Part shown: positions 1-64,000 of the stretch, in pieces
Position numbering within the stretch: the first letter of the stretch is position 1
How the letters are laid out: each line of letters begins with the position of its first letter
Assembly: GCF_022045235.1 (NCBI RefSeq)
Contig: NW_027266265.1
Location: forward strand, 29,450,001 to 29,514,000
Source: Haliotis cracherodii
Taxonomy: Eukaryota
Reading direction: 5' to 3'
Length of the DNA: 64,000 nucleotides
Position numbers and translations under genes: made by a program
The notes under the pieces: generated by a model
What the model saw: only the letters and a program-made list of their open reading frames with translations
The model's database searches: none
What the model was told of the DNA's origin: nothing

Positions 1-101
1 GATAAGTGATATACATATATAGACATGGTTGAATAATGGTAGATGCCACTCAAAGACGTTAAGACTTCGATACGTTTCAAAAACATTCGCCGAAGGAGTA
101 C

Positions 102-3100
102 CTTGAAACGGCTCTTGGGCGTTGGTGTTGCTGTAGTCCACCAAGACGTCGTTGAAGGTTGACGTTGTGTTGTATTTGAATGAGGGGTGGAAATACACGT
201 TCTTCACTTGACGGACTTGTTCCTGCGGAACGTTATTGTACACTTCAGGGATGGAGATGTTGTATTCGCCCAAAACAACAATCATTCGATCCTGATATGT
301 TTCATCTGTGTCTCGTCTTCCAACACTAGAAACAGCAATAGATTAGCATAAGTAAACTACGTTTATAATGAACACGCCTATACCGAACTCACGGATATAA
401 CCTATTTTAAGTCCCGACCATTTGTTGTATATATGCTGTATATATGCTTATAACGAACTACGGTTATTACGAACTAAAATTAGTGCTCCTTTCAAGTTCG
501 TTATAACCGTAGTTTACTGTATAAGCAAGATAAGGATATTCCGTACATTACAAGAATGGTACATGTAGTTCTATTTTCAACATTTCTTTTACTTTCTCTA
601 TGTACAGTATGTGAGTGGCGGGTACTATTATCGGATATGCTTACACTTATCGCGAACACCTGGTGTCATCACTAGTTTCATTGACCCATATAATTTTCAC
701 AGATCGTTTGCCTTTTGCGCCCAAAGGAATCTGTTTCGGCAGATCATATATAAGTTTGGCTCACTTCTCTGAAGTTCATTTTACTGTGGGATGTTAATCA
801 ACTGAACAGGCATTACTAAGATACCTCGGTTGGTCAGGCTCGCTGACTTGGTTGATGCATGTCATCGTATCCCATTTGCGTTTTTTCGATGCCTGCTGTA
901 AAAGGCGGCTATGTTTGTCTTAAAAGTCGACTAACGGGATCGGGTGGTCAGGCTCGCTGACTTGGTTAATGCATGTCATAGATCCCTATTACGTGGATCG
1001 ATGCTCATGATATCGATCCCTGGATTGTCTGGTCCAGACTCGATTATTTACAGACCGCCGTCATATAGCTGGAATATTGCTGAATGCGGCGTTAAACAAC
1101 CAACCAACCAACCGAACCAACATACCTCATAACTGCTGCACAATCTGATAGAACCCAGTTCTTCTGTATAAGAACTCCGCCAGCATTATGAAGTGAGTTA
1201 GCCAGGGTCTTGGGAAGATTGGGTCCATTCATGCGTCGAAGGGATGCTTGCCATGGGGCTTGCTTTGGTTTGTCATCCTTGGAAAAGGCAAGTCGAGCAG
1301 TTGCGCCCCAAACACCACAGTTCCCCTCGTTCCCACAAGTGGTGGTCGCTATATAGAAGTACATTCTTCATTAAAGGTGCTCAATGTTCTTGCTGTTCAT
1401 CACTTGCAATACTTTTTCACTTACCTTTTACATGTTTGTCTGTTGAATATGTTTGTAATTGTGATATCACCTACAAGCTTGGGTTGACAGAAAATTGTAG
1501 ATTCTTTGTGGCATTTTATTTCCTTTCCTTTGTTTGTTTCATTTTTTGTTGTTTAACGCCGCACTCAGCAATATTCCAGCTATATGACAGCGGTCTGTAA
1601 TAATTCGAGACCAGACAATCCAGTGATGGACATCGATCCATACATTTGGGATACGATGACATGCATCAATCAATTGAGCGAGCCTGACCACCCGATCCCG
1701 TTAGTCGCCTCTAACGACAATATATTTTGTACGCGGTCAGTACGTGTTTAATTGGTTCAGATAGTCATGTACCAGTCCATGATACTCATGATACTATATT
1801 CGCTAAAAATTAATTATAATCTTTTATTACCAAAGACCTGGAAACTAGGAAACTAGGAAATGCAATTTTAGATAGGTATAGCCAAACAATGGGATTTGGG
1901 GTTATTATCGACAAAGAATAATTCTTTAAACCTTTTTGTCAAAAATTAAATATTCACCAACCGTCCAATCGATACAAATCTATACAAATGGAGTCTACTG
2001 AATATAAGTTAACAAAATATACATCAATCATCAAGTGTAATGGAGATTATTTAAATGAGCTTTGGTCAAGCTGTCATATTTTATTTGTATGAATACATTG
2101 TTGTGCAAAACCGTGAAAATAAACACATTCTGAAAATATTACAAACGGTTTTGTTGTTGATGTGAAACAGATCTAGTACACACTACGATGGATGTAATGA
2201 GCTCTGTTGCTTGGCGGATCGGGTGTCATCGTCACCGTCAAGGTACTGCCATCATTAATGGTCCCTATCTTATTCATGAGATACCTGAATTCCATTGAAA
2301 TAACACTAACTTTGATTTATGATGCAAATGATATTTACAAAACACTATATTTTTCACAAATAACATCACCCAAGTGATGAAAGTATGCTAAAGCAAGTAC
2401 TCACGTGTTCCAGTGCAACATTTGAATCCAGTTTGGCAAGCTGCATAATTGAAAAAAGTATCGCTCTGTTGTACAGTTCCGCTTGGACATCCGCCTTCAC
2501 GACAGACGCCATCACGATAAACAAAGCCACACACTGAAATGTATATACATATATATAGTGTATTGATGTTAAAGAAACCGGGATATTCATCATGACTATC
2601 TAATGTTGGAATACAAATTATATATTGTATTATGACGTATTTGATTATCTTATATGACAAAAGATATAATTATATTATGTTACAAAGGATACACTTGAGC
2701 ATCTTATGTTACAAAGTACATAATTTATTATCTATAATTTCAAACTAAGGAAGTACTTCATTACGTTAGTTTACAAAAGACGTTCTTGATTATCTTATGT
2801 TACAAAGGACATAATTGATTATCTAATGTTACAAAGGAAGAACATGATTACGTTTTTGGTACAAATGACGTACTTGATTATCTTATGTTACAAAGGAAGG
2901 ACTAGATTATGTAATGTTTCAAAGGAAGTACAGTAAACTACGATTTTAACGAACTCAAAAGGACTACTAATTTTAGTTCGTTATAACCGTATTTCGTTAT
3001 ACGCATAGATACAGCACATAAACACATTTTATTATATCCGTGAGTTGGTTATAATCGTGTTCGTTATAAACGTATTTCACTGTACTTGATTAAGTTATGT

Positions 3101-4739
3101 TACAAATGACGTTCTTGATTATCTTCTGTTACAGAAGAAGTACTTGATTACCCTAGTTTACAAAGGACGTACTTGGTTATGTAATGTTACAAAGGACATA
3201 ATTGATTATCTCATTTGACAAAGGATAATAAATGATACATGTTGGTTCGGATCCATGATAAATCGTTATTAACCATGGTCTGTCATGGTCGTGTCCTTGA
3301 TTGATTAAGAATTAAATACACTCAGGTTATTTTTATGATATAAAAACTTGTACATTTGGGATCATACAGATTTAAGATGTCCACAAGGCGCGCTGCTTTC
3401 TTAAGCGTCATGTGGTTCTTTCAAAGCAGTGTGTGCTTAACGGGTGGGCCTCATTCACAGACATCACGTTCTTACACACAGGGTTGTTGCTTACTGATGC
3501 GAGAAGGTACATACATATGCTCAATGCATGTAGAAGGATGCTGATATTGTCATGTATATTCGCAATACAAAAACACAGTAAACGACATTCTCTTTGAAAG
3601 TTCAAGCAGCTGACCTATAATGTATCGTGCTTATCGACAAGGATTTGACTGTATAGCTACTTCCTTGTATATTTTATTCAAGGGTAAGCTAGAGCAGTTG
3701 CTATCCTTTACATTACTTTATTTTTAAGCTTACTTCAGTTTCTAGATTGGGTACATTCTTCTTTCAATGGTATATGAATGGTATATCTTTTTTTCAAAGT
3801 TAACCTAACAGGTAATTCAGGTTTGAACATGAACTGTTGTTTACGAGCTTTTCAAATGAACTGAAATTCTTAGATCTATTTCAATCAGGGTTGCATATGT
3901 TTTGCAATGACGTGTCTTCAAAACTCATGTAAAAATCCCAAATCCTGAAGCAAAATCAAGGGACCAGATTGATTAATGTTAAGTCACTGCACGTGGTATT
4001 CTGAACGAATTTCATCTATGTTTTGTACTGCTCGTTATAATTTGCGACATCGCTCCAACAATGTTGACAGTCGCATAAATATATTCCTCGCCTCGCAGTA
4101 TGACACTGTTATTGCCATCGATTTGAGCCAACGGACACATTTATATAAAAATAAATGTGTTCGGATATTAGGGGAATGCGAGCTTATTATATAACACCAT
4201 AGGGCGTCATGGGGGAGATAATTTGTTGGAAAGCAACGATGTCGACCTCACCATTTGGAAGTTATTTGTAAACAAAGAACATAGTTGCTTACTTTCCACA
4301 CCACGGTACAATAGATACAAGAACTCCATCGCGAATAGATGTACACGTCGTGTACCCGCTTAACTCTACACCCTGACCTCACCGGAAGATCATATTTGTT
4401 AACAAATAATGAACGTGACAAAACATTTACTCAATGTTACATTAATTATCATATTTCGGTAATGTAAAATATTAACATGAAATAGTCCATAAAACAACTG
4501 TGACAATGATTTAAGAGGATTGCATGGGACCCCGAAGCGGAACAACCTTCAAAATTGGACGCGTCAAACATCAAATCTAAGTGTATGAATAGAAAGGATT
4601 CAATAGAAAAGAGTCACATGCTATTTTTTAAAATCTGTTCCTTGGTAATATTGAAATATGTTCATATCTCACCAGTAAAATCTACTGCGAAGGTTCCGTG
4701 TACGGCCAAGGCAAGTGTTATAAGTTTGATCGCCGCCAT
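102..4739 (-). CDS. SPH-0: secreted clip/beta-defensin-like six-Cys module plus non-catalytic trypsin-like (S1A) domain; 3' part runs off the window start
   Basis: Minus-strand exons 4673-4739 (signal MAAIKLITLALAVHGTFAVDFT), 2405-2533 (VCGFVYRDGVCREGGCPSGTVQQSDTFFNYAACQTGFKCC), 1126-1348 (CG..AR|LAFS..APWQASL..HNAGGVLIQKNWVLSDCAAV) and 102-325 (IVVLGEYN..EQVRQVKNVYFHPSF). All junctions are GT-AG with compatible phases 1,1,2. Trypsin motifs PWQASL, GGVLI..WVL, VLGEYN and HP are present, but TAAHC is replaced by SDCAAV. Confidence 0.85.
351..519. mobile_element. TA-flanked MITE (Tc1/mariner-pogo type)
   Basis: Terminal inverted repeats (c)agtaaactacg.ttataa.gaac / gttcgttataaccgtagtttactg with TA on both sides. 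Confidence 0.8.
826..1120 (+). mobile_element. SINE-like family A (partial copy plus 5'-truncated copy)
   Basis: gcgactaacgggatcgggtggtcaggctcgctgacttgg..gctggaatattgc..gcggcgttaaa + (CAAC)n tail; about ten copies in the window. Confidence 0.8.
1543..1720 (-). mobile_element. SINE-like family A
   Basis: Reverse complement of the family A 3' half. Confidence 0.8.
2590..3240. repeat. Degenerate 30-bp minisatellite
   Basis: Unit approximately tgttacaaaggacgtacttgattatctta; lies in SPH-0 intron 1. Confidence 0.8.
2931..3082. mobile_element. Same MITE inserted into a minisatellite
   Basis: Splits one repeat unit as aaaggaagTA[MITE]TActtgatt, duplicating TA. Confidence 0.8.
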
Positions 4740-4786
4740 CTTCTTTCCCACTTGCCAAACCGAGGCGGACTATCTGTCAAAATGCG

Positions 4787-4793
4787 TTATATA
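4787..4793 (-). promoter_or_regulatory. TATA box of SPH-0
   Basis: TATATAA on the minus strand about 50 bp upstream of the ATG at 4739. Confidence 0.55.
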
Positions 4794-5479
4794 TCTGTAC
4801 TATTCATTTTGTCGAGTTGGTAAACATTTGAGGACACTATGAATACACGGCTTCCATTACTGGGGTTGTCACACCCAAGTTAAACATCCATACAAAGGAT
4901 GGTGATTGGCAGGAGAAGATACATTGGCCGAGCAACAGGGCGAGGTGATGGGACAAAAACTGAATAGGCTGATAGGACCACCAGTCATAAACGCTGTTGA
5001 CATAACACAGCCTTACTGGCTCATAAGATGGAGTTAACGTGTGAATATGCTGATGCATTGTATTGACTACTCGTAGATTCGATAAAGAATGTGTGACGTG
5101 ACTTTATTTACGCCTACGTCATTGCCTTTACAACCTAGAAGAAATATGTTTCTGGCAATGGGTTCTTAGCAAACAAAAAATCAATTGAAATAGGGCGAAT
5201 AATTTTGTTTTGTTCTGAATATATACACATGGAAATAAGTTAAGCAACACCTGTATATTCTCAGACCGGGGAACTTTAATGAACTAGTGCATGAGATGTG
5301 TAAAGGATTTCCAAACCAAATAAATTATCTAGTGGAAAGAAAGGGTTGAGGAGGAACATAGCCAAGATTACCATGAAATAATGTGGGTGTTTTTAGATGT
5401 TACAGATTTGGAAAATGACTTTATTTCAAACCAAAAATTACCAATGTCACTTTTGTTGCACAGACTAAAGTGTCACTAC

Positions 5480-5737
5480 CATACACACTTTTGGTTCACG
5501 GAACTGAAGAACAATGTCCTGCAAGTCCAAATATTGACTTACCATCAGTATCTTGTGTAACCTCCCTGAACTCAAACAACTGCTTCAAGGTGCTCCTCAA
5601 TCCTTGGATCAATCTCTGGATTTGATTCTGAGGAATTCTGTCCCATTTCTCATGATCATGCAAAAAGGAGTCAATTCATTGAGCGTCGGGACAGGTGGGT
5701 CTCTTTGTCGAACACGACGGTCTAAAATGGGACAGAA
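5480..5737 (-). mobile_element. Tc1-like transposase C-terminal remnant
   Basis: Minus strand reads LDRRVRQRDPPVPTLNEL..EKWDRIPQNQIQRLI, matching the Tc1 DDE C-terminal motif; frameshifted. Confidence 0.65.
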
Positions 5738-8225
5738 CTCTTTCTTTTCATTAAATATTTTTTACATTTCGAGCACTAGTTCATTAACGTTGCTCAGTCT
5801 GAGAATACACGGGTGTTGCTTAACTAATTTCCATGAGTAGTATCAGTCACCATATATTTCAATTAATATCACAACTCAAACAATCAAAGAAGCATATTTA
5901 ATTCAATATATGTAGCAATCTGATCTTTCCATCTTTACGCATACACATATAACCTCTTCAGTTGCAGAATTCTATTAGTCTCCACCAGTCTTCCTTGTTT
6001 GGGTGTCTGCATGTACACGTCATGTACCCGTGTTATATTACCTTACCCCGGTTGCTGGGTCAAGTATATTTGCCCTACTATTGTGCGCGATGGCCTGGGG
6101 AGAGGGGTGGTTCATACAACTCCCTCCAGTAAATAGCGTGAATCACGGTTTCTTTGAAAGATTCAATGCAGCATTTGCAGAAGAGAAACTAGGTGAGATG
6201 AGCGTGAAAAGAACGTTAGTTCATCACTTACGATCCAACAGCAATATTTCCCTCATTGTTACATTATGTTCATGTCTGAAATAGAATGAACAGAGTTAGT
6301 GAGGTCGGTTTGACACCGCTTCAACCGTCATGTCAATTTGATATACCACGGGTCCGGTATGGTCCTTCTACAACTAGAATCAGGGCATCTCTGAAGAGTG
6401 AATTTCGGCACCTCGGGCGACTGGGCTACCCTTGAACCCAAAAGTACACATGACTTAAACTTCATTGAAAAAAGTGTTTTATTTGAATCTTTGACTTCAT
6501 AAACTTCAAAGAAAACGAAAGATTGACAATTCGAAAGATTACTCTTGCCGAGCTCAACATGCGAAAACAAGTACCCTCGGACCCGACCCCTTAAGGTGTT
6601 GCCCGGTCCATCACCCATCCAAGTGATACAAAACCCAGCTATTACAGGCATACACAAACATTAATTGCTATGTAGAAATTTAAAACGTCAATGCCAGATG
6701 ATAACCATTATCGATTTTCTAATTTAACAGATTCCAAAATAGATAAGAGTGGTGAAACTGTTGTGAATGGGTTACGGAAAGTCAGTGATGACACCAAGTG
6801 TTCGCAAGAAGGTTAAGTCCTGGTATCAGATGAATATACAGAGTTATACCGAAAATGTAATGGGACCGTGTGAATATACTATGTATGAACTGTGTGTACA
6901 TTTTGAATGCATTTACAGAATATTGCTCTGTGGAACGGCTTCTGCACACGAAGTAGACATCTGGAATTCTAATTACGAAGTTGTTTCATTTTGTTTATTC
7001 AAAGGGACCATGCACCTTTACCAATTATTATCAACCAAACAAATAAACACACAAGGACATATCGTAAAAGGATTCCCATGTAGAAATAACATATACATAA
7101 CATAATTTTTAAACACACCAAAAAACATAACTGGTTCAACCTGGTTTTTTATATAATTTGTTAAAAACCGAGAACATCTGTTCCATAATCATGAGAAATA
7201 TCTGCTAAATGCAGGGTCCATTGTTCAATTCCGACTGATTCAAAAGCATGTGTATATGGATAATATGAAAAAGGTTTCATCAGTCCGAACTGAGATATTT
7301 CTGAAAAAACCTATTCGCCTGATTTATTGTGTAATGGTAGAATTGAACATTAAATAGACATACAATGCGTGGAGAGAAATTTATCATGTCCACCAAGATG
7401 AACATTTGAAACTAGTGTATGTTTATTTCATAACGCAGTTACTCAAAATATTCAGACGTACCTGGGTTGATGTCAACCTCCTGTTCACATTGCACCAAGC
7501 CAGGCCACACACATGCACCAAGCCAGATCACATAGACATGCTTCAAGCTAGTCCACACACATGCACCAAACCCATACATCGTAGTAGAATACACACGTAT
7601 ACGCATATACATCTTAACACTGTTAGGGAAGAATGATATACGAGACTCAGTACCTTCTTCTGTGTAGTCATCCTGTTGTGTACATGAAATACGTGCCTGA
7701 GAACAATAGATAGTTTCCGACACAAGCATGACAACTCTGCTTTTTCCCATGGTCACATGTCCGGTTGACAAATACATTGTGTTGATTTTGTATTTGGTAT
7801 AATATATACAATAAGGTCCTTAATTATGGGTGTTTCTTATAGAAGTGCTTGTGACACTGAGTGCTGAAAATATGAAATTGTCTATTTACAGTGTTCAGAC
7901 TTTTGAAATAATTTACTCATGTGGAATTACATATGTTTCTGGTGTAGTACTGTTTCAGACCTGTTAAGAGTGACCTCGTAGCATTCATGACTTATACAAT
8001 AGACACACAGGAACAGCTATGACAACGTGCTGTCTGACGCCAACTAAAGTGTTCGCAGAATTAAGACGGCGGAAACAATATTTAAACTCACTGAATTCGC
8101 AGACAAAGAACCTTTGTGCGTTTTGTTGAAAATATAATTGAAACAGTTAAGAAGAAAGAGAGCTGAAATTAAATGCATGGAAACGGACATGTTATTATGT
8201 CACGTAATGTGTTAAAAAGATGGTG

Positions 8226-8292
8226 TATATAAGAAGCTTACGAAGATTCAACAATATTCTAACAGAGGCTGACATCAGAACTGTAACATTCG
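8226..8292 (+). promoter_or_regulatory. TATA box and short non-coding first exon of SPH-1
   Basis: TATATAA at 8226-8232, donor cg|gtaagc at 8293, acceptor ccag| at 8924 just before the ATG at 8929. The same layout occurs upstream of SPH-2 and SPH-3. Confidence 0.6.
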
Positions 8293-8592
8293 GTAAGCGT
8301 AACACTTTGTTATCTTTTAGCAGAAATTCCTTGTGGCCATGGAAAAAGTTTTGTCGCTTTACTTAACTGAAAAAAATGTCTGTGAAAAATCATATTAAAT
8401 GGACCACTGAAAATCAGTGATGAAACCAGGTGATGATGCATTCGATGCGGGTATTAATTCTTGCGACGACTTTTTTCAGGCTAGTAACGTTTTAACAACG
8501 CTTGTAATTTGGTGCCCAAATTCAAGTTTCAAATGTATAATTTCTTTTGCTGGGTTGTGTATGTACACGTATTCAATATTACATATTTATCT

Positions 8593-8765
8593 GGGGCTGT
8601 CGGGTAGCCGAGTGGTTAAAGCGTTCGCTCGTCACGCCGAAGACTTGGGTTCGGTTCCCGACATGGGTACAATGTGTGAAGCCCATTTCTAGTGTTCCCC
8701 GCCGTGATATTGCTAAAAAATTGAAAAGCGGCGTAAAACCATACTCACTCACTCACTCACTCACA
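8593..8765 (+). mobile_element. tRNA-derived SINE family B
   Basis: A box tagccgagtggt, B box ggttcggttcc, (ACTC)n tail. Confidence 0.82.
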
Positions 8766-8928
8766 TATTTATCTTATGAAGCATGAAATATCTTTGTTAT
8801 TCAAACGAAATGATTATGGCATGCAAATGGATGATATAGAATATACAACAAATGCTGATATTTTTTCATCATATGATGTCATTGTGGATAAATTGTATGC
8901 AATCATTTTCATCGCGGTTACCAGCAAG

Positions 8929-11900
8929 ATGAAATATCTGCTACTACTGGCGATGTGTGTGTACGTTGTCGGGGCCAGAGCCAGAGACAGAAGCTTAAAC
9001 TTCAAACAACGGACATTTCTGATGGCACTCGATGAAAGGAAGCTGACCAGGGACCTCCGATCGTGTTGGTTGGACAGCACTGGTCATTGCTGTTCCAACC
9101 ACATCGCCGGCTGCCGTTACTACAGAAGATACCAAAAGAAATACAGGTCCAAGAACAGGTCAAGCAAAACACGTGAGTATGGAGCGTTGTGTGGACAGAC
9201 ACGGACCAAAATCTAAGAATTGTTTGTTTGTTGTTTAACGCCGCACACAATAAGACAATCCAGTTATTGACATCATGAGCATCAATTTACGCAATTGGGA
9301 TACGATGACATGCATCAACCAAGTCAGCGAGCCTGACCACCCGATCCCGTTGGTGTCATCCTACGACAAGCATAGCCGCCTCCTTGGGTTGTTGAAGACC
9401 ACCTCTACCCCAGATCTTCAAGGGGCCGATAACTGAATACCGGCAAGGGAATGAATGTTATTTTATGTCTCAGTCATCAATATTCCAGCTTTATCACGGT
9501 GGCATCTGGACCATCTGGGATTGTCGACCAGTGAATGATTGCACGTTTAACAACCCAGGGTATGATGGCCCACAATCAGCCAGGTCACACATTGTCATGG
9601 ATTATTGCCCGTATTTTCAGTCAATGGTTTTCCTAGTCCAGGGTCGTTGCAATTTCTCGTAACATCAATCACCTGTATGTCTGTTCCATACTCGATTATT
9701 AACATAGGTGGACATGTTTTAACAAAGTTTACAAAAAACAGACGAACATACGTATCGTCTGATCCACATCATTAGTAGTGATATAGAACTTTGTTACAGT
9801 AACAAAAATGTTCTGATGTATAGAACTTTACCTGATCAGTTAGATCAAGCCTGCTGGTACAGTATTTATTTTCCCCCGTCAAATTTGGAAGCATTGGTAC
9901 ATATTTCAACTGGCTGGAGAAGCAACTTAACATTATATATGACGTTGGCATAAGTTTGAGTGAAACATGTGAACACAGTATTTTTCGCTACTGTAATTGA
10001 CTGTTTGGGTTTTGAGAGTTGTTTGGTTCAATAACTAACGCGTTCATGTTTCGTTTCAGGAAATAACATCTTCTTTTTCAATACTATGCCTTATTATCCT
10101 GGCAACTACTGGTACCATTCTTGCAACGTACAGTGTCTCTGTACCTCATACCACGCATCGTGTTCACATGCTACGACTGCTGCCGCTACTACAACCACAA
10201 CAACAACGACTACTACAAGTACAACCACCACTACTACAACAACGACCACAACGACAACCACCACACCAACTACAACTACAACCACAACGACTACTACCAC
10301 CACTACAACAACAACGGCTGCAGCTACGACAGCTGCGACTACAACGGCTGCGACTACGACGTCTGCGACCACTACATCTGCTACAACAACATCTGCTACA
10401 ACAACATCTGCTACAACAACATCTGCAACTACAACATCTGCAACTACAACATCTGCAACTACAACATCTGCAACTACAACATCTGCAACTACACCAACGA
10501 CATCCACTACTCCTACGACATCAACAACGGCAACCACATCCACTACGCCAACCACATCAACCACAGCGACGACGGTGGCAACAGCCGTGAGAACAAGATG
10601 TACGTACACTGTATACTTTCAATCCTATAGTTAAAGCTCAATGTCAAATGAAAGCATTAAACACTGACCCAGTGATTCACCTCTCTAATGTACAAAGTAG
10701 GTTCTTTCGGTCCTGCCAGGGTCTGCTTTCGTGGATTACAGAATTATCCGGATAATGAGCCACGATCTTCAGTATGGGTTTCATCAAAGGTATTAAACTC
10801 TGAACCGCTGTGGCAAGTCCTTGGGCTTAAAGCAGCGTTGAAGACAACCTTTCAATAGAGGTGCCAGTTTTCTAGAATACATTTTTGGTTGCTTATTGTC
10901 TATTCATTTTCATTCTTAGACTGTCCACGGGGAGTAACAACCGTGTCCAACATTGTCAGGATCATGAACGGACGACCCGTGAACAACTGCACAACATATC
11001 CCGGTGTTGTCACTCTAAAATCACCAAGAGGCGTCACATTGTGTTCTGGTATAGTCACATCAAGCACTACAGTCTCAATCCCCAACAACTGTGCCCAGCT
11101 TCTCATTGAACCGTAAGTGATAAACACATCTACATCTCTTTGAAAAACTCTCATATGTATCTGAAATAATGTCCTTTTATGCCTGTATCACAAACAGCTT
11201 TAGGCACCGTTAAATGCTTAGATTATGTATGACAAGATCAGCAAATAACCAATTCCATACAGCAACTGTTCTGTCAGCTTAAATTGTAGGCCGGACATTT
11301 TCTTCAATAGTACCAAGAGCAAAACGACCAGGAAAAGAAAATATAATCAATAAATTCAGTACATGAAAATCGGTCAGGAAATCACAGCTTCATCTAAAAT
11401 CACAATAATGAATACTTGTACCCATTTGTTTATACTACCGAACAGGCAATAATCTATGGAAACATTTCTTGGCCAGAATCGTCCAAATAATATGTAATCA
11501 GTTTGGCGCATCATGAAAGATTATTTCTACTAGTTATATAGTATTTTGCATTTGGCTCTTGTGATCCTGCACTACAGATCTATGTTCAACTTATGCATAC
11601 CTTCACTGTGCAGTATGCTGGGGTGTCCGTATGTTCTACCTAAATGTCACCTCGTGACATCGACATCCTGATTAGAATACTAGGTTTTCAGCAACCCATG
11701 CTTGCCGTAAAAGTCGACTATCCTTGTTCTAAGAGGCAACTAACGAGATCGTGTTCCACACTCGATTATTTACAGACCGCCGTCATGTAGCTAAGATATT
11801 TCTAATGGTGGCTTTAAACAACAAACAAACCAAACAATTATGCAGTATGCACATCTTACATGATATCTCATAGGCAGGTTTGCAAATGATGTACAAAGTA

Positions 11901-14060
11901 AGTATCCAACCTGTTTTAATGACAATGAATACATACCTCATAGACCCATGAAGAGCCGGGGTAGAATAGGTCTTCAGCAACTCATGTCTTGTCGTAAAAG
12001 GCGACTATTCTTGTCGTAAAAGGCAACTAACGGGATCGGGTGGTCAGGCTCGCTGATTTGGTTGATGCATGTCATCGTATCCCAATTGCGTTTTTTCGAT
12101 GCTCATAATGTCAGTCACTTGATTGTCTGGCCCAGACTCAGTTATTTGGAGACCGCCGTCATATAGCTGGGATATATAGTGCGGCGGTAAACAACAAACT
12201 AACAACAAAAGAAAGAAAAACATTGCAATGTCTCTGTTTCAGACTAGTGTTGACTGATCCATCAAGTGGACGCCCCTTAGAGAGAGTCCAAGCTCTAAGT
12301 GGTGAGTTCACGTGGAGTTTGCTTATGCTTTGGAAATACTGTGCTTATGATATAGACGGAACTGTATAATGGACTCTTGATGCCTTATGATTCAAGGAAA
12401 TATGTCTGTCGTTTAATTTCCAACTGAATCTCAATTAACGTCTTTAAGTGGAATTTAGAAGTTGGTGTGATGAACAAGGGATATAGTTCTATGGATATAC
12501 AACTTTATTGTATAATTGCAGTCATTGTAACAAGGTAGTTCTTTATCAATAGAACTATTCCTTGAATATCTCAATTATCTCTTTAACGACATGTGTAGTA
12601 ATGTCAAATTAGCACAAGAGTCTATCCCAAACTCTACGAGCGTGAGATCGTACATAAACTTTCGTTCAAAGAAACATTAAGCACTAGACGATTGACCATG
12701 TGTTTATGGTGTTGTGAGCATTATCATGACGTGGATGTTGTAAATTGGATATATATTCCTGTATTAGTTTTCTGAAGAGACTGCAATGCACCCAACTGTT
12801 ATTATTCAACACAGACTTGCTAGAGTCGTTGTGCTGAAATCGTCTTTGTTTGGACCCAGGGCCAGGATTGATGAATGACCAGTAATTATAACTCAAGCGC
12901 ATTGCTACCTTAAATGAAGTATGATTTTCCTTTTAAGAATCTCAGCTTGAAAGTCTACGTCCTGGTGGGCCCTATGAAATAACACTAAATGAGCCGCTGT
13001 CCGCCGACACCTGTCCTGGAATAGCGTGCACGTACGAGAACAGAATGCTGAACCAACTAGACATCAACAGCTGTGTTGTAGCCGCGGGTGGATACAACAG
13101 CAATAGTGGTATGTTGTATCTTTACAAGGGCGGAGTGAGTGAGTGTGTTGGATTTAACGTCGCTTTAACATAATTACAGTTATATCACGGCGTTTCAGCT
13201 TTGAGGAAACCCCAAAGAGGATCATTTGGTATTGTGGTTATACCCATGAGTAAGGACATAGAGTAAGGATCGGCGTATCCTTACATGGTTGAGGGACAGT
13301 AATGTCGGCGCTTGGACCACCAAGCCACCATCGCTTGTTGCAGTGATGGATCAAGATTGATATATGTCTCTCCTAATTACCAAGGAATTGCTTTATGTTT
13401 CCTGTAGAAATTTGTTATTTGTGTTTGAATGTTTTCAGGCAATGGGCCAGCCTCTTTCTCCTACATGAATGTGTCAAATCTGCAGCCTACAGAAGATTGC
13501 GCTGCTTTCATCAGGTCGTCTGACCAGTCAGTTCTCTTCAACCCTGCTATCGTGTATAACTGTTTCTTCGGCGCTGGCTCATCCACCTGTGCAGTGAGTT
13601 GTGATTAATATTTTAACGTCAACCTGATGTTATTTGATCGTCTCTCTCACGAAAATAGCAGACAATAATATGACAAAACATTGCATGTTAGCCTTGTTGA
13701 TATAAAGAAGATATATAAGAATTAACAAATGCACGTGTGGGGCAAGTAAGGTTGCAATGTGTTACGATATTGATTTTAGAGCTTGAAACGACTCGCACAA
13801 TGATGTGTTGTGTTTTCACACACAATACAGTTCTTTACGTCTCTATGTGGAGTTTATCTAAATATCATTATCTTTATTGTCAGGGTGACTCAGGCGGTGG
13901 TGTTATGTGTCCGCTGTCTTCTGGAGAGATGGTGGTGATTGGACAAGTGGAGAACATTCCGTGTGAAAGCATTGGTGTCATTGGACTGTACGACATCGGG
14001 CAGTCTGGAGAATCCCTCCGGGTGCTGAGGACCCGAAGGAAGGATATAGTGCTTGGTTGA
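8929..14060 (+). CDS. SPH-1: secreted Cys/Tyr-rich module + Thr mucin stalk + non-catalytic trypsin-like domain (512 aa)
   Basis: join(8929-9172,10060-10599,10920-11112,12243-12301,12938-13108,13439-13593,13884-14060) = 1539 nt, open, all GT-AG, phases 1,1,2,1,1,0. Signal MKYLLLLAMCVYVVGA; RDLR|SCWLDSTGHCC; VR|IMNG; CSGIVTSSTTVSIPNNC (His57 to Asn); GIAC; STCA-GDSGGGVMC; ends RRKDIVLG*. Confidence 0.9.
9220..9425 (-). mobile_element. SINE-like family A
   Basis: Reverse-complement match with an internal deletion. Confidence 0.75.
11685..12205 (+). mobile_element. Two SINE-like family A copies (11685-11830 deleted; 11942-12205 near full)
   Basis: cccatgaagagccggggtagaataggtcttcagcaac.. through gcggcggtaaacaacaaac. 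Confidence 0.8.
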
Positions 14061-14385
14061 AGCCAGAAACTAACACATGGCACTAACTTGCCAGACCTTT
14101 CTTACATATTACTTTGGGTAAATCTTCTTGGTTCGGTGCATGTCCCCTTCCAAATAGTCCACAGATCTTCGTAGCTCGTTTTCGAACGAATATGTTGTTT
14201 GGGAGAGACTTGTTTTATGATTTATTGTTACATATTTTGATTGATTAAATGTTGTTTTCGTTATGTATGTTTATAACGTTTAAATATATATATGTGTTGT
14301 TTAATCAATAAAACATATAATGTCAAAAACTGAATTTGTGTCATTACTGGTCGCCGTCATATAGCTCGAATATTGATGAAATGTA

Positions 14386-14524
14386 NNNNNNNNNNNNNNN
14401 NNNNNNNNNNNNNNNNNNNNNNNNNNNNNNNNNNNNNNNNNNNNNNNNNNNNNNNNNNNNNNNNNNNNNNNNNNNNNNNNNNNNNNNNNNNNNNNNNNNN
14501 NNNNNNNNNNNNNNNNNNNNNNNN
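14386..14524. other. Assembly gap (N run)
   Basis: Run of n. Confidence 0.99.
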
Positions 14525-15432
14525 TATTGAGCAACAATGAAATAAAACTAGGCACGTAACAAACTGTGTATTGCCATAGGTATGATTTGCTCAATAAAAA
14601 GGATTGTCTTCATCTAGTCCCACTCATTGAGGTAAAATCATTCACGCGATGTTTCCTGTATACTTCGTGGTCAAAGGGGAGTAACTCGGTCTTCCTTGGC
14701 GCTCGTGAGACAAGGATTCACGCGTATCACATTTTGTATCATCTACCAAATTATGTCTCTAGAGTTACATAACCGCCTTCCATAGCTGCTCAGGTGTTAC
14801 ACCAACGCTTACTTATGTCATAATTACCACCACACCTGTTCAGTGGAACATCCTTAATCCGGACGCTTTAATCAATACACGCAACGTTACTGTGACAATG
14901 CCTGTGACTATGATTGTGGATTAACGGGTCTTCATTATATAGGTATTTTTCCAAATGCATTTCAAAACTTTTCGATAATGATAAGAAAACTCGGTTAAAG
15001 GTGAGTCCATTGTATGATTGCGACTGTATCATGAGCATGTGTTTATGAATCACTATCGAATAGTGATGATACCAGGTGTTCATGAAAAGGTGAGCATCTC
15101 CTGCCTCACCGGTGGAACTCCTCACAAACATATCAAATTACGGCACACGCGCATATGGTTTACGTTACTAGAATCAATACAACCATCAGATTGAATAACA
15201 TATAGAACAGGGTTAGAGTATTGAGCCACTGACTATTGTTTTCGCCACAGTCAACAATATTTCAGATATACATTTAACCAGTGACTGACAGCATGAACAT
15301 CTATCCATGGCGTCGTATCAGGACTACTTACAATCAGCGAGGTCACAAAGTGCAATCACCCGACCATGAGTCGATAACGGATAACCCGGTATCATATATG
15401 TATCTCTGTTCTATTATGAGACATACCTTGGA

Positions 15433-15869
15433 AGACCGCCTCCGTGGTCTAGAGGTAGAGTGCCGCCCGGAGAGAGGAAGGTCCGGGTTCGATCCCCGGT
15501 CGCGTCATACCAAAATACGTTAAAAGATGGTACTTGTTGTTACCCTGCCTGGCGCTCGACATTAAGGGGCTAAAACAAGGAGTGGTCGGCTATATACTGT
15601 CAGTAAACTGTGTCTGAGTGGGGTATTCAGTTTAAACTGCGGCATGGTATCTNNNNNNNNNNNNNNNNNNNNNNNNNNNNNNNNNNNNNNNNNNNNNNNN
15701 NNNNNNNNNNNNNNNNNNNNNNNNNNNNNNNNNNNNNNNNNNNNNNNNNNNNNNNNNNNNNNNNNNNNNNNNNNNNNNNNNNNNNNNNNNNNNNNNNNNN
15801 NNNNNNNNNNNNGTGCAATGATCGTGGACGTGACGTTAAATCCCATTTCACCTTACCTCACCTCACCTC
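15433..15869 (+). mobile_element. tRNA-derived SINE family C (spans an N gap)
   Basis: A/B boxes (tggtctagagg, ggttcgatcc), (CCTCA)n tail, 12-bp TSD ACATACCTTGGA at 15421 and 15870. Confidence 0.85.
15653..15812. other. Assembly gap (N run)
   Basis: Run of n. Confidence 0.99.
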
Positions 15870-18800
15870 ACATACCTTGGACCTATTCGCTGCCATAGCT
15901 TCCTTTTCAGTCAGATTCAAATCCGTGGCGAATCCAGCGTATTTTTGATAATAGAATGGAGGTAAATCCATGGATAATCGAGGATCAAAGCTTTCATGTA
16001 TGCGTATACATTTTAGAGATATATTCTACTAAAAAACAGAGATATTGTTATGGATCACCCGATTCTTTCATATTACTATACAAATTAATATGTCTTGACA
16101 TGACAAATGAACCATGGAAATATGAAAGAACCGGGTCATCCTTACTGTTTCAGACGAGTATATATCCTGGCATCTGATTGCGCAAAGCCATATCCTTGAG
16201 TACTATCAATATCAGTGTGCAGCTTGTGTCTGTATTTTATGGCGCTTCGGTGCAATTATAACTAACCTGAGTAAACCACTCCATTGTCGACAGCAACGTG
16301 GGATTGGTAATCCCAGTGAGCTAAGACGCAGTAATTATCTGTGCAGAGTTGCGTCCCTTTGTCATGCCAGGATCATTTACTCCTGAGTTTATGATAACGC
16401 CCTAGTTCTGCCATACTGTTCTCTTGGGTTTCACCAAGTGGTAAACGTCGATGTGCTGGGTTAGTTTAGGTCTCCCACATTGAGCTGATACGCCGTGTTA
16501 ATCCTGGAGTCCGTTCTACAAAGCGATCGCAGCTCAAAGGTGATCGTAGCTCCCATACGTTAACATAGACGTAGGTGATTTTAAAACAATCCAAGGATTT
16601 CTGCATAAAAAGTAATTGACTGATTTATGGCCCTATTAATGTATTTTATGTGACCATCACGCCGTCAGCGCATGGCGGTTCATGTCAATTTTCTCAAAAT
16701 AAATAAGGTTAATATCTAAATATATACGATTCAAACGAAGTTAAACAACATCCGATTTTGTTCATATGACTGTGGTTAATCAGTGATGGCTGACTGTCTT
16801 GCAAAACACAGTTTTATAATTGTGGGTGCTCTTTAAACTGTTTTGAGTAGACTAGTATATGGTGTTACAGCTAGAGATGTTACAGCGTGAATGTCATGAT
16901 ACTGTTGTCCGTAAATATCCCTTTTGACATTTGATTTATGATCAACCTGTATTTTGTCTCAAATCTGCATGCATATGTACTTGCATGTCGTTATTTGATA
17001 AACACCGCTGTGAGTGAGGGAGTGTGTTTTTACTCTCTTTTAGCAATATTCCAGCAATGTCACAAGAAATGGGCTTCTCAATGTGTGCCCATGTGGGGAA
17101 TTGGACCTGAGTCCTCGGCGTGATTAGCAAACGCCTTAATCTCTAAGTTATTGTCTCCGTCCCCATGGCTTGGGTAAAACAACACATATGGAAAGACTTG
17201 CTAATATTATCAGTGCGACCACACAGTTAACGTTGATAACATCATGAAGCGCATTGCTATGATAATCTATTACATATGCTAAATCAGCTGTCATTGTAAT
17301 ATGTTATGCACATTTTGCGTATAGTTTTGTCAAATGTATGTATACAGGTGTGTTGCCGGTGAGCCTGCAAACACATGCAAAGGCATGTCAATTGTTCACC
17401 TGAAAATTGGGAATTGCAATTGATCAACATTTTTGTCACAGATGCGTCCAAATTGGAAATGTCCTCCACTTGCCTACCATAAAACATTTAGAAAACCTAA
17501 CTGAGGCCGTGAACCTTCGTTGAAAGAGCATGCCCGATTGTACCATTAAAGTTGTGGAATGTCGACACCAAAAGCTGGAGCTGCTGGGATATTGCTCGAC
17601 ATGAAGGGAAAGTTGACCATTGGAAAGTTAAAGTCATCCCCCTTCTCATACAGTCTTGTGGAGAGTTGTTTGCCATTCTAATCGTTAGGCATAGATTTTG
17701 TTACGTGTCGATTCCCAAATTGAAAGTAACAGTATGTAAACCAAGATAACGATACGTAAAAGAACGTAGGGTGAAACCAACCAACAAACAACAAATGGTG
17801 TATTATTGACAATTGTATTGCAAAATAGAATGGGTTTACAAAACAGCACAAATTACAACACAACAATTACAATGGCAGTACACAATAGAGTGGTTGTCTG
17901 TTCAATGGCAGTATATAATATGATGGTAGTGGTCAGTATTAAATTTAAAAAAACAGTGTTGATAGCAAAATTATTTCACCCAGCGACGACAATGGTCAAG
18001 CTTCCGAGACGGCCTAGCCATGGAATCCGGCTTGATGAGTTATCTTCACACGAAAGTTGGTCTTGATGTAATTAAATATGTTAAGATACGAGAGGCACGC
18101 TCATTTCCCCTTATAAACCGTCTAACTAGCTACTGAAAAGTTCCACACTGTGCTATCACAACATAGAATATTCCGCATGTTTTTGTAACACTCTATCAAA
18201 AAAGTCCACGGTATCCCGGTGCAATGCAAGGAAGGAATATAAACATGGTGCTAGATAAAACTTACAATGGTTTCTATAATCTGTATGTAGTTATTTATTT
18301 GTTATCGTTCAATATACTATATCTTTTATAGTTACATGTATACGCCTCAAGGAGAAATGGAGTGGTTATTTTGGACAAAATGAAGATATGAATTGCGAAA
18401 AAACATTCAGCGGTTTGTAATAGGCACCGTTTAAACACACAATATTACTAACCGAAGGCATTAGTATGTAAAACACTTTTGCTTTGTAGAGTATATGCTA
18501 TTGTAAAACCACTAGTAAGATTCTTGCAGTTCCATTGGTTATTTCGTACCATGTGACGAAACAATACATTTCAATGTGACCCGCAAATCATGTGACTGAC
18601 ACTGACCTCGAATACTGACTCGTCACATGATCAGTATTGGCCGAGTAGAAAATATGATGGCGTCTGGTACTAACAGTTCACGGTATGCAGCTAAGTTACT
18701 TTATCATCCAAAACTGGCTCCCACAGGATATATCGCTTGGATGAGATCAAGCGATATCTACACTGTAGATATCGCTGCAATGAAATTACATCACAATGCT

Positions 18801-20358
18801 TTGCAGACCATTGTGATGTCACTGGTTACCATGACGTCACAATAAAATGACATCACTAATGGCTCTGCTACTGAAGCTGTTTGCAGTACTTTTTACACTG
18901 AAGACACTGCTAATTACTGTCTACAAATTGAAAAAGTTGAAAGAATGATGTTGGATGATAAATAAAATCTCACCCGAGTGTCTTTTGATATCAAATATAT
19001 CAACACTCGTTGATAAAAGTGGCAAAAATCCTGTACACTGTAGATATTGCTGCAATGAAATTACATCACAATGCTTTACTTTCACTTTGTGTGTGTTCAT
19101 TGGAGTATGAATCTTCATATAGGGTAAGGTCCAAACTATATGAACGTCGGAGTAAATATGTTTTACCCCAAAGGATGTAGCCCTAGATCTGTACACAATT
19201 ATATTTAGTACGTGTGACTTCATGTTAACACTGGCAGCTGTATCGCGGATTAAGTTCCTCAAAAAGAGAGGTGACATCAGAAATATCTGACACAAGACAT
19301 GTATTCAAAGAATATCACCATCAGATGAAAAAGGTCTGTTCAGAACTACCTCAGTAACTCGGTCACATTGACAGCACGTCGTAACAGATTTACATCAAGT
19401 ACGCGACTTCAAATTGGCCAACACGACAAACGTGATGGGGGAGATTTCGGCAGTTGTTAATGAACCTATGGCGGATACATGTTTCAGTCATCATTGATCA
19501 ATTGGCCGATCATTAAAAGGTGATTAAAAAGGATGTAATAGACACTAAGGTAAATTCATAGATTGTTGTAGGATGTCACTGTTCTGGAAAAGTATTTTAT
19601 ACGTGTTTCATACCATGAGGCAGTAGAATTTCCTATAAAAGTTTACAGGTATGGGTGCATACAAAATACATTTACGATATTTTAGCATAAAGATGAGCAT
19701 CAAATATTAAAAACTTACCCCCAAAGGATATGGTATGCATGCATGAGAGAAGACACTGGCGTTTTACCCAGAATGATATTTCCCGCCCAGATCTGGAAGA
19801 ACGTCAGTTTTACTGATCGACGACCAGAAAGATAGTACGTTTACATATAATCAGCCACACTACCCTGCGCAACAAACCACCATAACCTTGCCGATTTCAA
19901 CAACTAAATATAAGGCTATTTGTCTCATTCGCTCAGTTAGGGATAGGTTCCAGGAAGTGTTGCTCTTGCCCTGGGTGTACGTTACTGTCCTGGATAGCCA
20001 GACAACAATAGGAGACTCTTGCCCTGTAGGTGTGTGACTGTTGTAGGCGTTGGTGCACGGTTGTACGTGACTTACCTGTTGCAATCCTTTAGAACGAGAA
20101 ATACTTTAGGGGATACAACCAGGTGACGCTCTTGTTTGAAGCATTACTTTGTTTACATCTTACGTAACGATCAGGTTTACAAACACCACATGTATAAGAA
20201 AACCATTCTATCGAGTATCTTACCGAAGGCTGCATCCCATAGACGTTGTGGAAACCTTTGACTGTGGGTTCGAGTTTGGTTTGACCTGATTATATTCCCT
20301 CGGTCTCAACTTAAAGAGGTCGAGTGGGTTTCACATCAAGCTGACATGTCTTCTTATA

Positions 20359-20486
20359 CAGTAAACTCAAGTTATAACGAACACGCTTATAACGAACTGA
20401 CGGTTATAACAAACTTACTTTTTTGGTCCCTGTTATAACGAACTAACAGTAGTAGTCCCTGAGTTCGTTATGAACGTAGTTTTCTG
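20359..20486. mobile_element. Same MITE family
   Basis: TA-cagtaaact..gttataacgaac ... gttcgttatgaacgtagttttctg-TA. Confidence 0.75.
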
Positions 20487-20807
20487 TAACCGAAATATAT
20501 GGATTAAAACCAAACTCACTCACTTTTGTGTCAAATCAAAGATGAATGTGTCAGAACAGTAATGTAATCTGCCCAAAGGAGCAAATGCCACATTTTGACA
20601 AAATGAATATCTCAGAAAATAAACAGGTTGGACAAAGGGATTTTGGACCCAAACTTTAAAAAAGGTAAACCAGTCATTTGACCCTTTTTGTTTCGAACTT
20701 TGACGAAGGAATGTCAAGCATCAGGCCCGTTTGGTTTAATCTTACAGTAAGGCTTGTCGTTCACTTGACTTGGTTTAAATTTATATGTCATGTCAGTATA
20801 GTCTTGC

Positions 20808-21100
20808 GGCAAGACATGTAAATCACTGACCTGTTTGGTTGAAACTTACAAGACATGTAAATCACTGAGCTGTTTGGTTGAAACTTACAAGACATGTAAA
20901 TCACTGAGTGGTTTGGTTGAAACTTACAAGACATGTAAATCACTGAACTGTTTGGTTGAAACTTACAAGACATGTACATCACTGACCTGTTTGGTTGAAA
21001 CTTACAAGACATGTACATCACTGACCTGTTTGGTTGAAACTTACAAGACATGTAAATCACTGAGCTGTTTGGTTGAAACTTACAAGACATGTCAGTCACT
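20808..21100. repeat. 39-bp tandem repeat, about 7.5 copies
   Basis: Unit tgtttggttgaaacttacaagacatgtaaatcactgagc, contiguous with no spacers. Confidence 0.92.
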
Positions 21101-21270
21101 GGGCACCTTTGCTTTTGGCATGTAGTTTTATGTAGTGTTACACTGATTTTCATTTCCTCATTTAAAAAGTATGGTTTCGAATGTGACTCAAGTTCAAATA
21201 AGAGAATGAACTTAAAGTACATACCAATGTATTTTAAGAATAGCATGAATAAACTAACCTTTTCGTACTA

Positions 21271-21448
21271 CAGTAAACTACGGTTATAACGAACTCAGAG
21301 GGACTACTAATTTTAGTTCGTTATAACCGTAGTTCGTTATAAGCATATATATATAGCATAACTACAGCAAATAGTCGGGACCAAAAAAGTAAGTTCGTTT
21401 TAACCGTCAGTTCGTTATAAGCGTGTTCGTTATAACCGTAGTTAACTG
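21271..21448. mobile_element. Same MITE family
   Basis: TIRs cagtaaactacggttataacgaac / gttcgttataaccgtagttaactg. Confidence 0.8.
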
Positions 21449-22057
21449 AATACGCAAGAACTTCCTAAAACCTTAGGAAATCATTATTGACAAGACGCAC
21501 ATATAACATTGTTACCAATGAAAGGTGTTATGTGAGTATGGTGAGTTATATATAGTGTTTATAAGTGAGTGAGTGAGTGAGTTAAACTATAACGTCGCAT
21601 CGGCATAATTCCAGCCACATAGCGACTGCTGAACCCCATTTCCATGATCACAGGAAATATCTGCTAAAAGCTGAGTCCATTGTACCTTTCCAACTATACA
21701 AGCACACGTGTTAATGAATCACTTTCATACGATTATACCAGGTGTTTGCGAAATGGTGATCATATCTTGCCCCAGCGGTGGCATCCGAAACAAACACATG
21801 CAAGGACATGTCAATTGTTCACCTGAAAAGTTTAACATATGGTACAAGTCCAAATGGAGAATTACGTGACAATCCGATCCCGTAAGTCGCCTCTTGCGAT
21901 GCATATCACTGTATCCCAATTGCGTAGATCGATGCTCACGATGTCAATCACTGGATTGTCTGGTCAAGACTCGATTATTTACAGACTGCCGTCATGTAGC
22001 TGGAATATTGCAGAAGGCGGCGTTAAACAACCAACAAAAAAATATATTCACTCTGGA

Positions 22058-22407
22058 AACCGCCTCCGTGTTCTAGTGGTAGAGCGTCCGCCCGGAGAAC
22101 GGAAGGTCCGGGGTTCGATCCCCGGCCGCGTCATACCAAAAGACGTTAAAAGATGGAAATTGTTGTTAACCAGTGCGGCGCTCGGCATTAAGGGGCTAAA
22201 ACAAGGACTGGTCTGCTTGGAGTCAGTATACTGTGTCTGAATGGGGTGTTCATGTTAATCTGTGGCATGGTTTCTAATCGGACTCAAATCGGCATCAGTT
22301 CGGACTGGTACACGCAGCCACACAGACACACACACGTACATGAACGTCGCTATATATGTTCAATAAATCTTGGACGAGACGTTAAACCCCATTTTACCTC
22401 ACCTCAC
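22058..22407 (+). mobile_element. SINE family C
   Basis: Full-length match to the copy at 15433. Confidence 0.82.
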
Positions 22408-23204
22408 CGCCATGTTATGCATCAATTTGTTGCAACATATAATCTGAAAAATATCAAGAAAGGGTATAAGAGTATGGACATGCATATATACTTACGCCTC
22501 CTCTGTGTCAATTCTATCGCCATGGTGCAATTATTAACTCATTATTACCGGAAATGAATACAAGAAATTCGTCTCGAATTATGACTTGAAATACGCCAGA
22601 ATATTACATGTGTTCTGTTAGAGAAACACTTCAGCATCGCCGTGTTACTGTTTCTAAAATAACATTGTATTAATATGTCATTCTGACATCATGGCCATAT
22701 ATTGCTAAATGGCCTTTCATTCTCAGTACCATAAGACTGTGTCGCCAAATGTAAACCGCCATGTGAATCGGCACGCCAACGCCTGGGTCACGACGTGGGT
22801 CATTCAGACGTCACGTTGGTACATTGTGTTAAAAATCATCATCAAGACAAAGCTATACCTGGCGCCTCGGTCGCACTCTGTATAACAGTTTCGTTCAATG
22901 CTGACAAGACAATTACACTTAGATCAAGCGGAATTTTACATTCCAGGTGTAACCTTACTTTCATTCCATTAAACACGTGTTACTATTTTGTCTTGTTTCA
23001 GAGAAGACGTAATGTGTCAACGGAGTACCGCCATGCCCTACTGACACGGTTCTTCTCGAGTGGCCAGCAAGAGTATTTGTTACTTCTATTGAATAATAGC
23101 TTGATAGATAATAGAACTACACCGAATTTCACTGTGACGTTAGAGTTTACACAAGCAATACGCCCCTCACGTGATGTGTCTTCAGTTCTTGCTCATTTGA
23201 CGTG

Positions 23205-23282
23205 TATATAAGGGCTGAAGATTCTGTCCGGAACCATCAGTTGACGAAGAGTGTTTCATCTTGACACTCAGTTCACATTTTG
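23205..23282 (+). promoter_or_regulatory. TATA box, Inr-like TCAGTT and non-coding first exon of SPH-2
   Basis: TATATAA at 23205-23211, TCAGTT at 23237, donor tg|gtaagt at 23283. Conserved at 32911-32994 upstream of SPH-3. Confidence 0.6.
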
Positions 23283-24272
23283 GTAAGTATACTGTTTCGT
23301 TACAAATGTTATATTTGGGATAACACTTTCTTAGTAAAGTACAGATTCTCGTACTTTTGTGGGATTGAGTCCTGTCCGGCATTCGAACCTACACTTACTG
23401 TTTCGTCTCTTGACATTTGGCAACTGTTTCCAGCTTTAATAAGCTAAAGAAAGTCTGTAATCAAAAACTAAAATTGAGCATCATATATTAAAATATATGG
23501 ATAATAAGATCCTTCTTTGCAAACCGATTATGATTGAATAAGGAACATACTGAAGTTCGTTTTGTTGTATACCAGTACCAATACTGCAGCGACACAACGT
23601 TAGTATGTTAATAATTTCCTCTAGACCAGACATAACACTTGTTGACAACAAGAGTAGCGATCTCTGCCTTGGGGTCGCTGTGACAGTCTCACATTTTCTT
23701 ACTTTTTGGACAATTGTACATCTATGATAAAGATATGTCATATTCGCTTGAGAATATATTATTCCAAACTGACCAAGCAAACGTTTTTACTTAAGATTAA
23801 GATTAAGTTTTAATTCTTTAAAAAATCGTATGGGTTTATCGGCAGCCCCGATGACTACCGTACCATCATAATAAAAACACAAAAGAAAGTCTTATGAACA
23901 AGGTTCAAGGGTATAGTGTAGCCATCCGATACTCATTTCAGTCGGCACTTTTGATTGATCTCGTCTTTCCCGGGTGAACCAAACTGTACATTGCTGAGAT
24001 GATTAACTAAAATAGCAATTGAGTTCCATCAAATATTTCACGAAATAACCGATTTCAAAGCTTTCATGTAACATATATCTTAAACTATTAATGTTGGTAA
24101 TGGTAATTTTGTTACAGTAACTATATCGTTCATCACGCCTTAGACCCGGTTCGATTGCTAGAATATTCCTCAAAGCCTCTTCCTTTTATAATCCTCATTA
24201 AATTATCGTTTCATATACAATAGGCACATCTTCGAATTTCCATTTTCGAGTACACATACCGACGCATCAAGC

Positions 24273-37400: not shown

Positions 37401-39879
37401 TCATTATTATTATTCTTTAACATTGATATGCATAGCGATACTATTTTAGGCTTGAACTACAAGACCCAACCACTGGCACCGTCATTGAAACTCTACCTGT
37501 TATTGACAGTAAGTGAACGATTTCCTTTGCTCGAGTAACTAAATCTTCATTAATATCTGGAATATCCACGAACTATGAAACAAAGTAATGGCGACACATA
37601 ATCAAGAGATCTATTGAGATGAGAGCACAACAACTTTGATGCATAGCTCTGAATGCTCTGGGGGCCAAGTTAATATATTACTCTGGTATGATTGAAATAT
37701 GAAAACCACTTACAATATAAAGAAGGGTATCGGATGCTACTGATTAAATCCCTCTCTCGTCAGACGAAGACCGGGGGCGGGGGGTCACGGGTGGCCCAGT
37801 CGCCTAAGGCGCCGCGATTCGCTGTGCAGAGTTGCGTCCCTTGGGCACGCCAGAAACCTATGATTGTGGGTTCGAATCCCGGTTCGCCCCGATTATGTTT
37901 CTAGGTTTGTCAGCACTATACCCGTGCTCGTGGGTTTCACCGAAGTGGTAGACGTCTGAGACCTGCATCACTTGGGGCTTTCCTCCCACATTAAGCTGAC
38001 ATGCCGTAATATAACTGGAATAGTGTTAAAAGCGGCGTTAAACCCAACTCACTCACTCGCTCACTCACTCACGAAGACAAAGGTTGGATTCCCTATATGG
38101 TACATTTATAATGTCTACCGCAGTGAAATGGTAGGACTAGGGTTAAAATGGGCACAATATCTTATATTTATATCGATATGTCTTGCCACGTTTCCTAGCC
38201 ACAACCGTCGCAACAGGAGGTCCGTTCACAATCACTCTGTCCACGCCCATCAGCTCCACGGGTTGCCCTGGCGTTGCATGCATCTATGACGCTGCCATGG
38301 TCGACAACATTGACCTCACAAGCTGCGTCGTTGTCGGTGCTGGACATGACGATATTGCAGGTATATCATACAGGCTTTAGAAAGCATATGACAAAATTAG
38401 GAAGAAACTGTTAATTCCTATGTTCTTTCAATCTGCTTTGTGCTCCTCGGTAAACATTGATCGACGTTTATTTCAGCTGCTTTATTTTTCACGCAATGAA
38501 TATGATATTTAAAGTAGATGAATGTACGTGTGTTTAGAATTGCGGGTGTTATTTAGTATTTGATGCCCAGAAACTTTATTTAGACCCGACGGCGTTAGTC
38601 GGATGTTTCAAATGTTAAGATTTCGTCATTGTGTTGACTAGCACGCTTTTACAAATTGGGATGGAGAAAAATATTCATTCGCATGAAAATTCCGAAAGAC
38701 TTACTGGATCCGGTCTCGTTTAAGAAGTTTTTCAAGGTTGCAGCACACATTCAATCATTGTTAAGCATGTGTTATTTTTCAGGCACGAACCCCGCAACAT
38801 TATCCTTCTACACCGTGCCAAGTCTCCAGCCCACGGCCGATTGTCCCGCCCTCCTGCAGGCGTCTGGTCAAGCCGTCCTCTTTGACACTGGTCTTACGTA
38901 CAACTGTTTCTTCAATACAGGATCTTCTACCTGTGGTGTACGTATCTATAACACAACGCACTTTCTCACATTACCTAGGACCCAATGCATTAAGAAGGGG
39001 GTAGCCTTGTGGTTCTGACACTTGTGCCAAAGTTTTCTGGTAGACATGTTCTCGTGTGTTTTCAGATGTACGTGTTTGCAAACGAGTGCCGCTCACCTTT
39101 TCATGAACACGAGTGATCATCACTACTTGATAGTGATTCATAAATTCATGCTAATGATATAGTCTGAATCGTACAATGGACTGTACTTTCAGCAGAGATT
39201 TCAGGTCGCCTCTAAGGTCTAGGGGTAGAGCGTCTGCCCTGAGAGCGGCATACCCGGGGTTCGATCCCCGGTCTCGTCGTATCACAATACATCAAAAGAT
39301 GGTACTTGTTGTTACCCTGCCTGGTGCTCGGCATTAGGGGGCTGAAACAAGCCTTAGGACTGGTTGGCTTGGGGTCAGTATACTGTGTCTAAATGTGTAA
39401 TTGATGCGGCATGGTATCTCAGTGACCTAGCACTATAAAATCGACATTAGTCCGGACTAGTACAAGCAGCCACAGACGCACGTGCAAGCACGTCGCTATT
39501 TAAGTGCCATGACCTTGGACGCAACGTTAAACCCGATTTCACCTCTTATGATTATTTAAATGGATGTCGTCGCTTTTGTTTACTAACCTTACCTAATGTA
39601 TTATTTAAGGGTGATTCTGGAGCTCCTATCATGTGTCCCCTTACCACCGGAGAAATTGTCGTCATCGGTCAGGCTGAGAACATGCCCTGCGACGGCACCG
39701 ACATCGTTGGCTTCTACAATCTGGAGGCTGCGGCTGTCAGAGTGGGCCGTAGAGAGAAAGGGTCTATACTGTTGGGCTATCAGCCGTTCAGGAGATTTAA
39801 CAAACATAAGATTGTCCTTGGCACCGGCAGAAAAGCAACCCGAGTTATTCTTGGTAAACCCAAGATTACTCTTGGCTAG
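34462..39879 (+). CDS. SPH-3: close paralog of SPH-2 with Ser195 retained and His57 to Asn (485 aa)
   Basis: join(34462-34672,35161-35565,36037-36232,37450-37508,38199-38360,38783-38937,39610-39879) = 1458 nt, open. Exon sizes 211/405/196/59/162/155/270 match SPH-2 except the Thr exon. GDSGAPIMC. Confidence 0.9.
36660..37372 (-). mobile_element. 3' fragment of an RLE-type (R4/Dong-like) non-LTR retrotransposon in an SPH-3 intron
   Basis: ETVQHIISGCPAL knuckle remnant and KILWN..NKPDLV..IIDFSVP..KY, a PD-(D/E)xK restriction-like endonuclease; absent from the equivalent SPH-2 intron. Confidence 0.85.
37772..38070 (+). mobile_element. tRNA-derived SINE family D
   Basis: gtggcccagtcg..ggttcgaatcc head, gcggcgttaaa + (ACTC)n tail, TSD ACGAAGAC at 37764 and 38071. 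Confidence 0.85.
39203..39545 (+). mobile_element. SINE family C in the last SPH-3 intron
   Basis: Absent at the paralogous SPH-2 site. Further copies at 40395-40665 and 51560-51740(-). Confidence 0.8.
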
Positions 39880-42404
39880 ATGGTTTTACAGATGAAAGGA
39901 CTTTTTACTTCATGTGTGTTTACTCGGAGTTGTTTATTATTGGTTATTGTCATATGGTATGTCTTGTGTGCACAGTATACACGTGCAAGTTTCAACGTTT
40001 TCCTTTGCATGTTTAAAACAGGAGTTGAGAGATATATCTCTATTCTATATTAATGGACATATGTTGTTGATTATGAAAAATATGTGTTGTTTGTATTTGG
40101 TTGTTTTAGCAATTGCGAAGATTATGATTTTAATAAATATGTTTTTCTAATTGTTGTAATTATGTCTATTCTGCTACAAGCTCAGTTCAATTCACACTCA
40201 TCAAAATATCCTAACAGACTGGACATTATACTTATAGAGACGTAATAACAAACATGACCATTTTGGGGTTCGAACCTGGACTGGAACCCCTCTCGGATGC
40301 CAGTATAAATTAAACCACACATTACCAAGACAGGAGCAAGTAATAGAAAAAAACGCGAAAGGTCCTTTACAATTGGTTTAAAAGGTTGCATAGTCCTTGT
40401 GGTCTCGAGGAAGAGCGTCTGTCCAGAGAGCGGAAGATCCGGTGTACGATACCCGGCCGCGTCATACCCAAAGACGTTAAAAGTTGATACTTGTTTTTGT
40501 TGTTATCTTGTCTGGCGCTCGGCATTTAGGGGTTGAAACAAGGGCTCGGAGTCAGTATACTGTGTCGGAGTGGGGTATTGATGTTAAACCGCGGCATGTA
40601 ACATGCAAGTCGTCATGTTAGTGTAATAATCATGTACGCGACGTTGAACCCAATTTCACCTCACCATTTGTCTTTATGTCATTATACAAGAGGTAACTAC
40701 AGATGCACGTGTTGAAACGAAATTCGTTATCGTCCGTTTTCCGTTGAAGGAGTGGGTGAGTATGGACGTACGCCCCTTTAAGTAATATTCCAGCAATTAT
40801 CAGGTGTGGGGGCGACACCAGAAATTGGCTTAAAAAACATTGAGCTTGGGCCTTTGGCGTGGAGAGCAGATGCTTTATCACTTGGCCATCTCTGGGCCTT
40901 TGTTTTCAGATTATATAAGATTTACCTTTTCACAACCCGATTAAATCTACTGCTTTTACACAATTTAGCATATACTGGGTATACACATTTACCTTGATAG
41001 TATTGAGTGAACCGTTCTGGACACGTAATAATGAAGACGACGGCATAAATTTAAACCATGAACAAGACCGTACCTTTCCGTGAGTTGTGTCGATGATGTT
41101 TTACCCACAACAAAAAAAACCACGTAGGGCTCACACAGGTAACTGAGCACGTGGCGCCTACCTTAAAACAACAATGCTCCGCCAGCTGACACAGACAAAC
41201 AGTGAACGTAAATACGACCGCACGGGAGTGGCTTCTGTGTGACGGAGATGCTGGGCTTACACACCTGCTGTATCTCATCTGTCGTGGGGTTGATTGTTTA
41301 TACATGTATGTGCGTTAGTGGGTTGGTTTTTGCGTCACTTCATACAGTAGTTCAGTTATATCAAGAAGTGTCAACTCAAAGGTACCATTGGAGTGTTCAT
41401 CGGCTTATTCCCATACCAAGTCATACATAATCGTACTATTTTAGTGTCACCTCTTCACACATACATGTGTATGGCTTAACTGGTTGTTATCATATCCGCC
41501 TCTGTGGAGTTTAAGACAACTTGACCGTTCGTGTTCCAGGAGAGGTTTAAATGTGAACTCGTCCAGGCTATCAGTCTGTTAACACTGTAAATTAGCTTAT
41601 CGTTTTTAATCAATTCATTATCACAATGTATCGATGGATGAACAAATTGCTGCATTTCAGCATTATTTGGGAACACTGAGAATGGTTACATGCTTTTAAC
41701 AAGACTACAATAAGAAACCGATGTTAAGCGGATTTCACAGATGAATACAGCGTTGGTAGTGTTAAAATTCGTATACTTCAAGACAGATGAATACAGCGCC
41801 AGAATTCTATGGCTCGTATACTTTAATACAAATAAAACCCGTGAAAATCCTGGTTAGAATGGGTCTTCAGCAACCAATGCTTGTCGTAAGAGGCGACTAA
41901 CAGGAATCGAGTGAGTGAATATAATTTTAAGTCACGTCGGCAATATTTCAGCCATACTGTGACTTGACCAAGTTATACAAAAATTATTTAAAAAACTGTT
42001 TATGAAGGACAGTATTATAACTAGCAATATATCACAGTTTGACTTAAAATTAGTTGAACAGTAAAAATCGATTAATAGGCAACGATACAATATAAACATG
42101 GGACTACAAGTCGCCAGTAACAAAGGTAAGGTCACCATACAAGGGACCAAGGGGACTTACTGTACCTCTGCTACCTGCATGATTCCCCAGAAGGATTTCG
42201 AGTTTAGCCAGAGATTAAAAGTAAAAAAATATTCTGCAGTTAAGATGGGTTAGATATTCTTTGAATAAGGTGGTCTTACATACCATCTCAGTGGGAAAAT
42301 AATTTTACGGTACTTTAACACCCGTAGAGGACAGAGCCACGAACAATCTCAGTTAATAATCATACACTACCGATTTATAAAATACATAACTTTTTCATAA
42401 AAAA

Positions 42405-42511
42405 TGTGAATTAGTTAAATATCGTTTAAATTGTGAATTAGTTAAATATCGTTTAAATTGTGAATTAGTTAAATATCGTTTAAATTGTGAATTAGTTAAA
42501 TATCGTTTAAA
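42405..42511. repeat. 27-bp tandem repeat x4
   Basis: tgtgaattagttaaatatcgtttaaat. Confidence 0.9.
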
Positions 42512-42574
42512 AAGTAAATGATTAAACGTGAAATTACATTGCTAAAAGGTCCTTAACTGTTTTCATAATAAAAA

Positions 42575-43090
42575 GAGAATCTCACCCGAGTGTCTTTTGA
42601 TATCAAATATATCAATACGAGTTGATAAAAGTGGAAAAACTCTGGGGCTTGTCGAGGAGTTTTTCCGCTTTTATCAACGAGTGTTGATATATTTGATAAA
42701 AAAAGACACGAGGGTGAGAATATATTTATCATCTAACATCATTCTTCCCAATTTTTCAGTTTGTAGACAGTAATAAGCAGTGTCTTAAGTGTAAAAAGTA
42801 CTGCTAACAGCCTCAGTCATTTGATTGTGACGTCAGGGGCGGTCGGTTAGCCTAGTGGTTAAAGCGTTCGCTCGCCACGCCGAAGACCCGGGTTCGATTC
42901 CTGACATGGGTACAATGTGTGAAGCCCATTTCTGGTGTCCCCCGCCGTGATATTGCTGGAATATTGCTAAAAGCGACGTAAAACCATACTCACTCACTCA
43001 CTAACTGATTGTGACGTCATGCTAGCAATGACGTCACAGTGGTCAGCAAAGCATTGTGATGCAATTTCATGGGAGCGATATCTACAATGT
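42575..43090. mobile_element. Foldback/palindromic non-autonomous element (related copy at about 18770-19030)
   Basis: Inverted arms of about 63 bp at 42580-42719; the flank matches 18770-19030 in inverted orientation. Confidence 0.6.
42836..43005 (+). mobile_element. tRNA-derived SINE family B with 14-bp TSD
   Basis: TSD TGATTGTGACGTCA at 42822-42835 and 43006-43019. Other copies at about 17010-17165(-), 34975-35122, 40750-40870(-) and 50735-50833. Confidence 0.88.
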
Positions 43091-44230
43091 GCCTAAGTCC
43101 TCTGCAATTCCATTGTATTATATTGTGAGAGCAACTCATCGAGGCTCAATTGGAGAACGTAAACGGGGGGAGGGTCCTCGTAATGACAGAGATGACAGAG
43201 ATGGGGACACTTCCATATCAAGAGGCTCAAAGGTATTATGAACCTCAACAGAATGGTTGAAGGCGCCTTCAAATGTTTGAGTGCCCTCGATTCCTTTTTT
43301 TCGTAACTGCATTCTCTCCTTCCTTGATAAAAGTAGATGTTGCGGCTCAGGTTCAGGATCAGGCTCAGGTTTAGGCTCAGACTCAGGCTCTATTACTGGT
43401 GCCTGTGAGTTAGCGATTAATTGTAGATCAGTCTGTTTCAGACGATGGTGATCAGTTTAATTCCTCAGCTATGGAATATAACACTTTTTGGTTGTCTGTT
43501 ACCCAGCAAATGTCTGTCTGAGATGCATGGTCAACTGTTTGCTTGAGAGTGGAAACTGCGTGCGGCGGAGTATGATCTTGATTTTAAAGAGGTTGGTGAT
43601 TGTTCTTTTGCCAATTTCTTTGCATCGGAAAAGGAAATATTGTTCGTATATATGACCTTCATACCTTTTTTTATTCTCTTCCAAAGACTGGACATTGTTT
43701 TGAGGAGGACATGTGCCCACCGTTGCAGTTAGTACATTTGATGTCACCTGTGCAATCAGTGCTGTCGTGATTCTTACCGCAACGGGAGCAGACTGGGGAG
43801 TTATGAGAGCACCTGGCTTCATGTCCAAACTGTTGACAACTGAAACATCGGAGTGGATTTGGTATATACACATCCACTCCGATGTTGAAATAACCAGTTT
43901 TAAATTAAGTTGGAAGCTTGGAAAGGGCAAATGTAAATAGATATGTGTTGGTAGTGACAACGCTATCATGATCTTTTATTGTGAATTGTTTCACAGATGT
44001 TACTCATTTATCTCAAGATCCCCTTCTGAAATGTCAAACAGACACTTGGCTCGGTCGCGGAAAATGCCCCTGCATGAATTCAGAGATTTATGAACTGAGA
44101 CAGTAATTACAGTATCGGCAAAACGATGTGCATTCAGCAAATGTTTTGGATTGTTGCCTCTATGCACATTCTATGAAGAGAGAACCAGACCGGAGACGTG
44201 TGTCGTTTTGGACGTCACTACAATGTCTTC
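43060..44230 (-). mobile_element. Decayed LINE ORF1 (gag-like zinc knuckles)
   Basis: YIPNPLRCFSCQQFGH..CSRCGKNH..CTNCNGGH..C: CCHC knuckles typical of I/Jockey-group ORF1; frameshifted. Confidence 0.8.
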
Positions 44231-44237
44231 TACAACT

Positions 44238-44490
44238 AGAGTGAGTGAGTTGGGTTAAACGCCGCTTTTAACAGTATTCCAGTTATATCACGGCGTGACA
44301 GCTTAATGTGGGAGGAAAGCCCAAAGTGATGCAGGTCTCAGACGTTTACCACTTCGGTGAACCCATGAGCACGGGTATGGTGCTGACAAACCTAGAAACA
44401 TAATTGGGGCGAACCGGGATTCGAACCCCAAATCATAGGGTTTTGGCATGCCCAAGGGACGCAACTCTGCACAGCGAATCGCGGCGCGTT
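44238..44490 (-). mobile_element. SINE family D
   Basis: Reverse complement of 37810-38060. Older copies at 13132-13330(-) and 16305-16505. Confidence 0.8.
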
Positions 44491-44689
44491 AGAGTGCGTG
44501 TAGTCAATTTGGAACGAAATTGTCTCCAGCTGCTAGGTGTATTTTGCATAATTGTTCTACGAGCTTATGCTTTTGATATCCTTAAGCGTTTTAAGTTATC
44601 TTCAGTCGGATGTTTATTGAATACACTTTCCGACATTATCCTGTTTTGTTTCTAGCTTTTTTTTTTCAATCATCATTATACCATGGTGT

Positions 44690-46215
44690 ACTAACATGTG
44701 GAGTTGTATAGGTATTAGAGATAACGTCCGTGGCAATGTTTAAGAAGGTCATGATCATTCATAAAATGATTAGCTTTCAATTTAGTACTGCAAAAGAAAC
44801 TAAACAAAAGCCTCACTACCTTGGAAAATTGCTTTTGTAAATGAAACTATCCACAAAGGGAGATATAGCTTTACATACGGTAGGAAAGTGATCAGTGCGG
44901 CACAAATCACCATGAACTGACCATGAACTGAAAAAAGGTCATTAAAGAGTGTCAGAAATGGGCAAATCCAACGCTGAGAACATACTCCTGGATTGAAGTA
45001 TGTGTTACTTCCATCATTAAGAAGGCATAGACTATGCTTATCAAGTAATTCTTCTGTCACATTTCCTATATCTTTATGATCGGATGAACCCAATACGATT
45101 TGTGACAATTCAAGTCTCCCATAATCAAAAACACTTTGGGATGCTGGTCAATGAGATCATCCAGATCCCTGAGTTGAAGAGCAGATGATGGATGTATATA
45201 TGAGGAACACAGAGTTATTGTTGTAATATACCAAGTTATACGCACTGCAACAGCCTGAAGGTATTTAGTGCAATAGGGCTTTGAGGAGATCCCTATTTCA
45301 ATGGTATATCTGTGCCAACATACGCCTTACTTTCAGTAACCCTTACAAACGAACTATATGTATCCTACTGATGTAAATTAAATAGCTGACCATCTCATGT
45401 TTCCTGGAGACTAAACGGTTCTTATCTTCGGCTAGAAGGTTCATTTCTTCAAAATTAGCTATAATTCCTCGGCAGTTACATTGTATGATATTATGATTCA
45501 TGGAGGGTGAACATGTGATCTACCTCTACCCACTTTCTTTTCAGAAGTGTGGCCATGTACATGTATGTAACTTTTGGTGGGTTTTAGGGCAGTGACATAA
45601 GATATTTTAGTTGGTCCTGCAGAGGAATTAGCAGGAACTTTCTTTCGTGCATCAATGTAGCCAATAGTTTGCTCAGACTTAACCCGTTACACAGCCGACT
45701 CAAATTCGAACACAGGACGCTCAGGGGAATATGCCATGTGTGCTTCTGTGCAGTGAGGACATTTGAGGGTAGCACAACAAGCAAAGCCTTCATTTCTATT
45801 TCAATGTTGAGCATGACCAAACTGTTGGCATTTGAAACAGTTTTCACATGGTTTTCACAAATCAATCCTCATAACTTCTTTGAGAGGCATTTAGAAAATG
45901 GAGTACTGAGTACTGAGTTGTTCATCCATAAATCATTTCCTTACTTTAGTCAATTCTCATAGCAAAGCAACCAACCTGGAAGGTTAGGTGAAGCAAACGT
46001 GATCAAGAGATAAGTGTTGGAAGGTAAAATGTTCCCATCTTCCTTAAACGTGAAACGTTTTGCTTCAATAACACCTTGATCTCTTAGCTCAGAAACAATT
46101 TCATCAACTGAGAGGTCATTTAAACTACGATCACGATCACGGACGATCCCCTTACTGAAGTTGAGTGATTTATGAGCATAACTTTCGATCTTGATATCTG
46201 CCGGTTTAGTTGATT
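44690..46215 (-). mobile_element. Decayed I-group LINE remnant (ORF1 end + APE endonuclease)
   Basis: MNHNIIQCNCRGI at about 45500, LQAVAV and LLNDGSNTY EN motifs, plus degenerate knuckles upstream; many stops. Confidence 0.75.
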
Positions 46216-47717
46216 CAATTCAATTCGGTTTATTTCGTAAGTGTAGGCCATCGGCCAATAGTTACATTTATATTACAATGGACGTGGTGTACACAGATCT
46301 TATTGTTCTGACAATAATGTACTACGAAGTGACATCGCTTGACAGATATAAAATATAGCAAAACGTTTAATTACTTTACAATCAGTTTTAGACATAGTGA
46401 TAACAATTTCTTTGTTTTGTCGGATATTCATAACATTTCTGTGGCAAGTGATCCACCCGTGTTATAACCGGAGCAAACTAACAAGACATGATACTCGTGT
46501 AGTTCATTCAAAAAGGGTTGCAGATTGTTTATGAGTTTTGCATTCCACCAGCAGGGCGCCACACTTCAGTTTTGTAACATCAGACATTCCCTGCTTTAAC
46601 TTTTATTGCTTTTTTTCTAGTAGAACCGCCTTCTGGGCATCGGAATCGAGAATCAGTTAAATTTTGAAATTTCTCAAAATTCCTCAAAATTCAAGAAAGA
46701 AAGAAAATGAAAAAAAAATCAAAAGAGTGAGTGAGTATGGTTTTACGACACATTCTACGCCGGATCCTAATCTAGATAAACACAGCAATTAAAGCATTAT
46801 GGCTCGTAAACTTCAACACAGATACCTTCAGAGCTGATATCGTCGGTTATAATTGTAGTGCGAAAAGACAGGTGTTTTAAGTCGCATTATTGAAATCAGC
46901 TATTTGCAAGACCGACACATTGTGTTATGGTCTATTTTATATTCAGAAAGAGAATAATTGCAAATGTCTCACGACTATTTATAGTTACATACATAAAACT
47001 GAGTCGCAAAAGCAATTTACCTTTCAATTGAGTTGATGTTTTATTTTCAATTGAAAATATGTTAAGTTAGCGATATTTCATCCCAAAGAAATAAACTGGC
47101 GCTTAGTCAGCACTCAAAGAATAATTGTACGTGTTTTTTTCAAAATATAATTTGATTTAAAACTTTTAAAAAACATTTTGAAACATTCCATTATACAAAA
47201 CTGCTGATGGGTATCTTAGACATCTTTGAAACTCAATAAATTTGCATTTCAAACATTGTAGAGGTCAAGTGAGTACAAATTCATTTCTTACACAAGTCTT
47301 CATTGAACCAAATTATTTTAACACAAAATTACCCATCCACAGATTACTTTTTACAGACGGTTACAGGAATCAGTGATGGTTAAATACACATAATCAAATT
47401 TAACAAAGGTTCTTTCAAATTTCAATTATTTAAAACAAACTCGGGATACTATCTTTTGCCCCAAAGTTTGTAAAATGTTTCGAACCTTGAAATGCATGAT
47501 TAAGCATCCCCACTTGTGCTGTAGGAAATTTTCCAGGTGTCGTAGCTTGTGTGGAAACGCTTCTGTAAAGCCCATCTTTGTATGGCAAACATTGGTATAT
47601 TCTATGATATGTACTTCTACTGCTGGTTCAACATCGAAAACAAACCCTGTAGTGTTTGAATCACTGTTTAAATAGAAAAAAATCCCACGGCAGTTCTTCC
47701 ACCGAAATCCATCTCAG

Positions 47718-47725
47718 TATAAATA
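47718..47725 (+). promoter_or_regulatory. TATA box of SPH-4
   Basis: TATAAATA 63 bp upstream of the ATG at 47781; identical at 63514-63521 before SPH-5. Confidence 0.6.
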
Positions 47726-47780
47726 CCCCGTCTCCCTCCTGTTTGAACGCCAGCGCCTTGACAGCTCCACACACAGCAGA

Positions 47781-50700
47781 ATGAATTGCCTACCCATACT
47801 AGTCTGCCTATCACTGGCAGTGATGGTGAGTAGCGAATATCTCTCCATGGAGTATCAGTCAGAGAATTATGAAAGTGCTATGAGGGCTGAAAGTCAAGCT
47901 TCACTGCGACACTACAGGCCCCGCTACAGCTACGTCGACTACTCGGGAGACTGCTGCCGTAACGGTAACAACAACTGTGGATGGGCTCGATATTGTAAGT
48001 AATCAGTGCAATTATACATATATTATTACATACAATTCACGAAGTTTGTATAACGAGGTAACTGCTAAAGCCATGCTGATTTTTTCACCCCAAACAGGCC
48101 CCAATGCCAATAGTTTCTTTTCGCGAACACTTGGTATTATCACTGTTTGATAGTGGTTAAAGAACACATGCTCATGGTACAGTCGCAATCGTATAATGGA
48201 CTCGTTCAAGAAGGTGTTTATTGCTGTTAATTACGAATTAGTTTAACTCAGTGGCAAGAACATTTTGTGGTGAATCAAAGCAACGGACTAGTAATTCTCC
48301 TAGTATCACTCTAGAACACTCAAGAGAGCGAAAGGTCTGTGGTTCGATTACCAAGATATGATACTTGTTGTCACTCCGCGTAATACAGAAATTTCAAATA
48401 TTAAATGACAGGAATCAAAAACGGAATAACACCTTCAAATGTGCAAAATTGAGCTTCATCGACACTGTAAATGAAAATGTCTGTCCGAAATAGATGTACT
48501 GTGAACTGTGACACATGCATATTGCCAAGCTCAAATGTTTTGACGTCGTAATACTTTGCATGACGGCATATCTGTCAATCACAACTGAATAGGCCTCGTT
48601 AGCGTAAGCAGAGAAGTAATCAAACACATAATTTATGTTTTTTCGCTAATAAATATTAATCAAGTGCAATATTGAATGAATGATCTATTCATGTCGCCAT
48701 CTCAAATGCCATTTTCCCAAGTGGTGATACGCAACGAAAAGACCCATAAAGATCTGGCGAAGAATAGGTCTTCAGCAACCCATACTTGCCGTAAAATGCG
48801 ACTATGCTTGTCGTAAGAGGCGACTAACGGGATAGGGTGGTCAGGCTCGCTGACTTGGTTGATGCATGTCATCGATCCCAAATGCGTGGATTGATGCTCA
48901 TGATATCAAACACTGGATTGTCTGGTCCAGACTCGATTAATTACAGACCGCCGTCATAAAGCTGGAATATTGCTGAGTGCGGCGTTACACAACAAACCAA
49001 CAAACCATAAAAAGGCGTAAAAGGCAAACAAGTGATGGAAAATGTGTGAAGGCATCACGGAAATTCTGTAATAATACCACGTGTTTGCGAAAACGGTTAG
49101 CACATGTTTTATGTCCTGTTCTACCAATAGCACCCTCTCAATATGGTGCCAGTGAGTTAGGTGGTTCAACACTCCATGACTGTGAAGGTCATTGCATGGG
49201 AGAGAACAGCGCATCATGTTGCCAAGCCAGGGGCAAATTACTTTAAATGTTAAGCTGTTCACCATACACGTTCTGAAATGACTTAACCAGGACTTTGATG
49301 GTGATTCTTTGATTGAGAAGCTTATTTGTAATCTTTCTTTCCGTGAAAAATAACCCGATTCAAACAGATTGCCTCACACAGTCTCATTCGTTTTACAGTT
49401 GTCAGTCCAGTCGAATCCCTCGACGCACAAAACACACATTTTGCCGACAAACCCGCGTGTGAATATCGCGCGTCTTGTTTGTTTCAGATGCTTCCTCCTA
49501 CTATGGATCCCGGTACTCCAGGAGAGGCTGCTACTATTATAGACCACAAAGCTCTGTAGTATACTGCGGATGTGTGGGAGTACAACAATGTTCTCCAACA
49601 ACTGTTGCCGCTACAACCACTACTACAACAGCTGTTCCCACGACTACAACAGCTGCTCCCACTACTACAACAGCTGCACCCACTACCACTACCACTCCTA
49701 CAACTACTACTGCAGCTCCAACAACAACAGCCACAACACGATGTTAGTTAACATAAACATTTTATTGTTCTTTATTTATGTACCACCAGAACAACCGTGG
49801 AGATTCATGGGTAGAATTGTTTCCAGTAACCCTAATGTGCTGCTTACGGACCATCGTTATGATATGGATCGATGTTCATGCTTTCAGTCACTGGTTTGTG
49901 CTGCTTATCAGTTCAACCACTCCTGTGCCTGAATATTTACAGACATGATATAGCTGGAATATTGCTGATGGCGGCGTCAAGAACATACTCGCTGACTATT
50001 ATGTGTACAATTTCAGTTTGTCCAGCTGAGGCCTCAACCGCCCCAACCGCCACCACGAGGCTACTAAACGGCCTTGCTATCGCTGGATGCGATGAGTTCC
50101 CAGGGCTTGTAGCCATCCAAATCGGTGGAGCAACTGTATGCACTGGAGTCGTCACCAGTGGCACGACCCTGTCTATACCCAGCAACTGTGCTGCTTTTGC
50201 AAACGGAGCAGAGTAAGCTGGCTTTATGATACTCATTACTATTAAGATATTATTATTAATAGGAGGTAGTGTTTTATTGGTGTAATTGTTGGTAATAATA
50301 TCCTGCTCAATAGTACCATTTAGCATTACGCAAATTGCCAGAAGGGGAATCACAGTGGCATCCTCCTGATCTGCGCCAACAGATAAGGAGGTACCGAACC
50401 TTAGGCACCAAGATCAGTGGGGAGTCGAATAACTTATACTTGTGATGCAGGCACGACATTTCACATGCTAGGTTCGTTTATTTGACAATTTATCAAAATG
50501 GACAATGTTGCATTGCAAATACTTGATTACCTATCGTTATTGTCGATCTTCCCAAAAGATCCTCTCAAGCTCTACAATTTCGTCCCTATAGTTATAGTTA
50601 AGGATCATGTATGTCACAGCACAAATATGTGCCAGGTGTTTTTACGTATATAAATCCAATAGTACAACATGTATCATTGAAATGCAAACACTACAGGCGT

Positions 50701-52685
50701 CGTCGTAATTGTACCCTTGTTCGACGAGCCCCATTGGACGGTGGGACAGCCTACTGGTTAAAAGACAGGGTTTGATTCCCCACATGGGTACAATGTCTGA
50801 AGCCATCTTCTAGCTACCAACTCACTCACTCACAAAGAAAAGACAGCACTAAAATGTCACATTGTCCTCACGGGTAGTTTCCTTCGTTCACCCAGCTCTG
50901 ATCTGGTTTCGGACACATTTTGAAAAAGCAGCCAATTCAACTGTATATTTTTCTATTCGTAGTGTTGTGGCTCAGGATGGAACCGTTATCGCAACAGGCA
51001 TCACAGGTAAGAGACAGGTCACTTCACAATGATGTGTGTTTAGGTTTTCGTTTAAACACATTTTATTCACATGAAAAGAACATGATTTATCGCAAGTACG
51101 CTGTTCCTCTCCCCAGTATTTATATACATGATGGGTTGTACTTTTGTACATGTTGTGGTAGAATTTAGAAGAAGGGGAACAAATATTTTGTTTAAAAATG
51201 TACGTCTTACCTATTTTACCATGGACAGAAATATAAAGTTCCGCATTTCCAGATTGTATCAACTCAATGTACAGGTATCCTTATCTTTGGAAATTTCAGC
51301 AACCGCAGGAGGAGTAGGTGGGCCTGTTGAAGTGACCTTACCTACAGCAGTGACGTCAAACAGCTGCCCCGGCATCGCCTGTGTCTATTCCAGCACTATG
51401 GCAAGCGACATCCTCCTGGATACCTGCAAGGTTGCTGCTGCAGGATTCTCTGATAATGCCGGTGAGCAGCGATCTCAGAAGTGTGGAAGATGCGTAGTGA
51501 CGCATGTGTAAAAGTGGGCGTCAATGATGCAAGAAACGATCTCGGAATTTTAGACAGTGGGGTGAAGTGAAATGGGGTATAACATCGTGTTCAAGATTAT
51601 TTCACTTGCATGCACGTGTGCGTGTGGCTGTTTGTACTAGTCCGGATGTATGCCTGTGTTGTGCTGCTAGCACTCTGAGATAGAATGCCGCAGTTTAAGA
51701 TTGATTGCTTAGGCACATTATACTGATTCCTTGTTTTATCCCCACGGGTAAATATTTTGTAAGTTAGAGCTTCACCTCTGGAAGAAAGAGCCCCAAACTA
51801 TCTGGAAGACACAACACTTCATTGTCCCAAGTGATTATTTGTTTTAAACAATCTCATCTCCCCAACCCTCCAATCCCACCTACCCTGGAATATCATATGA
51901 TCAACCTCGCACGTGTCTTCTGCATCACAGGTACTTCAACTCCTGCCTTCGAGTACCTGGATATCCCCAGTCTGCAGCCAACGGACACGTGTCAAGCACT
52001 TCTTTCAGCCAGCCCCACTTCTGCTGTCTTTGACTTCACGAACACTGCCATCACATATAACTGCTTCATTAGTCCCAGTGGCTCTACATGTGCGGTATGT
52101 ATATTGTTTCCCTTATTTCCAGGCTGAATGGTTTCATAGTGAAGCCTCTATCTCGAAATGTTACTACCTTCTACACCTAAAACCCTTTAATTCTCATCGA
52201 AGGGGAGGGGCGGTTGGGTAGATCATTTGTTATTTTAAATGCGTAGTGTATTTGTATTTGTGTCTTTTGTTTACGTTACCACACATGTGACATCGGTGAC
52301 ATCCCGTTCACTCACACATCTGTGCCAGAAGACTATGAATTTGTTAGAGTAGGCTATAAGAACTCAATTGCAATAACAAGCATTGGCACGAAAGGTAAAG
52401 TTCCAATCAATTCTGAATACCAGGATTTGAATATAAAGGTCCGAACAAACTCTGCGATGCAATACGCTCAAAAATTCAACGTTAATACATAATTAGTGGT
52501 GTCGTTACTTCCAGGGCGACTTCGGTGGACCAATATCTTGCAGTCTAACGACTGGAGAACAGGTGGTTATTGGGCAGATCGAGAATGGTGACTGCACGGC
52601 CGGTTCTGCTGTAGGATTCTACAACCTTGAAGCAGCGAGTGTTCGTGTTCTTGCAACAAGCAGGGACCAAATCCAGCTCGGATAA
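47781..52685 (+). CDS. SPH-4: divergent paralog with Ser195 to Phe and a 21-nt microexon (408 aa)
   Basis: join(47781-47994,49131-49151,49488-49742,50017-50212,50963-51006,51300-51461,51931-52094,52515-52685) = 1227 nt, open, GT-AG. Signal MNCLPILVCLSLAVMVSS; RHYRPR..DYSGDCCRNGNNNC; TR|LLNG; CTGVVTSGTTLSIPSNC; STCA-GDFGGPISC; ends RDQIQLG*. Confidence 0.88.
48740..49005 (+). mobile_element. SINE-like family A, full length
   Basis: Matches the family consensus end to end. Further partial copies at about 21880-22035, 41838-41905 and 49800-49990. Confidence 0.82.
50385..50505 (-). mobile_element. Short remnant of the RLE-type element
   Basis: ggaggtaccgaaccttaggcac..ggggagtcg..gacatttc matches 36924-37000. 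Confidence 0.55.
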
Positions 52686-55570
52686 AAATATTGTTTTATT
52701 AATTTGTCTTGTGTTCCATGTTAAATAAACAGCTGAACATTTACAGTACCATGTTGTAATTCTAACTATGTGCATGTATATCCAATGGCATACTTTGTAT
52801 ACTTTGAGGATTCCTAGAGCAAAAGCTTTTGGCAATGAAACTGGAAATAATCAAATTGACAAAAGATGCTTTATTCGGTCAAAGTCATATCGTTAGGTGG
52901 TAGGATATTTATATAAGTTCAGTCTATTTTATAAACAACAGTAATTTCGTGTTAAATAGTCCTCAATCATGAAATAATACGTCCCTATGGACGTCCCTCG
53001 GTCTTAGCTGGTAGTTTAAACCGTTGGTGCCATATGCAGAAAGGAGATACCTTTGTGACGTATTTAGTTCACGTGTTTAGTTCATGTCTTCTTGCCTATG
53101 AGTATCGTTCGACGATTTCCTTTAATGTCGAACCCCTAAAATGACTCAAGTCAAACTTTCACCACTTTGGAAATACCCACGACTACCAAAGGTTATAATA
53201 GGGACGGAAGCTGGAAAGCAACACTGCACCGCTATTTAATCATATGAAGTTGATATATTCGTCAAGATACAAAACCCCAATTTTAGTTCTTATTTCGCGT
53301 TTTATTGTTGAAATGTACAAGAAAACACAATGTGACAACATATGACAAGACTCAAAAGTCATTCAGGATTATTACAATAATGTAGCGACTTTCATGTACG
53401 CGTTTGTGGCTGTTTGTTCCAGTCGGCCATATGTCGATTTTATAGTACCAGCCCAGTGAGATCTCATGCGGCGTCACGACGCACTTTCTTTCATCACCGC
53501 ATATTTTCGCTATTAGGTCTACATTGTCGTGTTGTCACATTCGCGCATGGTGGCACTGCTTATTTCACAATGCCAACCAAGACTGATCTATACCAATAGA
53601 TGAATAAGTCAAGGGTTTAAATTCAGTCACTTCATCGAAAAAAATAGATTGTCCCAAAACATGCTTGAAAAAATGTATTAATGCCTTAGACTGGAAAGAA
53701 AAGAAATTGTTCCAAGGTGGTTTTTACCAAAAACAACAGTTTAGGCTTACAGTTTTAATATATTTCTGGTTTTGCAGCAGTAATTGAAAAAGTATTTAGT
53801 CTCCAAACAAAACCCCATATAGGTTTCTGTCACGCTCACGGTACGCAACACTGCACTGTGCATTCATCAATTTTAGTGTGAGAGTAAGTGAGTTCAACAA
53901 TTAAATTACCACGGCACAGCTTGATGCAGAAGGAGAGCCCGAAGTGATGCAAATCTTAGATTTAAACACATTGGTAAAACCCACAAGCAGAGGAAAGGCG
54001 CTGGGGTGCCAACCTATGCCTAGTGGACACAGCTCTGCACAGCAAATACACCGTCCAGGATGACTGGCACAACCGTACCCGTCCTTCAACGATGTGATTA
54101 GTTATTGGCGACCTGAAATAAATTAAACAGAAAAAAGTTTATTTCTTGCTGTCAAAACACGTTGGTATTTAAAACCGACCCCGAAAAGAGAGATTTGGTT
54201 TCATTCCGAGGGAAGTAACCCACATTGCCATCGATACTTATGTTTTAGAATCATTGGAGACCACTGGAGTTTGTAAAGGAATATAACCATTTCTGTGCAT
54301 GCGTAGATATATTCACTTATTACACATGTACAATATTAATAGAAAAGGGACACAATGCGAATTTAATGAATACTTGCATATTCGCACATTTTAATGCATT
54401 GCTAAATATAACAGATGGGACATTTGGTCAAAATGTCGAGATGTCTCGCTTTTTATCACTTTTAGTTTGTGTTTGTGAGGGCACGAACACGGCAATGTCC
54501 CTACTAGGATTCAATATAATTCTACATTGACCTCGGTAGTGAAGATTGAGCTAATAATGGAGATTCTGAAATAAACAGTTTTGATTCCAATGACAGAGAG
54601 ACTTTGGCACTATTTGCCAGTACAAATAGATCCGTTAGAATCTTCTTTACCAGTGGGTGATACCATACTGATCAGTATCTGCACAATTCCTCTAACCATC
54701 CACCACAAATCAAAAGAGGAATTATCGCCACCTTAGCCCGACGTGCCGTCAACATCTGTTCCACGCCACAACACCTACAAACTGAACTCAACCACCTCCG
54801 CCATGTCTTCACTAACTTCAACAATTATCCTACCAGCCTAGTTGAACTAACAATCAACAGCATCCTCAGCCCCAGAGAGCGGCCTCCACGACAACACACA
54901 GCCCCGTTTGTCATCAGTCTTCCCTACATAGGAACAGCCAGCCACCAGATCCGCAGACTGCTCAAACACCACGCCAACATTGATACACTATTCCAGAGAG
55001 ACAGGACAATCCAGAACATCCTCAGTGCCAATGGCAAGCCCCCTACATCAAAGAAAGAAGACCCAGCTGGTGCCGTATATCACATACAATGTGACTGTGG
55101 CGACTCCTATGTAGGAGAAACATCCAGGCCCCTACCCATTCGAATAAAAGAACACAAGACCTCAGTACAAAAAAAATGACTCAAAATCAGCCATCTCCGA
55201 CCACACTCAAACCCACCCCGACCACAACATCCAGTGGAACAACATCAAGATCCTGGCCAACAATCAATCAGACTACAAAATCAGGAAACTCCTAGAAGCC
55301 ATCTACATCAAAAGGATCCAGCCAGCAATGAACAGAGATCAAGGCTATTACATCCCGCCTGCTTACCATCACCTAATTGCTAAATCCCTATGTCCATCCA
55401 ATTAATCCACTGGCTTCCATCATCTCTATCATTCTGCTTGCTGACTATGTGTTCATTAGTCATCAACTGGCTTCCAATTATCTTAATCAGCTCTCTGTGT
55501 CCATCAATCAATTAACTGTATAAACATTGATGTTAATAAGTATATATACCTATGTTGTTTAGCACGATCC

Positions 55571-55786
55571 GGCTCCTTTAGTTCCCTCCTCCACCCACCT
55601 CGGCATTTATTCCAAATTTAAAAATTTCAAAAAAACAATATAAGCAACCCCTAAAAGCCCCCTCTTGGGTTGCACACACCACTTTCACCCTTCTCGGAAT
55701 ACACTAAATGGTCCGGCCAGGCCCGTGTGCGAAATACGCTGTAGTCGGAAAGCGCACGTTAAATCTTCTATATCAGTCAGTCAGTC
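55571..55786 (+). mobile_element. Short 3'-end copy of a related I-group LINE with a (TCAG)n tail
   Basis: Homologous to the LINE 3'UTR at 59781-59980; perfect 10-bp TSD AGCACGATCC at 55561-55570 and 55787-55796. Confidence 0.85.
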
Positions 55787-55796
55787 AGCACGATCC

Positions 55797-58700
55797 CAAA
55801 ACCAACACCCAAAACCTAAATAACCTCATGCATAGTCAAAACTCACCAAAAGCTAGCATGAAATCCTTCTACAAAGTAGCTTTCAATCTAAAATTAACCG
55901 ATCTTCCCTTCTTCCTCTTTAACCTCCATCTAAAAGAACTCACCGAATAAAATAAAAACTAAAAACTAAATCACCAATCACCCGAACCCAATATTCGAAG
56001 GACTAAATATTTTTCAGTGGAACGCCAACGGACTCACCTCCCACGGCCATGAACTAAAAACTAAATTTAAACTAAATAAAGGCCCTCACATTGCTTGTAT
56101 ACAGGAAACCAAATTCTCAAAAAAATCCAAATTCACACTACCTAACTACAACTCAGTTAGAACTGACAGAGCTAAACCGAAAACAAGAAGAGCCGCAGGA
56201 GGACTAATCATATTTATCAGGGAAGATATAAATTACGAAGAATAAAAATAGACACGCCAAACCTAGAAGCCAACGGCATTAAAATCACATTAAATAACCG
56301 AAACATAAACATCATCAATATTTACCACTGGGCGGAACAAAAAGTCCAACCTGAGGATCTAAACAAACTACTCCAAATAAGCGATAAATCTACTATATTC
56401 CTAGGAGACTTTAACGCTCACCATCCTACATGGAGCATAGATGATAAAATAGATAATCATGGCAAATTAATCTCCGAATGGATAGAAACAAACGACCTAG
56501 TACTCCTTAATAGCAACCAACCCACGAGGTACGATAAGATAAACCAAAAAATGTCGGCTATCGATCTAACCATATGCACCGCAGATCTAGCCCAAAGTAC
56601 TCAATGGGAAGTGCACGACGTCCCGCTAGGTAGTGACCACTTCCCCATAAACATAACCATAGGAAATACAAACGTACCAATCCAAACAGAAAACCAAGAA
56701 CCAAAATTGCATTACAATAAAGCTAACTGGGACCAATTCCAAGATATCTGCAACGAAGCTAACTTAAACGAAATAGAAAATAAGGATCCAGAAACCTATT
56801 GTAAAAACCTAACAGACTATATAATAAACGCAGCCAAAACCTCCATCCCCTTCAAAACATCTAAGACAGGCAAACCTACGGTACCATGGTGGAATGAGGA
56901 AATAGAACAGACTAGACGAAAACGTAAATCAGCCTTCAATAAAGCAAAACGCGACTACAAATATTTAAACATAGCCCACGAACTAAACCACCAGGTTCAA
57001 AAACTAGTCCAAATAGCCAAAAGTAGAGACTGGAAAAAATTCTGCGAAGGTATAAATAACCGTACAGATGCCAGAATGGTCTGGCGCAAAATCCACGCCA
57101 TCAGAGGCTTAAAACGACAGAAAAAAAACCCTAACATTGACAACTCAACCAACCCCGCCCAAAAGCAAATAATCTCGCCAACCACTTTTCGGCCGTTAGC
57201 AGTAACACCAACTTCAGTAAAAAATTCCAAGATAAACTTAAAACAGAAAACAAACCCACAAAAGAACCAAACAATAACAATCTAGAAATAAATCAACCCT
57301 ACACAATGGAGGAGCTCCTCTACGTAATCCAAAACGGGCACAGCCCCAATTTTAGACCTAACTTCTTACCAAATAGTTAAAAAACTCCCCCTAAAACTAC
57401 TCAAACTATACAATCTCATCTACCTAAACGGACAGGTTCCTACTCCCTGGAAACAGGCCCTAGTCATACCAATCCCTAAACCTAATAAACCAGCTAATCA
57501 AGCTAACTCATATAGACCAATATCCCTAACTTCAAACTTATGTAAAGTAATGGAATCAATGGCTAAAAATAGATTACAACATTACTTAACCCAAAATAAC
57601 ATCATAAACCCAGATCAAAGCGGTTTCACTCCTGGCCGCTCAACCCTAGATAACCTCGCCCGACTAGAACAAGATATTAAGACAGGACAGCTAAATAAAC
57701 AATATACCACAGGCATCTTCTTAGACTTCTCTAAAGCTTTCGACATGGTATGGCACGATGGGCTAATACAAAAACTTAAAAAAATAGGACTCAAAGGTCA
57801 GATAATAAACTACATCCAGGACTTCCTAAACAATCGTAAAATAACCGTGGGTATAGACCAAACTCTATCGGACCAATGTCCCCTAGAAAATGGCACTCCA
57901 CAGGGCAGTATCCTCAGCCCCACCCTCTTCAATATAATGATAAACGATCTATTCGAGGGCCTATCCCCTAAAGTAAACACATCAAAATTCGCGGATGATG
58001 GAGCCATCTGGATCCGCACTAAAAGCATGAACATGGTCCAAAATTTACTCCAAAAATCTCTTAATAAAATACAACATTGGGCTGACAAATGGGGCTTCTC
58101 CCTTAACTCAGAAAAAACAACAGGAATAGTATTCAAACATAAAAACATGAAACCCGCCTCCCCAATCCTCCAGCTAAACAATCAAACAATCAAATTTCAA
58201 AAACAAACCAAATTCTTAGGACTTATTTTCGATGAACATCTCACCGGGGATGCTCACATCCAAAACCTAACAACTAAATGCAGTAAAGACCTAAACACCC
58301 TAAGATGCCTAACTGGCTCTAACTGGGGAGCATCCAAAGATACCATACCCTCCTCTCTCTCTACATATCACTAATTAGATCAAAACTAGACTACGGCTGC
58401 GCCATATACAACACCCTAAACAACTCTCTATCTAAAAAACTTGACTCAATACAATATCAGGCTCTCAAACTAATTACACGCACCCAACATGGCACCTCCT
58501 ACACCTCACTTCAGGCCTTAACAGGAGATATGCCACTAAGTCTACGCAGGGAACAGCTAAGCTTAAATTTCTGGGCCGCGTCCCAATCAAACCCTCTCAT
58601 CCAAAACATCAGCCCTAAAAACCAAGCTCTAGCTCGTAAACACCCCTTACTTATCCCAATATCCCAAAGAATAACAAACTACCTAAATGAACACCAAATT

Positions 58701-59978
58701 AAAAATCTTAAACAAAACTGCAAACAATCAAATATCTTCACCCCTAAACTTAAAATACCCAAAATAGACACAACACTAGCTAGCCAAATAAATAAACAAA
58801 CCGACCCAAACATAGCTAAAACTACCATACTAGCATACATACACGAAAATTGGCCAAATTGGTGTCACATTTACACGGACGGATCCTCAGATCCGACCTC
58901 CAAACACACGGGTTTCGGAGTTCATACCACACAACCAACTAAAACCACACAATCCTTCCGACTCCCAAATAACCAATCAATATTCACGGCAGAACTAATG
59001 GGCATGGCCTCAGCCCTCCATAATCAAGAATCCAAAAACCACAAAAAAATCCTAATACTTACCGGCTCCCTAAGTGGACTGCAAGCCCTCCAAAACAAAA
59101 ATACCAAAAACCGACCTAAATTAATAAATCAAATACTTAAAAACTCCAACGACCTAACTAAGGCAGGCAAACAAATAACCTTCTTGTGGATCCCCGCCCA
59201 CGTAGGAATATACGGTAATGAAAACGCCGATAAAGCAGCTAAACTATCCCTCAAAATCCCAGAAATAAGCTTAAACTTACCCATCTCAAAATCAGAAATT
59301 AAAAGTGTAAACAAGCAAAAAATCACCAAAAAATGGCATAACCTATATCTAAACTCAAATAGCCAAATCAAAAAAGTGCTCAGCAAACCACTAACCAAAC
59401 CAAAAATTCTCCATCCATCAAAAAAAAATCGACAGAGTAATCACTAAACTCCAAACAGGACACACCAACCTAAATAACCACCTAAAATATTTTTTAAAAA
59501 CACACTACAGGTAACTGCCCACATTGCAAACAACTAGAAACCCCAGAACACGCACTCATCCACTGCACACACTACCGCACACATCGAACCGCATTACAAA
59601 CCACCCTCAATCTAAACAAGGCTCTCACTCTAGAAGCAATACTAAACCCACAAAATAAACTAGAAAACTTCAAGGCCTTAGGCGTATTCTTAATCAAAAC
59701 GGAACTAATAAAACGCATCTAAAAACATAATAACCTACCAAATCAAAATCACATAAACAAACAAACATCCACCATACCCAGCTCCCTTAGTTCTCCTCCC
59801 CAACCCCATCGGCATCTATTCCAAATCTCAAAATTCCCAAATTATATATGAGCAACCCCTAAAGCCCCCTCTTAGGGTTGCACAGACCACCTTCGCCCCT
59901 TTCGGAAACACATTAAATGGCCTGGCAGGGCCCGTGTGCGAAATACGCATCAGTCGGAAAGCGCACGTTAAATCTCCA

Positions 59979-60019
<41 letters not shown>
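55797..60019 (+). mobile_element. 5'-truncated I-group (Nimb/I-like) non-LTR retrotransposon: APE endonuclease, RT, RNase H and CCHC; frameshifted
   Basis: EN: IFQWNANGL, GDFNAHH, SAIDLT, GSDHFP. RT: DQSGF, FLDFSKAFD, GTPQGSILSPTLFN, FADD. RNase H: IYTDGS..AEL..WIPAHVGIYGNENAD. Zinc knuckle CPHC..ETPEH..C. (GTAA)n tail at 59981-60020. Flanked by AGCACGATCC and AGCACTATCC. Confidence 0.92.
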
Positions 60020-60021
<2 letters not shown>

Positions 60022-60035
60022 CACTATCCATCACT

Positions 60036-60075
60036 TGCTTGATAAAGGTGTTAGGATCTCCATCGAAACGTCGCA
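60036..60075 (+). ncRNA. Minimal type I hammerhead ribozyme variant of the Penelope-like element
   Basis: tgc-TTGATAA-a-ggtg[loop]catc-GAAA-cg-TC-gca. Core CUGANGA appears as UUGAUAA (compensatory U3-A8), with stem II, GAAA, GUC cleavage triplet and a short stem I. Position is typical of PLE pseudo-LTRs. Confidence 0.6.
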
Positions 60076-60164
60076 CCAATTGTAATAAAGAAGTTGTTCA
60101 TCCATAGAACTCGTCTTACTTTATCACACCAACTTCTAATTGCCACTGAAAGAAGTCATGGTGT

Positions 60165-61675
60165 ACTAACACGTGGAGTTGTCTAGGTATTAGATATAGC
60201 TTCAGTGACAATGTTTAAGAAGGTCATGATCATTCATAAAACGATTAGCTTTCAAATTAGTACTGCAAAAGAAACTAAACGACAGCCTCATGATCACTGC
60301 CTTGGAAAATTGCTTTTGTAAATGAAACTATCCACAAAGGGAGATATAGCTTTAGATACGGTAGGAAAGAGATCAGTGCGACACAAATCACCATGAACTG
60401 ACCATGAACTGAAAAAAGGTCATTAAAGAGTGTCAGAAATGGGCAAATCCAACGCTGAGAACATACTCCTGGATTGAAGTATGTGTTACTTCCATCATTA
60501 AGAAGGCATAGACTATGCTTATCAAGTAATTCTTCTGTCACATTTCCTATATTTTTATGATCGGATGAACCCAATAGGATTTGTGACCATTCAAGTCTCC
60601 CATAATCAAAAACGGTTTGGGATGCTGGTCAATGAGATTATCCATATCCCTGAGCAGATGATGGATGTATATATAAGGAACACAGAGTTATTGTTGTAAT
60701 ATACAATGTTATACGCACTGCAACAGCCTGAAGGTATTTAGTGCAATAGGGCTTTGAGGAGATCCCTGTTTTACTGGTATATTTGTGCCACCATACGTCT
60801 TACCATAAGAAACACTTACAAACGAACTATATGTATCCTACTGATGTAAATCAAATAGCTGACCATCTCGTGTTTCCTGGAGACTAAACGCCACGACCTT
60901 CTTATCTTCGGCTAGAAGGTTCATTTCTTCAAAATTAGCTTTAATTCCTCGGCAGTTACATTGTATGATATTATGATTCATGGAGGGTGAACATGTGATC
61001 TACCTCTACCCACTTTCTTTTCAGAAGTGTGGCCATGTATATAACTTTTGGTGGGTTTTAGGGCAGTGACATAAGATATTTTAGTTGGTCCTGCAGAGGA
61101 ATTAGCAGGAACTTTCTTTCGTGCATCAATGTAGCCAATAGTTTGCTCAGACTTAACCCGTTACACAGCCGACTCAAATTCGAACACAGGACGCTCAGGG
61201 GAATATGCCATGTGTGCTTCTGTGCAGTGAGAACATTTGAGGGTAGCGAAGCCTTCAATTTTGAGCATGGCCAAACAGTTGGCATTTGAAGCAGTGGCTA
61301 GGACATGATTTTCACAAATCAATCCTCATAACTTCTTTGAGAGGCATTTAGAAAATGGAGTACTGAGTACTGAGTTGTTCATCCATAAATCATTTCCTTA
61401 CTTTAGTCAATCCTCATAGCAAAGCAACCTACCTGGAAGGTTAGGTGAAGCAAACGTGATCAAGAGATAAGTTTTGGAAGGTAAAATGTTCCCATCTTCC
61501 TTAAACGTGAAACGTTTTGCTTCAATAACACCTTGATCTCTTAGCTCAGAAACAATTTCATCAACTGAGAGGTCATTTCAACTACGATCACGATCACGGA
61601 TGATCCCCTTATTGAAGTTGAGTGATTTATGAGCATAACTTTCGATCTTGATATCTGCCAGTTTAGTTGATTCAA
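60165..61675 (-). mobile_element. Duplicate of the decayed I-group LINE remnant
   Basis: Near-identical to 44690-46215 within the duplicated block. Confidence 0.75.
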
Positions 61676-63513
61676 TTCAATTCGGTTTATTTCGTAAGTG
61701 TAGGCCATCGGCCCATAGTTACATTTGTATTACAATGGACGTGGTGTACACATATCTTATTGTTCTGACAATAATGTACTACGAAATGCCATCGCTTGAC
61801 AGATATAACATATAGCAAAACGTTTAATTACTTTACAATCAGTTTATGACATAATGATAATAATTTCTTTGATTTGTCGCCTATTCACAATATTCTTGTG
61901 GTAAGTGCTCCACCCGTGTTATAATCGGAGCAAACTAACAAAACAGGATACTCGTGTAGTTCATTCAAAAAGGGTAGCAGACTGTTTATGAGTTTTGCGC
62001 TCCACCAGCAGGGCGCCACACTTCAGTTTTGTAACATCAGACATTCCCTGCTTTAACTTTTATTGCTTCTTTCTAGTAGAAAGGGTAAACATGATGTTAA
62101 TTTGTGTTCTTCAGTGGCCTCAAGCACAATGGACTTGAGCCAAGTGTCTTTCTCGGAATATCACAAGCGAGCAAGTGTTTCATCATCGGAAAAGTTCACT
62201 TTCTGAATCAGTACTTTTTAAGATTTGTTTAAGGTGCCATGGTAATAAGAATATGTTTCAACAATCATGTTTACCGACCCCACGGAGCGCCTTTACTGGG
62301 GATGTTAAATGTCAGTGGATCTCCAGCAGACTAACACCAAGAGGATACAGGATAGATATATTCCAACAGTGTAATGTACTAGATTCGCCCATGAGCAACC
62401 GCCTTCTGGGCATCAGACTCGAGGCTATGTTAAATTTTGAAATTTCTCAAAATTTCTCAAAATTCAAGAAAAGAAAGAAAATGAAAAAAAAAATCAAAAC
62501 CACCTGAGTGAGTGAGTATGGTTTTATGACACATTCTACCCCGGATCCCAACATAGATAAACACAGCAATTAAAGCAATATGTCTCGTAAACTTCAACAC
62601 AGATACGTTAACGTTCAGAGCTGGTATCGTCGGTTATAATTGTAGTGTGAAAAGATAGGTGTTTTAAGTCGCATCATTGAAATCAGCTAATTGCAAGACC
62701 GACACATGGTGTTATGGTCCTTTTTATATTCAAAAAGAGAATAATTGCAAATGTCTCACGACTATTTATAGTCACAAAACTGAGGCGCGAAAGCAATAAT
62801 ACCTCTCAGTTGAGTTTATAATATGTTTAATTTTCAATTGAAAATATGTTAAGTTAGCGATATTTCATCTAAAAGAAATAAACTGGCGCTTAGTCAGCAC
62901 TCAAAGAATAATTGTTTTTTTCAAAATATAATTTGATTTAAAACTCTTAAATAACATATTGAAACATTCCATAACACAAAACTGCTGATGGGTATCTTAG
63001 ACATCTTTAAAACTCAATACATTTGCATTCTTTGGGCACAAATTTACATTTCAAACATTGTAGAGGTCAAGTGAGTACAAATTCATTTCTTACACAAGTC
63101 TTCATTGAACCAAATTATTTTAACACAAAATTACCGATCTACAGATTACTTTTTACAGACGGTTACAGGAATAAGTGATGGTTAAATACACATAATCAAA
63201 TTTAACAAAAGTTCTTTCAAATTTCAATTATATAAATAAATACTATTTTTGCCCCAAAGTTTGTTAAATGTTTCGAACCTTGAAATGCATGATTAAGCAT
63301 CCCCACTTGTGCTGTAGGAAATATTCTAGGCGTCGTATCTAGAGTGGAAACACACCTGTAAAGTCCATCTCTGTATGACAAACATTGGAATATTCTATGA
63401 TATCTACTTCGACAACAGCTGGTTCAACATCGAAAACAAACCCTGTAGTATTTGAACCACTGTTTAATTAGAACAAAATCCCACGGCAGTTCTTCCACCG
63501 AAATCCATCTCAG

Positions 63514-63521
63514 TATAAATA
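63514..63521 (+). promoter_or_regulatory. TATA box of SPH-5
   Basis: TATAAATA, copy of 47718-47725. Confidence 0.55.
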
Positions 63522-63576
63522 CCCCGTCTCCCTCCTGTTTGAACGCCAGAGCCTTGACAGCTCCACACACAGCAGA

Positions 63577-63790
63577 ATGAATTGCCTACCCATACTAGTC
63601 TGCCTATCACTGGCAGTGATGGTGAGTTGCGAATATCTCTCCATGAAGTACCAGACAGAGAATTATGAAAGTGCTGTAAAGGCTGAAAGTCAAGCTTCAC
63701 TGAGACACTTCAGGCCCCGCTACAGCTACGTCGACTACTCGGGAGACTGCTGCAGTAACAGTAACAACAACTGTGGATGGGCTCGATATT
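63577..63790 (+). CDS. SPH-5 exon 1 (recent duplicate of SPH-4; remainder beyond the window)
   Basis: 214-nt exon, same length and phase-1 donor (T|gtaagt) as SPH-4 exon 1: MNCLPILVCLSLAVMVSCEYLSMKYQTENYESAVKAESQASLRHFRPRYSYVDYSGDCCSNSNNNCGWARY. Confidence 0.85.
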
Positions 63791-64000
63791 GTAAGTAATC
63801 AGTGCAATTATTCATATATTATTACATACAATTCACGAATCTTGTATAACAAAGTAACGGCTAAAGCCAACTGATTATTCACCCCAAACAGACGCTCATG
63901 CCAGATCAATAGTTTCTTTTCGCGAACACTTGGTATTATCACTGTTTAATAAAAAGAGCACGGAATTCAAATTTACCTGTAGATTGTCTTCTCAAAGCCT

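Follow-up and report, generated by a model that had tools for sequence, protein, structure and literature searches.

A six-cysteine module shared by an intact trypsin-type enzyme and inactivated protease homologs in an abalone S1A gene cluster

The minus-strand gene at the left end of this stretch of the Haliotis cracherodii genome (the window, 64,000 nucleotides, G000:C2:29450001-29514000) places a small six-cysteine module in front of an inactivated S1A protease domain, and thereby raises the question of whether it represents a molluscan counterpart of the clip-domain proteins of arthropods, a defensin-type domain in a new setting, or a one-off fusion. A preliminary description of the locus proposed that a clip/beta-defensin-like module on a symmetric exon had been fused to a serine protease homolog (SPH), which had lost its activity separately from four other homologs in the window, SPH-1 to -4. 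We know of no well-defined equivalent of arthropod clip-protease cascades in molluscs.

Gene structure and the inactivated protease domain

With three exons left of the window added, the complete gene comprises seven exons and encodes 366 aa. The coding part of exon 1 (4673..4739, minus strand) specifies a hydrophobic leader of 22 aa, by eye a likely signal peptide, and ends in a phase-1 donor; a contig covers this exon as far as position 4943, and only one of its seven ATGs is open through to the donor, where it gives phase 1, the cysteine frame. Exon 2 (2405..2533, minus strand; 129 nt), with an AG acceptor, a GT donor and phase 1 at either end, encodes the six-Cys module (Cys24, 33, 38, 55, 61 and 62), and its pattern, C-x8-C-x4-C-x16-C-x5-CC with GxC at Cys2, is borne out as first described. 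Exon 3 (1126..1348, minus strand) contributes a short linker with Cys70 and Cys76, an R84/L85 activation-type site and the start of the S1A homolog, which continues in exon 4 (102..325, minus strand), placed by contig splicing. The proposed position of the six-Cys exon between a signal exon and the protease exons is supported by the joints 4673>2533, 2405>1348 and 1126>325, present in contigs of four out of four runs from four studies, none recorded as RNA and all automatically guessed to be so; each of these three introns reads GT..AG on the minus strand. Exon skipping or use of the alternative frame had been named as grounds for abandoning the module. No joint skipping exon 2 occurs among the joints listed (593 further joints rank lower), and the exon's other open frame runs into a stop in exon 3 and never reaches the protease domain, so that both an artefact and an alternative frame were rejected.

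The remaining exons are located at L002:9451-9591 (exon 5, whose start coincides with the loose contig end at 102), L002:8691-8839 (exon 6) and L002:7850-8017 (exon 7, including the stop), the latter two placed by splice signals and by the match to P0002, a Haliotis rufescens protein. Identity to P0002 amounts to 360 of 366 residues, and none of the six differences falls within the six-Cys module. As annotated, the N-terminus of P0003, the H. rubra ortholog, first resembles what the module exon encodes in its other frame and only then passes into the cysteine frame, which suggests that this record or allele contains a frameshift. Elsewhere in the window, a repeat at 5219-5760 is covered by diverged contigs and includes a frame that is presumably a remnant of a Tc1-type transposase.

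The protease domain belongs to the trypsin family (PF00089, E 6e-26 for P0002), with the entire catalytic triad replaced, as befits an S1A homolog. Alignment with hepsin and the cluster paralogs bears out the activation site R84|LAFS, the substitution His57>Ala136 and the loss of both residues of the disulfide pair, Cys42>Ala121 and Cys58>Ala137; the exons left of the window, from which the other two triad positions were to be read, supply Asp102>Ala217 in exon 5 and Ser195>Phe314 in exon 7. The Arg84|Leu85 site is kept, and so is Asp194 (Asp313, in exon 7). Retention of Arg|Leu and Asp194 extends to P0002-P0004, and P0005 has Arg|Phe. Further kept cysteines are presumably the equivalents of 1-122, 136-201, 168-182 and 191-220 in chymotrypsin numbering, and we take Cys76 to be the equivalent of chymotrypsin Cys1. 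New cysteines appear at chymotrypsin positions 56 and 104 (window 1126-1348 and L002:9451-9591, respectively), exon 3 carrying the extra Cys135. Judging by the sequence, a Cys135-Cys219 disulfide could stand in place of the lost Cys42-Cys58, a pairing for which the full-length model (pLDDT 36) is too poor a judge. Overall, the gene encodes a mollusc SPH of clip-like architecture, as initially proposed: a likely signal peptide is followed by the six-Cys module, encoded by a 1-1 exon, and then by a linker and the dead S1A domain.

Distribution of the module

Within 564 kb, in which the ends of the cluster are not reached with certainty, 33 His57-type exons correspond to 32 tandem S1A genes and one duplicated exon. 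The triad is intact in eight of these genes and not in 24. A module profile detects 17 six-Cys modules in the same 564 kb, 15 of which lie at most 7 kb upstream of 12 of the 32 S1A genes; the other two are an inverted duplicate and a module with no assigned gene. The module-capped genes comprise a single intact trypsin-type enzyme and 11 pseudoproteases. A fusion peculiar to the gene under study is thus ruled out, and the idea of a one-off joining to a dead protease gives way to that of a cluster-wide domain. The intact enzyme (G000:C2:29257585-29265830, from L021:7585-7692 downstream, plus strand) reads R|IIGG, retains His, Asp and Ser as well as Asp189, and is the ortholog of P0011, with a Thr-rich linker. 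Among database proteins, the module occurs singly, as a tandem double (P0006, P0007 and P0014), together with TSP1 (P0009, P0012 and P0017), and, in P0011, followed by a Thr linker and an intact trypsin-type domain.

A phase-1 acceptor lies within three codons of the start in all 17 modules, and a phase-1 donor lies at the protein boundary in 13 of the 16 modules with a matching protein, the filter having listed none for the other three. The six-Cys pattern, slightly widened after the first matches were known, has 19 matches in the 564 kb, 16 of them directly behind a phase-1 YAG acceptor, well in excess of chance: ten local shuffles yielded 0-4 pattern matches, 0-1 behind a phase-1 acceptor. 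In double-module genes, pairwise scores group first-position modules together and second-position modules likewise, which matches the expectation of vertical inheritance; the module of the gene under study has no clear nearest paralog by the same scores. The symmetric exon had been regarded as suited to shuffling. This holds insofar as the module has been duplicated and TSP1 exons have been placed behind it, but the exon is family-wide, with no recent insertion at this gene.

Several further duplications were noted in the region. A module exon has a near-identical inverted duplicate (L035:6054-6158, minus strand, and L038:4121-4225, plus strand), and a His57 exon is duplicated in tandem near G000:C2:29309300 and 29312170. 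Two protease-homolog genes, at window 49998-52515 and G000:C2 about 29517000-29519600 (plus strand), are almost identical and, to judge from this likeness, are a recent tandem duplication. A homolog without the module, with its His57 exon at G000:C2:29065777 (plus strand), has a further exon 2.5 kb upstream, at about 29063300, which we take to be of EGF type.

Searched against 1.84 billion representatives, the module profile returned seven matches at E ≤ 0.001: three named Haliotis proteins, two read-throughs of module exons and two unrelated repeats (P0020 and P0021), which were dropped. Of 18 matches in a word search, 16 were named Haliotis proteins. No named relatives outside Haliotis were found in these searches, the 37-position profile being insensitive and setting no bound to the range of the family. 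Genome scans with Defensin_big, CLIP and Defensin_beta_2 gave four, two and two marginal matches, respectively, none of which looked family-like on inspection. Searches of the open literature yielded no published description of this abalone family; abalone proteome or transcriptome tables could be the place where these proteins are listed. Automatic NCBI names, 'phenoloxidase-activating factor 3-like' for the ortholog of this gene (XP_046333434.1) and 'serine proteinase stubble-like' for the intact paralog (XP_046333457.1), both rest on similarity only, and Pfam annotates Trypsin (and TSP1 in some paralogs) and misses the module.

Class of the six-cysteine module

The disulfides of beta- and big defensins connect cysteines 1-5, 2-4 and 3-6. 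With its six Cys, GxC at Cys2, terminal CC and compact spacing, the module resembles the trans-defensins, that is, beta-defensins and the C-terminal domain of big defensins (PDB 6qbk, 1fd3 and 1ut3), and GxC is found in 11 of the 16 modules. The resemblance may extend to the three-stranded fold, which is predicted for the module, and it extends to a phase-1 intron just before Cys1; an intron so placed, ahead of the Cys-rich region, is a defensin feature (PMC7203481) and is present in 17 of 17 modules. Fold searches, originally suggested as a comparison with CLIP and defensin families, were performed with a module model of pLDDT 83. They placed defensins first at weak scores, the matches to beta-defensins and big defensins being weak but consistent, and no clip domain is among the matches listed; structural neighbours also include helianthamide and the tick carboxypeptidase inhibitor. 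Pfam profiles gave weak defensin-type matches for three of 14 modules (best E 0.005, all below cut-off), with no defensin match for the module of this gene; in the 16 full proteins they recovered Trypsin, and TSP1 in some paralogs, with no defensin family and nothing on the module. Unlike trans-defensins, the abalone module is the N-terminal domain of a 366-aa protein, neither a C-terminal domain nor a free peptide, is neutral, lacks the hydrophobic big-defensin N-domain and remains below all Pfam cut-offs. Being neither free nor C-terminal, and having a net charge of 0, it does not conform to a cationic antimicrobial peptide.

Arthropod CLIP proteases and their homologs (PF12032/PF18322; PPAF-II, CLIP-A) share the succession of signal peptide, six-Cys CC module, linker, Cys-Gly, Arg site and S1A domain, have one or two modules, and likewise combine active with dead members. 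It is conceivable, if rather doubtful, that the abalone module is a true, compact and divergent clip domain, with the genes being molluscan CLIP-SPs and SPHs and the defensin-like model reflecting a shortened fold. The working definition in PMC11172050, which asks for two adjacent Cys close to the protease domain and another four upstream, would admit it, Cys5 and Cys6 being adjacent and the module N-terminal to the S1A domain; its Cys1-Cys6 interval of 37 residues and its Cys3-Cys4 interval of 16 fall in the group-1 range of PMC4676143 (37-55, and 8-17 or 22-26), most paralog modules being shorter, with a median span of 35 counting both Cys. Language-model features likewise point to CLIP for both the whole protein and the module, and a scallop clip-domain serine protease homologue, also a mollusc S1A-type protein, is cited in PMC6281612 (Zhu et al. 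2007, PMID 17046285; so named in its title). However, Cys2 and Cys3 are separated by four residues in this module, by three in 10 of 16 modules and by five in only one of 16, whereas the spacing is constant at five across the 14 clip domains from moth in PMC4676143; CLIP and CLIP_1 profiles match none of 14 modules at E ≤ 10 and none of 16 full proteins at E ≤ 1; and the fold searches yield defensins. The six-Cys CC pattern of the clip/beta-defensin-like module stands, and for its class we lean towards the beta-/big-defensin type over clip on the basis of the predicted fold, spacing, weak Pfam/PDB matches and intron position, the language-model features leaning the other way.

Inactivation history and proposed role

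To place the inactivation events, we built an S1A tree (43 rows, 158 columns) from 11 outgroups and the 32 genes of the cluster; a further outgroup, which lacked an exon match, was omitted. The gene under study and two paralogs that also lack Cys42-Cys58 group together at 100/99, and SPH-1 to -4 belong to another starred group. The best tree unites all 24 cluster homologs in a single clade (91/73), which is unstarred and could reflect long-branch attraction; the test does not reject a tree constrained to place this gene's group with the intact enzymes (p-AU 0.061), so that a separate origin of the inactivation is neither shown nor rejected. Cys42 and Cys58 persist in SPH-1 to -4, and Ser195 in some of them, so that the later losses are lineage-specific; by sequence comparison, the loss of Cys42/Cys58 and that of Ser195 are the only ones demonstrably so, and separate inactivation in the form first proposed is not supported. 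SPH-1 to -4 (window about 9900-10700, 25400-26000, 35200-35800 and 49000-49900, plus strand) lack the six-Cys module; in its place they have another small Cys module, rich in Tyr/Trp, and behind it a long stalk of Thr/Ala.

With moderate confidence, we favour the view that the protein is a likely secreted, cleavage-matured, non-catalytic cofactor or scaffold of an extracellular protease cascade, in which the module, of predicted beta-defensin-type fold, would remain tethered and serve for docking. This reading rests on the retention of the activation site and of Asp194, on the cysteine in the linker and on the presence of an intact Asp189 enzyme with the same module. Cleavage after Arg84 would fall to a trypsin-like protease, for which the neighbour that bears the module is a plausible candidate; Leu85 would then pair with Asp313 (Asp194) and mature the protease-like fold. 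The light chain would be held by Cys76-Cys237, so that the neutral module would stay in place, where partners or surfaces could dock to it, instead of being set free as an antimicrobial peptide. For the abalone protein, the cleavage, the partners, the tissue and the part in immunity are inferred by analogy from insect homologs (PMC10540698). In the insect cofactors described there, Ser195 is replaced by Gly, rather than by Phe as in abalone; unlike arthropod CLIP homologs, moreover, this abalone protein has lost all three triad residues and Cys42-Cys58. The module itself may be an old, vertically inherited domain of the cluster, later duplicated and lost in sub-lineages, with its probable origin in a single recruitment of a big-/beta-defensin-type exon.

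The same anatomy might serve a non-immune job, with the protein binding or building structures in mucus, gut, gonad or extracellular matrix and the module acting as a generic adhesion domain. The Thr-rich stalks or TSP1 domains of many paralogs would suit such a function, but the conserved cleavage site with Asp194 described above suggests regulated cleavage, and the cluster holds an intact enzyme of the same architecture, which makes this alternative unlikely. Very improbable is a cargo defensin freed by proteolysis from a dead protease as carrier, to act as an antimicrobial or enzyme inhibitor: it would agree with the structural neighbours listed above and with the +2 to +4 charge of several paralog modules, but this module is neutral and others reach -5, basic residues are absent from the Cys62-Cys76 linker, and the light chain would be held in place by Cys76.

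Under the cofactor or scaffold reading, the cluster is likely a snail counterpart of insect clip-protease cascades. More tentatively, and as a possibility to which we give less credence, abalone may have arrived at a clip-protease-like cascade of their own when a big-/beta-defensin exon became joined to trypsin-type zymogens, either as an independent invention or as a living link of clip domains to trans-defensins. The predicted defensin fold, in the clip position and behind a defensin-type intron, bears on whether beta-defensins are kin to clip domains, whose cysteine pattern they share. For a farmed genus, the cluster offers a concrete, testable candidate cascade, in which a presumably regulatory six-Cys domain, absent from current annotation, is common to eleven pseudoproteases and a single intact enzyme of trypsin type.

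Follow-up and report, generated by a model that had tools for sequence, protein, structure and literature searches.

A tandemly duplicating gastropod family of predicted secreted, stalked S1 pseudo-proteases in the black abalone

Pseudo-proteases of the S1 (trypsin) type are recurrent inventions, which include haptoglobin, HGF, the clip-domain homologues of insects, and the SMIPPs of mites. The arthropod clip homologues function through limited proteolysis and binding rather than catalysis, and typically replace Ser195 with Gly while keeping His and Asp. In the scabies mite, the SMIPP-S proteins have a role in complement evasion that is tied to the parasite lifestyle, and several vertebrate S1 pseudo-proteases need an Arg15-type bond to be cut for activity. 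Drosophila Stubble and the type II transmembrane serine proteases (TTSPs) are membrane-anchored active enzymes. To our knowledge, almost nothing is known about S1 pseudo-proteases in molluscs.

Here, we describe a 64,000-nucleotide stretch (the window) of chromosomal DNA from Haliotis cracherodii, which carries on its plus strand four complete genes (g1-g4) and exon 1 of a fifth (g5). A homology search of the genome found six copies of this family, all in a single 75-kb array (C2:29.459-29.532 Mb), with two of the six lying partly or wholly outside the window; the tandem cluster proposed in an initial annotation is thereby borne out, and its count of five plus-strand members becomes six. The four complete genes with open spliced frames that it described are also found, each with seven exons and GT..AG introns throughout, and no model of eight exons, as had been suggested for some, was obtained. 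The best overall explanation, which we consider fairly probable, is that the plus-strand genes make up a gastropod family, growing by tandem duplication, of S1 (trypsin-fold) proteins that are secreted and non-catalytic and in which ligand binding on a mucin stalk would be switched by cleavage.

The first gene, g1 (8929-14060; exons 8929-9172, 10060-10599, 10920-11112, 12243-12311, 12954-13108, 13439-13593, and 13884-14060), was modeled by homology to g2 under GT..AG and phase constraints and encodes 510 aa, with the Arg|Ile site at 10958-10963, residue 57 (Asn) at 11087-11089, and residue 195 (Ser) at 13890-13892. A recent duplicate of g2, g3 (34462-39879; exons 34462-34672, 35161-35565, 36037-36232, 37450-37508, 38199-38360, 38783-38937, and 39610-39879; 485 aa), has Asn and Ser at these two residues. 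The homology-based, open model of g4 (47781-52685; exons 47781-47994, 49488-49742, 50017-50212, 50963-51006, 51300-51461, 51931-52094, and 52515-52685; 401 aa) places residue 57 (Asn) at 50184-50186 and residue 195 (Phe) at 52521-52523; the small exon 4 of g4 and g5 was located by homology only, and that of g4 (44 nt) is the least certain exon. Exon 1 of g5 (63577-63790) was correctly placed at the window edge by the initial annotation, and its other six exons, mapped in the DNA just past the window end, complete an open model of 405 aa that is 95-100% identical to g4 in each aligned exon segment.

Transcription can be read directly for g2 (24223-29407+, CDS 24273-29333; exons 24223-24483, 25481-25816, 26405-26600, 27129-27187, 27639-27800, 28230-28384, and 29064-29407+). 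All six of its junctions are present in spliced RNA contigs from three runs of three studies, one contig reaching 1520 nt, and a DNA run covers the introns and contains no splice joints. This gene is therefore transcribed and spliced, and RNA support among the family copies is limited to it. The spliced product of 462 aa (P0001) is letter for letter RefSeq XP_071086317.1, an "uncharacterized protein," with Arg|Ile at 26443-26448, residue 57 (Asn) at 26575-26577, and residue 195 (Ala) at 29070-29072.

The proteins share a common layout that begins with a signal peptide, judged by inspection, and an N-terminal module of 8-10 Cys (the head, with eight Cys in a 4+4 pattern divided between two exons). 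Next come a Thr stalk, a site of the activation type (Arg|Ile/Leu), and an S1 domain of ~220 residues, a length at which the domain is normal-sized and not compact, as had been claimed. The stalks run to 49-140 residues and are 61-71% Thr in the tabulated sequences, that is, they are the long Thr/Ser/Pro-rich segments in a predicted secreted protein that characterize mucin-type stalks; the longest, of 140 residues in g1, contains a 15-bp tandem repeat at 10306-10493.

Comparison with the arthropod clip-domain homologues (PPAF-II of Holotrichia, PDB 2b9l; masquerade; CLIPA), which the initial annotation had drawn, is reasonable at the level of design. Those proteins are likewise secreted, join a disulfide-knotted N-terminal module through a linker to a dead S1 domain, and are often tandem-clustered, but their linker is not the long mucin-like Thr stalk found here, and the pattern of loss in abalone is the opposite one, with His57 always replaced and Ser195 sometimes kept. 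Neither exons 1-2 nor full-length P0001 matched any Pfam family, the clip domain included, at E values up to 1, and an ESM Atlas search with head residues 18-108 gave no usable match. We do not claim orthology between proteins of different phyla; the likeness is one of design. The SMIPP-S proteins (PDB 3h7t and 3h7o) resemble the abalone family as lineage-specific, multi-copy, secreted S1 domains with mutated triads, but they are single-domain proteins without the Cys head, stalk, or conserved activation-type site. Vertebrate pseudo-proteases (haptoglobin, HGF/MSP, protein Z, and azurocidin) use the chymotrypsin fold as a ligand-binding module, as proposed here, yet have N-terminal CCP, kringle, or Gla/EGF domains, lack a mucin stalk, and do not form tandem families. 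In Stubble and the TTSPs, a Ser/Thr-rich or modular stem also connects an N-terminal module to a C-terminal S1 domain, and an interchain disulfide, the equivalent of which is predicted in abalone, joins the two after activation cleavage; the abalone proteins differ in having a predicted cleavable signal peptide, a dead triad, and, by inspection, no transmembrane segment.

Homology to S1 proteases is marginal from single sequences and clear at the profile level. With P0001 as a phmmer query against the PDB, trypsins rank first (best E 1e-3) and nearly all matches are S1 proteases; the few weak non-protease matches stem from the Thr stalk. Pfam Trypsin barely recognizes P0002 (21.2 bits vs. a cut-off of 20.6) and does not match the family proteins P0001, P0009, and P0011. 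A family profile retrieves exclusively S1 proteases from the PDB (best E 3.3e-5), with the pseudo-protease PPAF-II among the top matches (E 1.5e-4), and an ESM Atlas feature search gave 30 matches in Trypsin-family clusters by the tool's own summary (best score 0.97).

Structure models, which are of low confidence (mean pLDDT about 50, and 60-79 in the S1 domain of g2) because the alignment behind both had only seven sequences, show a full-size, two-beta-barrel chymotrypsin fold as the predicted form of the domain. Foldseek returned S1 proteases in all 50 rows listed, out of at least 500 significant matches. The Foldseek-independent VIA-align search (Z 14.8; 105 chains at Z >= 8) has S1-fold chains throughout the matches listed. 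With the model of the g2 product itself, VIA-align superposes residues 205-415 on residues 23-235 of factor Xa (Z 17.9, 3.4 A over 197 residues). The systems introduced earlier are among the structural matches: haptoglobin (Z 14.3), SMIPP-S (Z 13.7 and 12.8), protein Z (13.5), and HGF (13.0-13.4). The earlier description of secreted, Cys-module-bearing proteins with a trypsin-fold domain is thus supported, with the fold itself resting on these low-confidence models.

The initial annotation had also stated that the domain lacks His57, and the alignments agree. Residue 57, the position of which is fixed by the C42-C58 spacing of 16 residues, is Asn in all six abalone copies, Ser in the Patella relative, and Phe in that of Babylonia. 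Residue 195 reads A, S, S, F, F, and T across the six abalone copies, with G also found among relatives, and residue 102 varies among E, T, A, and D across the family, its alignment being approximate because it is not conserved. As aligned, the S1 domain is shown to have His57 always replaced and Ser195 free to vary, and the His57-Asp102-Ser195 triad of an active S1 protease is absent from the family. Other parts of the domain are strictly kept, including Arg15, a hydrophobic residue 16, Gly193, and Asp194 in every tabulated sequence that covers them, the V-I/V-G strand at 214-216, and Cys 42, 58, 136, 191, 201, and 220 at aligned positions in 11 of 11 family sequences. The domain contains 12 Cys in all five complete Haliotis models, and the Cys 168/182 pair was aligned to trypsin for g2 only. 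Could these still be enzymes that work by a non-canonical mechanism, for example with Ser195 of g1 and g3 and another base? Retention of that Ser, and of Gly193 and Asp194 in all copies, would suit the idea, but the loss of the histidine in every member, the Ala, Phe, Thr, or Gly at residue 195 in most, the variation at residue 102, and equal purifying selection on copies without Ser195 make it very improbable.

Loss of catalytic residues is also what one would expect if the genes were transcribed pseudogenes, decaying copies of an ordinary protease. In its favor one might cite g4/g5, with a dN/dS of 0.63 from 30 substitutions only and 1.25 in the N-terminal part, where there are very few changes. 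The informative pairs are well away from 1, at 0.22 for g2/g3 and 0.15 for g1/g2; five copies have spliced frames that are complete and open, and in the sixth all homologous exons that were located are open. The eight tabulated scaffold Cys are kept in every sequence that covers them, the 12 domain Cys are conserved in the complete Haliotis models, and both layout and His57 loss recur in Patella and Babylonia. Decay is therefore largely refuted, and we give it next to no credence; judged from the aligned coding sequences, the genes are shown to be intact and under purifying selection.

An expanding array, as the initial annotation put it, is supported by two recent pairs, g2/g3 (dS 0.11) and g4/g5 (dS 0.035). 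Between g2 and g3, the aligned exons and flanks retain 82-93% DNA identity, exons are more conserved than introns, and the proteins differ mainly in stalk length. A segmental duplication at 60157-63951, which is a copy of 44682-48152, contains exon 1 of g5. The array is still duplicating in abalone.

From these features, we infer that the proteins are secreted, glycosylated, and cleaved, that a disulfide links their domains, and that they bind a ligand; in our preferred reading they probably act as a non-catalytic binding module. The stalk would carry mucin-type O-glycans and either project the S1 domain from an extracellular gel or matrix or position it inside one. The conserved Arg|Ile/Leu/Met bond would be cut by a protease of the trypsin or furin type, and the freed N-terminus would pair with the invariant Asp194, as happens when a zymogen is activated, while a Cys just upstream of the cleavage site would keep the head tethered by a disulfide. 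The resulting "activated" cleft, made of Gly193, Asp194, and the 214-216 strand, may bind a peptide, a protease, an inhibitor, or a microbial surface as its ligand and leave it uncut. Conservation of the bond and of Asp194 is consistent with such cleavage-dependent activation. Most differences between paralogues concern the length of the stalk, residue 195, and the loops around it, a pattern suggesting that their ligands have diversified.

One might instead regard the proteins as structural mucus or matrix glycoproteins in which the Thr stalk does the work as gel, lubricant, or adhesive, and the S1-like domain and Cys head only cap the ends or serve as knobs for cross-linking, lacking both an activation switch and a specific ligand. 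The long, Thr-rich stalks of variable length, the tandem repeat of g1, and high RNA contig depth in one run (a weak measure) would fit, as would the RefSeq name of one orthologue, "DAN4-like," which comes from a Ser/Thr-rich wall protein of yeast. We nevertheless think this unlikely: from Patella to Haliotis it is the activation-type site, Gly193-Asp194, and the 214-216 strand that are invariant, whereas the stalk sequence and the head vary, and a limpet pedal-mucus proteome paper names no such protein in its text, the part of it that was searched.

The family extends beyond abalone. The same layout was found in relatives from Haliotis, Patella, and Babylonia, that is, in three gastropod subclasses (abalone, limpets, and whelk), and "lineage-specific molluscan" needs correcting to this range. 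All database relatives are labeled "uncharacterized," "hypothetical," or, by misnaming, "DAN4-like," in agreement with the claim that no named family matches, and the literature and proteome text searched made no mention of abalone stalked pseudo-proteases. The secreted S1 pseudo-protease is an already known kind, and what is new is the architecture. Lineage-restricted dead proteases are unsurprising in themselves; the finding is a gene family and not a demonstrated system, and with no partner genes or target in evidence, the earlier label of "effector system" is unsupported, as are the roles in mucus, adhesive, shell, or immunity that the initial annotation proposed.

The value of the family lies in its clean definition by one architecture across limpets, abalone, and whelk, and in a consistent His57 loss alongside retained zymogen-activation hardware. 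Species of Haliotis are raised in aquaculture, and the black abalone is an endangered member of the genus; a cleavage-activated binding protein on a mucin stalk is a concrete hypothesis that is open to ordinary experiments. A bolder and rather doubtful idea is that gastropods independently evolved the logic of clip homologues, with cascade-cleaved, mucin-stalked S1 pseudo-proteases acting without enzymatic activity, as recognition factors or adaptors, on mucosal surfaces or in hemolymph, their binding diversified by duplication and by residue-195 and loop variation; if true, it would expose a new proteolytic signaling or defense pathway in molluscs.

The minus strand carries the N-terminal part of a further gene at 102-2531 (predicted exons: six-Cys module ~2531-2406, S1 N-terminal ~1348-1127, and middle ~325-102), which continues upstream of the window, the best donor at 102 pairing with a strong acceptor outside it. 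Pfam Trypsin matches the S1 N-terminal exon (E 0.002) and, with 33 bits, the next exon outside the window, which also matches TMPRSS2 at 2e-8. With WVLSDCAA in the His57 region and GDFGGP as the Ser195 motif, both residues are replaced, as the initial annotation had claimed for His57; both Cys of the 42-58 disulfide are replaced as well, and the alignment of residue 102 is ambiguous. The Cys module has clip-like spacing by eye and no Pfam or PDB match. Signal peptides had been claimed for all genes, which applies to the plus-strand copies, and here there is only a candidate signal exon at 4739. The gene is a singleton in the genome without specific similarity to the array; it does not represent another architecture of that family and is, on its predicted exons, a real, independent S1 pseudo-protease that merely adjoins the array.

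Two assembly gaps, seen as runs of N at 14386-14524 and 15653-15812, fall in intergenic DNA between g1 and g2 and are neither touched nor spanned by any exon model. The first begins 326 bp past the g1 stop codon, the last base of which is 14060. From the end of the second, which adjoins a copy of a dispersed repeat (15429-15652), it is 8.4 kb to the first transcribed base of g2 (transcript start at or before 24223). A plus-strand transposon insertion (54661-59719) that does not belong to the family separates g4 from the duplicated 5' region of g5 and has Pfam domains in three frames: a GIY-YIG fragment (54661-55176), Exo_endo_phos_2 (56176-57282), RVT_1 (57328-58371), and RNase_H (58323-59444).

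The window (64 kb; positions 29450001-29514000 of its contig; G+C 39.6%) contains runs of N at 14386-14524 and 15653-15812, and its six-frame inspection and self-comparison revealed that the plus strand carries sets of paralogous exons, numbered here from g1 in order along that strand. The best documented of these is g2, in which six introns are skipped in contigs of three runs from three studies, at the plus-strand junctions 24483/25481, 25816/26405, 26600/27129, 27187/27639, 27800/28230, and 28384/29064 (all GT..AG), with all seven exons present on a single 1520-nt contig. In a DNA run, reads extend across the g2 introns and the joints are absent; therefore, the joined form comes from RNA rather than from a retrocopy. 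Spliced transcripts, whose absence the initial annotation had named as evidence against these genes, thus exist for g2 and cover its six junctions. The spliced exons give an open frame of 462 aa that is letter-for-letter identical to RefSeq XP_071086317.1, an "uncharacterized protein [Haliotis cracherodii]."

The paralogues were modeled by carrying over the g2 structure under GT..AG, phase, and similarity constraints, g2 being the only RNA-verified model in the family. Open models of seven exons were obtained for g1 (510 aa), g3 (485 aa), and g4 (401 aa), the weakest element of which is the 44-nt exon 4 of g4. All four of g1 to g4 have seven exons, and the eight-exon gene model suggested earlier was not recovered. 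In g3, an in-frame ATG at 34423, which may be an alternative start, lies 13 codons upstream of 34462, the start homologous to that of g2; the signal peptide comes after the downstream Met (34462).

When the whole 1.18-Gb assembly was searched, a profile of exon 7 found exactly six sites, as did a profile of exon 3, and all six family sites are on the plus strand within 29.459-29.532 Mb of the contig. Five plus-strand genes had been counted originally, the last by its exon 1 (63577-63790, plus strand). That exon does belong to a fifth gene, g5, which is complete downstream of the window (a 405-aa model, with 95-100% identity to g4 per aligned exon segment), and a sixth, g6, in which every homologous exon is open, is found approximately 12 kb beyond it. 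The array has six members, 4.2 of them inside the window.

The family proteins start with a hydrophobic signal peptide, judged by inspection, and a head of 8-10 cysteines, spaced C-x8-CC-x6-C in exon 1 and C-x3-C-x-C-x7-C at the start of exon 2. Neither Pfam nor the ESM Atlas yielded a relative of this head, and the corresponding region of the structure model is unreliable. The stalk comprises 49-140 residues, 61-71% of them Thr, and in g1 is partly derived from a 15-bp tandem repeat. A conserved Arg-Phe/Tyr-Cys-Pro junction marks the exon 2/3 boundary, and there is an activation-type site consisting of Arg and then Ile/Leu-Leu/Met-Gly/Asn-Gly. The S1 (chymotrypsin-fold) domain has 12 cysteines and approximately 220 residues, which is the normal S1 size, so the term "compact" should be dropped. 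Each paralogue ends in one unit of the form x-[IV]-x-L-G plus a terminal Gly. The basic tail previously ascribed to the family layout is present in g2 (29232-29330) and g3 (39778-39876, both plus strand), where 33 residues represent three extra copies of this ~11-residue unit; elsewhere, the single terminal unit is all that is found. As pure speculation, Gly followed by basic residues at the C-terminus resembles amidation or processing signals.

Homology to S1 proteases is marginal when single sequences are used, and the direction of the evidence is uniform. Of the six array members, g2 was the one searched and modeled whole, by way of P0001, the database copy of its product. Exon-by-exon Pfam searches of the plus-strand genes produced a single Trypsin match, to g1 exon 7 (E 0.02); full-length P0001 has no Pfam match, and the Haliotis rubra orthologue scores 21.2 bits against a cut-off of 20.6. 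With phmmer, P0001 retrieved almost only S1 proteases from the PDB, with trypsins on top (best E 1e-3, aligning the GDSGGP region) and a few weak non-protease matches traceable to the Thr stalk. A seven-sequence family profile retrieved S1 proteases only (best E 3.3e-5), including the clip-domain pseudo-protease PPAF-II at E 1.5e-4, and an ESM Atlas feature search gave 30 matches, in Trypsin-family clusters according to the tool summary, with a best score of 0.97.

Structural comparison points the same way. The AlphaFold models rest on a shallow alignment, with a mean pLDDT of 50-51 and 60-79 for the g2 domain, and both structure models are of low confidence outside the domain core. Foldseek produced 500 or more significant matches, with S1-fold chains in all 50 of those listed. 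A Foldseek-independent scan of 48,161 chains reached Z 14.8; in it, 105 chains scored a Z of at least 8, and every listed row has an S1 fold. Against factor Xa residues 23-235, the g2 model aligned over 197 residues at 3.4 A (Z 17.9). The trypsin fold originally claimed is upheld by these comparisons, the domain modeling as a chymotrypsin fold.

In chymotrypsin numbering, C42 and C58 are spaced by exactly 16 residues, which fixes the position of residue 57. All six abalone copies carry Asn there, in keeping with the reported absence of His57, and so do the orthologues of H. rubra, H. rufescens, and H. asinina; two Patella species have Ser, and Babylonia has Phe. Residue 195 is Ala in g2, Ser in g1 and g3, Phe in g4 and g5, Thr in g6, Gly in Patella, and Ala in Babylonia, and residue 102 varies among Glu, Thr, Ala, and Asp across the family. 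Every covering sequence keeps Arg15, a hydrophobic residue 16, Gly193, and Asp194, together with the V-I/V-G strand at 214-216 and the eight tabulated scaffold cysteines. Judged from these alignments, the triad is dead, and the residues for zymogen activation and cleft formation are preserved.

The minus-strand gene at the start of the window also appears to encode a pseudo-protease. Its parts here are an exon with a six-Cys module (~2531-2406), which has clip-like Cys spacing by eye and no Pfam or PDB match, the exon of the S1 N-terminus (~1348-1127; Pfam Trypsin E 0.002), and a middle exon with its donor at 102, where the initial annotation began its cluster. The rest is in the upstream flank, where one exon matches Pfam Trypsin at 33 bits and TMPRSS2 at 2e-8. 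The His57 region reads WVLSDCAA, neither Cys42 nor Cys58 is kept, and GDFGGP stands in the place of the Ser195 motif. A candidate Met for the signal-peptide exon lies at 4739. An S1 domain devoid of His57 was therefore called correctly; its status as a second architecture within one system was rejected, as the gene is a singleton (the closest relatives lie at a distance of 314 kb and on a different chromosome) with no specific similarity to the plus-strand array. It is best seen, on these sequence comparisons, as a neighbor.

Nei-Gojobori estimates of dN/dS were 0.15 for g1/g2 (dS saturated), 0.22 for g2/g3 (dS 0.11), and 0.63 for g4/g5 (dS 0.035, resting on 30 substitutions only), in place of the values near 1 that would speak against functional genes. 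Introns of g2 and g3 are ~80% identical where alignable, and the exons are far more similar. For g4 and g5, DNA identity is 88-97% in introns and 97-99.6% in the S1-domain exons, which fits either gene conversion or a recent duplication that is under constraint. In a tree of the S1 domain, Patella is placed apart from Haliotis; g2+g3 and g4+g5 form well-supported groups, the latter joined by the orthologues of H. rubra and H. rufescens, g1 is on a long separate branch, and g6 and H. asinina are unresolved near g4/g5. This grouping dates the main family split to before speciation within Haliotis and makes two duplications, g2/g3 and g4/g5, recent, as the proposal of an expanding family had it. 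Taken together, the array genes are functional and the array is still growing.

Scored against 1.84 billion representative proteins, the exon 7 profile matched g2, protein fragments of H. rubra and H. asinina, one Patella caerulea protein, and three bacterial repeat proteins (P0004, P0006, and P0007). The latter were rejected as relatives, sharing only an LTSGE..VIEQV-like motif. They are secreted proteins of 1355-1537 aa with 5-9 repeats, each containing a YVLTSGE-LVIEQV-like motif, and a short profile can accumulate score from such repeats. Another candidate, P0012, was rejected as a Thr-run protein. Word-based searches added an H. rufescens "cell wall protein DAN4-like," so named because of its Thr run, Patella vulgata LOC126816046, and Babylonia areolata LOC143291877, the last matching the family profile with 98.7% probability (E 2e-16) and its parts in the same order. 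Thr-run words partly drowned out other matches in these searches (one of them scored only 8000 candidates), which makes the taxonomic range a lower bound. On present sequences, the family spans Patellogastropoda, Vetigastropoda, and Caenogastropoda and is gastropod-wide rather than abalone-specific; the "lineage-specific molluscan" description should be amended accordingly.

No full-length match to a characterized family emerged, and none of the family members found in the databases is named or described in a paper. Searching the literature by accession, gene symbol, short motif, and abalone/limpet mucus or protease topic yielded nothing relevant, and the text of a limpet pedal-mucus proteome paper, as distinct from its sequences, mentions nothing like the family.

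What the analysis establishes is a conserved and duplicating family of secreted-looking S1 pseudo-proteases, transcribed in the case of g2, that combine a novel head with a mucin-like stalk. The loss of the triad alongside retained activation and cleft residues forms the basis of the mechanism that we propose. The Thr stalk would be O-glycosylated, cleavage would occur at Arg15 with the new N-terminus inserting against Asp194, a pre-domain Cys would tether the head by a disulfide, and the preserved cleft may bind a ligand without catalysis, diversified among paralogues. Such a working mode would be analogous to that of arthropod clip-domain protease homologues and of vertebrate haptoglobin and HGF. 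The abalone family does not, however, belong to the clip family, as it lacks a clip domain and shows the opposite pattern of triad loss. The words "effector" and "system" find no support in this evidence and are best avoided.

Both assembly gaps are in the g1-g2 spacer, between the end of the g1 stop codon (14060) and the g2 transcript start (at or before 24223). No exon is in contact with either, and continuity across them is thus irrelevant to any gene model. A dispersed repeat family (15429-15652, 22054-22275, 39207-39419, and 40399-40598; copies 76-85% identical to one another) has one copy that stops exactly at the second gap (15653), which was probably caused by this abutting repeat. Another dispersed repeat of ~180-270 bp occurs in both orientations (894-1121, 1545-1720, 9253-9424, 11942-12205, 21898-22042, 25124-25396, and 48740-49007), several copies being in introns of the family genes. 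Read depth at 25035-25388, over this repeat, reached 1e5-3e6 in RNA-like and DNA runs alike, which marks it as a very high-copy, SINE-like element; Rfam detected no tRNA or other family anywhere in the window.

In g4 and g5, a 3.5-kb segmental duplication (44682-48152 and 60157-63951, 89-93% identical) takes in the upstream (promoter) region, the first exon, and the beginning of the first intron. A non-LTR retrotransposon, whose Exo_endo_phos_2, RVT_1, and RNase_H matches fall in three broken frames, is inserted in the interval between g4 and this duplicated 5' part of g5, with a GIY-YIG (Penelope-like) fragment in front of it (54661-59719 together). The remaining long ORFs of the window match no Pfam family. 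A minisatellite with a 27/54-bp unit (~35 copies) occupies 30336-31287 in the g2-g3 spacer, and further intergenic minisatellites at 20810-21101 (39 bp, 7.5 copies), 2637-2932 (29 bp, 10 copies), and 42401-42526 (27 bp, 4 copies) were found; such intergenic minisatellites give rise to long spurious ORFs on both strands.

Follow-up and report, generated by a model that had tools for sequence, protein, structure and literature searches.

Stalked serine protease homologs of gastropods that have lost the catalytic residues and retained the activation site

The activation site and Asp194 normally switch trypsin-like enzymes on. Among S1 homologs devoid of activity, the SMIPP-S proteins of the scabies mite are parasite complement inhibitors. 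In other such homologs a cut has been described. Haptoglobin is cut after a single Arg (PVQR↓, the arrow marking the bond) by C1r-LP in the endoplasmic reticulum, which raises its binding affinity (PMC5856381; PMC2119846). HGF is cut outside the cell at R494↓V495 (PMC5344233), and Drosophila cSPH35 is cut at R81 and K128↓ITGA and forms oligomers (PMC10540698). The principle of a cleavage-activated pseudoprotease is already in print for these three proteins. The addition made here is a gastropod family with mucin stalks that is old and had not been described before.

The window, a stretch of 64,000 nucleotides of the black abalone (Haliotis cracherodii), contains four intact seven-exon genes, g1 to g4, with open frames and canonical splice sites. 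All coordinates given here refer to the + strand. The model of g1 (8929-14060, 512 residues) comprises exons 8929-9172, 10060-10599, 10920-11112, 12243-12301, 12938-13108, 13439-13593 and 13884-14060. Gene g2 (24273-29333, 462 residues; exons 24273-24483, 25481-25816, 26405-26600, 27129-27187, 27639-27800, 28230-28384 and 29064-29333) is identical letter for letter to RefSeq XP_071086317.1. Gene g3 (34462-39879, 485 residues; exons 34462-34672, 35161-35565, 36037-36232, 37450-37508, 38199-38360, 38783-38937 and 39610-39879) is known as a gene model only. Gene g4 (47781-52685, 401 residues; exons 47781-47994, 49488-49742, 50017-50212, 50963-51006, 51300-51461, 51931-52094 and 52515-52685) is identical letter for letter to XP_071086331.1. 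The interval of the initial annotation starts with g1 exon 3 (10920) and ends with the g4 stop (52685).

The four complete paralogs counted in that annotation are all present, but the array continues. The first exon of g5 lies at 63577-63790 with the remainder beyond the window, and g5 to g8 extend downstream up to 104 kb past its end. The domains of g2 and g3 are 96% identical; g5 is a recent duplicate of g4 with a 98% identical domain. The read-contig splice check covered g2 and g4, and contig depths were not used for ranking genes. All six g2 introns are skipped (GT..AG) in one contig of run X7, presumed to be RNA, and all six g4 introns in contigs of runs likewise presumed to be RNA. The ratio dN/dS is 0.34 for g2/g3, 0.52 for g4/g5 (10 changes) and 0.13 for g4/g6 (dS near saturation). 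Pseudogenes are ruled out by the open frames, dN/dS below 1 and the spliced contigs.

The products of g1 to g4 consist of a signal-like peptide, a basic Tyr/Cys head, a Thr-rich stalk and a domain with the chymotrypsin fold of a predicted model. The head has 7-8 Cys, with a CC pair close to its start. In g1, exon 2 (10060-10599) encodes the end of the head and the stalk. Thr and Ser make up 78% of the stalk in g1 and 61-72% in g2 to g4, and the Thr/Ser-rich domain of 46-143 residues is of the long, mucin type. Beyond the window, TTSA-repeat mucin stalks reach at least about 2,100 residues in g7 and at least about 1,400 in g8. The stalked proteins are likely secreted and may be O-glycosylated. 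Pfam matched no kringle/PAN or CCP domain before the S1 domain in proteins P0001, P0004 or P0005, and no clip domain in these three proteins or in 16 single exons. Head and stalk occupy the space where kringle/PAN or CCP domains would stand. At the C-terminus an I/V-x-L-G strand takes the place of the usual helix. It is repeated in the basic tail of g2 (29232-29330) as K↓IVLG, R↓VILG and K↓ITLG, and likewise in that of g3 (39778-39876); the g2 tail contains a 21-bp tandem duplication (29291-29329). Membership in the limpet pedal-mucus set P-vulgata_1-14 was considered and rejected, as no trypsin-like domain is among its domains in the available part of PMC7333891.

The AlphaFold2 model of g4 has a mean pLDDT of 62.5. 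The first barrel reaches 74-95, the second is moderately confident (54-91 in blocks of ten residues) and the last 16 residues are below 50. Residues 172-387 of the model superimpose on residues 16-235 of protein C (Z 18.1, r.m.s. deviation 3.1, 201 residues, VIA-align). Further matches are haptoglobin 103-337 (Z 17.5), HGF 495-713 (Z 16.2), SMIPP-S (Z 15.8) and chymotrypsin (Foldseek E 1.2e-8). On this model, the window domains are assigned to the S1A two-barrel chymotrypsin fold. In these superpositions Leu172 falls at position 16 of protein C, 103 of haptoglobin and 495 of HGF, which places the activation site in structural register. The active-like N-terminus of the model itself is no evidence, because the input was a custom alignment that included exons of active neighbours. 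An earlier model from a four-row alignment (pLDDT 41.5, best Foldseek E 4e-3) was excluded from the evidence. A homodimer prediction for the g4 domain without alignment scored 0.00, which speaks neither for nor against a dimer. Profile searches matched S1 proteases with E 3e-6 to 4e-5, PPAF-II being the top PDB sequence match of one profile (E 3e-6), and the first Atlas match is Trypsin (0.97). Pfam Trypsin (PF00089) matches the H. rubra ortholog with 21.2 bits (cut-off 20.6) and gives the limpet ortholog 13.1; there was no match in window proteins P0001 and P0005 or in the 16 single exons. All eight Cys of the pairs 42-58, 136-201, 168-182 and 191-220, predicted from the alignment to be bonded, are present in g1 to g6, and Cys 168 and 182 are unaligned in g7 and g8.

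In all four window genes TAAHC is replaced by (I/V)P(N/S)NC, as annotated initially: IPNNC in g1, VPNNC in g2 and g3 and IPSNC in g4. Asn57 is located at 11087, 26575, 36207 and 50184, respectively. None of the 12 sequences compared has His at this position, the seven lineages showing N, N, N, N, D, Q and S. The pattern GGP[YFV]E[IV]TL proposed in place of DIAL fits g1 (GGPYEITL), g2 (GGPFEITL) and g4 (GGPVEVTL) but not g3 (GGPFTITL). All four carry Gly at position 102 (12967, 27659, 38219 and 51320); across the family Asp occurs only in g7, and g8 has Glu. The reported variation at residue 195 is evident in GDSGG (g1), GDAGA (g2), GDSGA (g3) and GDFGG (g4), although two of the four still have Ser. 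The corresponding residues are Asp194-Ser195 in g1 (13887-13892), Asp194-Ala195 in g2 (29067-29072), Asp194-Ser195 in g3 (39613-39618) and Asp194-Phe195 in g4 (52518-52523). Across the seven lineages residue 195 has six states (S, A, F, T, S, Q and G), with Ser in g1, g3 and g7, Phe in g4 and its orthologs and Gly only in the limpet protein. The S1 Asp189 is replaced by Ser. Residues 214-216 read ENI, ENM, ENM and ENG in g1 to g4, not Ser214-Trp215-Gly216, and ENx, NSx or EEF across the family. His40 is absent, Trp141 is gone in g1 to g6 and g8, and Gly193 is kept in g1 to g6 but is Thr and Phe in g7 and g8. As judged from the translated genes, g1 to g4 lack His57, Asp102 and the combination of Ser195 with the Ser214-Trp215-Gly216 strand that characterise an active S1 serine protease.

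The activation site is kept. The N-termini R↓IMNG (g1), R↓ILGG (g2 and g3) and R↓LLNG (g4) listed initially are confirmed together with Asp194. In g1, Cys1 (10922-10924) is followed by the linker, Arg15 (10958-10960) and Ile16 (10961-10963). The corresponding codons are 26407-26409, 26443-26445 and 26446-26448 in g2, 36039-36041, 36075-36077 and 36078-36080 in g3, and 50019-50021, 50058-50060 and 50061-50063 (Leu16) in g4. The Cys thus lies 12-13 residues N-terminal of Arg15. Its proposed partner in G[IV]AC, Cys122, is found at 13027, 27719, 38279 and 51380, and both Cys are present in 12 of 12 sequences, which suggests an inter-chain bond. Each mature window domain has 11 Cys, corresponding to five pairs and Cys122, and this odd count fits a Cys1-Cys122 pair.

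The window genes represent three independent lineages rather than four, because g2 and g3 are 96% identical. Among these, 44 of 191 columns other than Cys, Gly and Pro are invariant (23%), and both Arg15 and Asp194 would be invariant by chance with a probability of about 0.05. Their retention in the four window genes alone is weak evidence. The comparison was extended to seven lineages with 23-62% identity (12 sequences, including the window genes, the downstream paralogs and the limpet ortholog). Here 24 of 197 columns are invariant. Eight of the 153 non-Cys/Gly/Pro columns and three of the 20 columns with a charged majority are invariant, Arg15 and Asp194 being included in both. With g5 to g8 and the limpet ortholog the evidence becomes strong, the chance of their retention falling to about 0.002, a value open to ascertainment bias, as the profile that recovered g7 and g8 contained both columns. 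Free variation of Arg15 or Asp194 in orthologs was looked for, and neither varies. In all 12 sequences Arg15 stands in register before residue 16, which is hydrophobic, and Gly19, with 13-14 residues from 16 to Pro28. In all seven lineages residue 16 is Ile, Leu or Met, residue 17 is hydrophobic and Gly19 is invariant. Arg15 is encoded by AGG, AGA, CGC or CGT in an otherwise variable linker. Since Arg15 and Asp194 are invariant over seven lineages while residue 195 varies, selection very likely acts on cleavage at Arg15.

The family was found in three abalones and one limpet, the source of the single non-abalone ortholog. It forms one clade (support 99/99) in which the limpet protein is nested, grouping with g1 to g6 (100/100). 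The tree had 30 rows; L050, L051 and L053 were left out beforehand, L056, L058, L061, L064 and L069 were dropped because an exon was missing or could not be parsed, neither g3 and g5 nor two H. rufescens near-copies were included, and alignment A6 omitted three exon-6 rows misaligned in A5. The sister active protease of the family was not resolved among these rows. Seven intact Asp189 proteases lie 185-300 kb upstream on the same contig. That the family arose from this local cluster is therefore argued only from position and from the extra Cys pair common to the family and three of these proteases. A profile search of proteins of 463-2000 residues passed none of 7,999 scored candidates, which is weak evidence, and none of 132 pattern matches in metagenome contigs was confirmed. 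The whole limpet protein gave 148 genome matches, mostly Thr-rich repeats, with g8 among them.

The catalytic residues are lost but the cleavage site and Asp194 are kept, and the proteins are thus likely cut once into binding modules. The preferred reading, with about an even chance of being right, is that secreted dead S1 domains on Thr-rich stalks are cut once after Arg15 as routine maturation and become competent for binding. The N-terminus created by the cut would insert towards Asp194, and the domain would stay tied to its stalk by the Cys1-Cys122 disulfide. The sites of g7 (GRKR↓), g8 (TAKR↓) and the limpet protein (RRRR↓) are of the convertase type, and a proprotein convertase is the probable cutter; in three of seven lineages, such sites point to routine maturation. 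A trypsin-like enzyme may cut the single-Arg sites of g1 to g6, with the seven upstream proteases as candidates. A trypsin-like activator for the whole family, as proposed initially, is doubtful. Loss of the triad and selective retention of Arg15, the hydrophobic residue 16, Gly19, Asp194 and the Cys pair are supported. The function would be non-enzymatic binding in mucus or another extracellular matrix. Several activation-domain residues are lost, so insertion of the N-terminus may not order the surface as in trypsin. A regulated trigger is possible, if doubtful: the proteins would be kept or secreted uncut until wounding, infection or secretion sets free a trypsin-like protease, whose cut at Arg15 starts binding or assembly of a polymer or gel, as in HGF or the insect clip-domain homologs (PMC5344233; PMC10540698). 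The single-Arg sites lie in Thr-rich linkers with no other Lys or Arg in g2, g4 and g6, and the loss of the triad together with Ser at position 189 excludes self-activation. Yet the single-Arg site of haptoglobin is cut routinely (PMC5856381; PMC2119846), and gene neighbourhood is no proof of an enzyme-substrate relation. An elaborate variant of this is improbable. It holds that the switch gates mucin polymerisation: once a neighbouring trypsin-like protease has cut at Arg15, the dead domains would bind tightly to one another or to the basic Tyr/Cys heads, turning the mucus into a gel or glue. The I/V-x-L-G strand, repeated behind basic residues in g2 and g3, would act between molecules or provide additional activation peptides for switching, in trans, neighbouring molecules that are still uncut.

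Asp194 alone is no sign of cleavage, because the dead abalone domain L068 keeps it without an activation site. All three upstream dead genes keep it too, and one of them, SPH-c, has a furin-type site but Ser at residue 16. These genes, and the erosion of Trp141, Gly193 (g7/g8) and 214-216, would suit a rather unlikely explanation in which Arg15 is a processing site that loosens the domain from its stalk, or a bait that occupies foreign trypsin-like proteases, Asp194 and the Cys191-Gly196 segment being kept for folding and insertion being irrelevant. However, the pattern at residues 16, 17 and 19 is required for insertion and superfluous for a mere cut, and Cys1-Cys122 would block release. Low or unusual hydrolase activity of some members through Ser195 and a substitute base is highly improbable; Ser195 in g1, g3 and g7, Asp102 in g7 and Gly193 in g1 to g6 are set against Asn, Asp, Gln or Ser at position 57 in every member, Ala and Ser at 195 in the nearly identical g2 and g3, and Phe195 in g4 and its orthologs. 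It is equally improbable that the motif is a relic of active proteases from which the family descended recently, in proteins that never undergo cleavage. The invariant share within the window would allow this, but the family spans limpet and abalone, synonymous sites are saturated between most lineages, and Arg15 is invariant despite four different codons.

Family proteins labelled 'uncharacterized', 'mucin-22-like' or 'cell wall protein DAN4-like' in RefSeq are hereby assigned a fold, and a putative maturation site that can be tested. Across the divergence of limpet and abalone, the Arg15/Ile16/Asp194 device can evidently outlive catalysis. If the cut controls mucin assembly, the setting of gastropod mucus or adhesive would be protease-gated, a design for triggered gels. 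The closest described systems share parts of this arrangement. Haptoglobin is a dead S1 protein cut after a single Arg, with disulfide-held chains and a cut needed for high-affinity binding (PMC5856381), features proposed for the abalone proteins; these differ in having the Tyr/Cys head and Thr-rich stalk instead of CCP, at 11% identity. The dead S1 domains of HGF and MSP are activated when cleavage at the canonical site yields a disulfide-linked heterodimer (PMC5344233; PMC13194640), as predicted for the abalone proteins, which have no N-domain or kringles, carry some convertase-type sites and come from a tandem array of eight genes. The insect clip-domain homologs (cSPH35, Manduca SPH1 and PPAF-II) are likewise dead S1 proteins of invertebrates, secreted and with a Cys-rich N-terminal domain; no clip domain was found in the abalone genes, which lack the usual Gly195 and have a long mucin stalk. 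Expanded dead-S1 paralogs with remodelled active-site loops are described for SMIPP-S (PMC13194640), which have no stalk and probably arose separately. PRSS23 and PRSS35 are secreted S1 pseudoproteases processed at a furin-type RRKR site (PMC13194640). PRSS23 is the mirror case, having kept the triad and lost Ile16-Asp194, the opposite of the abalone family.

The four + strand genes g1–g4 of the window, which spans G000:C2:29450001–29514000, (8929–14060, 24273–29333, 34462–39879 and 47781–52685) were modeled with seven exons each, AG/GT splice sites and open frames. Searching with an exon gave a protein of 100% identity, annotated "uncharacterized protein [Haliotis cracherodii]", and the RefSeq entries XP_071086317.1 and XP_071086331.1 equal the g2 and g4 models, respectively. 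All six introns of both g2 and g4 are spliced out in contigs of sequencing runs, presumed to be RNA, from related organisms. The N-termini are hydrophobic and, judged by eye, signal-peptide-like in all four proteins. A basic head (pI 8.7–9.6, 90–99 residues, 7–8 Cys, 8–16 Tyr) is followed by a stalk of 46–143 residues with 61–78% Thr+Ser and an acidic S1-like domain (pI 4.1–4.8). The g4 head (47781–49742) contains 16 Tyr and 7 Cys, compared to 8 Cys in g1–g3, and its odd Cys could join chains. The tails of g2 and g3 (29232–29330, 39778–39876; 21-bp tandem duplication at 29291–29329) carry the family's terminal I/V-x-L-G motif four times; a single copy ends the proteins of g1, g4, g5 and g6 and that of H. 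rubra. Three of the four copies directly follow Lys or Arg (K↓IVLG, R↓VILG, K↓ITLG; arrows mark known or putative cleavage points) and look like spare activation N-termini.

A Pfam scan gave no match for the window proteins, and the H. rubra ortholog lies narrowly above the Pfam Trypsin cut-off. In profile searches the family matches chymotrypsin, kallikrein and PPAF-II, and Trypsin clusters take the top Atlas rank (0.97). The g4 structure, predicted from a 35-row alignment, superposes on protein C with a Z-score of 18.1 (r.m.s.d. 3.1, 201 residues). Leu172 of this model, directly after Arg, coincides with residue 16 of protein C, residue 103 of haptoglobin and residue 495 of HGF. The match to protein C extends to about residue 235; the model does not reproduce the usual C-terminal helix and renders the last residues as low-confidence strands. 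The predicted fold of the family domain is that of S1 proteases. Single-residue (chymotrypsin) numbering derives from alignment with intact neighbors and PDB sequences, not from coordinates.

The initial annotation had proposed that catalysis is lost and the zymogen switch kept, and the residues of g1–g4 agree. Residue 57, the catalytic His, is Asn and residue 102, the catalytic Asp, is Gly in all four, residue 195 varies (Ser, Ala, Ser, Phe), and Arg15, Ile/Leu16, Gly19, Asp194, Cys1 and Cys122 are retained. The pattern GGP[YFV]E[IV]TL, assigned to all four, fits three; g3 has GGPFTITL. Since residue 189 is Ser and residues 214–216 are ENx, neither catalysis nor self-activation is expected. 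Each mature domain contains 11 Cys, namely four canonical pairs, an extra pair (~25/~117) and Cys122, which would be left as the partner for Cys1.

Four paralogs, g5–g8, continue downstream on the + strand with exons 3–7 open (the g7 exon-6 acceptor is a guess). Their motifs are R↓LLNG and GDFGG (g5), R↓LLGG and GDTGA (g6), RKR↓LVGG, SKDC and TDSGG (g7) and KR↓MVGG, SKQC and FDQGG (g8). In the last two, the dead S1 domain is preceded by one exon of TTSA repeats, at least ~2,100 codons long in g7 and ~1,400 in g8, and both genes (loci L004–L009 and L013–L014, G000:C2:29.554–29.566 and 29.608–29.618 Mb) are putative giant mucins. Among the matches listed in three exon searches of the 1.18-Gb genome (at least 6, 2 and 6), the family occurs at this locus alone. 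Orthologs were found in H. rufescens (two), H. rubra and Patella vulgata (RRRR↓MIGG, PSSC, GDGGS). The tree, which has long branches, unites the family in one clade (support 99/99) and places the limpet protein beside g1–g6 (100/100). The limpet–abalone split is Palaeozoic.

Within the window alone, retention of Arg15 and Asp194 is hardly beyond chance. As g2 and g3 are 96% identical and 44 of 191 non-Cys/Gly/Pro columns are invariant among g1, g2 and g4, the set was extended to paralogs and orthologs. Of 197 columns, 24 do not vary over seven lineages at 23–62% identity. Arg15 and Asp194 are among the eight invariant non-Cys/Gly/Pro columns (of 153) and, together with a Glu near 206, are the only invariant ones of 20 charged-majority columns. 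Residue 195, in contrast, has six states; residue 57 has four. The chance of both named columns being invariant is roughly 0.002, the columns being non-independent and g7 and g8 having been retrieved with a profile containing both. Arg15 is encoded by AGG, AGA, CGC and CGT. Asp194 alone carries little information, since it is kept in a dead S1 control gene lacking an activation site (L068, G000:C12:71.92–71.93 Mb; TAAQC, DDSGA) and in all three dead genes immediately upstream, one of which has Ser16 (RTRR↓SIGG). In HGF and haptoglobin, which are cut at the activation site, Asp194 is kept too. The exposed Arg with in-register hydrophobic residues 16–17 and Gly19 is the stronger signal.

Seven trypsin-like genes with intact triad and Asp189 (L023–L029, G000:C2:29.154–29.266 Mb) are candidate activators by specificity alone. 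The nearest three, L027–L029, share the family's extra Cys ~25 and its partner before Cys122, a pair found in none of the 15 parsed first exons of other S1 loci (20 examined, five unparsed). This suggests descent of the family from the local cluster, an origin neither borne out nor contradicted by the tree. In L027, P1 is Tyr and residue 193 is Thr (TDSGG), the latter also seen in g7.

The upstream dead genes SPH-a, -b and -c (L005–L007; − strand, window 1–2560 and reaching ~2.1 kb before it) have the motif combinations R↓LAFS/GDFGG, R↓VLNT/GDEGG and RTRR↓SIGG/DDLGS. Each has an N-terminal C-x3-C...C-x4/5-CC motif resembling a clip domain. With g1–g8 they make 11 dead S1 genes in ~200 kb. A recent segmental duplication (44682–48152/60157–63951, 89–93% identity) contains the 5' portions of both g4 and g5. 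A non-LTR retrotransposon (56176–59444, +) encodes endonuclease, reverse transcriptase (E 7e-48) and RNase H in three frames, and a GIY-YIG fragment (54661–55176, +; E 0.001, below cut-off) is possibly from a Penelope-like element. An insert in g3 intron 3 (36656–37275), missing from g2 and repeated once more upstream of g3 (33846–34216), looks like a retroelement piece, with no firm Pfam match. Minisatellites lie at 30336–31287 (27 bp, ~35 copies) and 20810–21101 (39 bp, 7.5 copies), and another long open repeat (L005) lies 6–10 kb before the window. A dispersed ~260-bp repeat in introns and spacers (894–1121, 9253–9424, 11942–12205, 25130–25396, 48742–49007) matches thousands of sequencing-run contigs.

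The leading reading, to which about even confidence is given, is routine maturation. The secreted protein would be cut after Arg15, the new N-terminus would insert at Asp194, and the mature non-catalytic binding domain would stay on its glycosylated stalk through Cys1–Cys122 and act in mucus or matrix. The regulated trigger of the initial annotation differs in timing alone and is given about half that confidence. Sequence anatomy, splicing of the g2 and g4 orthologs, fold class and conservation are shown by the data, and secretion, the cut and its protease, insertion and binding are inferred. By the furin-site consensus, three of the seven lineages have dibasic or furin-type sites; these suggest that the cut takes place in the secretory pathway and is not a trigger. 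RRKR is classed as furin-type in PMC13194640, which also treats Ile16–Asp194 energetics and pseudoprotease classes.

Parts of the activation domain are eroded, which limits the leading reading and would suit a cut at Arg15 without functional insertion: Trp141 is lost in g1–g6 and g8, Gly193 in g7 and g8, motif 214–216 is eroded across the family and His40 is absent. However, the in-register hydrophobic residues 16–17 and Gly19 argue against such a cut, and this alternative is rather unlikely. A protease-gated mucin polymer employing the repeated C-terminal I/V-x-L-G strands is more doubtful still. Residual catalysis is very improbable given Ser189 and ENx at 214–216, and just as little credence is given to the activation motif being a vestige.

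The genes form a real, well-conserved family of mucin-stalked gastropod S1 pseudoproteases with a predicted cleavage site that is very likely under selection. In a literature collection with few subscription journals, the titles and abstract openings listed contained no description of such a family; abalone mucus or shell proteomes may contain its members under other names. Limpet mucus proteins are covered in PMC7333891. According to the respective reports, HGF is cut at R494↓V495 (PMC5344233), haptoglobin is cut after PVQR in the ER (PMC5856381, PMC2119846), as required for high-affinity binding (PMC5856381), and cSPH35 is cut at K128↓ITGA and forms oligomers (PMC10540698). As in g1–g8, catalysis is lost and the activation site kept in these proteins. 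The principle is thus already established in vertebrates (HGF, haptoglobin) and insects (cSPH35), and the novelty is the gastropod family itself.

Follow-up and report, generated by a model that had tools for sequence, protein, structure and literature searches.

Five tandem paralogs, all on the + strand and four of them complete, were found in the analysed stretch of Haliotis cracherodii DNA (64,000 nucleotides, hereafter the window). To judge by their sequences, they encode secreted S1 pseudoproteases that carry, at the tip of a Thr-rich stalk, a conserved Cys-rich head that is a candidate new domain. Each protein, named here SPH-1 to SPH-5, is laid out as a signal peptide, an Arg-ended pro-segment of 26-30 aa, the head, the Thr stalk and a C-terminal trypsin-fold domain. 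The head is most likely a sticky anchor on a sugar-coated stalk.

Gene models and splicing of the head

The models of SPH-2, SPH-3 and SPH-4 each have seven exons, with GT-AG introns of phases 1,1,2,1,1,0 (Table 1). That of SPH-2 is letter-identical to the H. cracherodii RefSeq protein XP_071086317.1 (P0003) and that of SPH-4 to XP_071086331.1 (P0005). The SPH-1 model is an open reading of 512 aa, in which exon 4 and the exon-5 acceptor are prediction only. SPH-3 is, by its identity to SPH-2 (59/62 in the head and 267/279 in the protease domain), a recent duplicate of it, and exon 1 of SPH-5 is identical to exon 1 of SPH-4 at 63 of 71 positions. No further SPH copy was detected in the 64,000-nt window by tblastn of the family. 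A TATAAA sequence lies 63 bases upstream of the SPH-4 ATG, and likewise 63 bases upstream in SPH-5.

The reading of the SPH-1 head depends on one splice, from 9172 to 10060. Seventeen sequencing runs matched, and two of the four examined, X1 and X4, gave one gapless contig each across this junction; none of the runs is recorded as RNA, and X1 and X4 are guessed to be RNA. In run X8 the SPH-1 exons were uncovered, and run X11 reads through the intron. The X1 and X4 contigs differ from the window in exon 1 at six places, three silent and three giving A18S, S50T and T51S, which leave every cysteine and the arginines of RDLR intact. A high-copy repeat was observed at ~9250-9400, inside the head intron of SPH-1.

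Table 1. Features of the SPH genes in the window (positions counted from its first letter)
Feature	Position	Strand	Remarks
SPH-1 signal peptide, aa 1-16	8929..8976	+	Hydrophobic N-terminus; cleavage point by eye
SPH-1 pro-segment, net +5	8977..9060	+	Translation; RDLR end at 9049-9060, P1' Ser
SPH-1 head, exon-1 half	9061..9172	+	C-x7-CC-x6-C, then basic/Tyr loop with second RxxR (RYYR)
SPH-1 intron within the head	9173..10059	+	Phase 1, GT-AG; X1 and X4 contigs join 9172 to 10060
SPH-1 head, exon-2 half	10060..10163	+	Aromatic stretch and C-x3-CxC-x6-C
SPH-1 Thr-rich stalk, 146 aa	10164..10599	+	66% Thr; T-R-[FY]-C-P end at exon 2/3 junction
SPH-1 trypsin-fold pseudoprotease domain	10920..14060	+	S1 family match
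SPH-1 protease-domain exons	10920-11112, 12243-12301, 12938-13108, 13439-13593, 13884-14060	+	
SPH-2 gene, 7 exons	24273..29333	+	RDIR 24390-24401; head 24402-24483 and 25481-25584
SPH-3 gene, 7 exons	34462..39879	+	RDIR 34579-34590; head 34591-34672 and 35161-35264
SPH-4 gene, 7 exons	47781..52685	+	RHYRPR 47907-47924; 7-Cys head 47925-47994 and 49488-49591
SPH-5, exon 1 alone	63577..63790	+	RHFRPR 63703-63720; remainder beyond the window

Composition and cysteine pattern of the head

The head is 58-72 aa long, rich in Cys, Tyr and Arg, and interrupted by a phase-1 intron. After splicing, its eight cysteines are spaced 7,0,6,40,3,1,6 in SPH-1 and 7,0,6,30,3,1,6 in both SPH-2 and SPH-3, while the spacing in SPH-4 is 0,6,19,11,1,5 (7 Cys); seven are also present in the H. 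rufescens proteins P0004 and P0006. The spliced models thus bear out the 8-Cys pattern of SPH-1 to -3 and the seven cysteines of SPH-4 that a preliminary description of this DNA had reported. Its count of 13 tyrosines for SPH-4 holds if the motif's own Tyr is included, 12 being found in the 58 aa that follow RHYRPR. The aromatic core RYYRRY and MPYYPGNYWY that it gave for SPH-1 to -3 is present in SPH-1, whereas SPH-2 and SPH-3 read RYYKRY and MPFYPGNFWY.

In the six-frame translation of the window, D-x2-G-x-CC-x6-C was found 5 times, and C-x7-CC-x6-C and C-x3-CxC-x6-C 3 times each, compared with 0, 0.03 and 0 on average over 30 mononucleotide-shuffled versions. Such counts are not due to chance; as the patterns were taken from these sequences themselves, they speak for repetition, not for function. 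The head is basic (net charge +3 to +9) with 19-23% aromatic residues and 12-22% Tyr, and the protease domain is acidic, so that the two ends are oppositely charged in all six complete sequences. Aligned with the other heads, that of SPH-4 is missing Cys1 as well as Cys5, and its aromatic stretch contains a new Cys. Since the two were lost together, a Cys1-Cys5 bond linking both exons is suggested, plus one free Cys in SPH-4; the loss amounts to one evolutionary event, and the new Cys of SPH-4 could be a shifted Cys5.

Conservation of the head

The head had been proposed to be a variable recognition module, which our comparisons do not support. SPH-1 and SPH-2/-3 are identical at 44 of 62 positions in the head, compared with 117 of 246 in the protease domain and 18 of 43 in the signal peptide and pro-segment. 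Similarly, SPH-4 and two H. rufescens proteins share 58/60 and 59/60 residues in their heads and 242/244 in the protease domain. Between subtypes, head identity ranges from 18/56 to 23/49. The dN/dS of the head was 0.16 and 0.19 for SPH-1 versus SPH-2/-3 and 0.16 for SPH-2 versus SPH-3 (nine differences), as obtained by the Nei-Gojobori method from few codons, with dS saturated in the comparisons with SPH-4. By these ratios (0.16-0.19) the head is under purifying selection, and no diversifying selection on it was found. We therefore describe two conserved head subtypes, as the alignments indicate, and no diversifying receptor.

Searches for a known domain in the head

The previous claim that a mucin-like stalk carries an unrecognised Cys-rich head was supported, no domain match being obtained in Pfam, PDB sequences or the ESM Atlas. 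Twelve exon translations, six of them head exons, matched 0 Pfam families, and no clip, defensin or chitin-binding Pfam family was matched in the heads, nor any clip family in the full-length proteins scanned. The nine rows of the head alignment matched DUF7075 alone (E 0.15, 11.7 bits against a cut-off of 23), which lies far under the cut-off and was rejected as chance. Profiles of the whole head and of exon 2 matched 0 PDB sequences at E up to 10, and the eight weak matches of the exon-1 profile (E 0.28-1.7) were also rejected as chance. The SPH-1 exon-1 part and the SPH-2 head gave no usable match in the ESM Atlas, where small clusters lie outside the search. The HMM search that had been proposed as a check was run with HMMER over 1,835,955,588 representative proteins and led to two matches, P0003 itself and P0008 (E 6.6e-11). 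The latter, 1347 aa long, is the translation of a tandem repeat with a unit of ~96 aa; 13 stretches, all within profile positions 18-49, add up to its score, and it was dropped. Matches to RIFIN, DUF7504 and MAP_0585 were likewise rejected as chance, that of MAP_0585 being due to stalk composition. As the HMMER filters hide weak matches, a diverged known fold may have escaped these searches.

AlphaFold2 gave a pLDDT of 44 for the head (9-row alignment), with no disulfide pattern obtained, and of 36.5 for full-length P0003 (5 rows). The VIA structure search with the low-confidence (pLDDT 44) head model returned 0/48161. Word-indexed searches kept 2 of 1591 candidates with exon 1, and 3 of 3256 and 6 of 8000 with the protease domain, all from Haliotis. 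Relatives of the family were found in four species, H. cracherodii, H. rufescens, H. rubra and H. asinina, the models of the last two comprising the protease part only. This restriction to Haliotis is a lower bound, as annotated eukaryote proteins are unevenly covered and the word index misses distant relatives.

Given these searches, the head is a candidate new Cys-rich domain. The alternative is that it is a diverged version of a known small disulfide fold and no new domain, such as a VWC/TILa/pacifastin/fibronectin type I hairpin in the exon-2 half, or a circularly permuted clip domain. Clip domains have six cysteines and end in CC. By eye, the exon-2 half (Y-P-G-x2-W-x3-C-x3-CxC-x6-C) resembles the VWC, TILa and pacifastin patterns, and C-x7-CC followed later by CxC-x5/6-C looks like the two clip halves in reverse order. 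These likenesses are to be set against the absence of any VWC, TILa, pacifastin or FN1 profile match to the head in Pfam or PDB sequences, the zero Pfam families for the six head exons with DUF7075 far below its cut-off, and the zero PDB sequences for the whole-head and exon-2 profiles. We consider a known fold unlikely on balance; it would fit alongside any of the functions discussed below.

Pro-segment and cleavage sites

An Arg-ended pro-segment, as previously described, was confirmed in all the paralogs. It ends in RDLR in SPH-1 (aa 41-44), RDIR in SPH-2 and SPH-3 (aa 40-43), RHYRPR in SPH-4 and RHFRPR in SPH-5 (aa 43-48 in both). With the signal end placed by eye, the pro-segments of SPH-1 to -5 are 28, 26, 26, 30 and 30 aa long, with net charges of +5, +5, +6, -1 and +1. 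Inhibition of the head by an anionic propeptide was therefore rejected, all of these being basic or near-neutral. In the five-paralog alignment, R41 and R44 are two of only four invariant columns before the head, a region in which SPH-1 and SPH-4 have 8 of 44 residues in common. The probability of RxxR at the end when the pro-segment is shuffled was 0.16 for SPH-1, 0.09 for SPH-2 and 0.04 for SPH-4, and 0.0037 (post hoc) for its occurrence in two independent lineages. Because of this last value, and because both arginines are invariant despite the low identity around them, the pro/head border is likely a processing site.

The residue at P1' is Ser in SPH-1 to -3, leaving Arg at P4 and P1 without a P1' Pro in three of the five, and Pro in SPH-4, SPH-5 and the H. 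rufescens P0004 and P0006. A Pro at P1' blocks convertase cleavage, and for this reason SPH-4 and SPH-5 would require a separate monobasic cut at R-P-R/Y, after the second R. The furin assignment made earlier is weakened: RxxR is present in 5/5, but the canonical site R-X-K/R-R (PMC6682551, available text) in 0/5, the P2 residues of SPH-1 to -5 being L, I, I, Y and F. Nor would the head be released, as had been stated, since the cut would unmask the N-terminus of a protein of 350-470 aa, in which the head stays on its stalk. A second RxxR was found in the loop after Cys4 in four of four complete window heads and in both H. rufescens heads, although this loop is Arg-rich and the position of the motif differs between subtypes. 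Finally, a conserved lone Arg precedes the linker Cys at the exon 2/3 junction (T-R-[FY]-C-P), and a cut at this Arg would free head and stalk together.

Stalk and pseudoprotease domain

The stalk comprises 51-146 aa with 59-68% Thr. The C-terminal domain that follows it has 244-279 aa, 12 Cys and a net charge of -5 to -16, and is a very diverged chymotrypsin fold (S1) according to profile and motif comparisons. The Pfam family PF00089 was matched by P0007 with 21.2 bits (cut-off 20.6) and, below the cut-off, by P0009 with 15.3, and no Trypsin match in Pfam was found for P0003 and P0004. The protease profile of the family matched four proteases in the PDB at E<=0.001 (E 2e-4 to 4e-4). Foldseek with a low-confidence model gave 0 matches at E<=0.001, and 49/49 of the matches listed have chymotrypsin-fold titles.

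The positions of His57, Asp102, Ser195, Asp194 and residue 16 were assigned by eye from trypsin motifs. The motif counts cover 11 rows, those not covering a given site being incomplete and P0010 being without the segment. The His57 position is Asn in all nine sequences covering it, the GGP-x-x-[IV]TL segment, where Asp102 would be expected, contains no Asp, and the Ser195 position reads S, A, S and F in SPH-1 to -4, so that Ser is kept in SPH-1 and SPH-3 only. The protease domains of SPH-1 and SPH-4 contain no His at all. By these assignments, the family consists of S1 pseudoproteases that have lost the catalytic triad. The activation motif R-[IL] is found in 8/8 covering sequences (R-I in SPH-1 to -3, R-L in the SPH-4 type and H. 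rubra), Asp194 in 9/10, and the linker Cys with the Cys122 equivalent in 6/6 complete sequences. In SPH-1, R-I is at 10958 and GDSGG is retained, with Asn at the His57 position. For S1 proteases, the available text of PMC13194640 describes the Ile16-Asp194 switch, with Ile or Val as residue 16, and states that the pseudoproteases HGF and MSP gain receptor binding through activation cleavage.

Possible functions

We tentatively propose, at somewhat less than an even chance, that these proteins mature by proteolysis and act as two-ended linkers of mucus or of an extracellular matrix, such as the shell or periostracal matrix or the cuticle. The head would be unmasked when a convertase or other Arg-specific protease removes the pro-segment, either within the secretory pathway or afterwards, and it would fold as a single disulfide-bonded unit spanning the two exons. 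Its Tyr/Trp and Arg/Lys residues would then stick to an anionic or polysaccharide surface, with oxidation of Tyr to cross-links being possible, and the O-glycosylated stalk would serve as a spacer whose length can be adjusted. A further cut, between R and I/L, may create a new N-terminus that pairs with Asp194 and makes the dead protease domain competent to bind proteins, both ends being held together by the predicted linker Cys-Cys122 bond.

A matrix or mucus setting is suggested because the head is conserved, because the family is genus-restricted and amplified, and because novel, lineage-restricted secreted proteins are reported from the abalone mantle (PMC2034539, available text). The dN/dS of the head is as expected of a fixed ligand. 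Has-vm1 and Has-vm2 of the same report were considered as members and left unmatched, its descriptions, in the text available, giving few glycosylation sites or Pro-rich repeats. Searches of the literature by accession, locus id and topic, with subscription journals thinly covered, found no paper on the family and none linking it to shell or mucus, although supplementary proteome tables may list it under other identifiers.

Several observations weigh against a matrix linker. The limpet adhesive proteome, in the part of PMC7333891 that is available, has protease inhibitors named and not protease homologs, and DOPA is probably absent there. Shell-facing proteins would be acidic at their binding end just as easily. 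The pro-site is non-canonical in all five paralogs and Pro-blocked in SPH-4 and SPH-5, the SPH-4 type has Leu at position 16, for which the Ile or Val of PMC13194640 is described, and the same layout is seen in a fly immune protein, Skanda. We find quite improbable a more elaborate form of the proposal, in which the head is a new disulfide fold matured like a prohormone: removal of the pro-segment and a cut at the second RxxR, between Cys4 and the exon-2 half, would give a disulfide-held two-chain Tyr/Arg head, which together with the Asp194 switch at the R-I/L site would make an adhesive linker gated by two or three protease cuts. Such a linker would have been invented in molluscs, in convergence with the layout of arthropod clip-domain serine protease homologs (clip-SPHs).

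The proteins could also be immune pseudoproteases convergent on arthropod clip-SPHs, whose cationic head binds microbes or docks in a clip-like manner and whose dead protease domain, activated by cleavage, acts in a protease cascade of the haemolymph or mucosa, as a cofactor or a decoy. We regard this as somewhat unlikely. Skanda of Drosophila, a modulator of Toll-PO, has an O-glycosylated Ser/Thr region besides its clip domains and its dead protease domain (bioRxiv 10.1101/2025.09.30.679548, available text), insect SPHs are described as cleavage-activated cofactors in the available text of PMC11818254, and the propeptide of oyster big defensin is cationic with an RXKR end (PMC3182236, in the part available), the pro-segments of SPH-1 to -3 having charges of +5 to +6. 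Comparing the protease domain by sequence with the PDB gave PPAF-II (2b9l) as one of the weak matches (E 0.018), but this match covers the protease part only and ranks under trypsins. Against an immune role stand, moreover, the absence of a clip or defensin family match to the head and of any sign of diversifying selection. The head also has its CC near the start, at the opposite end from that of clip domains. Another possibility, which we hold to be improbable, is that the head is a self-assembly cap that dimerises through an odd Cys (SPH-4 type) or docks head-to-tail on the acidic protease domain of a neighbour, so that a gel or fibre forms once the pro-segment has been removed. Contacts of the cation-pi type between Tyr and Arg can drive assembly, the head and protease ends are oppositely charged, and the cysteine count is odd in SPH-4, P0004 and P0006; it is even in SPH-1 to -3, however, and an assembly inhibitor would be expected to neutralise the head, which the basic or neutral pro-segments do not. 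Least expected, and very unlikely in our estimation, is a signalling ligand of the HGF/MSP type, in which the activated pseudoprotease would bind a receptor and the basic head heparan-like glycans, with larval settlement or tissue repair as possible contexts. The switch residues are kept without catalysis, HGF and MSP act by this route in the available text of PMC13194640, and the head is basic, but the family is genus-restricted and tandemly amplified, with a long mucin stalk; no receptor is known, and no kringle or PAN match was found in Pfam.

Comparison with known systems

In overall layout the abalone proteins resemble clip-SPHs of the Skanda, PPAF-II and Masquerade type, which, as far as the sources available describe them, are secreted and unite a small disulfide module, a Ser/Thr-rich O-glycosylated spacer and a dead S1 domain in one chain. 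Clustered genes and regulation by cleavage are further likenesses to Skanda in the text available, cleavage in abalone being predicted from sequence. Neither Pfam nor the order of its cysteines makes the abalone head a clip; it differs in its 7-8 Cys, its Tyr/Arg loop and the Arg-ended pro-segment before it. The abalone proteins also retain the linker Cys, whereas the N-terminal part of Skanda is described in the available text as untethered, and the host is a mollusc rather than an arthropod. By analogy, the abalone family may nevertheless work like a clip-SPH.

The loss of the triad with retention of the Arg-Ile/Leu site, Asp194 and the tethering Cys is shared with HGF and MSP, as described in the text available, but the abalone proteins have a mucin stalk and no PAN/kringle chain, and their protease domain is far more diverged, barely reaching the Pfam cut-off in one of four scanned. 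Like mollusc big defensins (PMC3182236, available text), they have a signal peptide, a cationic propeptide with an Arg motif and a cationic Cys-rich region over two exons. In big defensins, according to the same text, the site is RXKR and the chain ends in a six-Cys beta-defensin array after a hydrophobic domain, whereas the abalone RxxR has no basic residue at P2, and the heads have 7-8 Cys in another array, no defensin family match and ~300-400 aa following.

Proteins with the clip-type layout are established immune regulators in arthropods. The same layout in a gastropod family whose head is unrelated and unclassified would be an example of architectural convergence, and the family contributes a candidate new Cys-rich domain, its importance being limited by the narrow taxonomic range. 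The head, of ~60 aa, is easily made, so that its fold and ligand are directly testable. The RefSeq entries XP_071086317.1 and XP_071086331.1 of H. cracherodii and XP_046333475.2 and XP_046333485.2 of H. rufescens are the same proteins or orthologs. Their names ('uncharacterized', 'mucin-22-like' or 'cell wall protein DAN4-like') follow the stalk and leave the head and the protease fold unmentioned, and because of this mislabelling the family is invisible to annotation-based studies of abalone shell, mucus and immunity.

Duplicated Segments and Intervening Elements

Two pairs of the tandem SPH paralogs, which encode secreted S1 pseudoproteases, lie in segmental duplications: the exon 1 regions of SPH-4/-5 and the blocks carrying SPH-2/-3, both of which are recent. 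The assembly gaps could conceal another SPH copy.

Features mapped within and between the SPH genes
Feature	Positions	Details
SPH-4/SPH-5 duplication	44682-48152; 60157-63951	about 3.5 kb; exon 1 and upstream DNA; 90-93% identity
SPH-2/SPH-3 duplicated blocks	24202-29763; 34386-40322	81-95% identity
Assembly gaps	14386; 15653	139 N; 160 N; shortly downstream of SPH-1
Non-LTR retrotransposon	56551-59447	frameshifted; between SPH-4 and SPH-5
Two overlapping frames	54661-55405	
Minisatellite arrays	30298-31313; 20771-21140	27-bp and 39-bp units; between paralogs
Short interspersed repeat	9250-9400	very high copy; SPH-1 head intron
Piece related to this repeat	near 25215-25345	first intron of SPH-2
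Basic C-terminal tail	29235-29333; 39781-39879	SPH-2; SPH-3; 33 aa

The retrotransposon carries an endonuclease remnant and matches RVT_1 at E 4.5e-40 and RNase H at E 1.1e-17. The two overlapping frames contain what looks like a GIY-YIG-like motif and may be the C-terminal end of a Penelope-type element.

Differences between Family Members

The tail of SPH-2 and SPH-3 contains three copies of the motif K/R-x-[IV]-[LT]-LG and is absent from SPH-1 and SPH-4. The family proteins P0009 and P0010, from H. rubra and H. asinina, form a third protease subgroup (support 99/96), which is absent from the 64-kb window; their models lack the head.

5′ Ends of the SPH Genes

The SPH-1 gene probably includes an untranslated exon further upstream: in the spliced contig from the sequencing runs X1 and X4, 18 letters 5′ of position 8924 are not aligned to the window (region 8906-8924), and an AG preceded by a pyrimidine-rich stretch is found at 8923-8924. 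Finally, a TATA-like box was located 63 bases upstream of the ATG in SPH-3, -4, and -5.

What the first reader, a model, noticed from the sequence alone, without database searches (positions are those of the whole stretch)
55561..60029. Two LINE insertions at the identical 10-bp site inside a Penelope-like element: candidate TE-targeting retrotransposon
Seen: AGCACGATCC (55561), a 216-bp LINE 3' end with (TCAG)n tail, AGCACGATCC (55787), a 4.2-kb LINE with (GTAA)n tail, then AGCACTATCC (60020). The two inserts have diverged 3'UTRs and different tails, so they are separate events sharing one TSD. The site lies between a TATA-like run (55541) and the hammerhead of the host element. Established: some APE-type LINEs are sequence-specific and a few target other TEs, but I-group elements are generally not known as strictly site-specific. 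Inference: a family that homes to Penelope pseudo-LTRs.
Basis: partly seen in the sequence, partly recalled or inferred. Interest (0 to 1): 0.72.

Follow-up and report, generated by a model that had tools for sequence, protein, structure and literature searches.

The report
LINE insertion hotspot in Penelope promoter
In abalone DNA, two related jumping genes landed one after the other at exactly the same base inside the likely promoter of a different jumping gene (Penelope); this looks like a real favourite landing site, but most copies of the family seem to sit elsewhere.

Summary
The anatomy is real. A 5'-truncated Penelope element (GIY-YIG remnant, minimal hammerhead) in abalone-like DNA carries, at one 10-bp target, a 216-bp LINE 3' end and a broken 4,223-bp APE-RT-RNase H LINE (I group, probably Nimb), with three target copies. 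The two 3' ends are 81% alike and have different tails, so two successive insertions are the best reading. One contig from another sequencing run joins the same Penelope flank and full 10-mer to a third, different truncation point, which supports a recurrent hotspot. Strict homing is not supported: the only other copy whose flank I could read lies in unrelated DNA, and LINE 3' ends are 3-7 times deeper in read data than this Penelope end. The site lies between a TATATATA box and a TCACT initiator-like motif, 53 nt before the hammerhead cut site. The closest known cases are Tx1-Mar/SINEU in Mariner-N4 and ingi/RIME in RHS genes. I found no report of an I-group LINE using a Penelope end repeat. 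No genome was held, so the genome-wide flank count could not be run.

The parts
54664..55405 (+). 5'-truncated Penelope-like ORF remnant (end of RT/thumb, then GIY-YIG endonuclease), with a frame change near 55170
   Evidence: GIY-YIG PF01541 E=0.0013; 95% identical to a Haliotis cracherodii protein, and 9 hits in all; tblastn matches start at 54664 and end at 55378-55381; stop at 55405
55406..55560 (+). Left part of the Penelope 3' UTR / pseudo-LTR
   Evidence: Multi-copy depth rising towards the 3' end; contigs in X1 and X12 cover 55413-55559 and then run into other DNA
55541..55548 (+). TATATATA, putative TATA box of the pseudo-LTR
   Evidence: Sequence; the same motif upstream of TCACT is described in Adineta vaga Penelope pLTRs (PMC3846280 passage); function not tested
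55561..55570 (+). Target copy 1 (AGCACGATCC)
   Evidence: an X1 contig joins 55570 to LINE position 58690
55571..55786 (+). 216-bp 3' end of a sister LINE subfamily, (TCAG)4 tail from 55773
   Evidence: 81% identical to 59778-59997; alignment
55787..55796 (+). Target copy 2 (AGCACGATCC), first 2 bases shared with the TCAG tail
55797..60019 (+). 5'-truncated I-group LINE: about 200 bp before ORF2 (possibly the end of ORF1), ORF2 (about 55994-59722: APE endonuclease, RT, RNase H, CCHC knuckle; several frame changes), 3' UTR and (GTAA)10 tail from 59981
   Evidence: Pfam PF14529, PF00078, PF00075; 78-83% identical to intact 1,252-aa P0129 in five pieces; depth rises 4-6-fold from 5' to 3' end
60020..60029 (+). 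Target copy 3 (AGCACTATCC, one mismatch), first 2 bases shared with the GTAA tail
60031..60035 (+). TCACT, initiator-like motif; 23 nt after the TATATATA once the inserts are discounted
   Evidence: 20 nt spacing is reported for A. vaga
60036..60075 (+). Minimal hammerhead ribozyme motif (U3-A8 core variant, one unpaired base before helix II, no helix III loop), predicted cut after 60072
   Evidence: Descriptor scan: 1 hit in the window, 0 in 30 shuffles; variant described in PMC4209133; missed by Rfam; helix I is only 3 bp and the MFE fold is not the hammerhead
60030..60156 (+). Right part of the Penelope pseudo-LTR up to the element's 3' end
   Evidence: The host duplicate 44682-46625 matches from 60157 on; an X1 contig spans 60131-60283

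Best explanation
An abundant abalone I-group LINE lineage (APE-RT-RNase H, probably Nimb clade) has a relaxed target preference, and one base in the pseudo-LTR of this Penelope family is a strong hotspot. Steps: (1, inferred) the LINE endonuclease nicks the bottom strand at the left edge of the 10-mer, a T/A step; (2, sequence shows) the AG at the end of the TCAG or GTAA tail matches the first 2 target bases and can prime reverse transcription; (3, shown three times) the top-strand break falls at the same place, giving an 8-10 bp duplication; (4, inferred) the left junction keeps the upstream Penelope flank plus a full 10-mer, so it is a regenerated target. The GTAA element probably came first and the TCAG fragment later entered its left target copy, which explains why the two left copies are identical and the right one differs. 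Most copies of the lineage lie elsewhere. The insertion splits a TATA-like box from an initiator-like motif and the hammerhead, so it probably silences this Penelope end as a promoter (inferred).
For: Three target copies at exactly the three junctions. Different tails and 81% identical 3' ends. A third, different truncation point behind the same flank and full 10-mer in a contig of run X1, depth 86.7, in the range of the low-copy contigs of that run (tables 5c and 8). Random expectation for one insertion at that base and strand is 1e-5 to 6e-4 under assumed copy numbers and an assumed 1.5-Gb genome. Not strict: L001 has an unrelated flank; pLTR/LINE depth ratio is 0.13-0.32 downstream and 0.02-0.08 upstream of the site. 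The same architecture is explained by sequential insertion for SINEU/Tx1-Mar (PMC4494074 sections 14-15) and for ingi-clade elements (PMC3820030 passages).
Against: The evidence outside the window is thin: 1 supporting contig joint among 12 rows shown of 110 in table 5c, and 1 opposing flank. That contig carries 13 extra letters at the joint and could be a deletion allele of this locus or an assembly chimera; the length of its Penelope side was not shown. The tool dropped 18 joints and 48 loose ends at the GTAA tail (59973-60032), so no empty site and no tally of 3' flanks was seen. Depth ratios rest on short aligned reads (57-58 nt) and on contig depth, which is not a copy number, and they ignore Penelope families under 88% alike. 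L001's flank shares no motif with the 10-mer beyond AG, so no consensus target is demonstrated.
Confidence: 0.6

Rival explanations
1. One sub-lineage (most plausibly the TCAG-tailed one) is a true Penelope-targeting specialist, while the GTAA-tailed subfamily is mostly dispersed.
For: Depth on the TCAG fragment is 0.5-1.7 times the depth on the downstream pLTR, so the numbers allow most TCAG copies to sit there. The top-strand break is the same in three insertions. The counter-example L001 is GTAA-type only. Unchecked notes of this scan describe Tx1 elements with near-exclusive targeting of Penelope tails in a vertebrate genome.
Against: The upstream flank of the site is only 0.02-0.08 as deep as the LINE 3' end. 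Depth on the fragment includes cross-mapped reads. No second TCAG copy with a readable flank was obtained. A GTAA element uses the same site, so the preference is not confined to TCAG.
Confidence: 0.17
2. No real preference for Penelope. One chance insertion, a second one drawn in by a locally favourable nick site, and further copies of the junction spread by Penelope hitchhiking, gene conversion or deletion.
For: L001 has an unrelated flank. Most LINE copies cannot be in this pLTR. Penelope pLTRs can carry cargo in trans (PMC3846280 passages). The locus was picked because it looked unusual.
Against: Hitchhiking copies one 5' junction; it does not create a new truncation point directly behind the full 10-mer. 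A deletion would have to end on the last target base by chance.
Confidence: 0.1
3. The break is made by Penelope's own GIY-YIG endonuclease, or by open chromatin and breaks at its core promoter, and LINE particles only use it.
For: A purified Poseidon-type protein nicks AT-rich DNA in its own pLTR region (PMC11167929 passages). The site is 12 nt after a TATA-like run.
Against: A constant 8-10 bp duplication and tail-target AG match fit ordinary LINE target-primed insertion. Other repeats in the window with similar tails (17 motif hits) are not followed by the 10-mer, though the window holds only this one intact site.
Confidence: 0.08
4. A single event with a template jump between two LINE RNAs, or a misassembly of two alleles.
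For: The inner junctions were not seen among the contig pieces shown. The window copy has several single-base frame changes that most reads do not share, which may include assembly errors.
Against: A template jump leaves no target copy between the inserts, but a full 10-mer is there. Merging two alleles would still need two insertions at the same base.
Confidence: 0.05

Closest known systems
Tx1-Mar and SINEU in Mariner-N4_AMi of crocodilians (PMC4494074, sections 14-15 read)
   Same: An APE-type LINE system that prefers one site in another transposable element; tandem copies sandwich a TSD and are read as sequential insertions; the preference is graded (90%, 23% and 13% for three SINEU families).
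   Different: Tx1 clade (L1 group), not an RNase H-bearing I-group element; the target is a Mariner DNA transposon, not a Penelope pseudo-LTR; the preference was counted genome-wide there and could not be here.
ingi/RIME and L1Tc/NARTc (Ingi clade, I group) and the RHS hot spot of trypanosomes (PMC3820030, PMC7563717, passages read)
   Same: I-group elements with relative site-specificity, a constant TSD length, tandem insertions separated by one TSD, and a hot spot in a multicopy sequence.
   Different: TSD is 12 bp there and 8-10 bp here; the hot spot is a host gene family, not a retroelement promoter; protist rather than animal; an upstream consensus was defined there and is unknown here.
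Nimb clade LINEs of fish, molluscs and insects (PMC4758252 passage; PMC4640811 passage for RNase H)
   Same: APE-RT-RNase H-CCHC ORF2; best relatives are Haliotis and other unnamed proteins, then teleost proteins at 42-43% RT identity; short tandem-repeat tail.
   Different: I found no report of target preference for Nimb in the searches run; clade membership could not be tested against labelled references.
R1 clade (R1, TRAS, SART) and Tx1 clade strict site-specific elements (PMC4640811 passage)
   Same: APE endonuclease and a repeat target; the only solved-structure match of the endonuclease piece is TRAS1 (E=0.0009).
   Different: Those families put most copies in the target; here 1 of 1 other readable flank is off target and depth caps on-target copies at a minority.
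Penelope/Poseidon-type elements with minimal hammerheads (PMC4209133 part 1 of 4 read; PMC3846280 passages)
   Same: Host element: C-terminal GIY-YIG, U3-A8 minimal hammerhead, TATATATA then TCACT in the pseudo-LTR.
   Different: This copy is 5'-truncated and interrupted; the host itself is ordinary.

Membership tests
I group non-LTR retrotransposon | APE endonuclease followed by RT in ORF2 | tested here: met
   PF14529 E=2.3e-20 and PF00078 E=7.4e-48
I group non-LTR retrotransposon | RNase H domain downstream of RT | tested here: met
   PF00075 E=1.9e-17; RNase H listed for I-group clades, plant L1, Proto1 and Dualen (PMC4640811 passage)
I group non-LTR retrotransposon | C-terminal CCHC zinc knuckle (feature recalled) | tested here: met
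   C1175, C1178, H1186, C1191 nearly invariant in alignment A1; present in P0129, which matches the window over 59498-59719
I group non-LTR retrotransposon | 5' truncation, repeat tail and TSD as in target-primed insertion | tested here: met
   depth gradient towards the 3' end
Nimb clade | RT groups with reference Nimb elements | not testable with these tools
   No labelled references held. In a 177-row RT tree the element sits in an 11-member group with two Haliotis proteins (support 0.84) and in a 122-member group with six teleost proteins (0.975). That fits Nimb's reported range but is not a test.
Tx1 clade | L1-group ORF2 without RNase H (Tx1 is absent from the RNase H list in PMC4640811) | tested here: not met
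   RNase H is present
R1 clade | RT groups with R1/TRAS/SART | tested here: inconclusive
   Only a weak endonuclease match to TRAS1 (E=0.0009); none of the named hits among the 120 listed is an R1-type protein; no reference tree
Strictly sequence-specific LINE | Most copies are flanked by the same target | tested here: not met
   1 of 1 other readable 3' flank is off target; pLTR depth is 0.13-0.32 of LINE 3' depth in 4 runs. Small sample, indirect measure.
TE-preferring LINE (Tx1-Mar-like behaviour) | Independent insertions with different 5' truncations at the same base of another TE | tested here: met
   Truncation points 55571 and 55797 in the window and 58690 in an X1 contig; only one is independent of the window
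TE-preferring LINE (Tx1-Mar-like behaviour) | Genome-wide enrichment of target flanks | not testable with these tools
   No genome held; rows at the tail were dropped by the read tool
Penelope-like element (host) | GIY-YIG endonuclease at the ORF end | tested here: met
   PF01541 E=0.0013, just under the curated cut-off; full-length relative P0137 has RT plus GIY-YIG
Penelope-like element (host) | Minimal hammerhead in the pseudo-LTR | tested here: met
   Descriptor hit at 60039, 0 in 30 shuffles; cleavage activity not tested
Penelope-like element (host) | Partial-tandem or inverted pseudo-LTR arrangement | tested here: inconclusive
   Single truncated copy; only a short inverted match to the 3' end at 54642-54656

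The most novel reading that the evidence does not exclude
A sub-lineage of this RNase H-bearing, non-R1 I-group LINE has evolved real specificity for the core promoter of Penelope elements. Inserting 22 nt behind the TATA-like box would put a full-length LINE's 5' end where Penelope transcription starts, and the hammerhead 53 nt past the tail could trim the read-through RNA. The LINE would borrow both promoter and 3'-end processing from Penelope while knocking out that Penelope end. If the scan's unchecked notes on Tx1 elements in a vertebrate genome hold, Penelope ends would have been chosen as a target twice, by two unrelated LINE groups.
Probability: 0.15. Interest if true: 0.75.

Novelty: new variant of a known kind. 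Interest (0 to 1): 0.47.

Why it matters
Most reported target-specific non-LTR families belong to early-branching, Tx1 and R1 lineages (PMC4640811 passage). A hotspot for a Nimb-like element would give a natural intermediate between random and strict targeting in a clade where I found none described. Two sister subfamilies that are 81% alike at the 3' end may differ in how strongly they prefer the site, so one genome could show target specificity being gained or lost. It also shows one retroelement family disrupting the likely promoter of another. If the preference is only mild, the finding is a tidy new example of a known behaviour.

Tried and rejected
No whole genome was held for the window, so copies could not be counted. 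The 24-nt LINE 3' pattern gave 0 hits in viral contigs and 1 in metagenome contigs; a 21-nt version gave 0 in prokaryote genomes. Penelope end patterns gave 0 in both collections tried. The record behind L001 is not held as a searchable genome. Protein-based locus searches gave 80 host-derived contigs in MAGs and 1 viral contig, all distant (37% or less over the long best segments). Only L025 held a Penelope GIY-YIG piece, 3 kb upstream of its LINE on the other strand. Of the 8 3' regions printed, none showed a Penelope end or passed the hammerhead descriptor, so there is no sign that distant relatives share the target. A CTGACGA...GAAAC core after the LINE in L004 failed the descriptor and Rfam and was rejected. 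A resemblance between L001's flank and the Penelope end was rejected (492 of 500 shuffles scored as well). The 3' stem-loop of both LINE ends is no more stable than shuffles (z 0.1-0.2). The window's duplicate region does not give the Penelope-free allele, because its upstream part does not match 53500-54663. The short Penelope remnant at 12438-12505 lacks the target and hammerhead. Endonuclease loop length against TRAS1 was not diagnostic. No structure prediction was run: the domains are clear from sequence. Earlier-finding look-ups by place and by sequence were empty, as was one by words.
Full report
OBSERVATION. The described structure is in the sequence. The 10-mer occurs at 55561, 55787 and, with one mismatch, 60020, and nowhere else on either strand of the window. 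The chance of an exact match at a given place is 5.8e-7. The first insert is 216 bp with a (TCAG)4 tail; the second is 4,223 bp with a (GTAA)10 tail. Their 3' ends are 81% identical over 223 nt. Both tails end in AG, which is also the start of the 10-mer, so the duplication is 8-10 bp.

THE LONG INSERT. Its ORF2 has an APE endonuclease, a reverse transcriptase and an RNase H, plus a CCHC knuckle that is conserved among relatives. It matches an intact 1,252-aa relative, P0129, at 78-83% in five pieces in changing frames, so this copy is broken, or partly mis-called: most reads differ from the window at several of these places. About 200 bp precede ORF2, with no Pfam match, so most of ORF1 and the 5' UTR are missing. 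The 120 best RT hits listed (of 1,438) are mostly unnamed; the named ones include Haliotis asinina, Haliotis rubra and teleost proteins. In a 177-row RT tree it groups with two Haliotis proteins, inside a larger group that holds six teleost proteins. RNase H places it in the I group rather than Tx1 (PMC4640811 passage). The fish-plus-mollusc range fits Nimb (PMC4758252 passage), but no labelled reference was available, so Nimb is a lead.

THE HOST. Left of the site is a 5'-truncated Penelope ORF from 54664 with a GIY-YIG domain, 95% identical to a Haliotis cracherodii protein. The window is therefore abalone or a close relative (inference). Right of the site is a minimal hammerhead with the U3-A8 core, found once in the window and never in 30 shuffles. 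This variant is described for Penelope elements (PMC4209133, part 1 of 4 read). Rfam misses it. The element ends at 60156, where a host duplicate of 44682-48152 begins. With the inserts discounted, TATATATA (55541) lies 23 nt before TCACT (60031), at -33/-31 from the A of that motif. The same two motifs, 20 nt apart, are described as a putative basal promoter in rotifer Penelope pLTRs (PMC3846280 passage). Against generalising, the Drosophila virilis Penelope promoter is described as internal and TATA-less (PMC2377424 passages). The LINEs sit between the two motifs; the hammerhead cut site is 53 nt past the GTAA tail.

IS THE SITE TARGETED? No genome was held, so I used indirect tests. For: when four public runs were laid on 54300-60400, one contig of run X1 joined position 55570, the last base of the left target copy, to LINE position 58690 with 13 letters between, at depth 86.7 (table 5c; 12 rows shown of 110). 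The 13 letters resemble the LINE bases at the joint, as is common at LINE 5' junctions (recalled). This is a third truncation point behind the same flank and the same full 10-mer. Random expectation is 1e-5 to 6e-4 insertions at that base and strand, using assumed numbers of 500-3,000 LINE copies, 60-600 sites and 1.5 Gb. Against strict homing: the single metagenome hit for the LINE 3' end (L001, 98% identical over 87 nt, GTAA tail) continues into unrelated DNA; its best alignment to the Penelope end was matched by 492 of 500 shuffles. The LINE is high-copy: raw-read depth at 59604-59807 is 154 (X16) and 641 (X17) against under 0.5 in the outermost flank bins, while the Penelope end at 60140 has 50 and 110, and four positions upstream of the site have 3-13 and 20-37. 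Across the four runs the downstream Penelope end is 0.13-0.32 as deep as the LINE 3' ends and the upstream flank 0.02-0.08. So most LINE copies cannot sit in this Penelope family. Limits: reads aligned over only 57-58 nt on average and showed a strong C>T/G>A excess; contig depth is not a copy number; Penelope families under 88% alike are not counted; and the tool dropped 18 joints and 48 loose ends at the GTAA tail, which is where empty sites and other 3' flanks would have shown. Depth on the TCAG fragment is 0.5-1.7 times that on the downstream Penelope end, so strong targeting by that subfamily alone is not excluded.

MECHANISM. Shown by sequence: three target copies at three junctions, a 2-base tail-target match, and the same top-strand break point in three insertions. 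Inferred: ordinary target-primed reverse transcription from a bottom-strand nick at a T/A step at the left edge of the 10-mer; each insertion leaves the upstream flank plus a full 10-mer at its left junction, which can be cut again. The GTAA element first and the TCAG fragment second is the simpler order, because it keeps the upstream flank for both events and explains why the two left copies are identical. A single template jump would not leave the middle target copy. A break made by Penelope's own endonuclease is a minor rival (PMC11167929 passages). Hitchhiking with Penelope cannot by itself create a new truncation point behind the full 10-mer.

COMPARISON. It works like Tx1-Mar/SINEU, which prefer a site in Mariner-N4_AMi with 13-90% of copies on target and form tandems that sandwich a TSD (PMC4494074 sections 14-15). 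It also works like ingi/RIME, I-group elements with relative site-specificity, a fixed 12-bp TSD, TSD-separated tandems and the RHS hot spot (PMC3820030 and PMC7563717 passages). It is a member of neither clade on present evidence: it has RNase H (not Tx1), and Ingi or Nimb membership was not testable. Distant relatives in bivalve and other host contigs (33-37% identity) show no Penelope flank. Four unchecked notes of this scan describe Tx1 elements at one base of Penelope tails in at least one vertebrate genome. I could not test them; they suggest convergence, and they also mean that Penelope ends as a target are not unique to this case.

LITERATURE COVERAGE. Nine searches of the held library showed no paper on an I-group or Nimb LINE that prefers Penelope elements; the phrase 'inserted into Penelope' occurred 0 times in the 20 papers listed. 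I also read passages of PMC11203168 and of the preprint 10.64898/2026.07.22.740005, without a relevant statement. No supplementary files were opened, Repbase reports and most subscription journals are not held, and such a target note could be there.

VERDICT. Observation confirmed; interpretation partly supported. Best reading (0.6): a recurrent hotspot of a relaxed-specificity I-group LINE in the putative core promoter of a Penelope family. Strict targeting by one sub-lineage remains possible (about 0.15). Novelty: new variant of a known kind. Interest 0.47.

Noticed in passing
window 44682-48152 and 60157-63951: Host segmental duplicate (93% and 89% identical blocks) that starts exactly at the Penelope 3' end. 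Both copies include a short Cys-containing, possibly secreted peptide frame (47676-48002, 63472-63798). The upstream flanks of the two copies do not match.
   Followed up: partly
window 10034-10567, 25455-25847, 35135-35611, 49463-49747: Thr-rich trinucleotide-type repeats in what look like tandem paralogous genes (mucin-like; label recalled).
   Followed up: no
window 12438-12505 (- strand): Old 3' remnant of the same or a related Penelope end (78% over 68 nt), without target or hammerhead.
   Followed up: yes
window 54642-54656: Short inverted match (7 + 6 bases) to the Penelope 3' end, just left of the element's 5' truncation; may be a remnant of an inverted terminal piece or chance.
   Followed up: partly
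window 889-1122, 8699-8761, 21820-22044, 25122-25376, 38003-38065, 42944-43006, 48761-49012 and others: Several SINE-like families ending in a stem, then GCGTTAAA and (CAAC)n, (CACT)n or (CACCT)n tails, the same type of 3' end as the LINE; 17 motif hits.
   Followed up: partly
L002 4107-4727: A relative from a bivalve-derived contig has an exact 190-nt tandem repeat of its ORF end/3' UTR and further 3'-end fragments in a row; either tandem insertions or an assembly artefact.
   Followed up: partly
L002-L081: Eighty contigs in prokaryote genome assemblies (mostly MAGs) encode relatives of this RT; the best ones look like animal LINEs, i.e. host contamination.
   Followed up: no
L025 (about 2810-3106, - strand) and L062: L025 holds a Penelope GIY-YIG piece followed by a minimal hammerhead; L062 holds a hammerhead motif with a longer helix I.
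   Followed up: no
runs X16 and X17 on window 54300-60400: 97% of laid reads run on into unlike sequence, aligned length is about 57 nt, and C>T and G>A differences dominate; the contig runs do not show this bias. Short or damaged library fragments are likely, which weakens depth ratios.
   Followed up: partly
window 30298-31313, 20771-21140, 2653-3237; N runs 14386-14524, 15653-15812: 27-nt, 39-nt and 29-nt minisatellites, and two assembly gaps.
   Followed up: no
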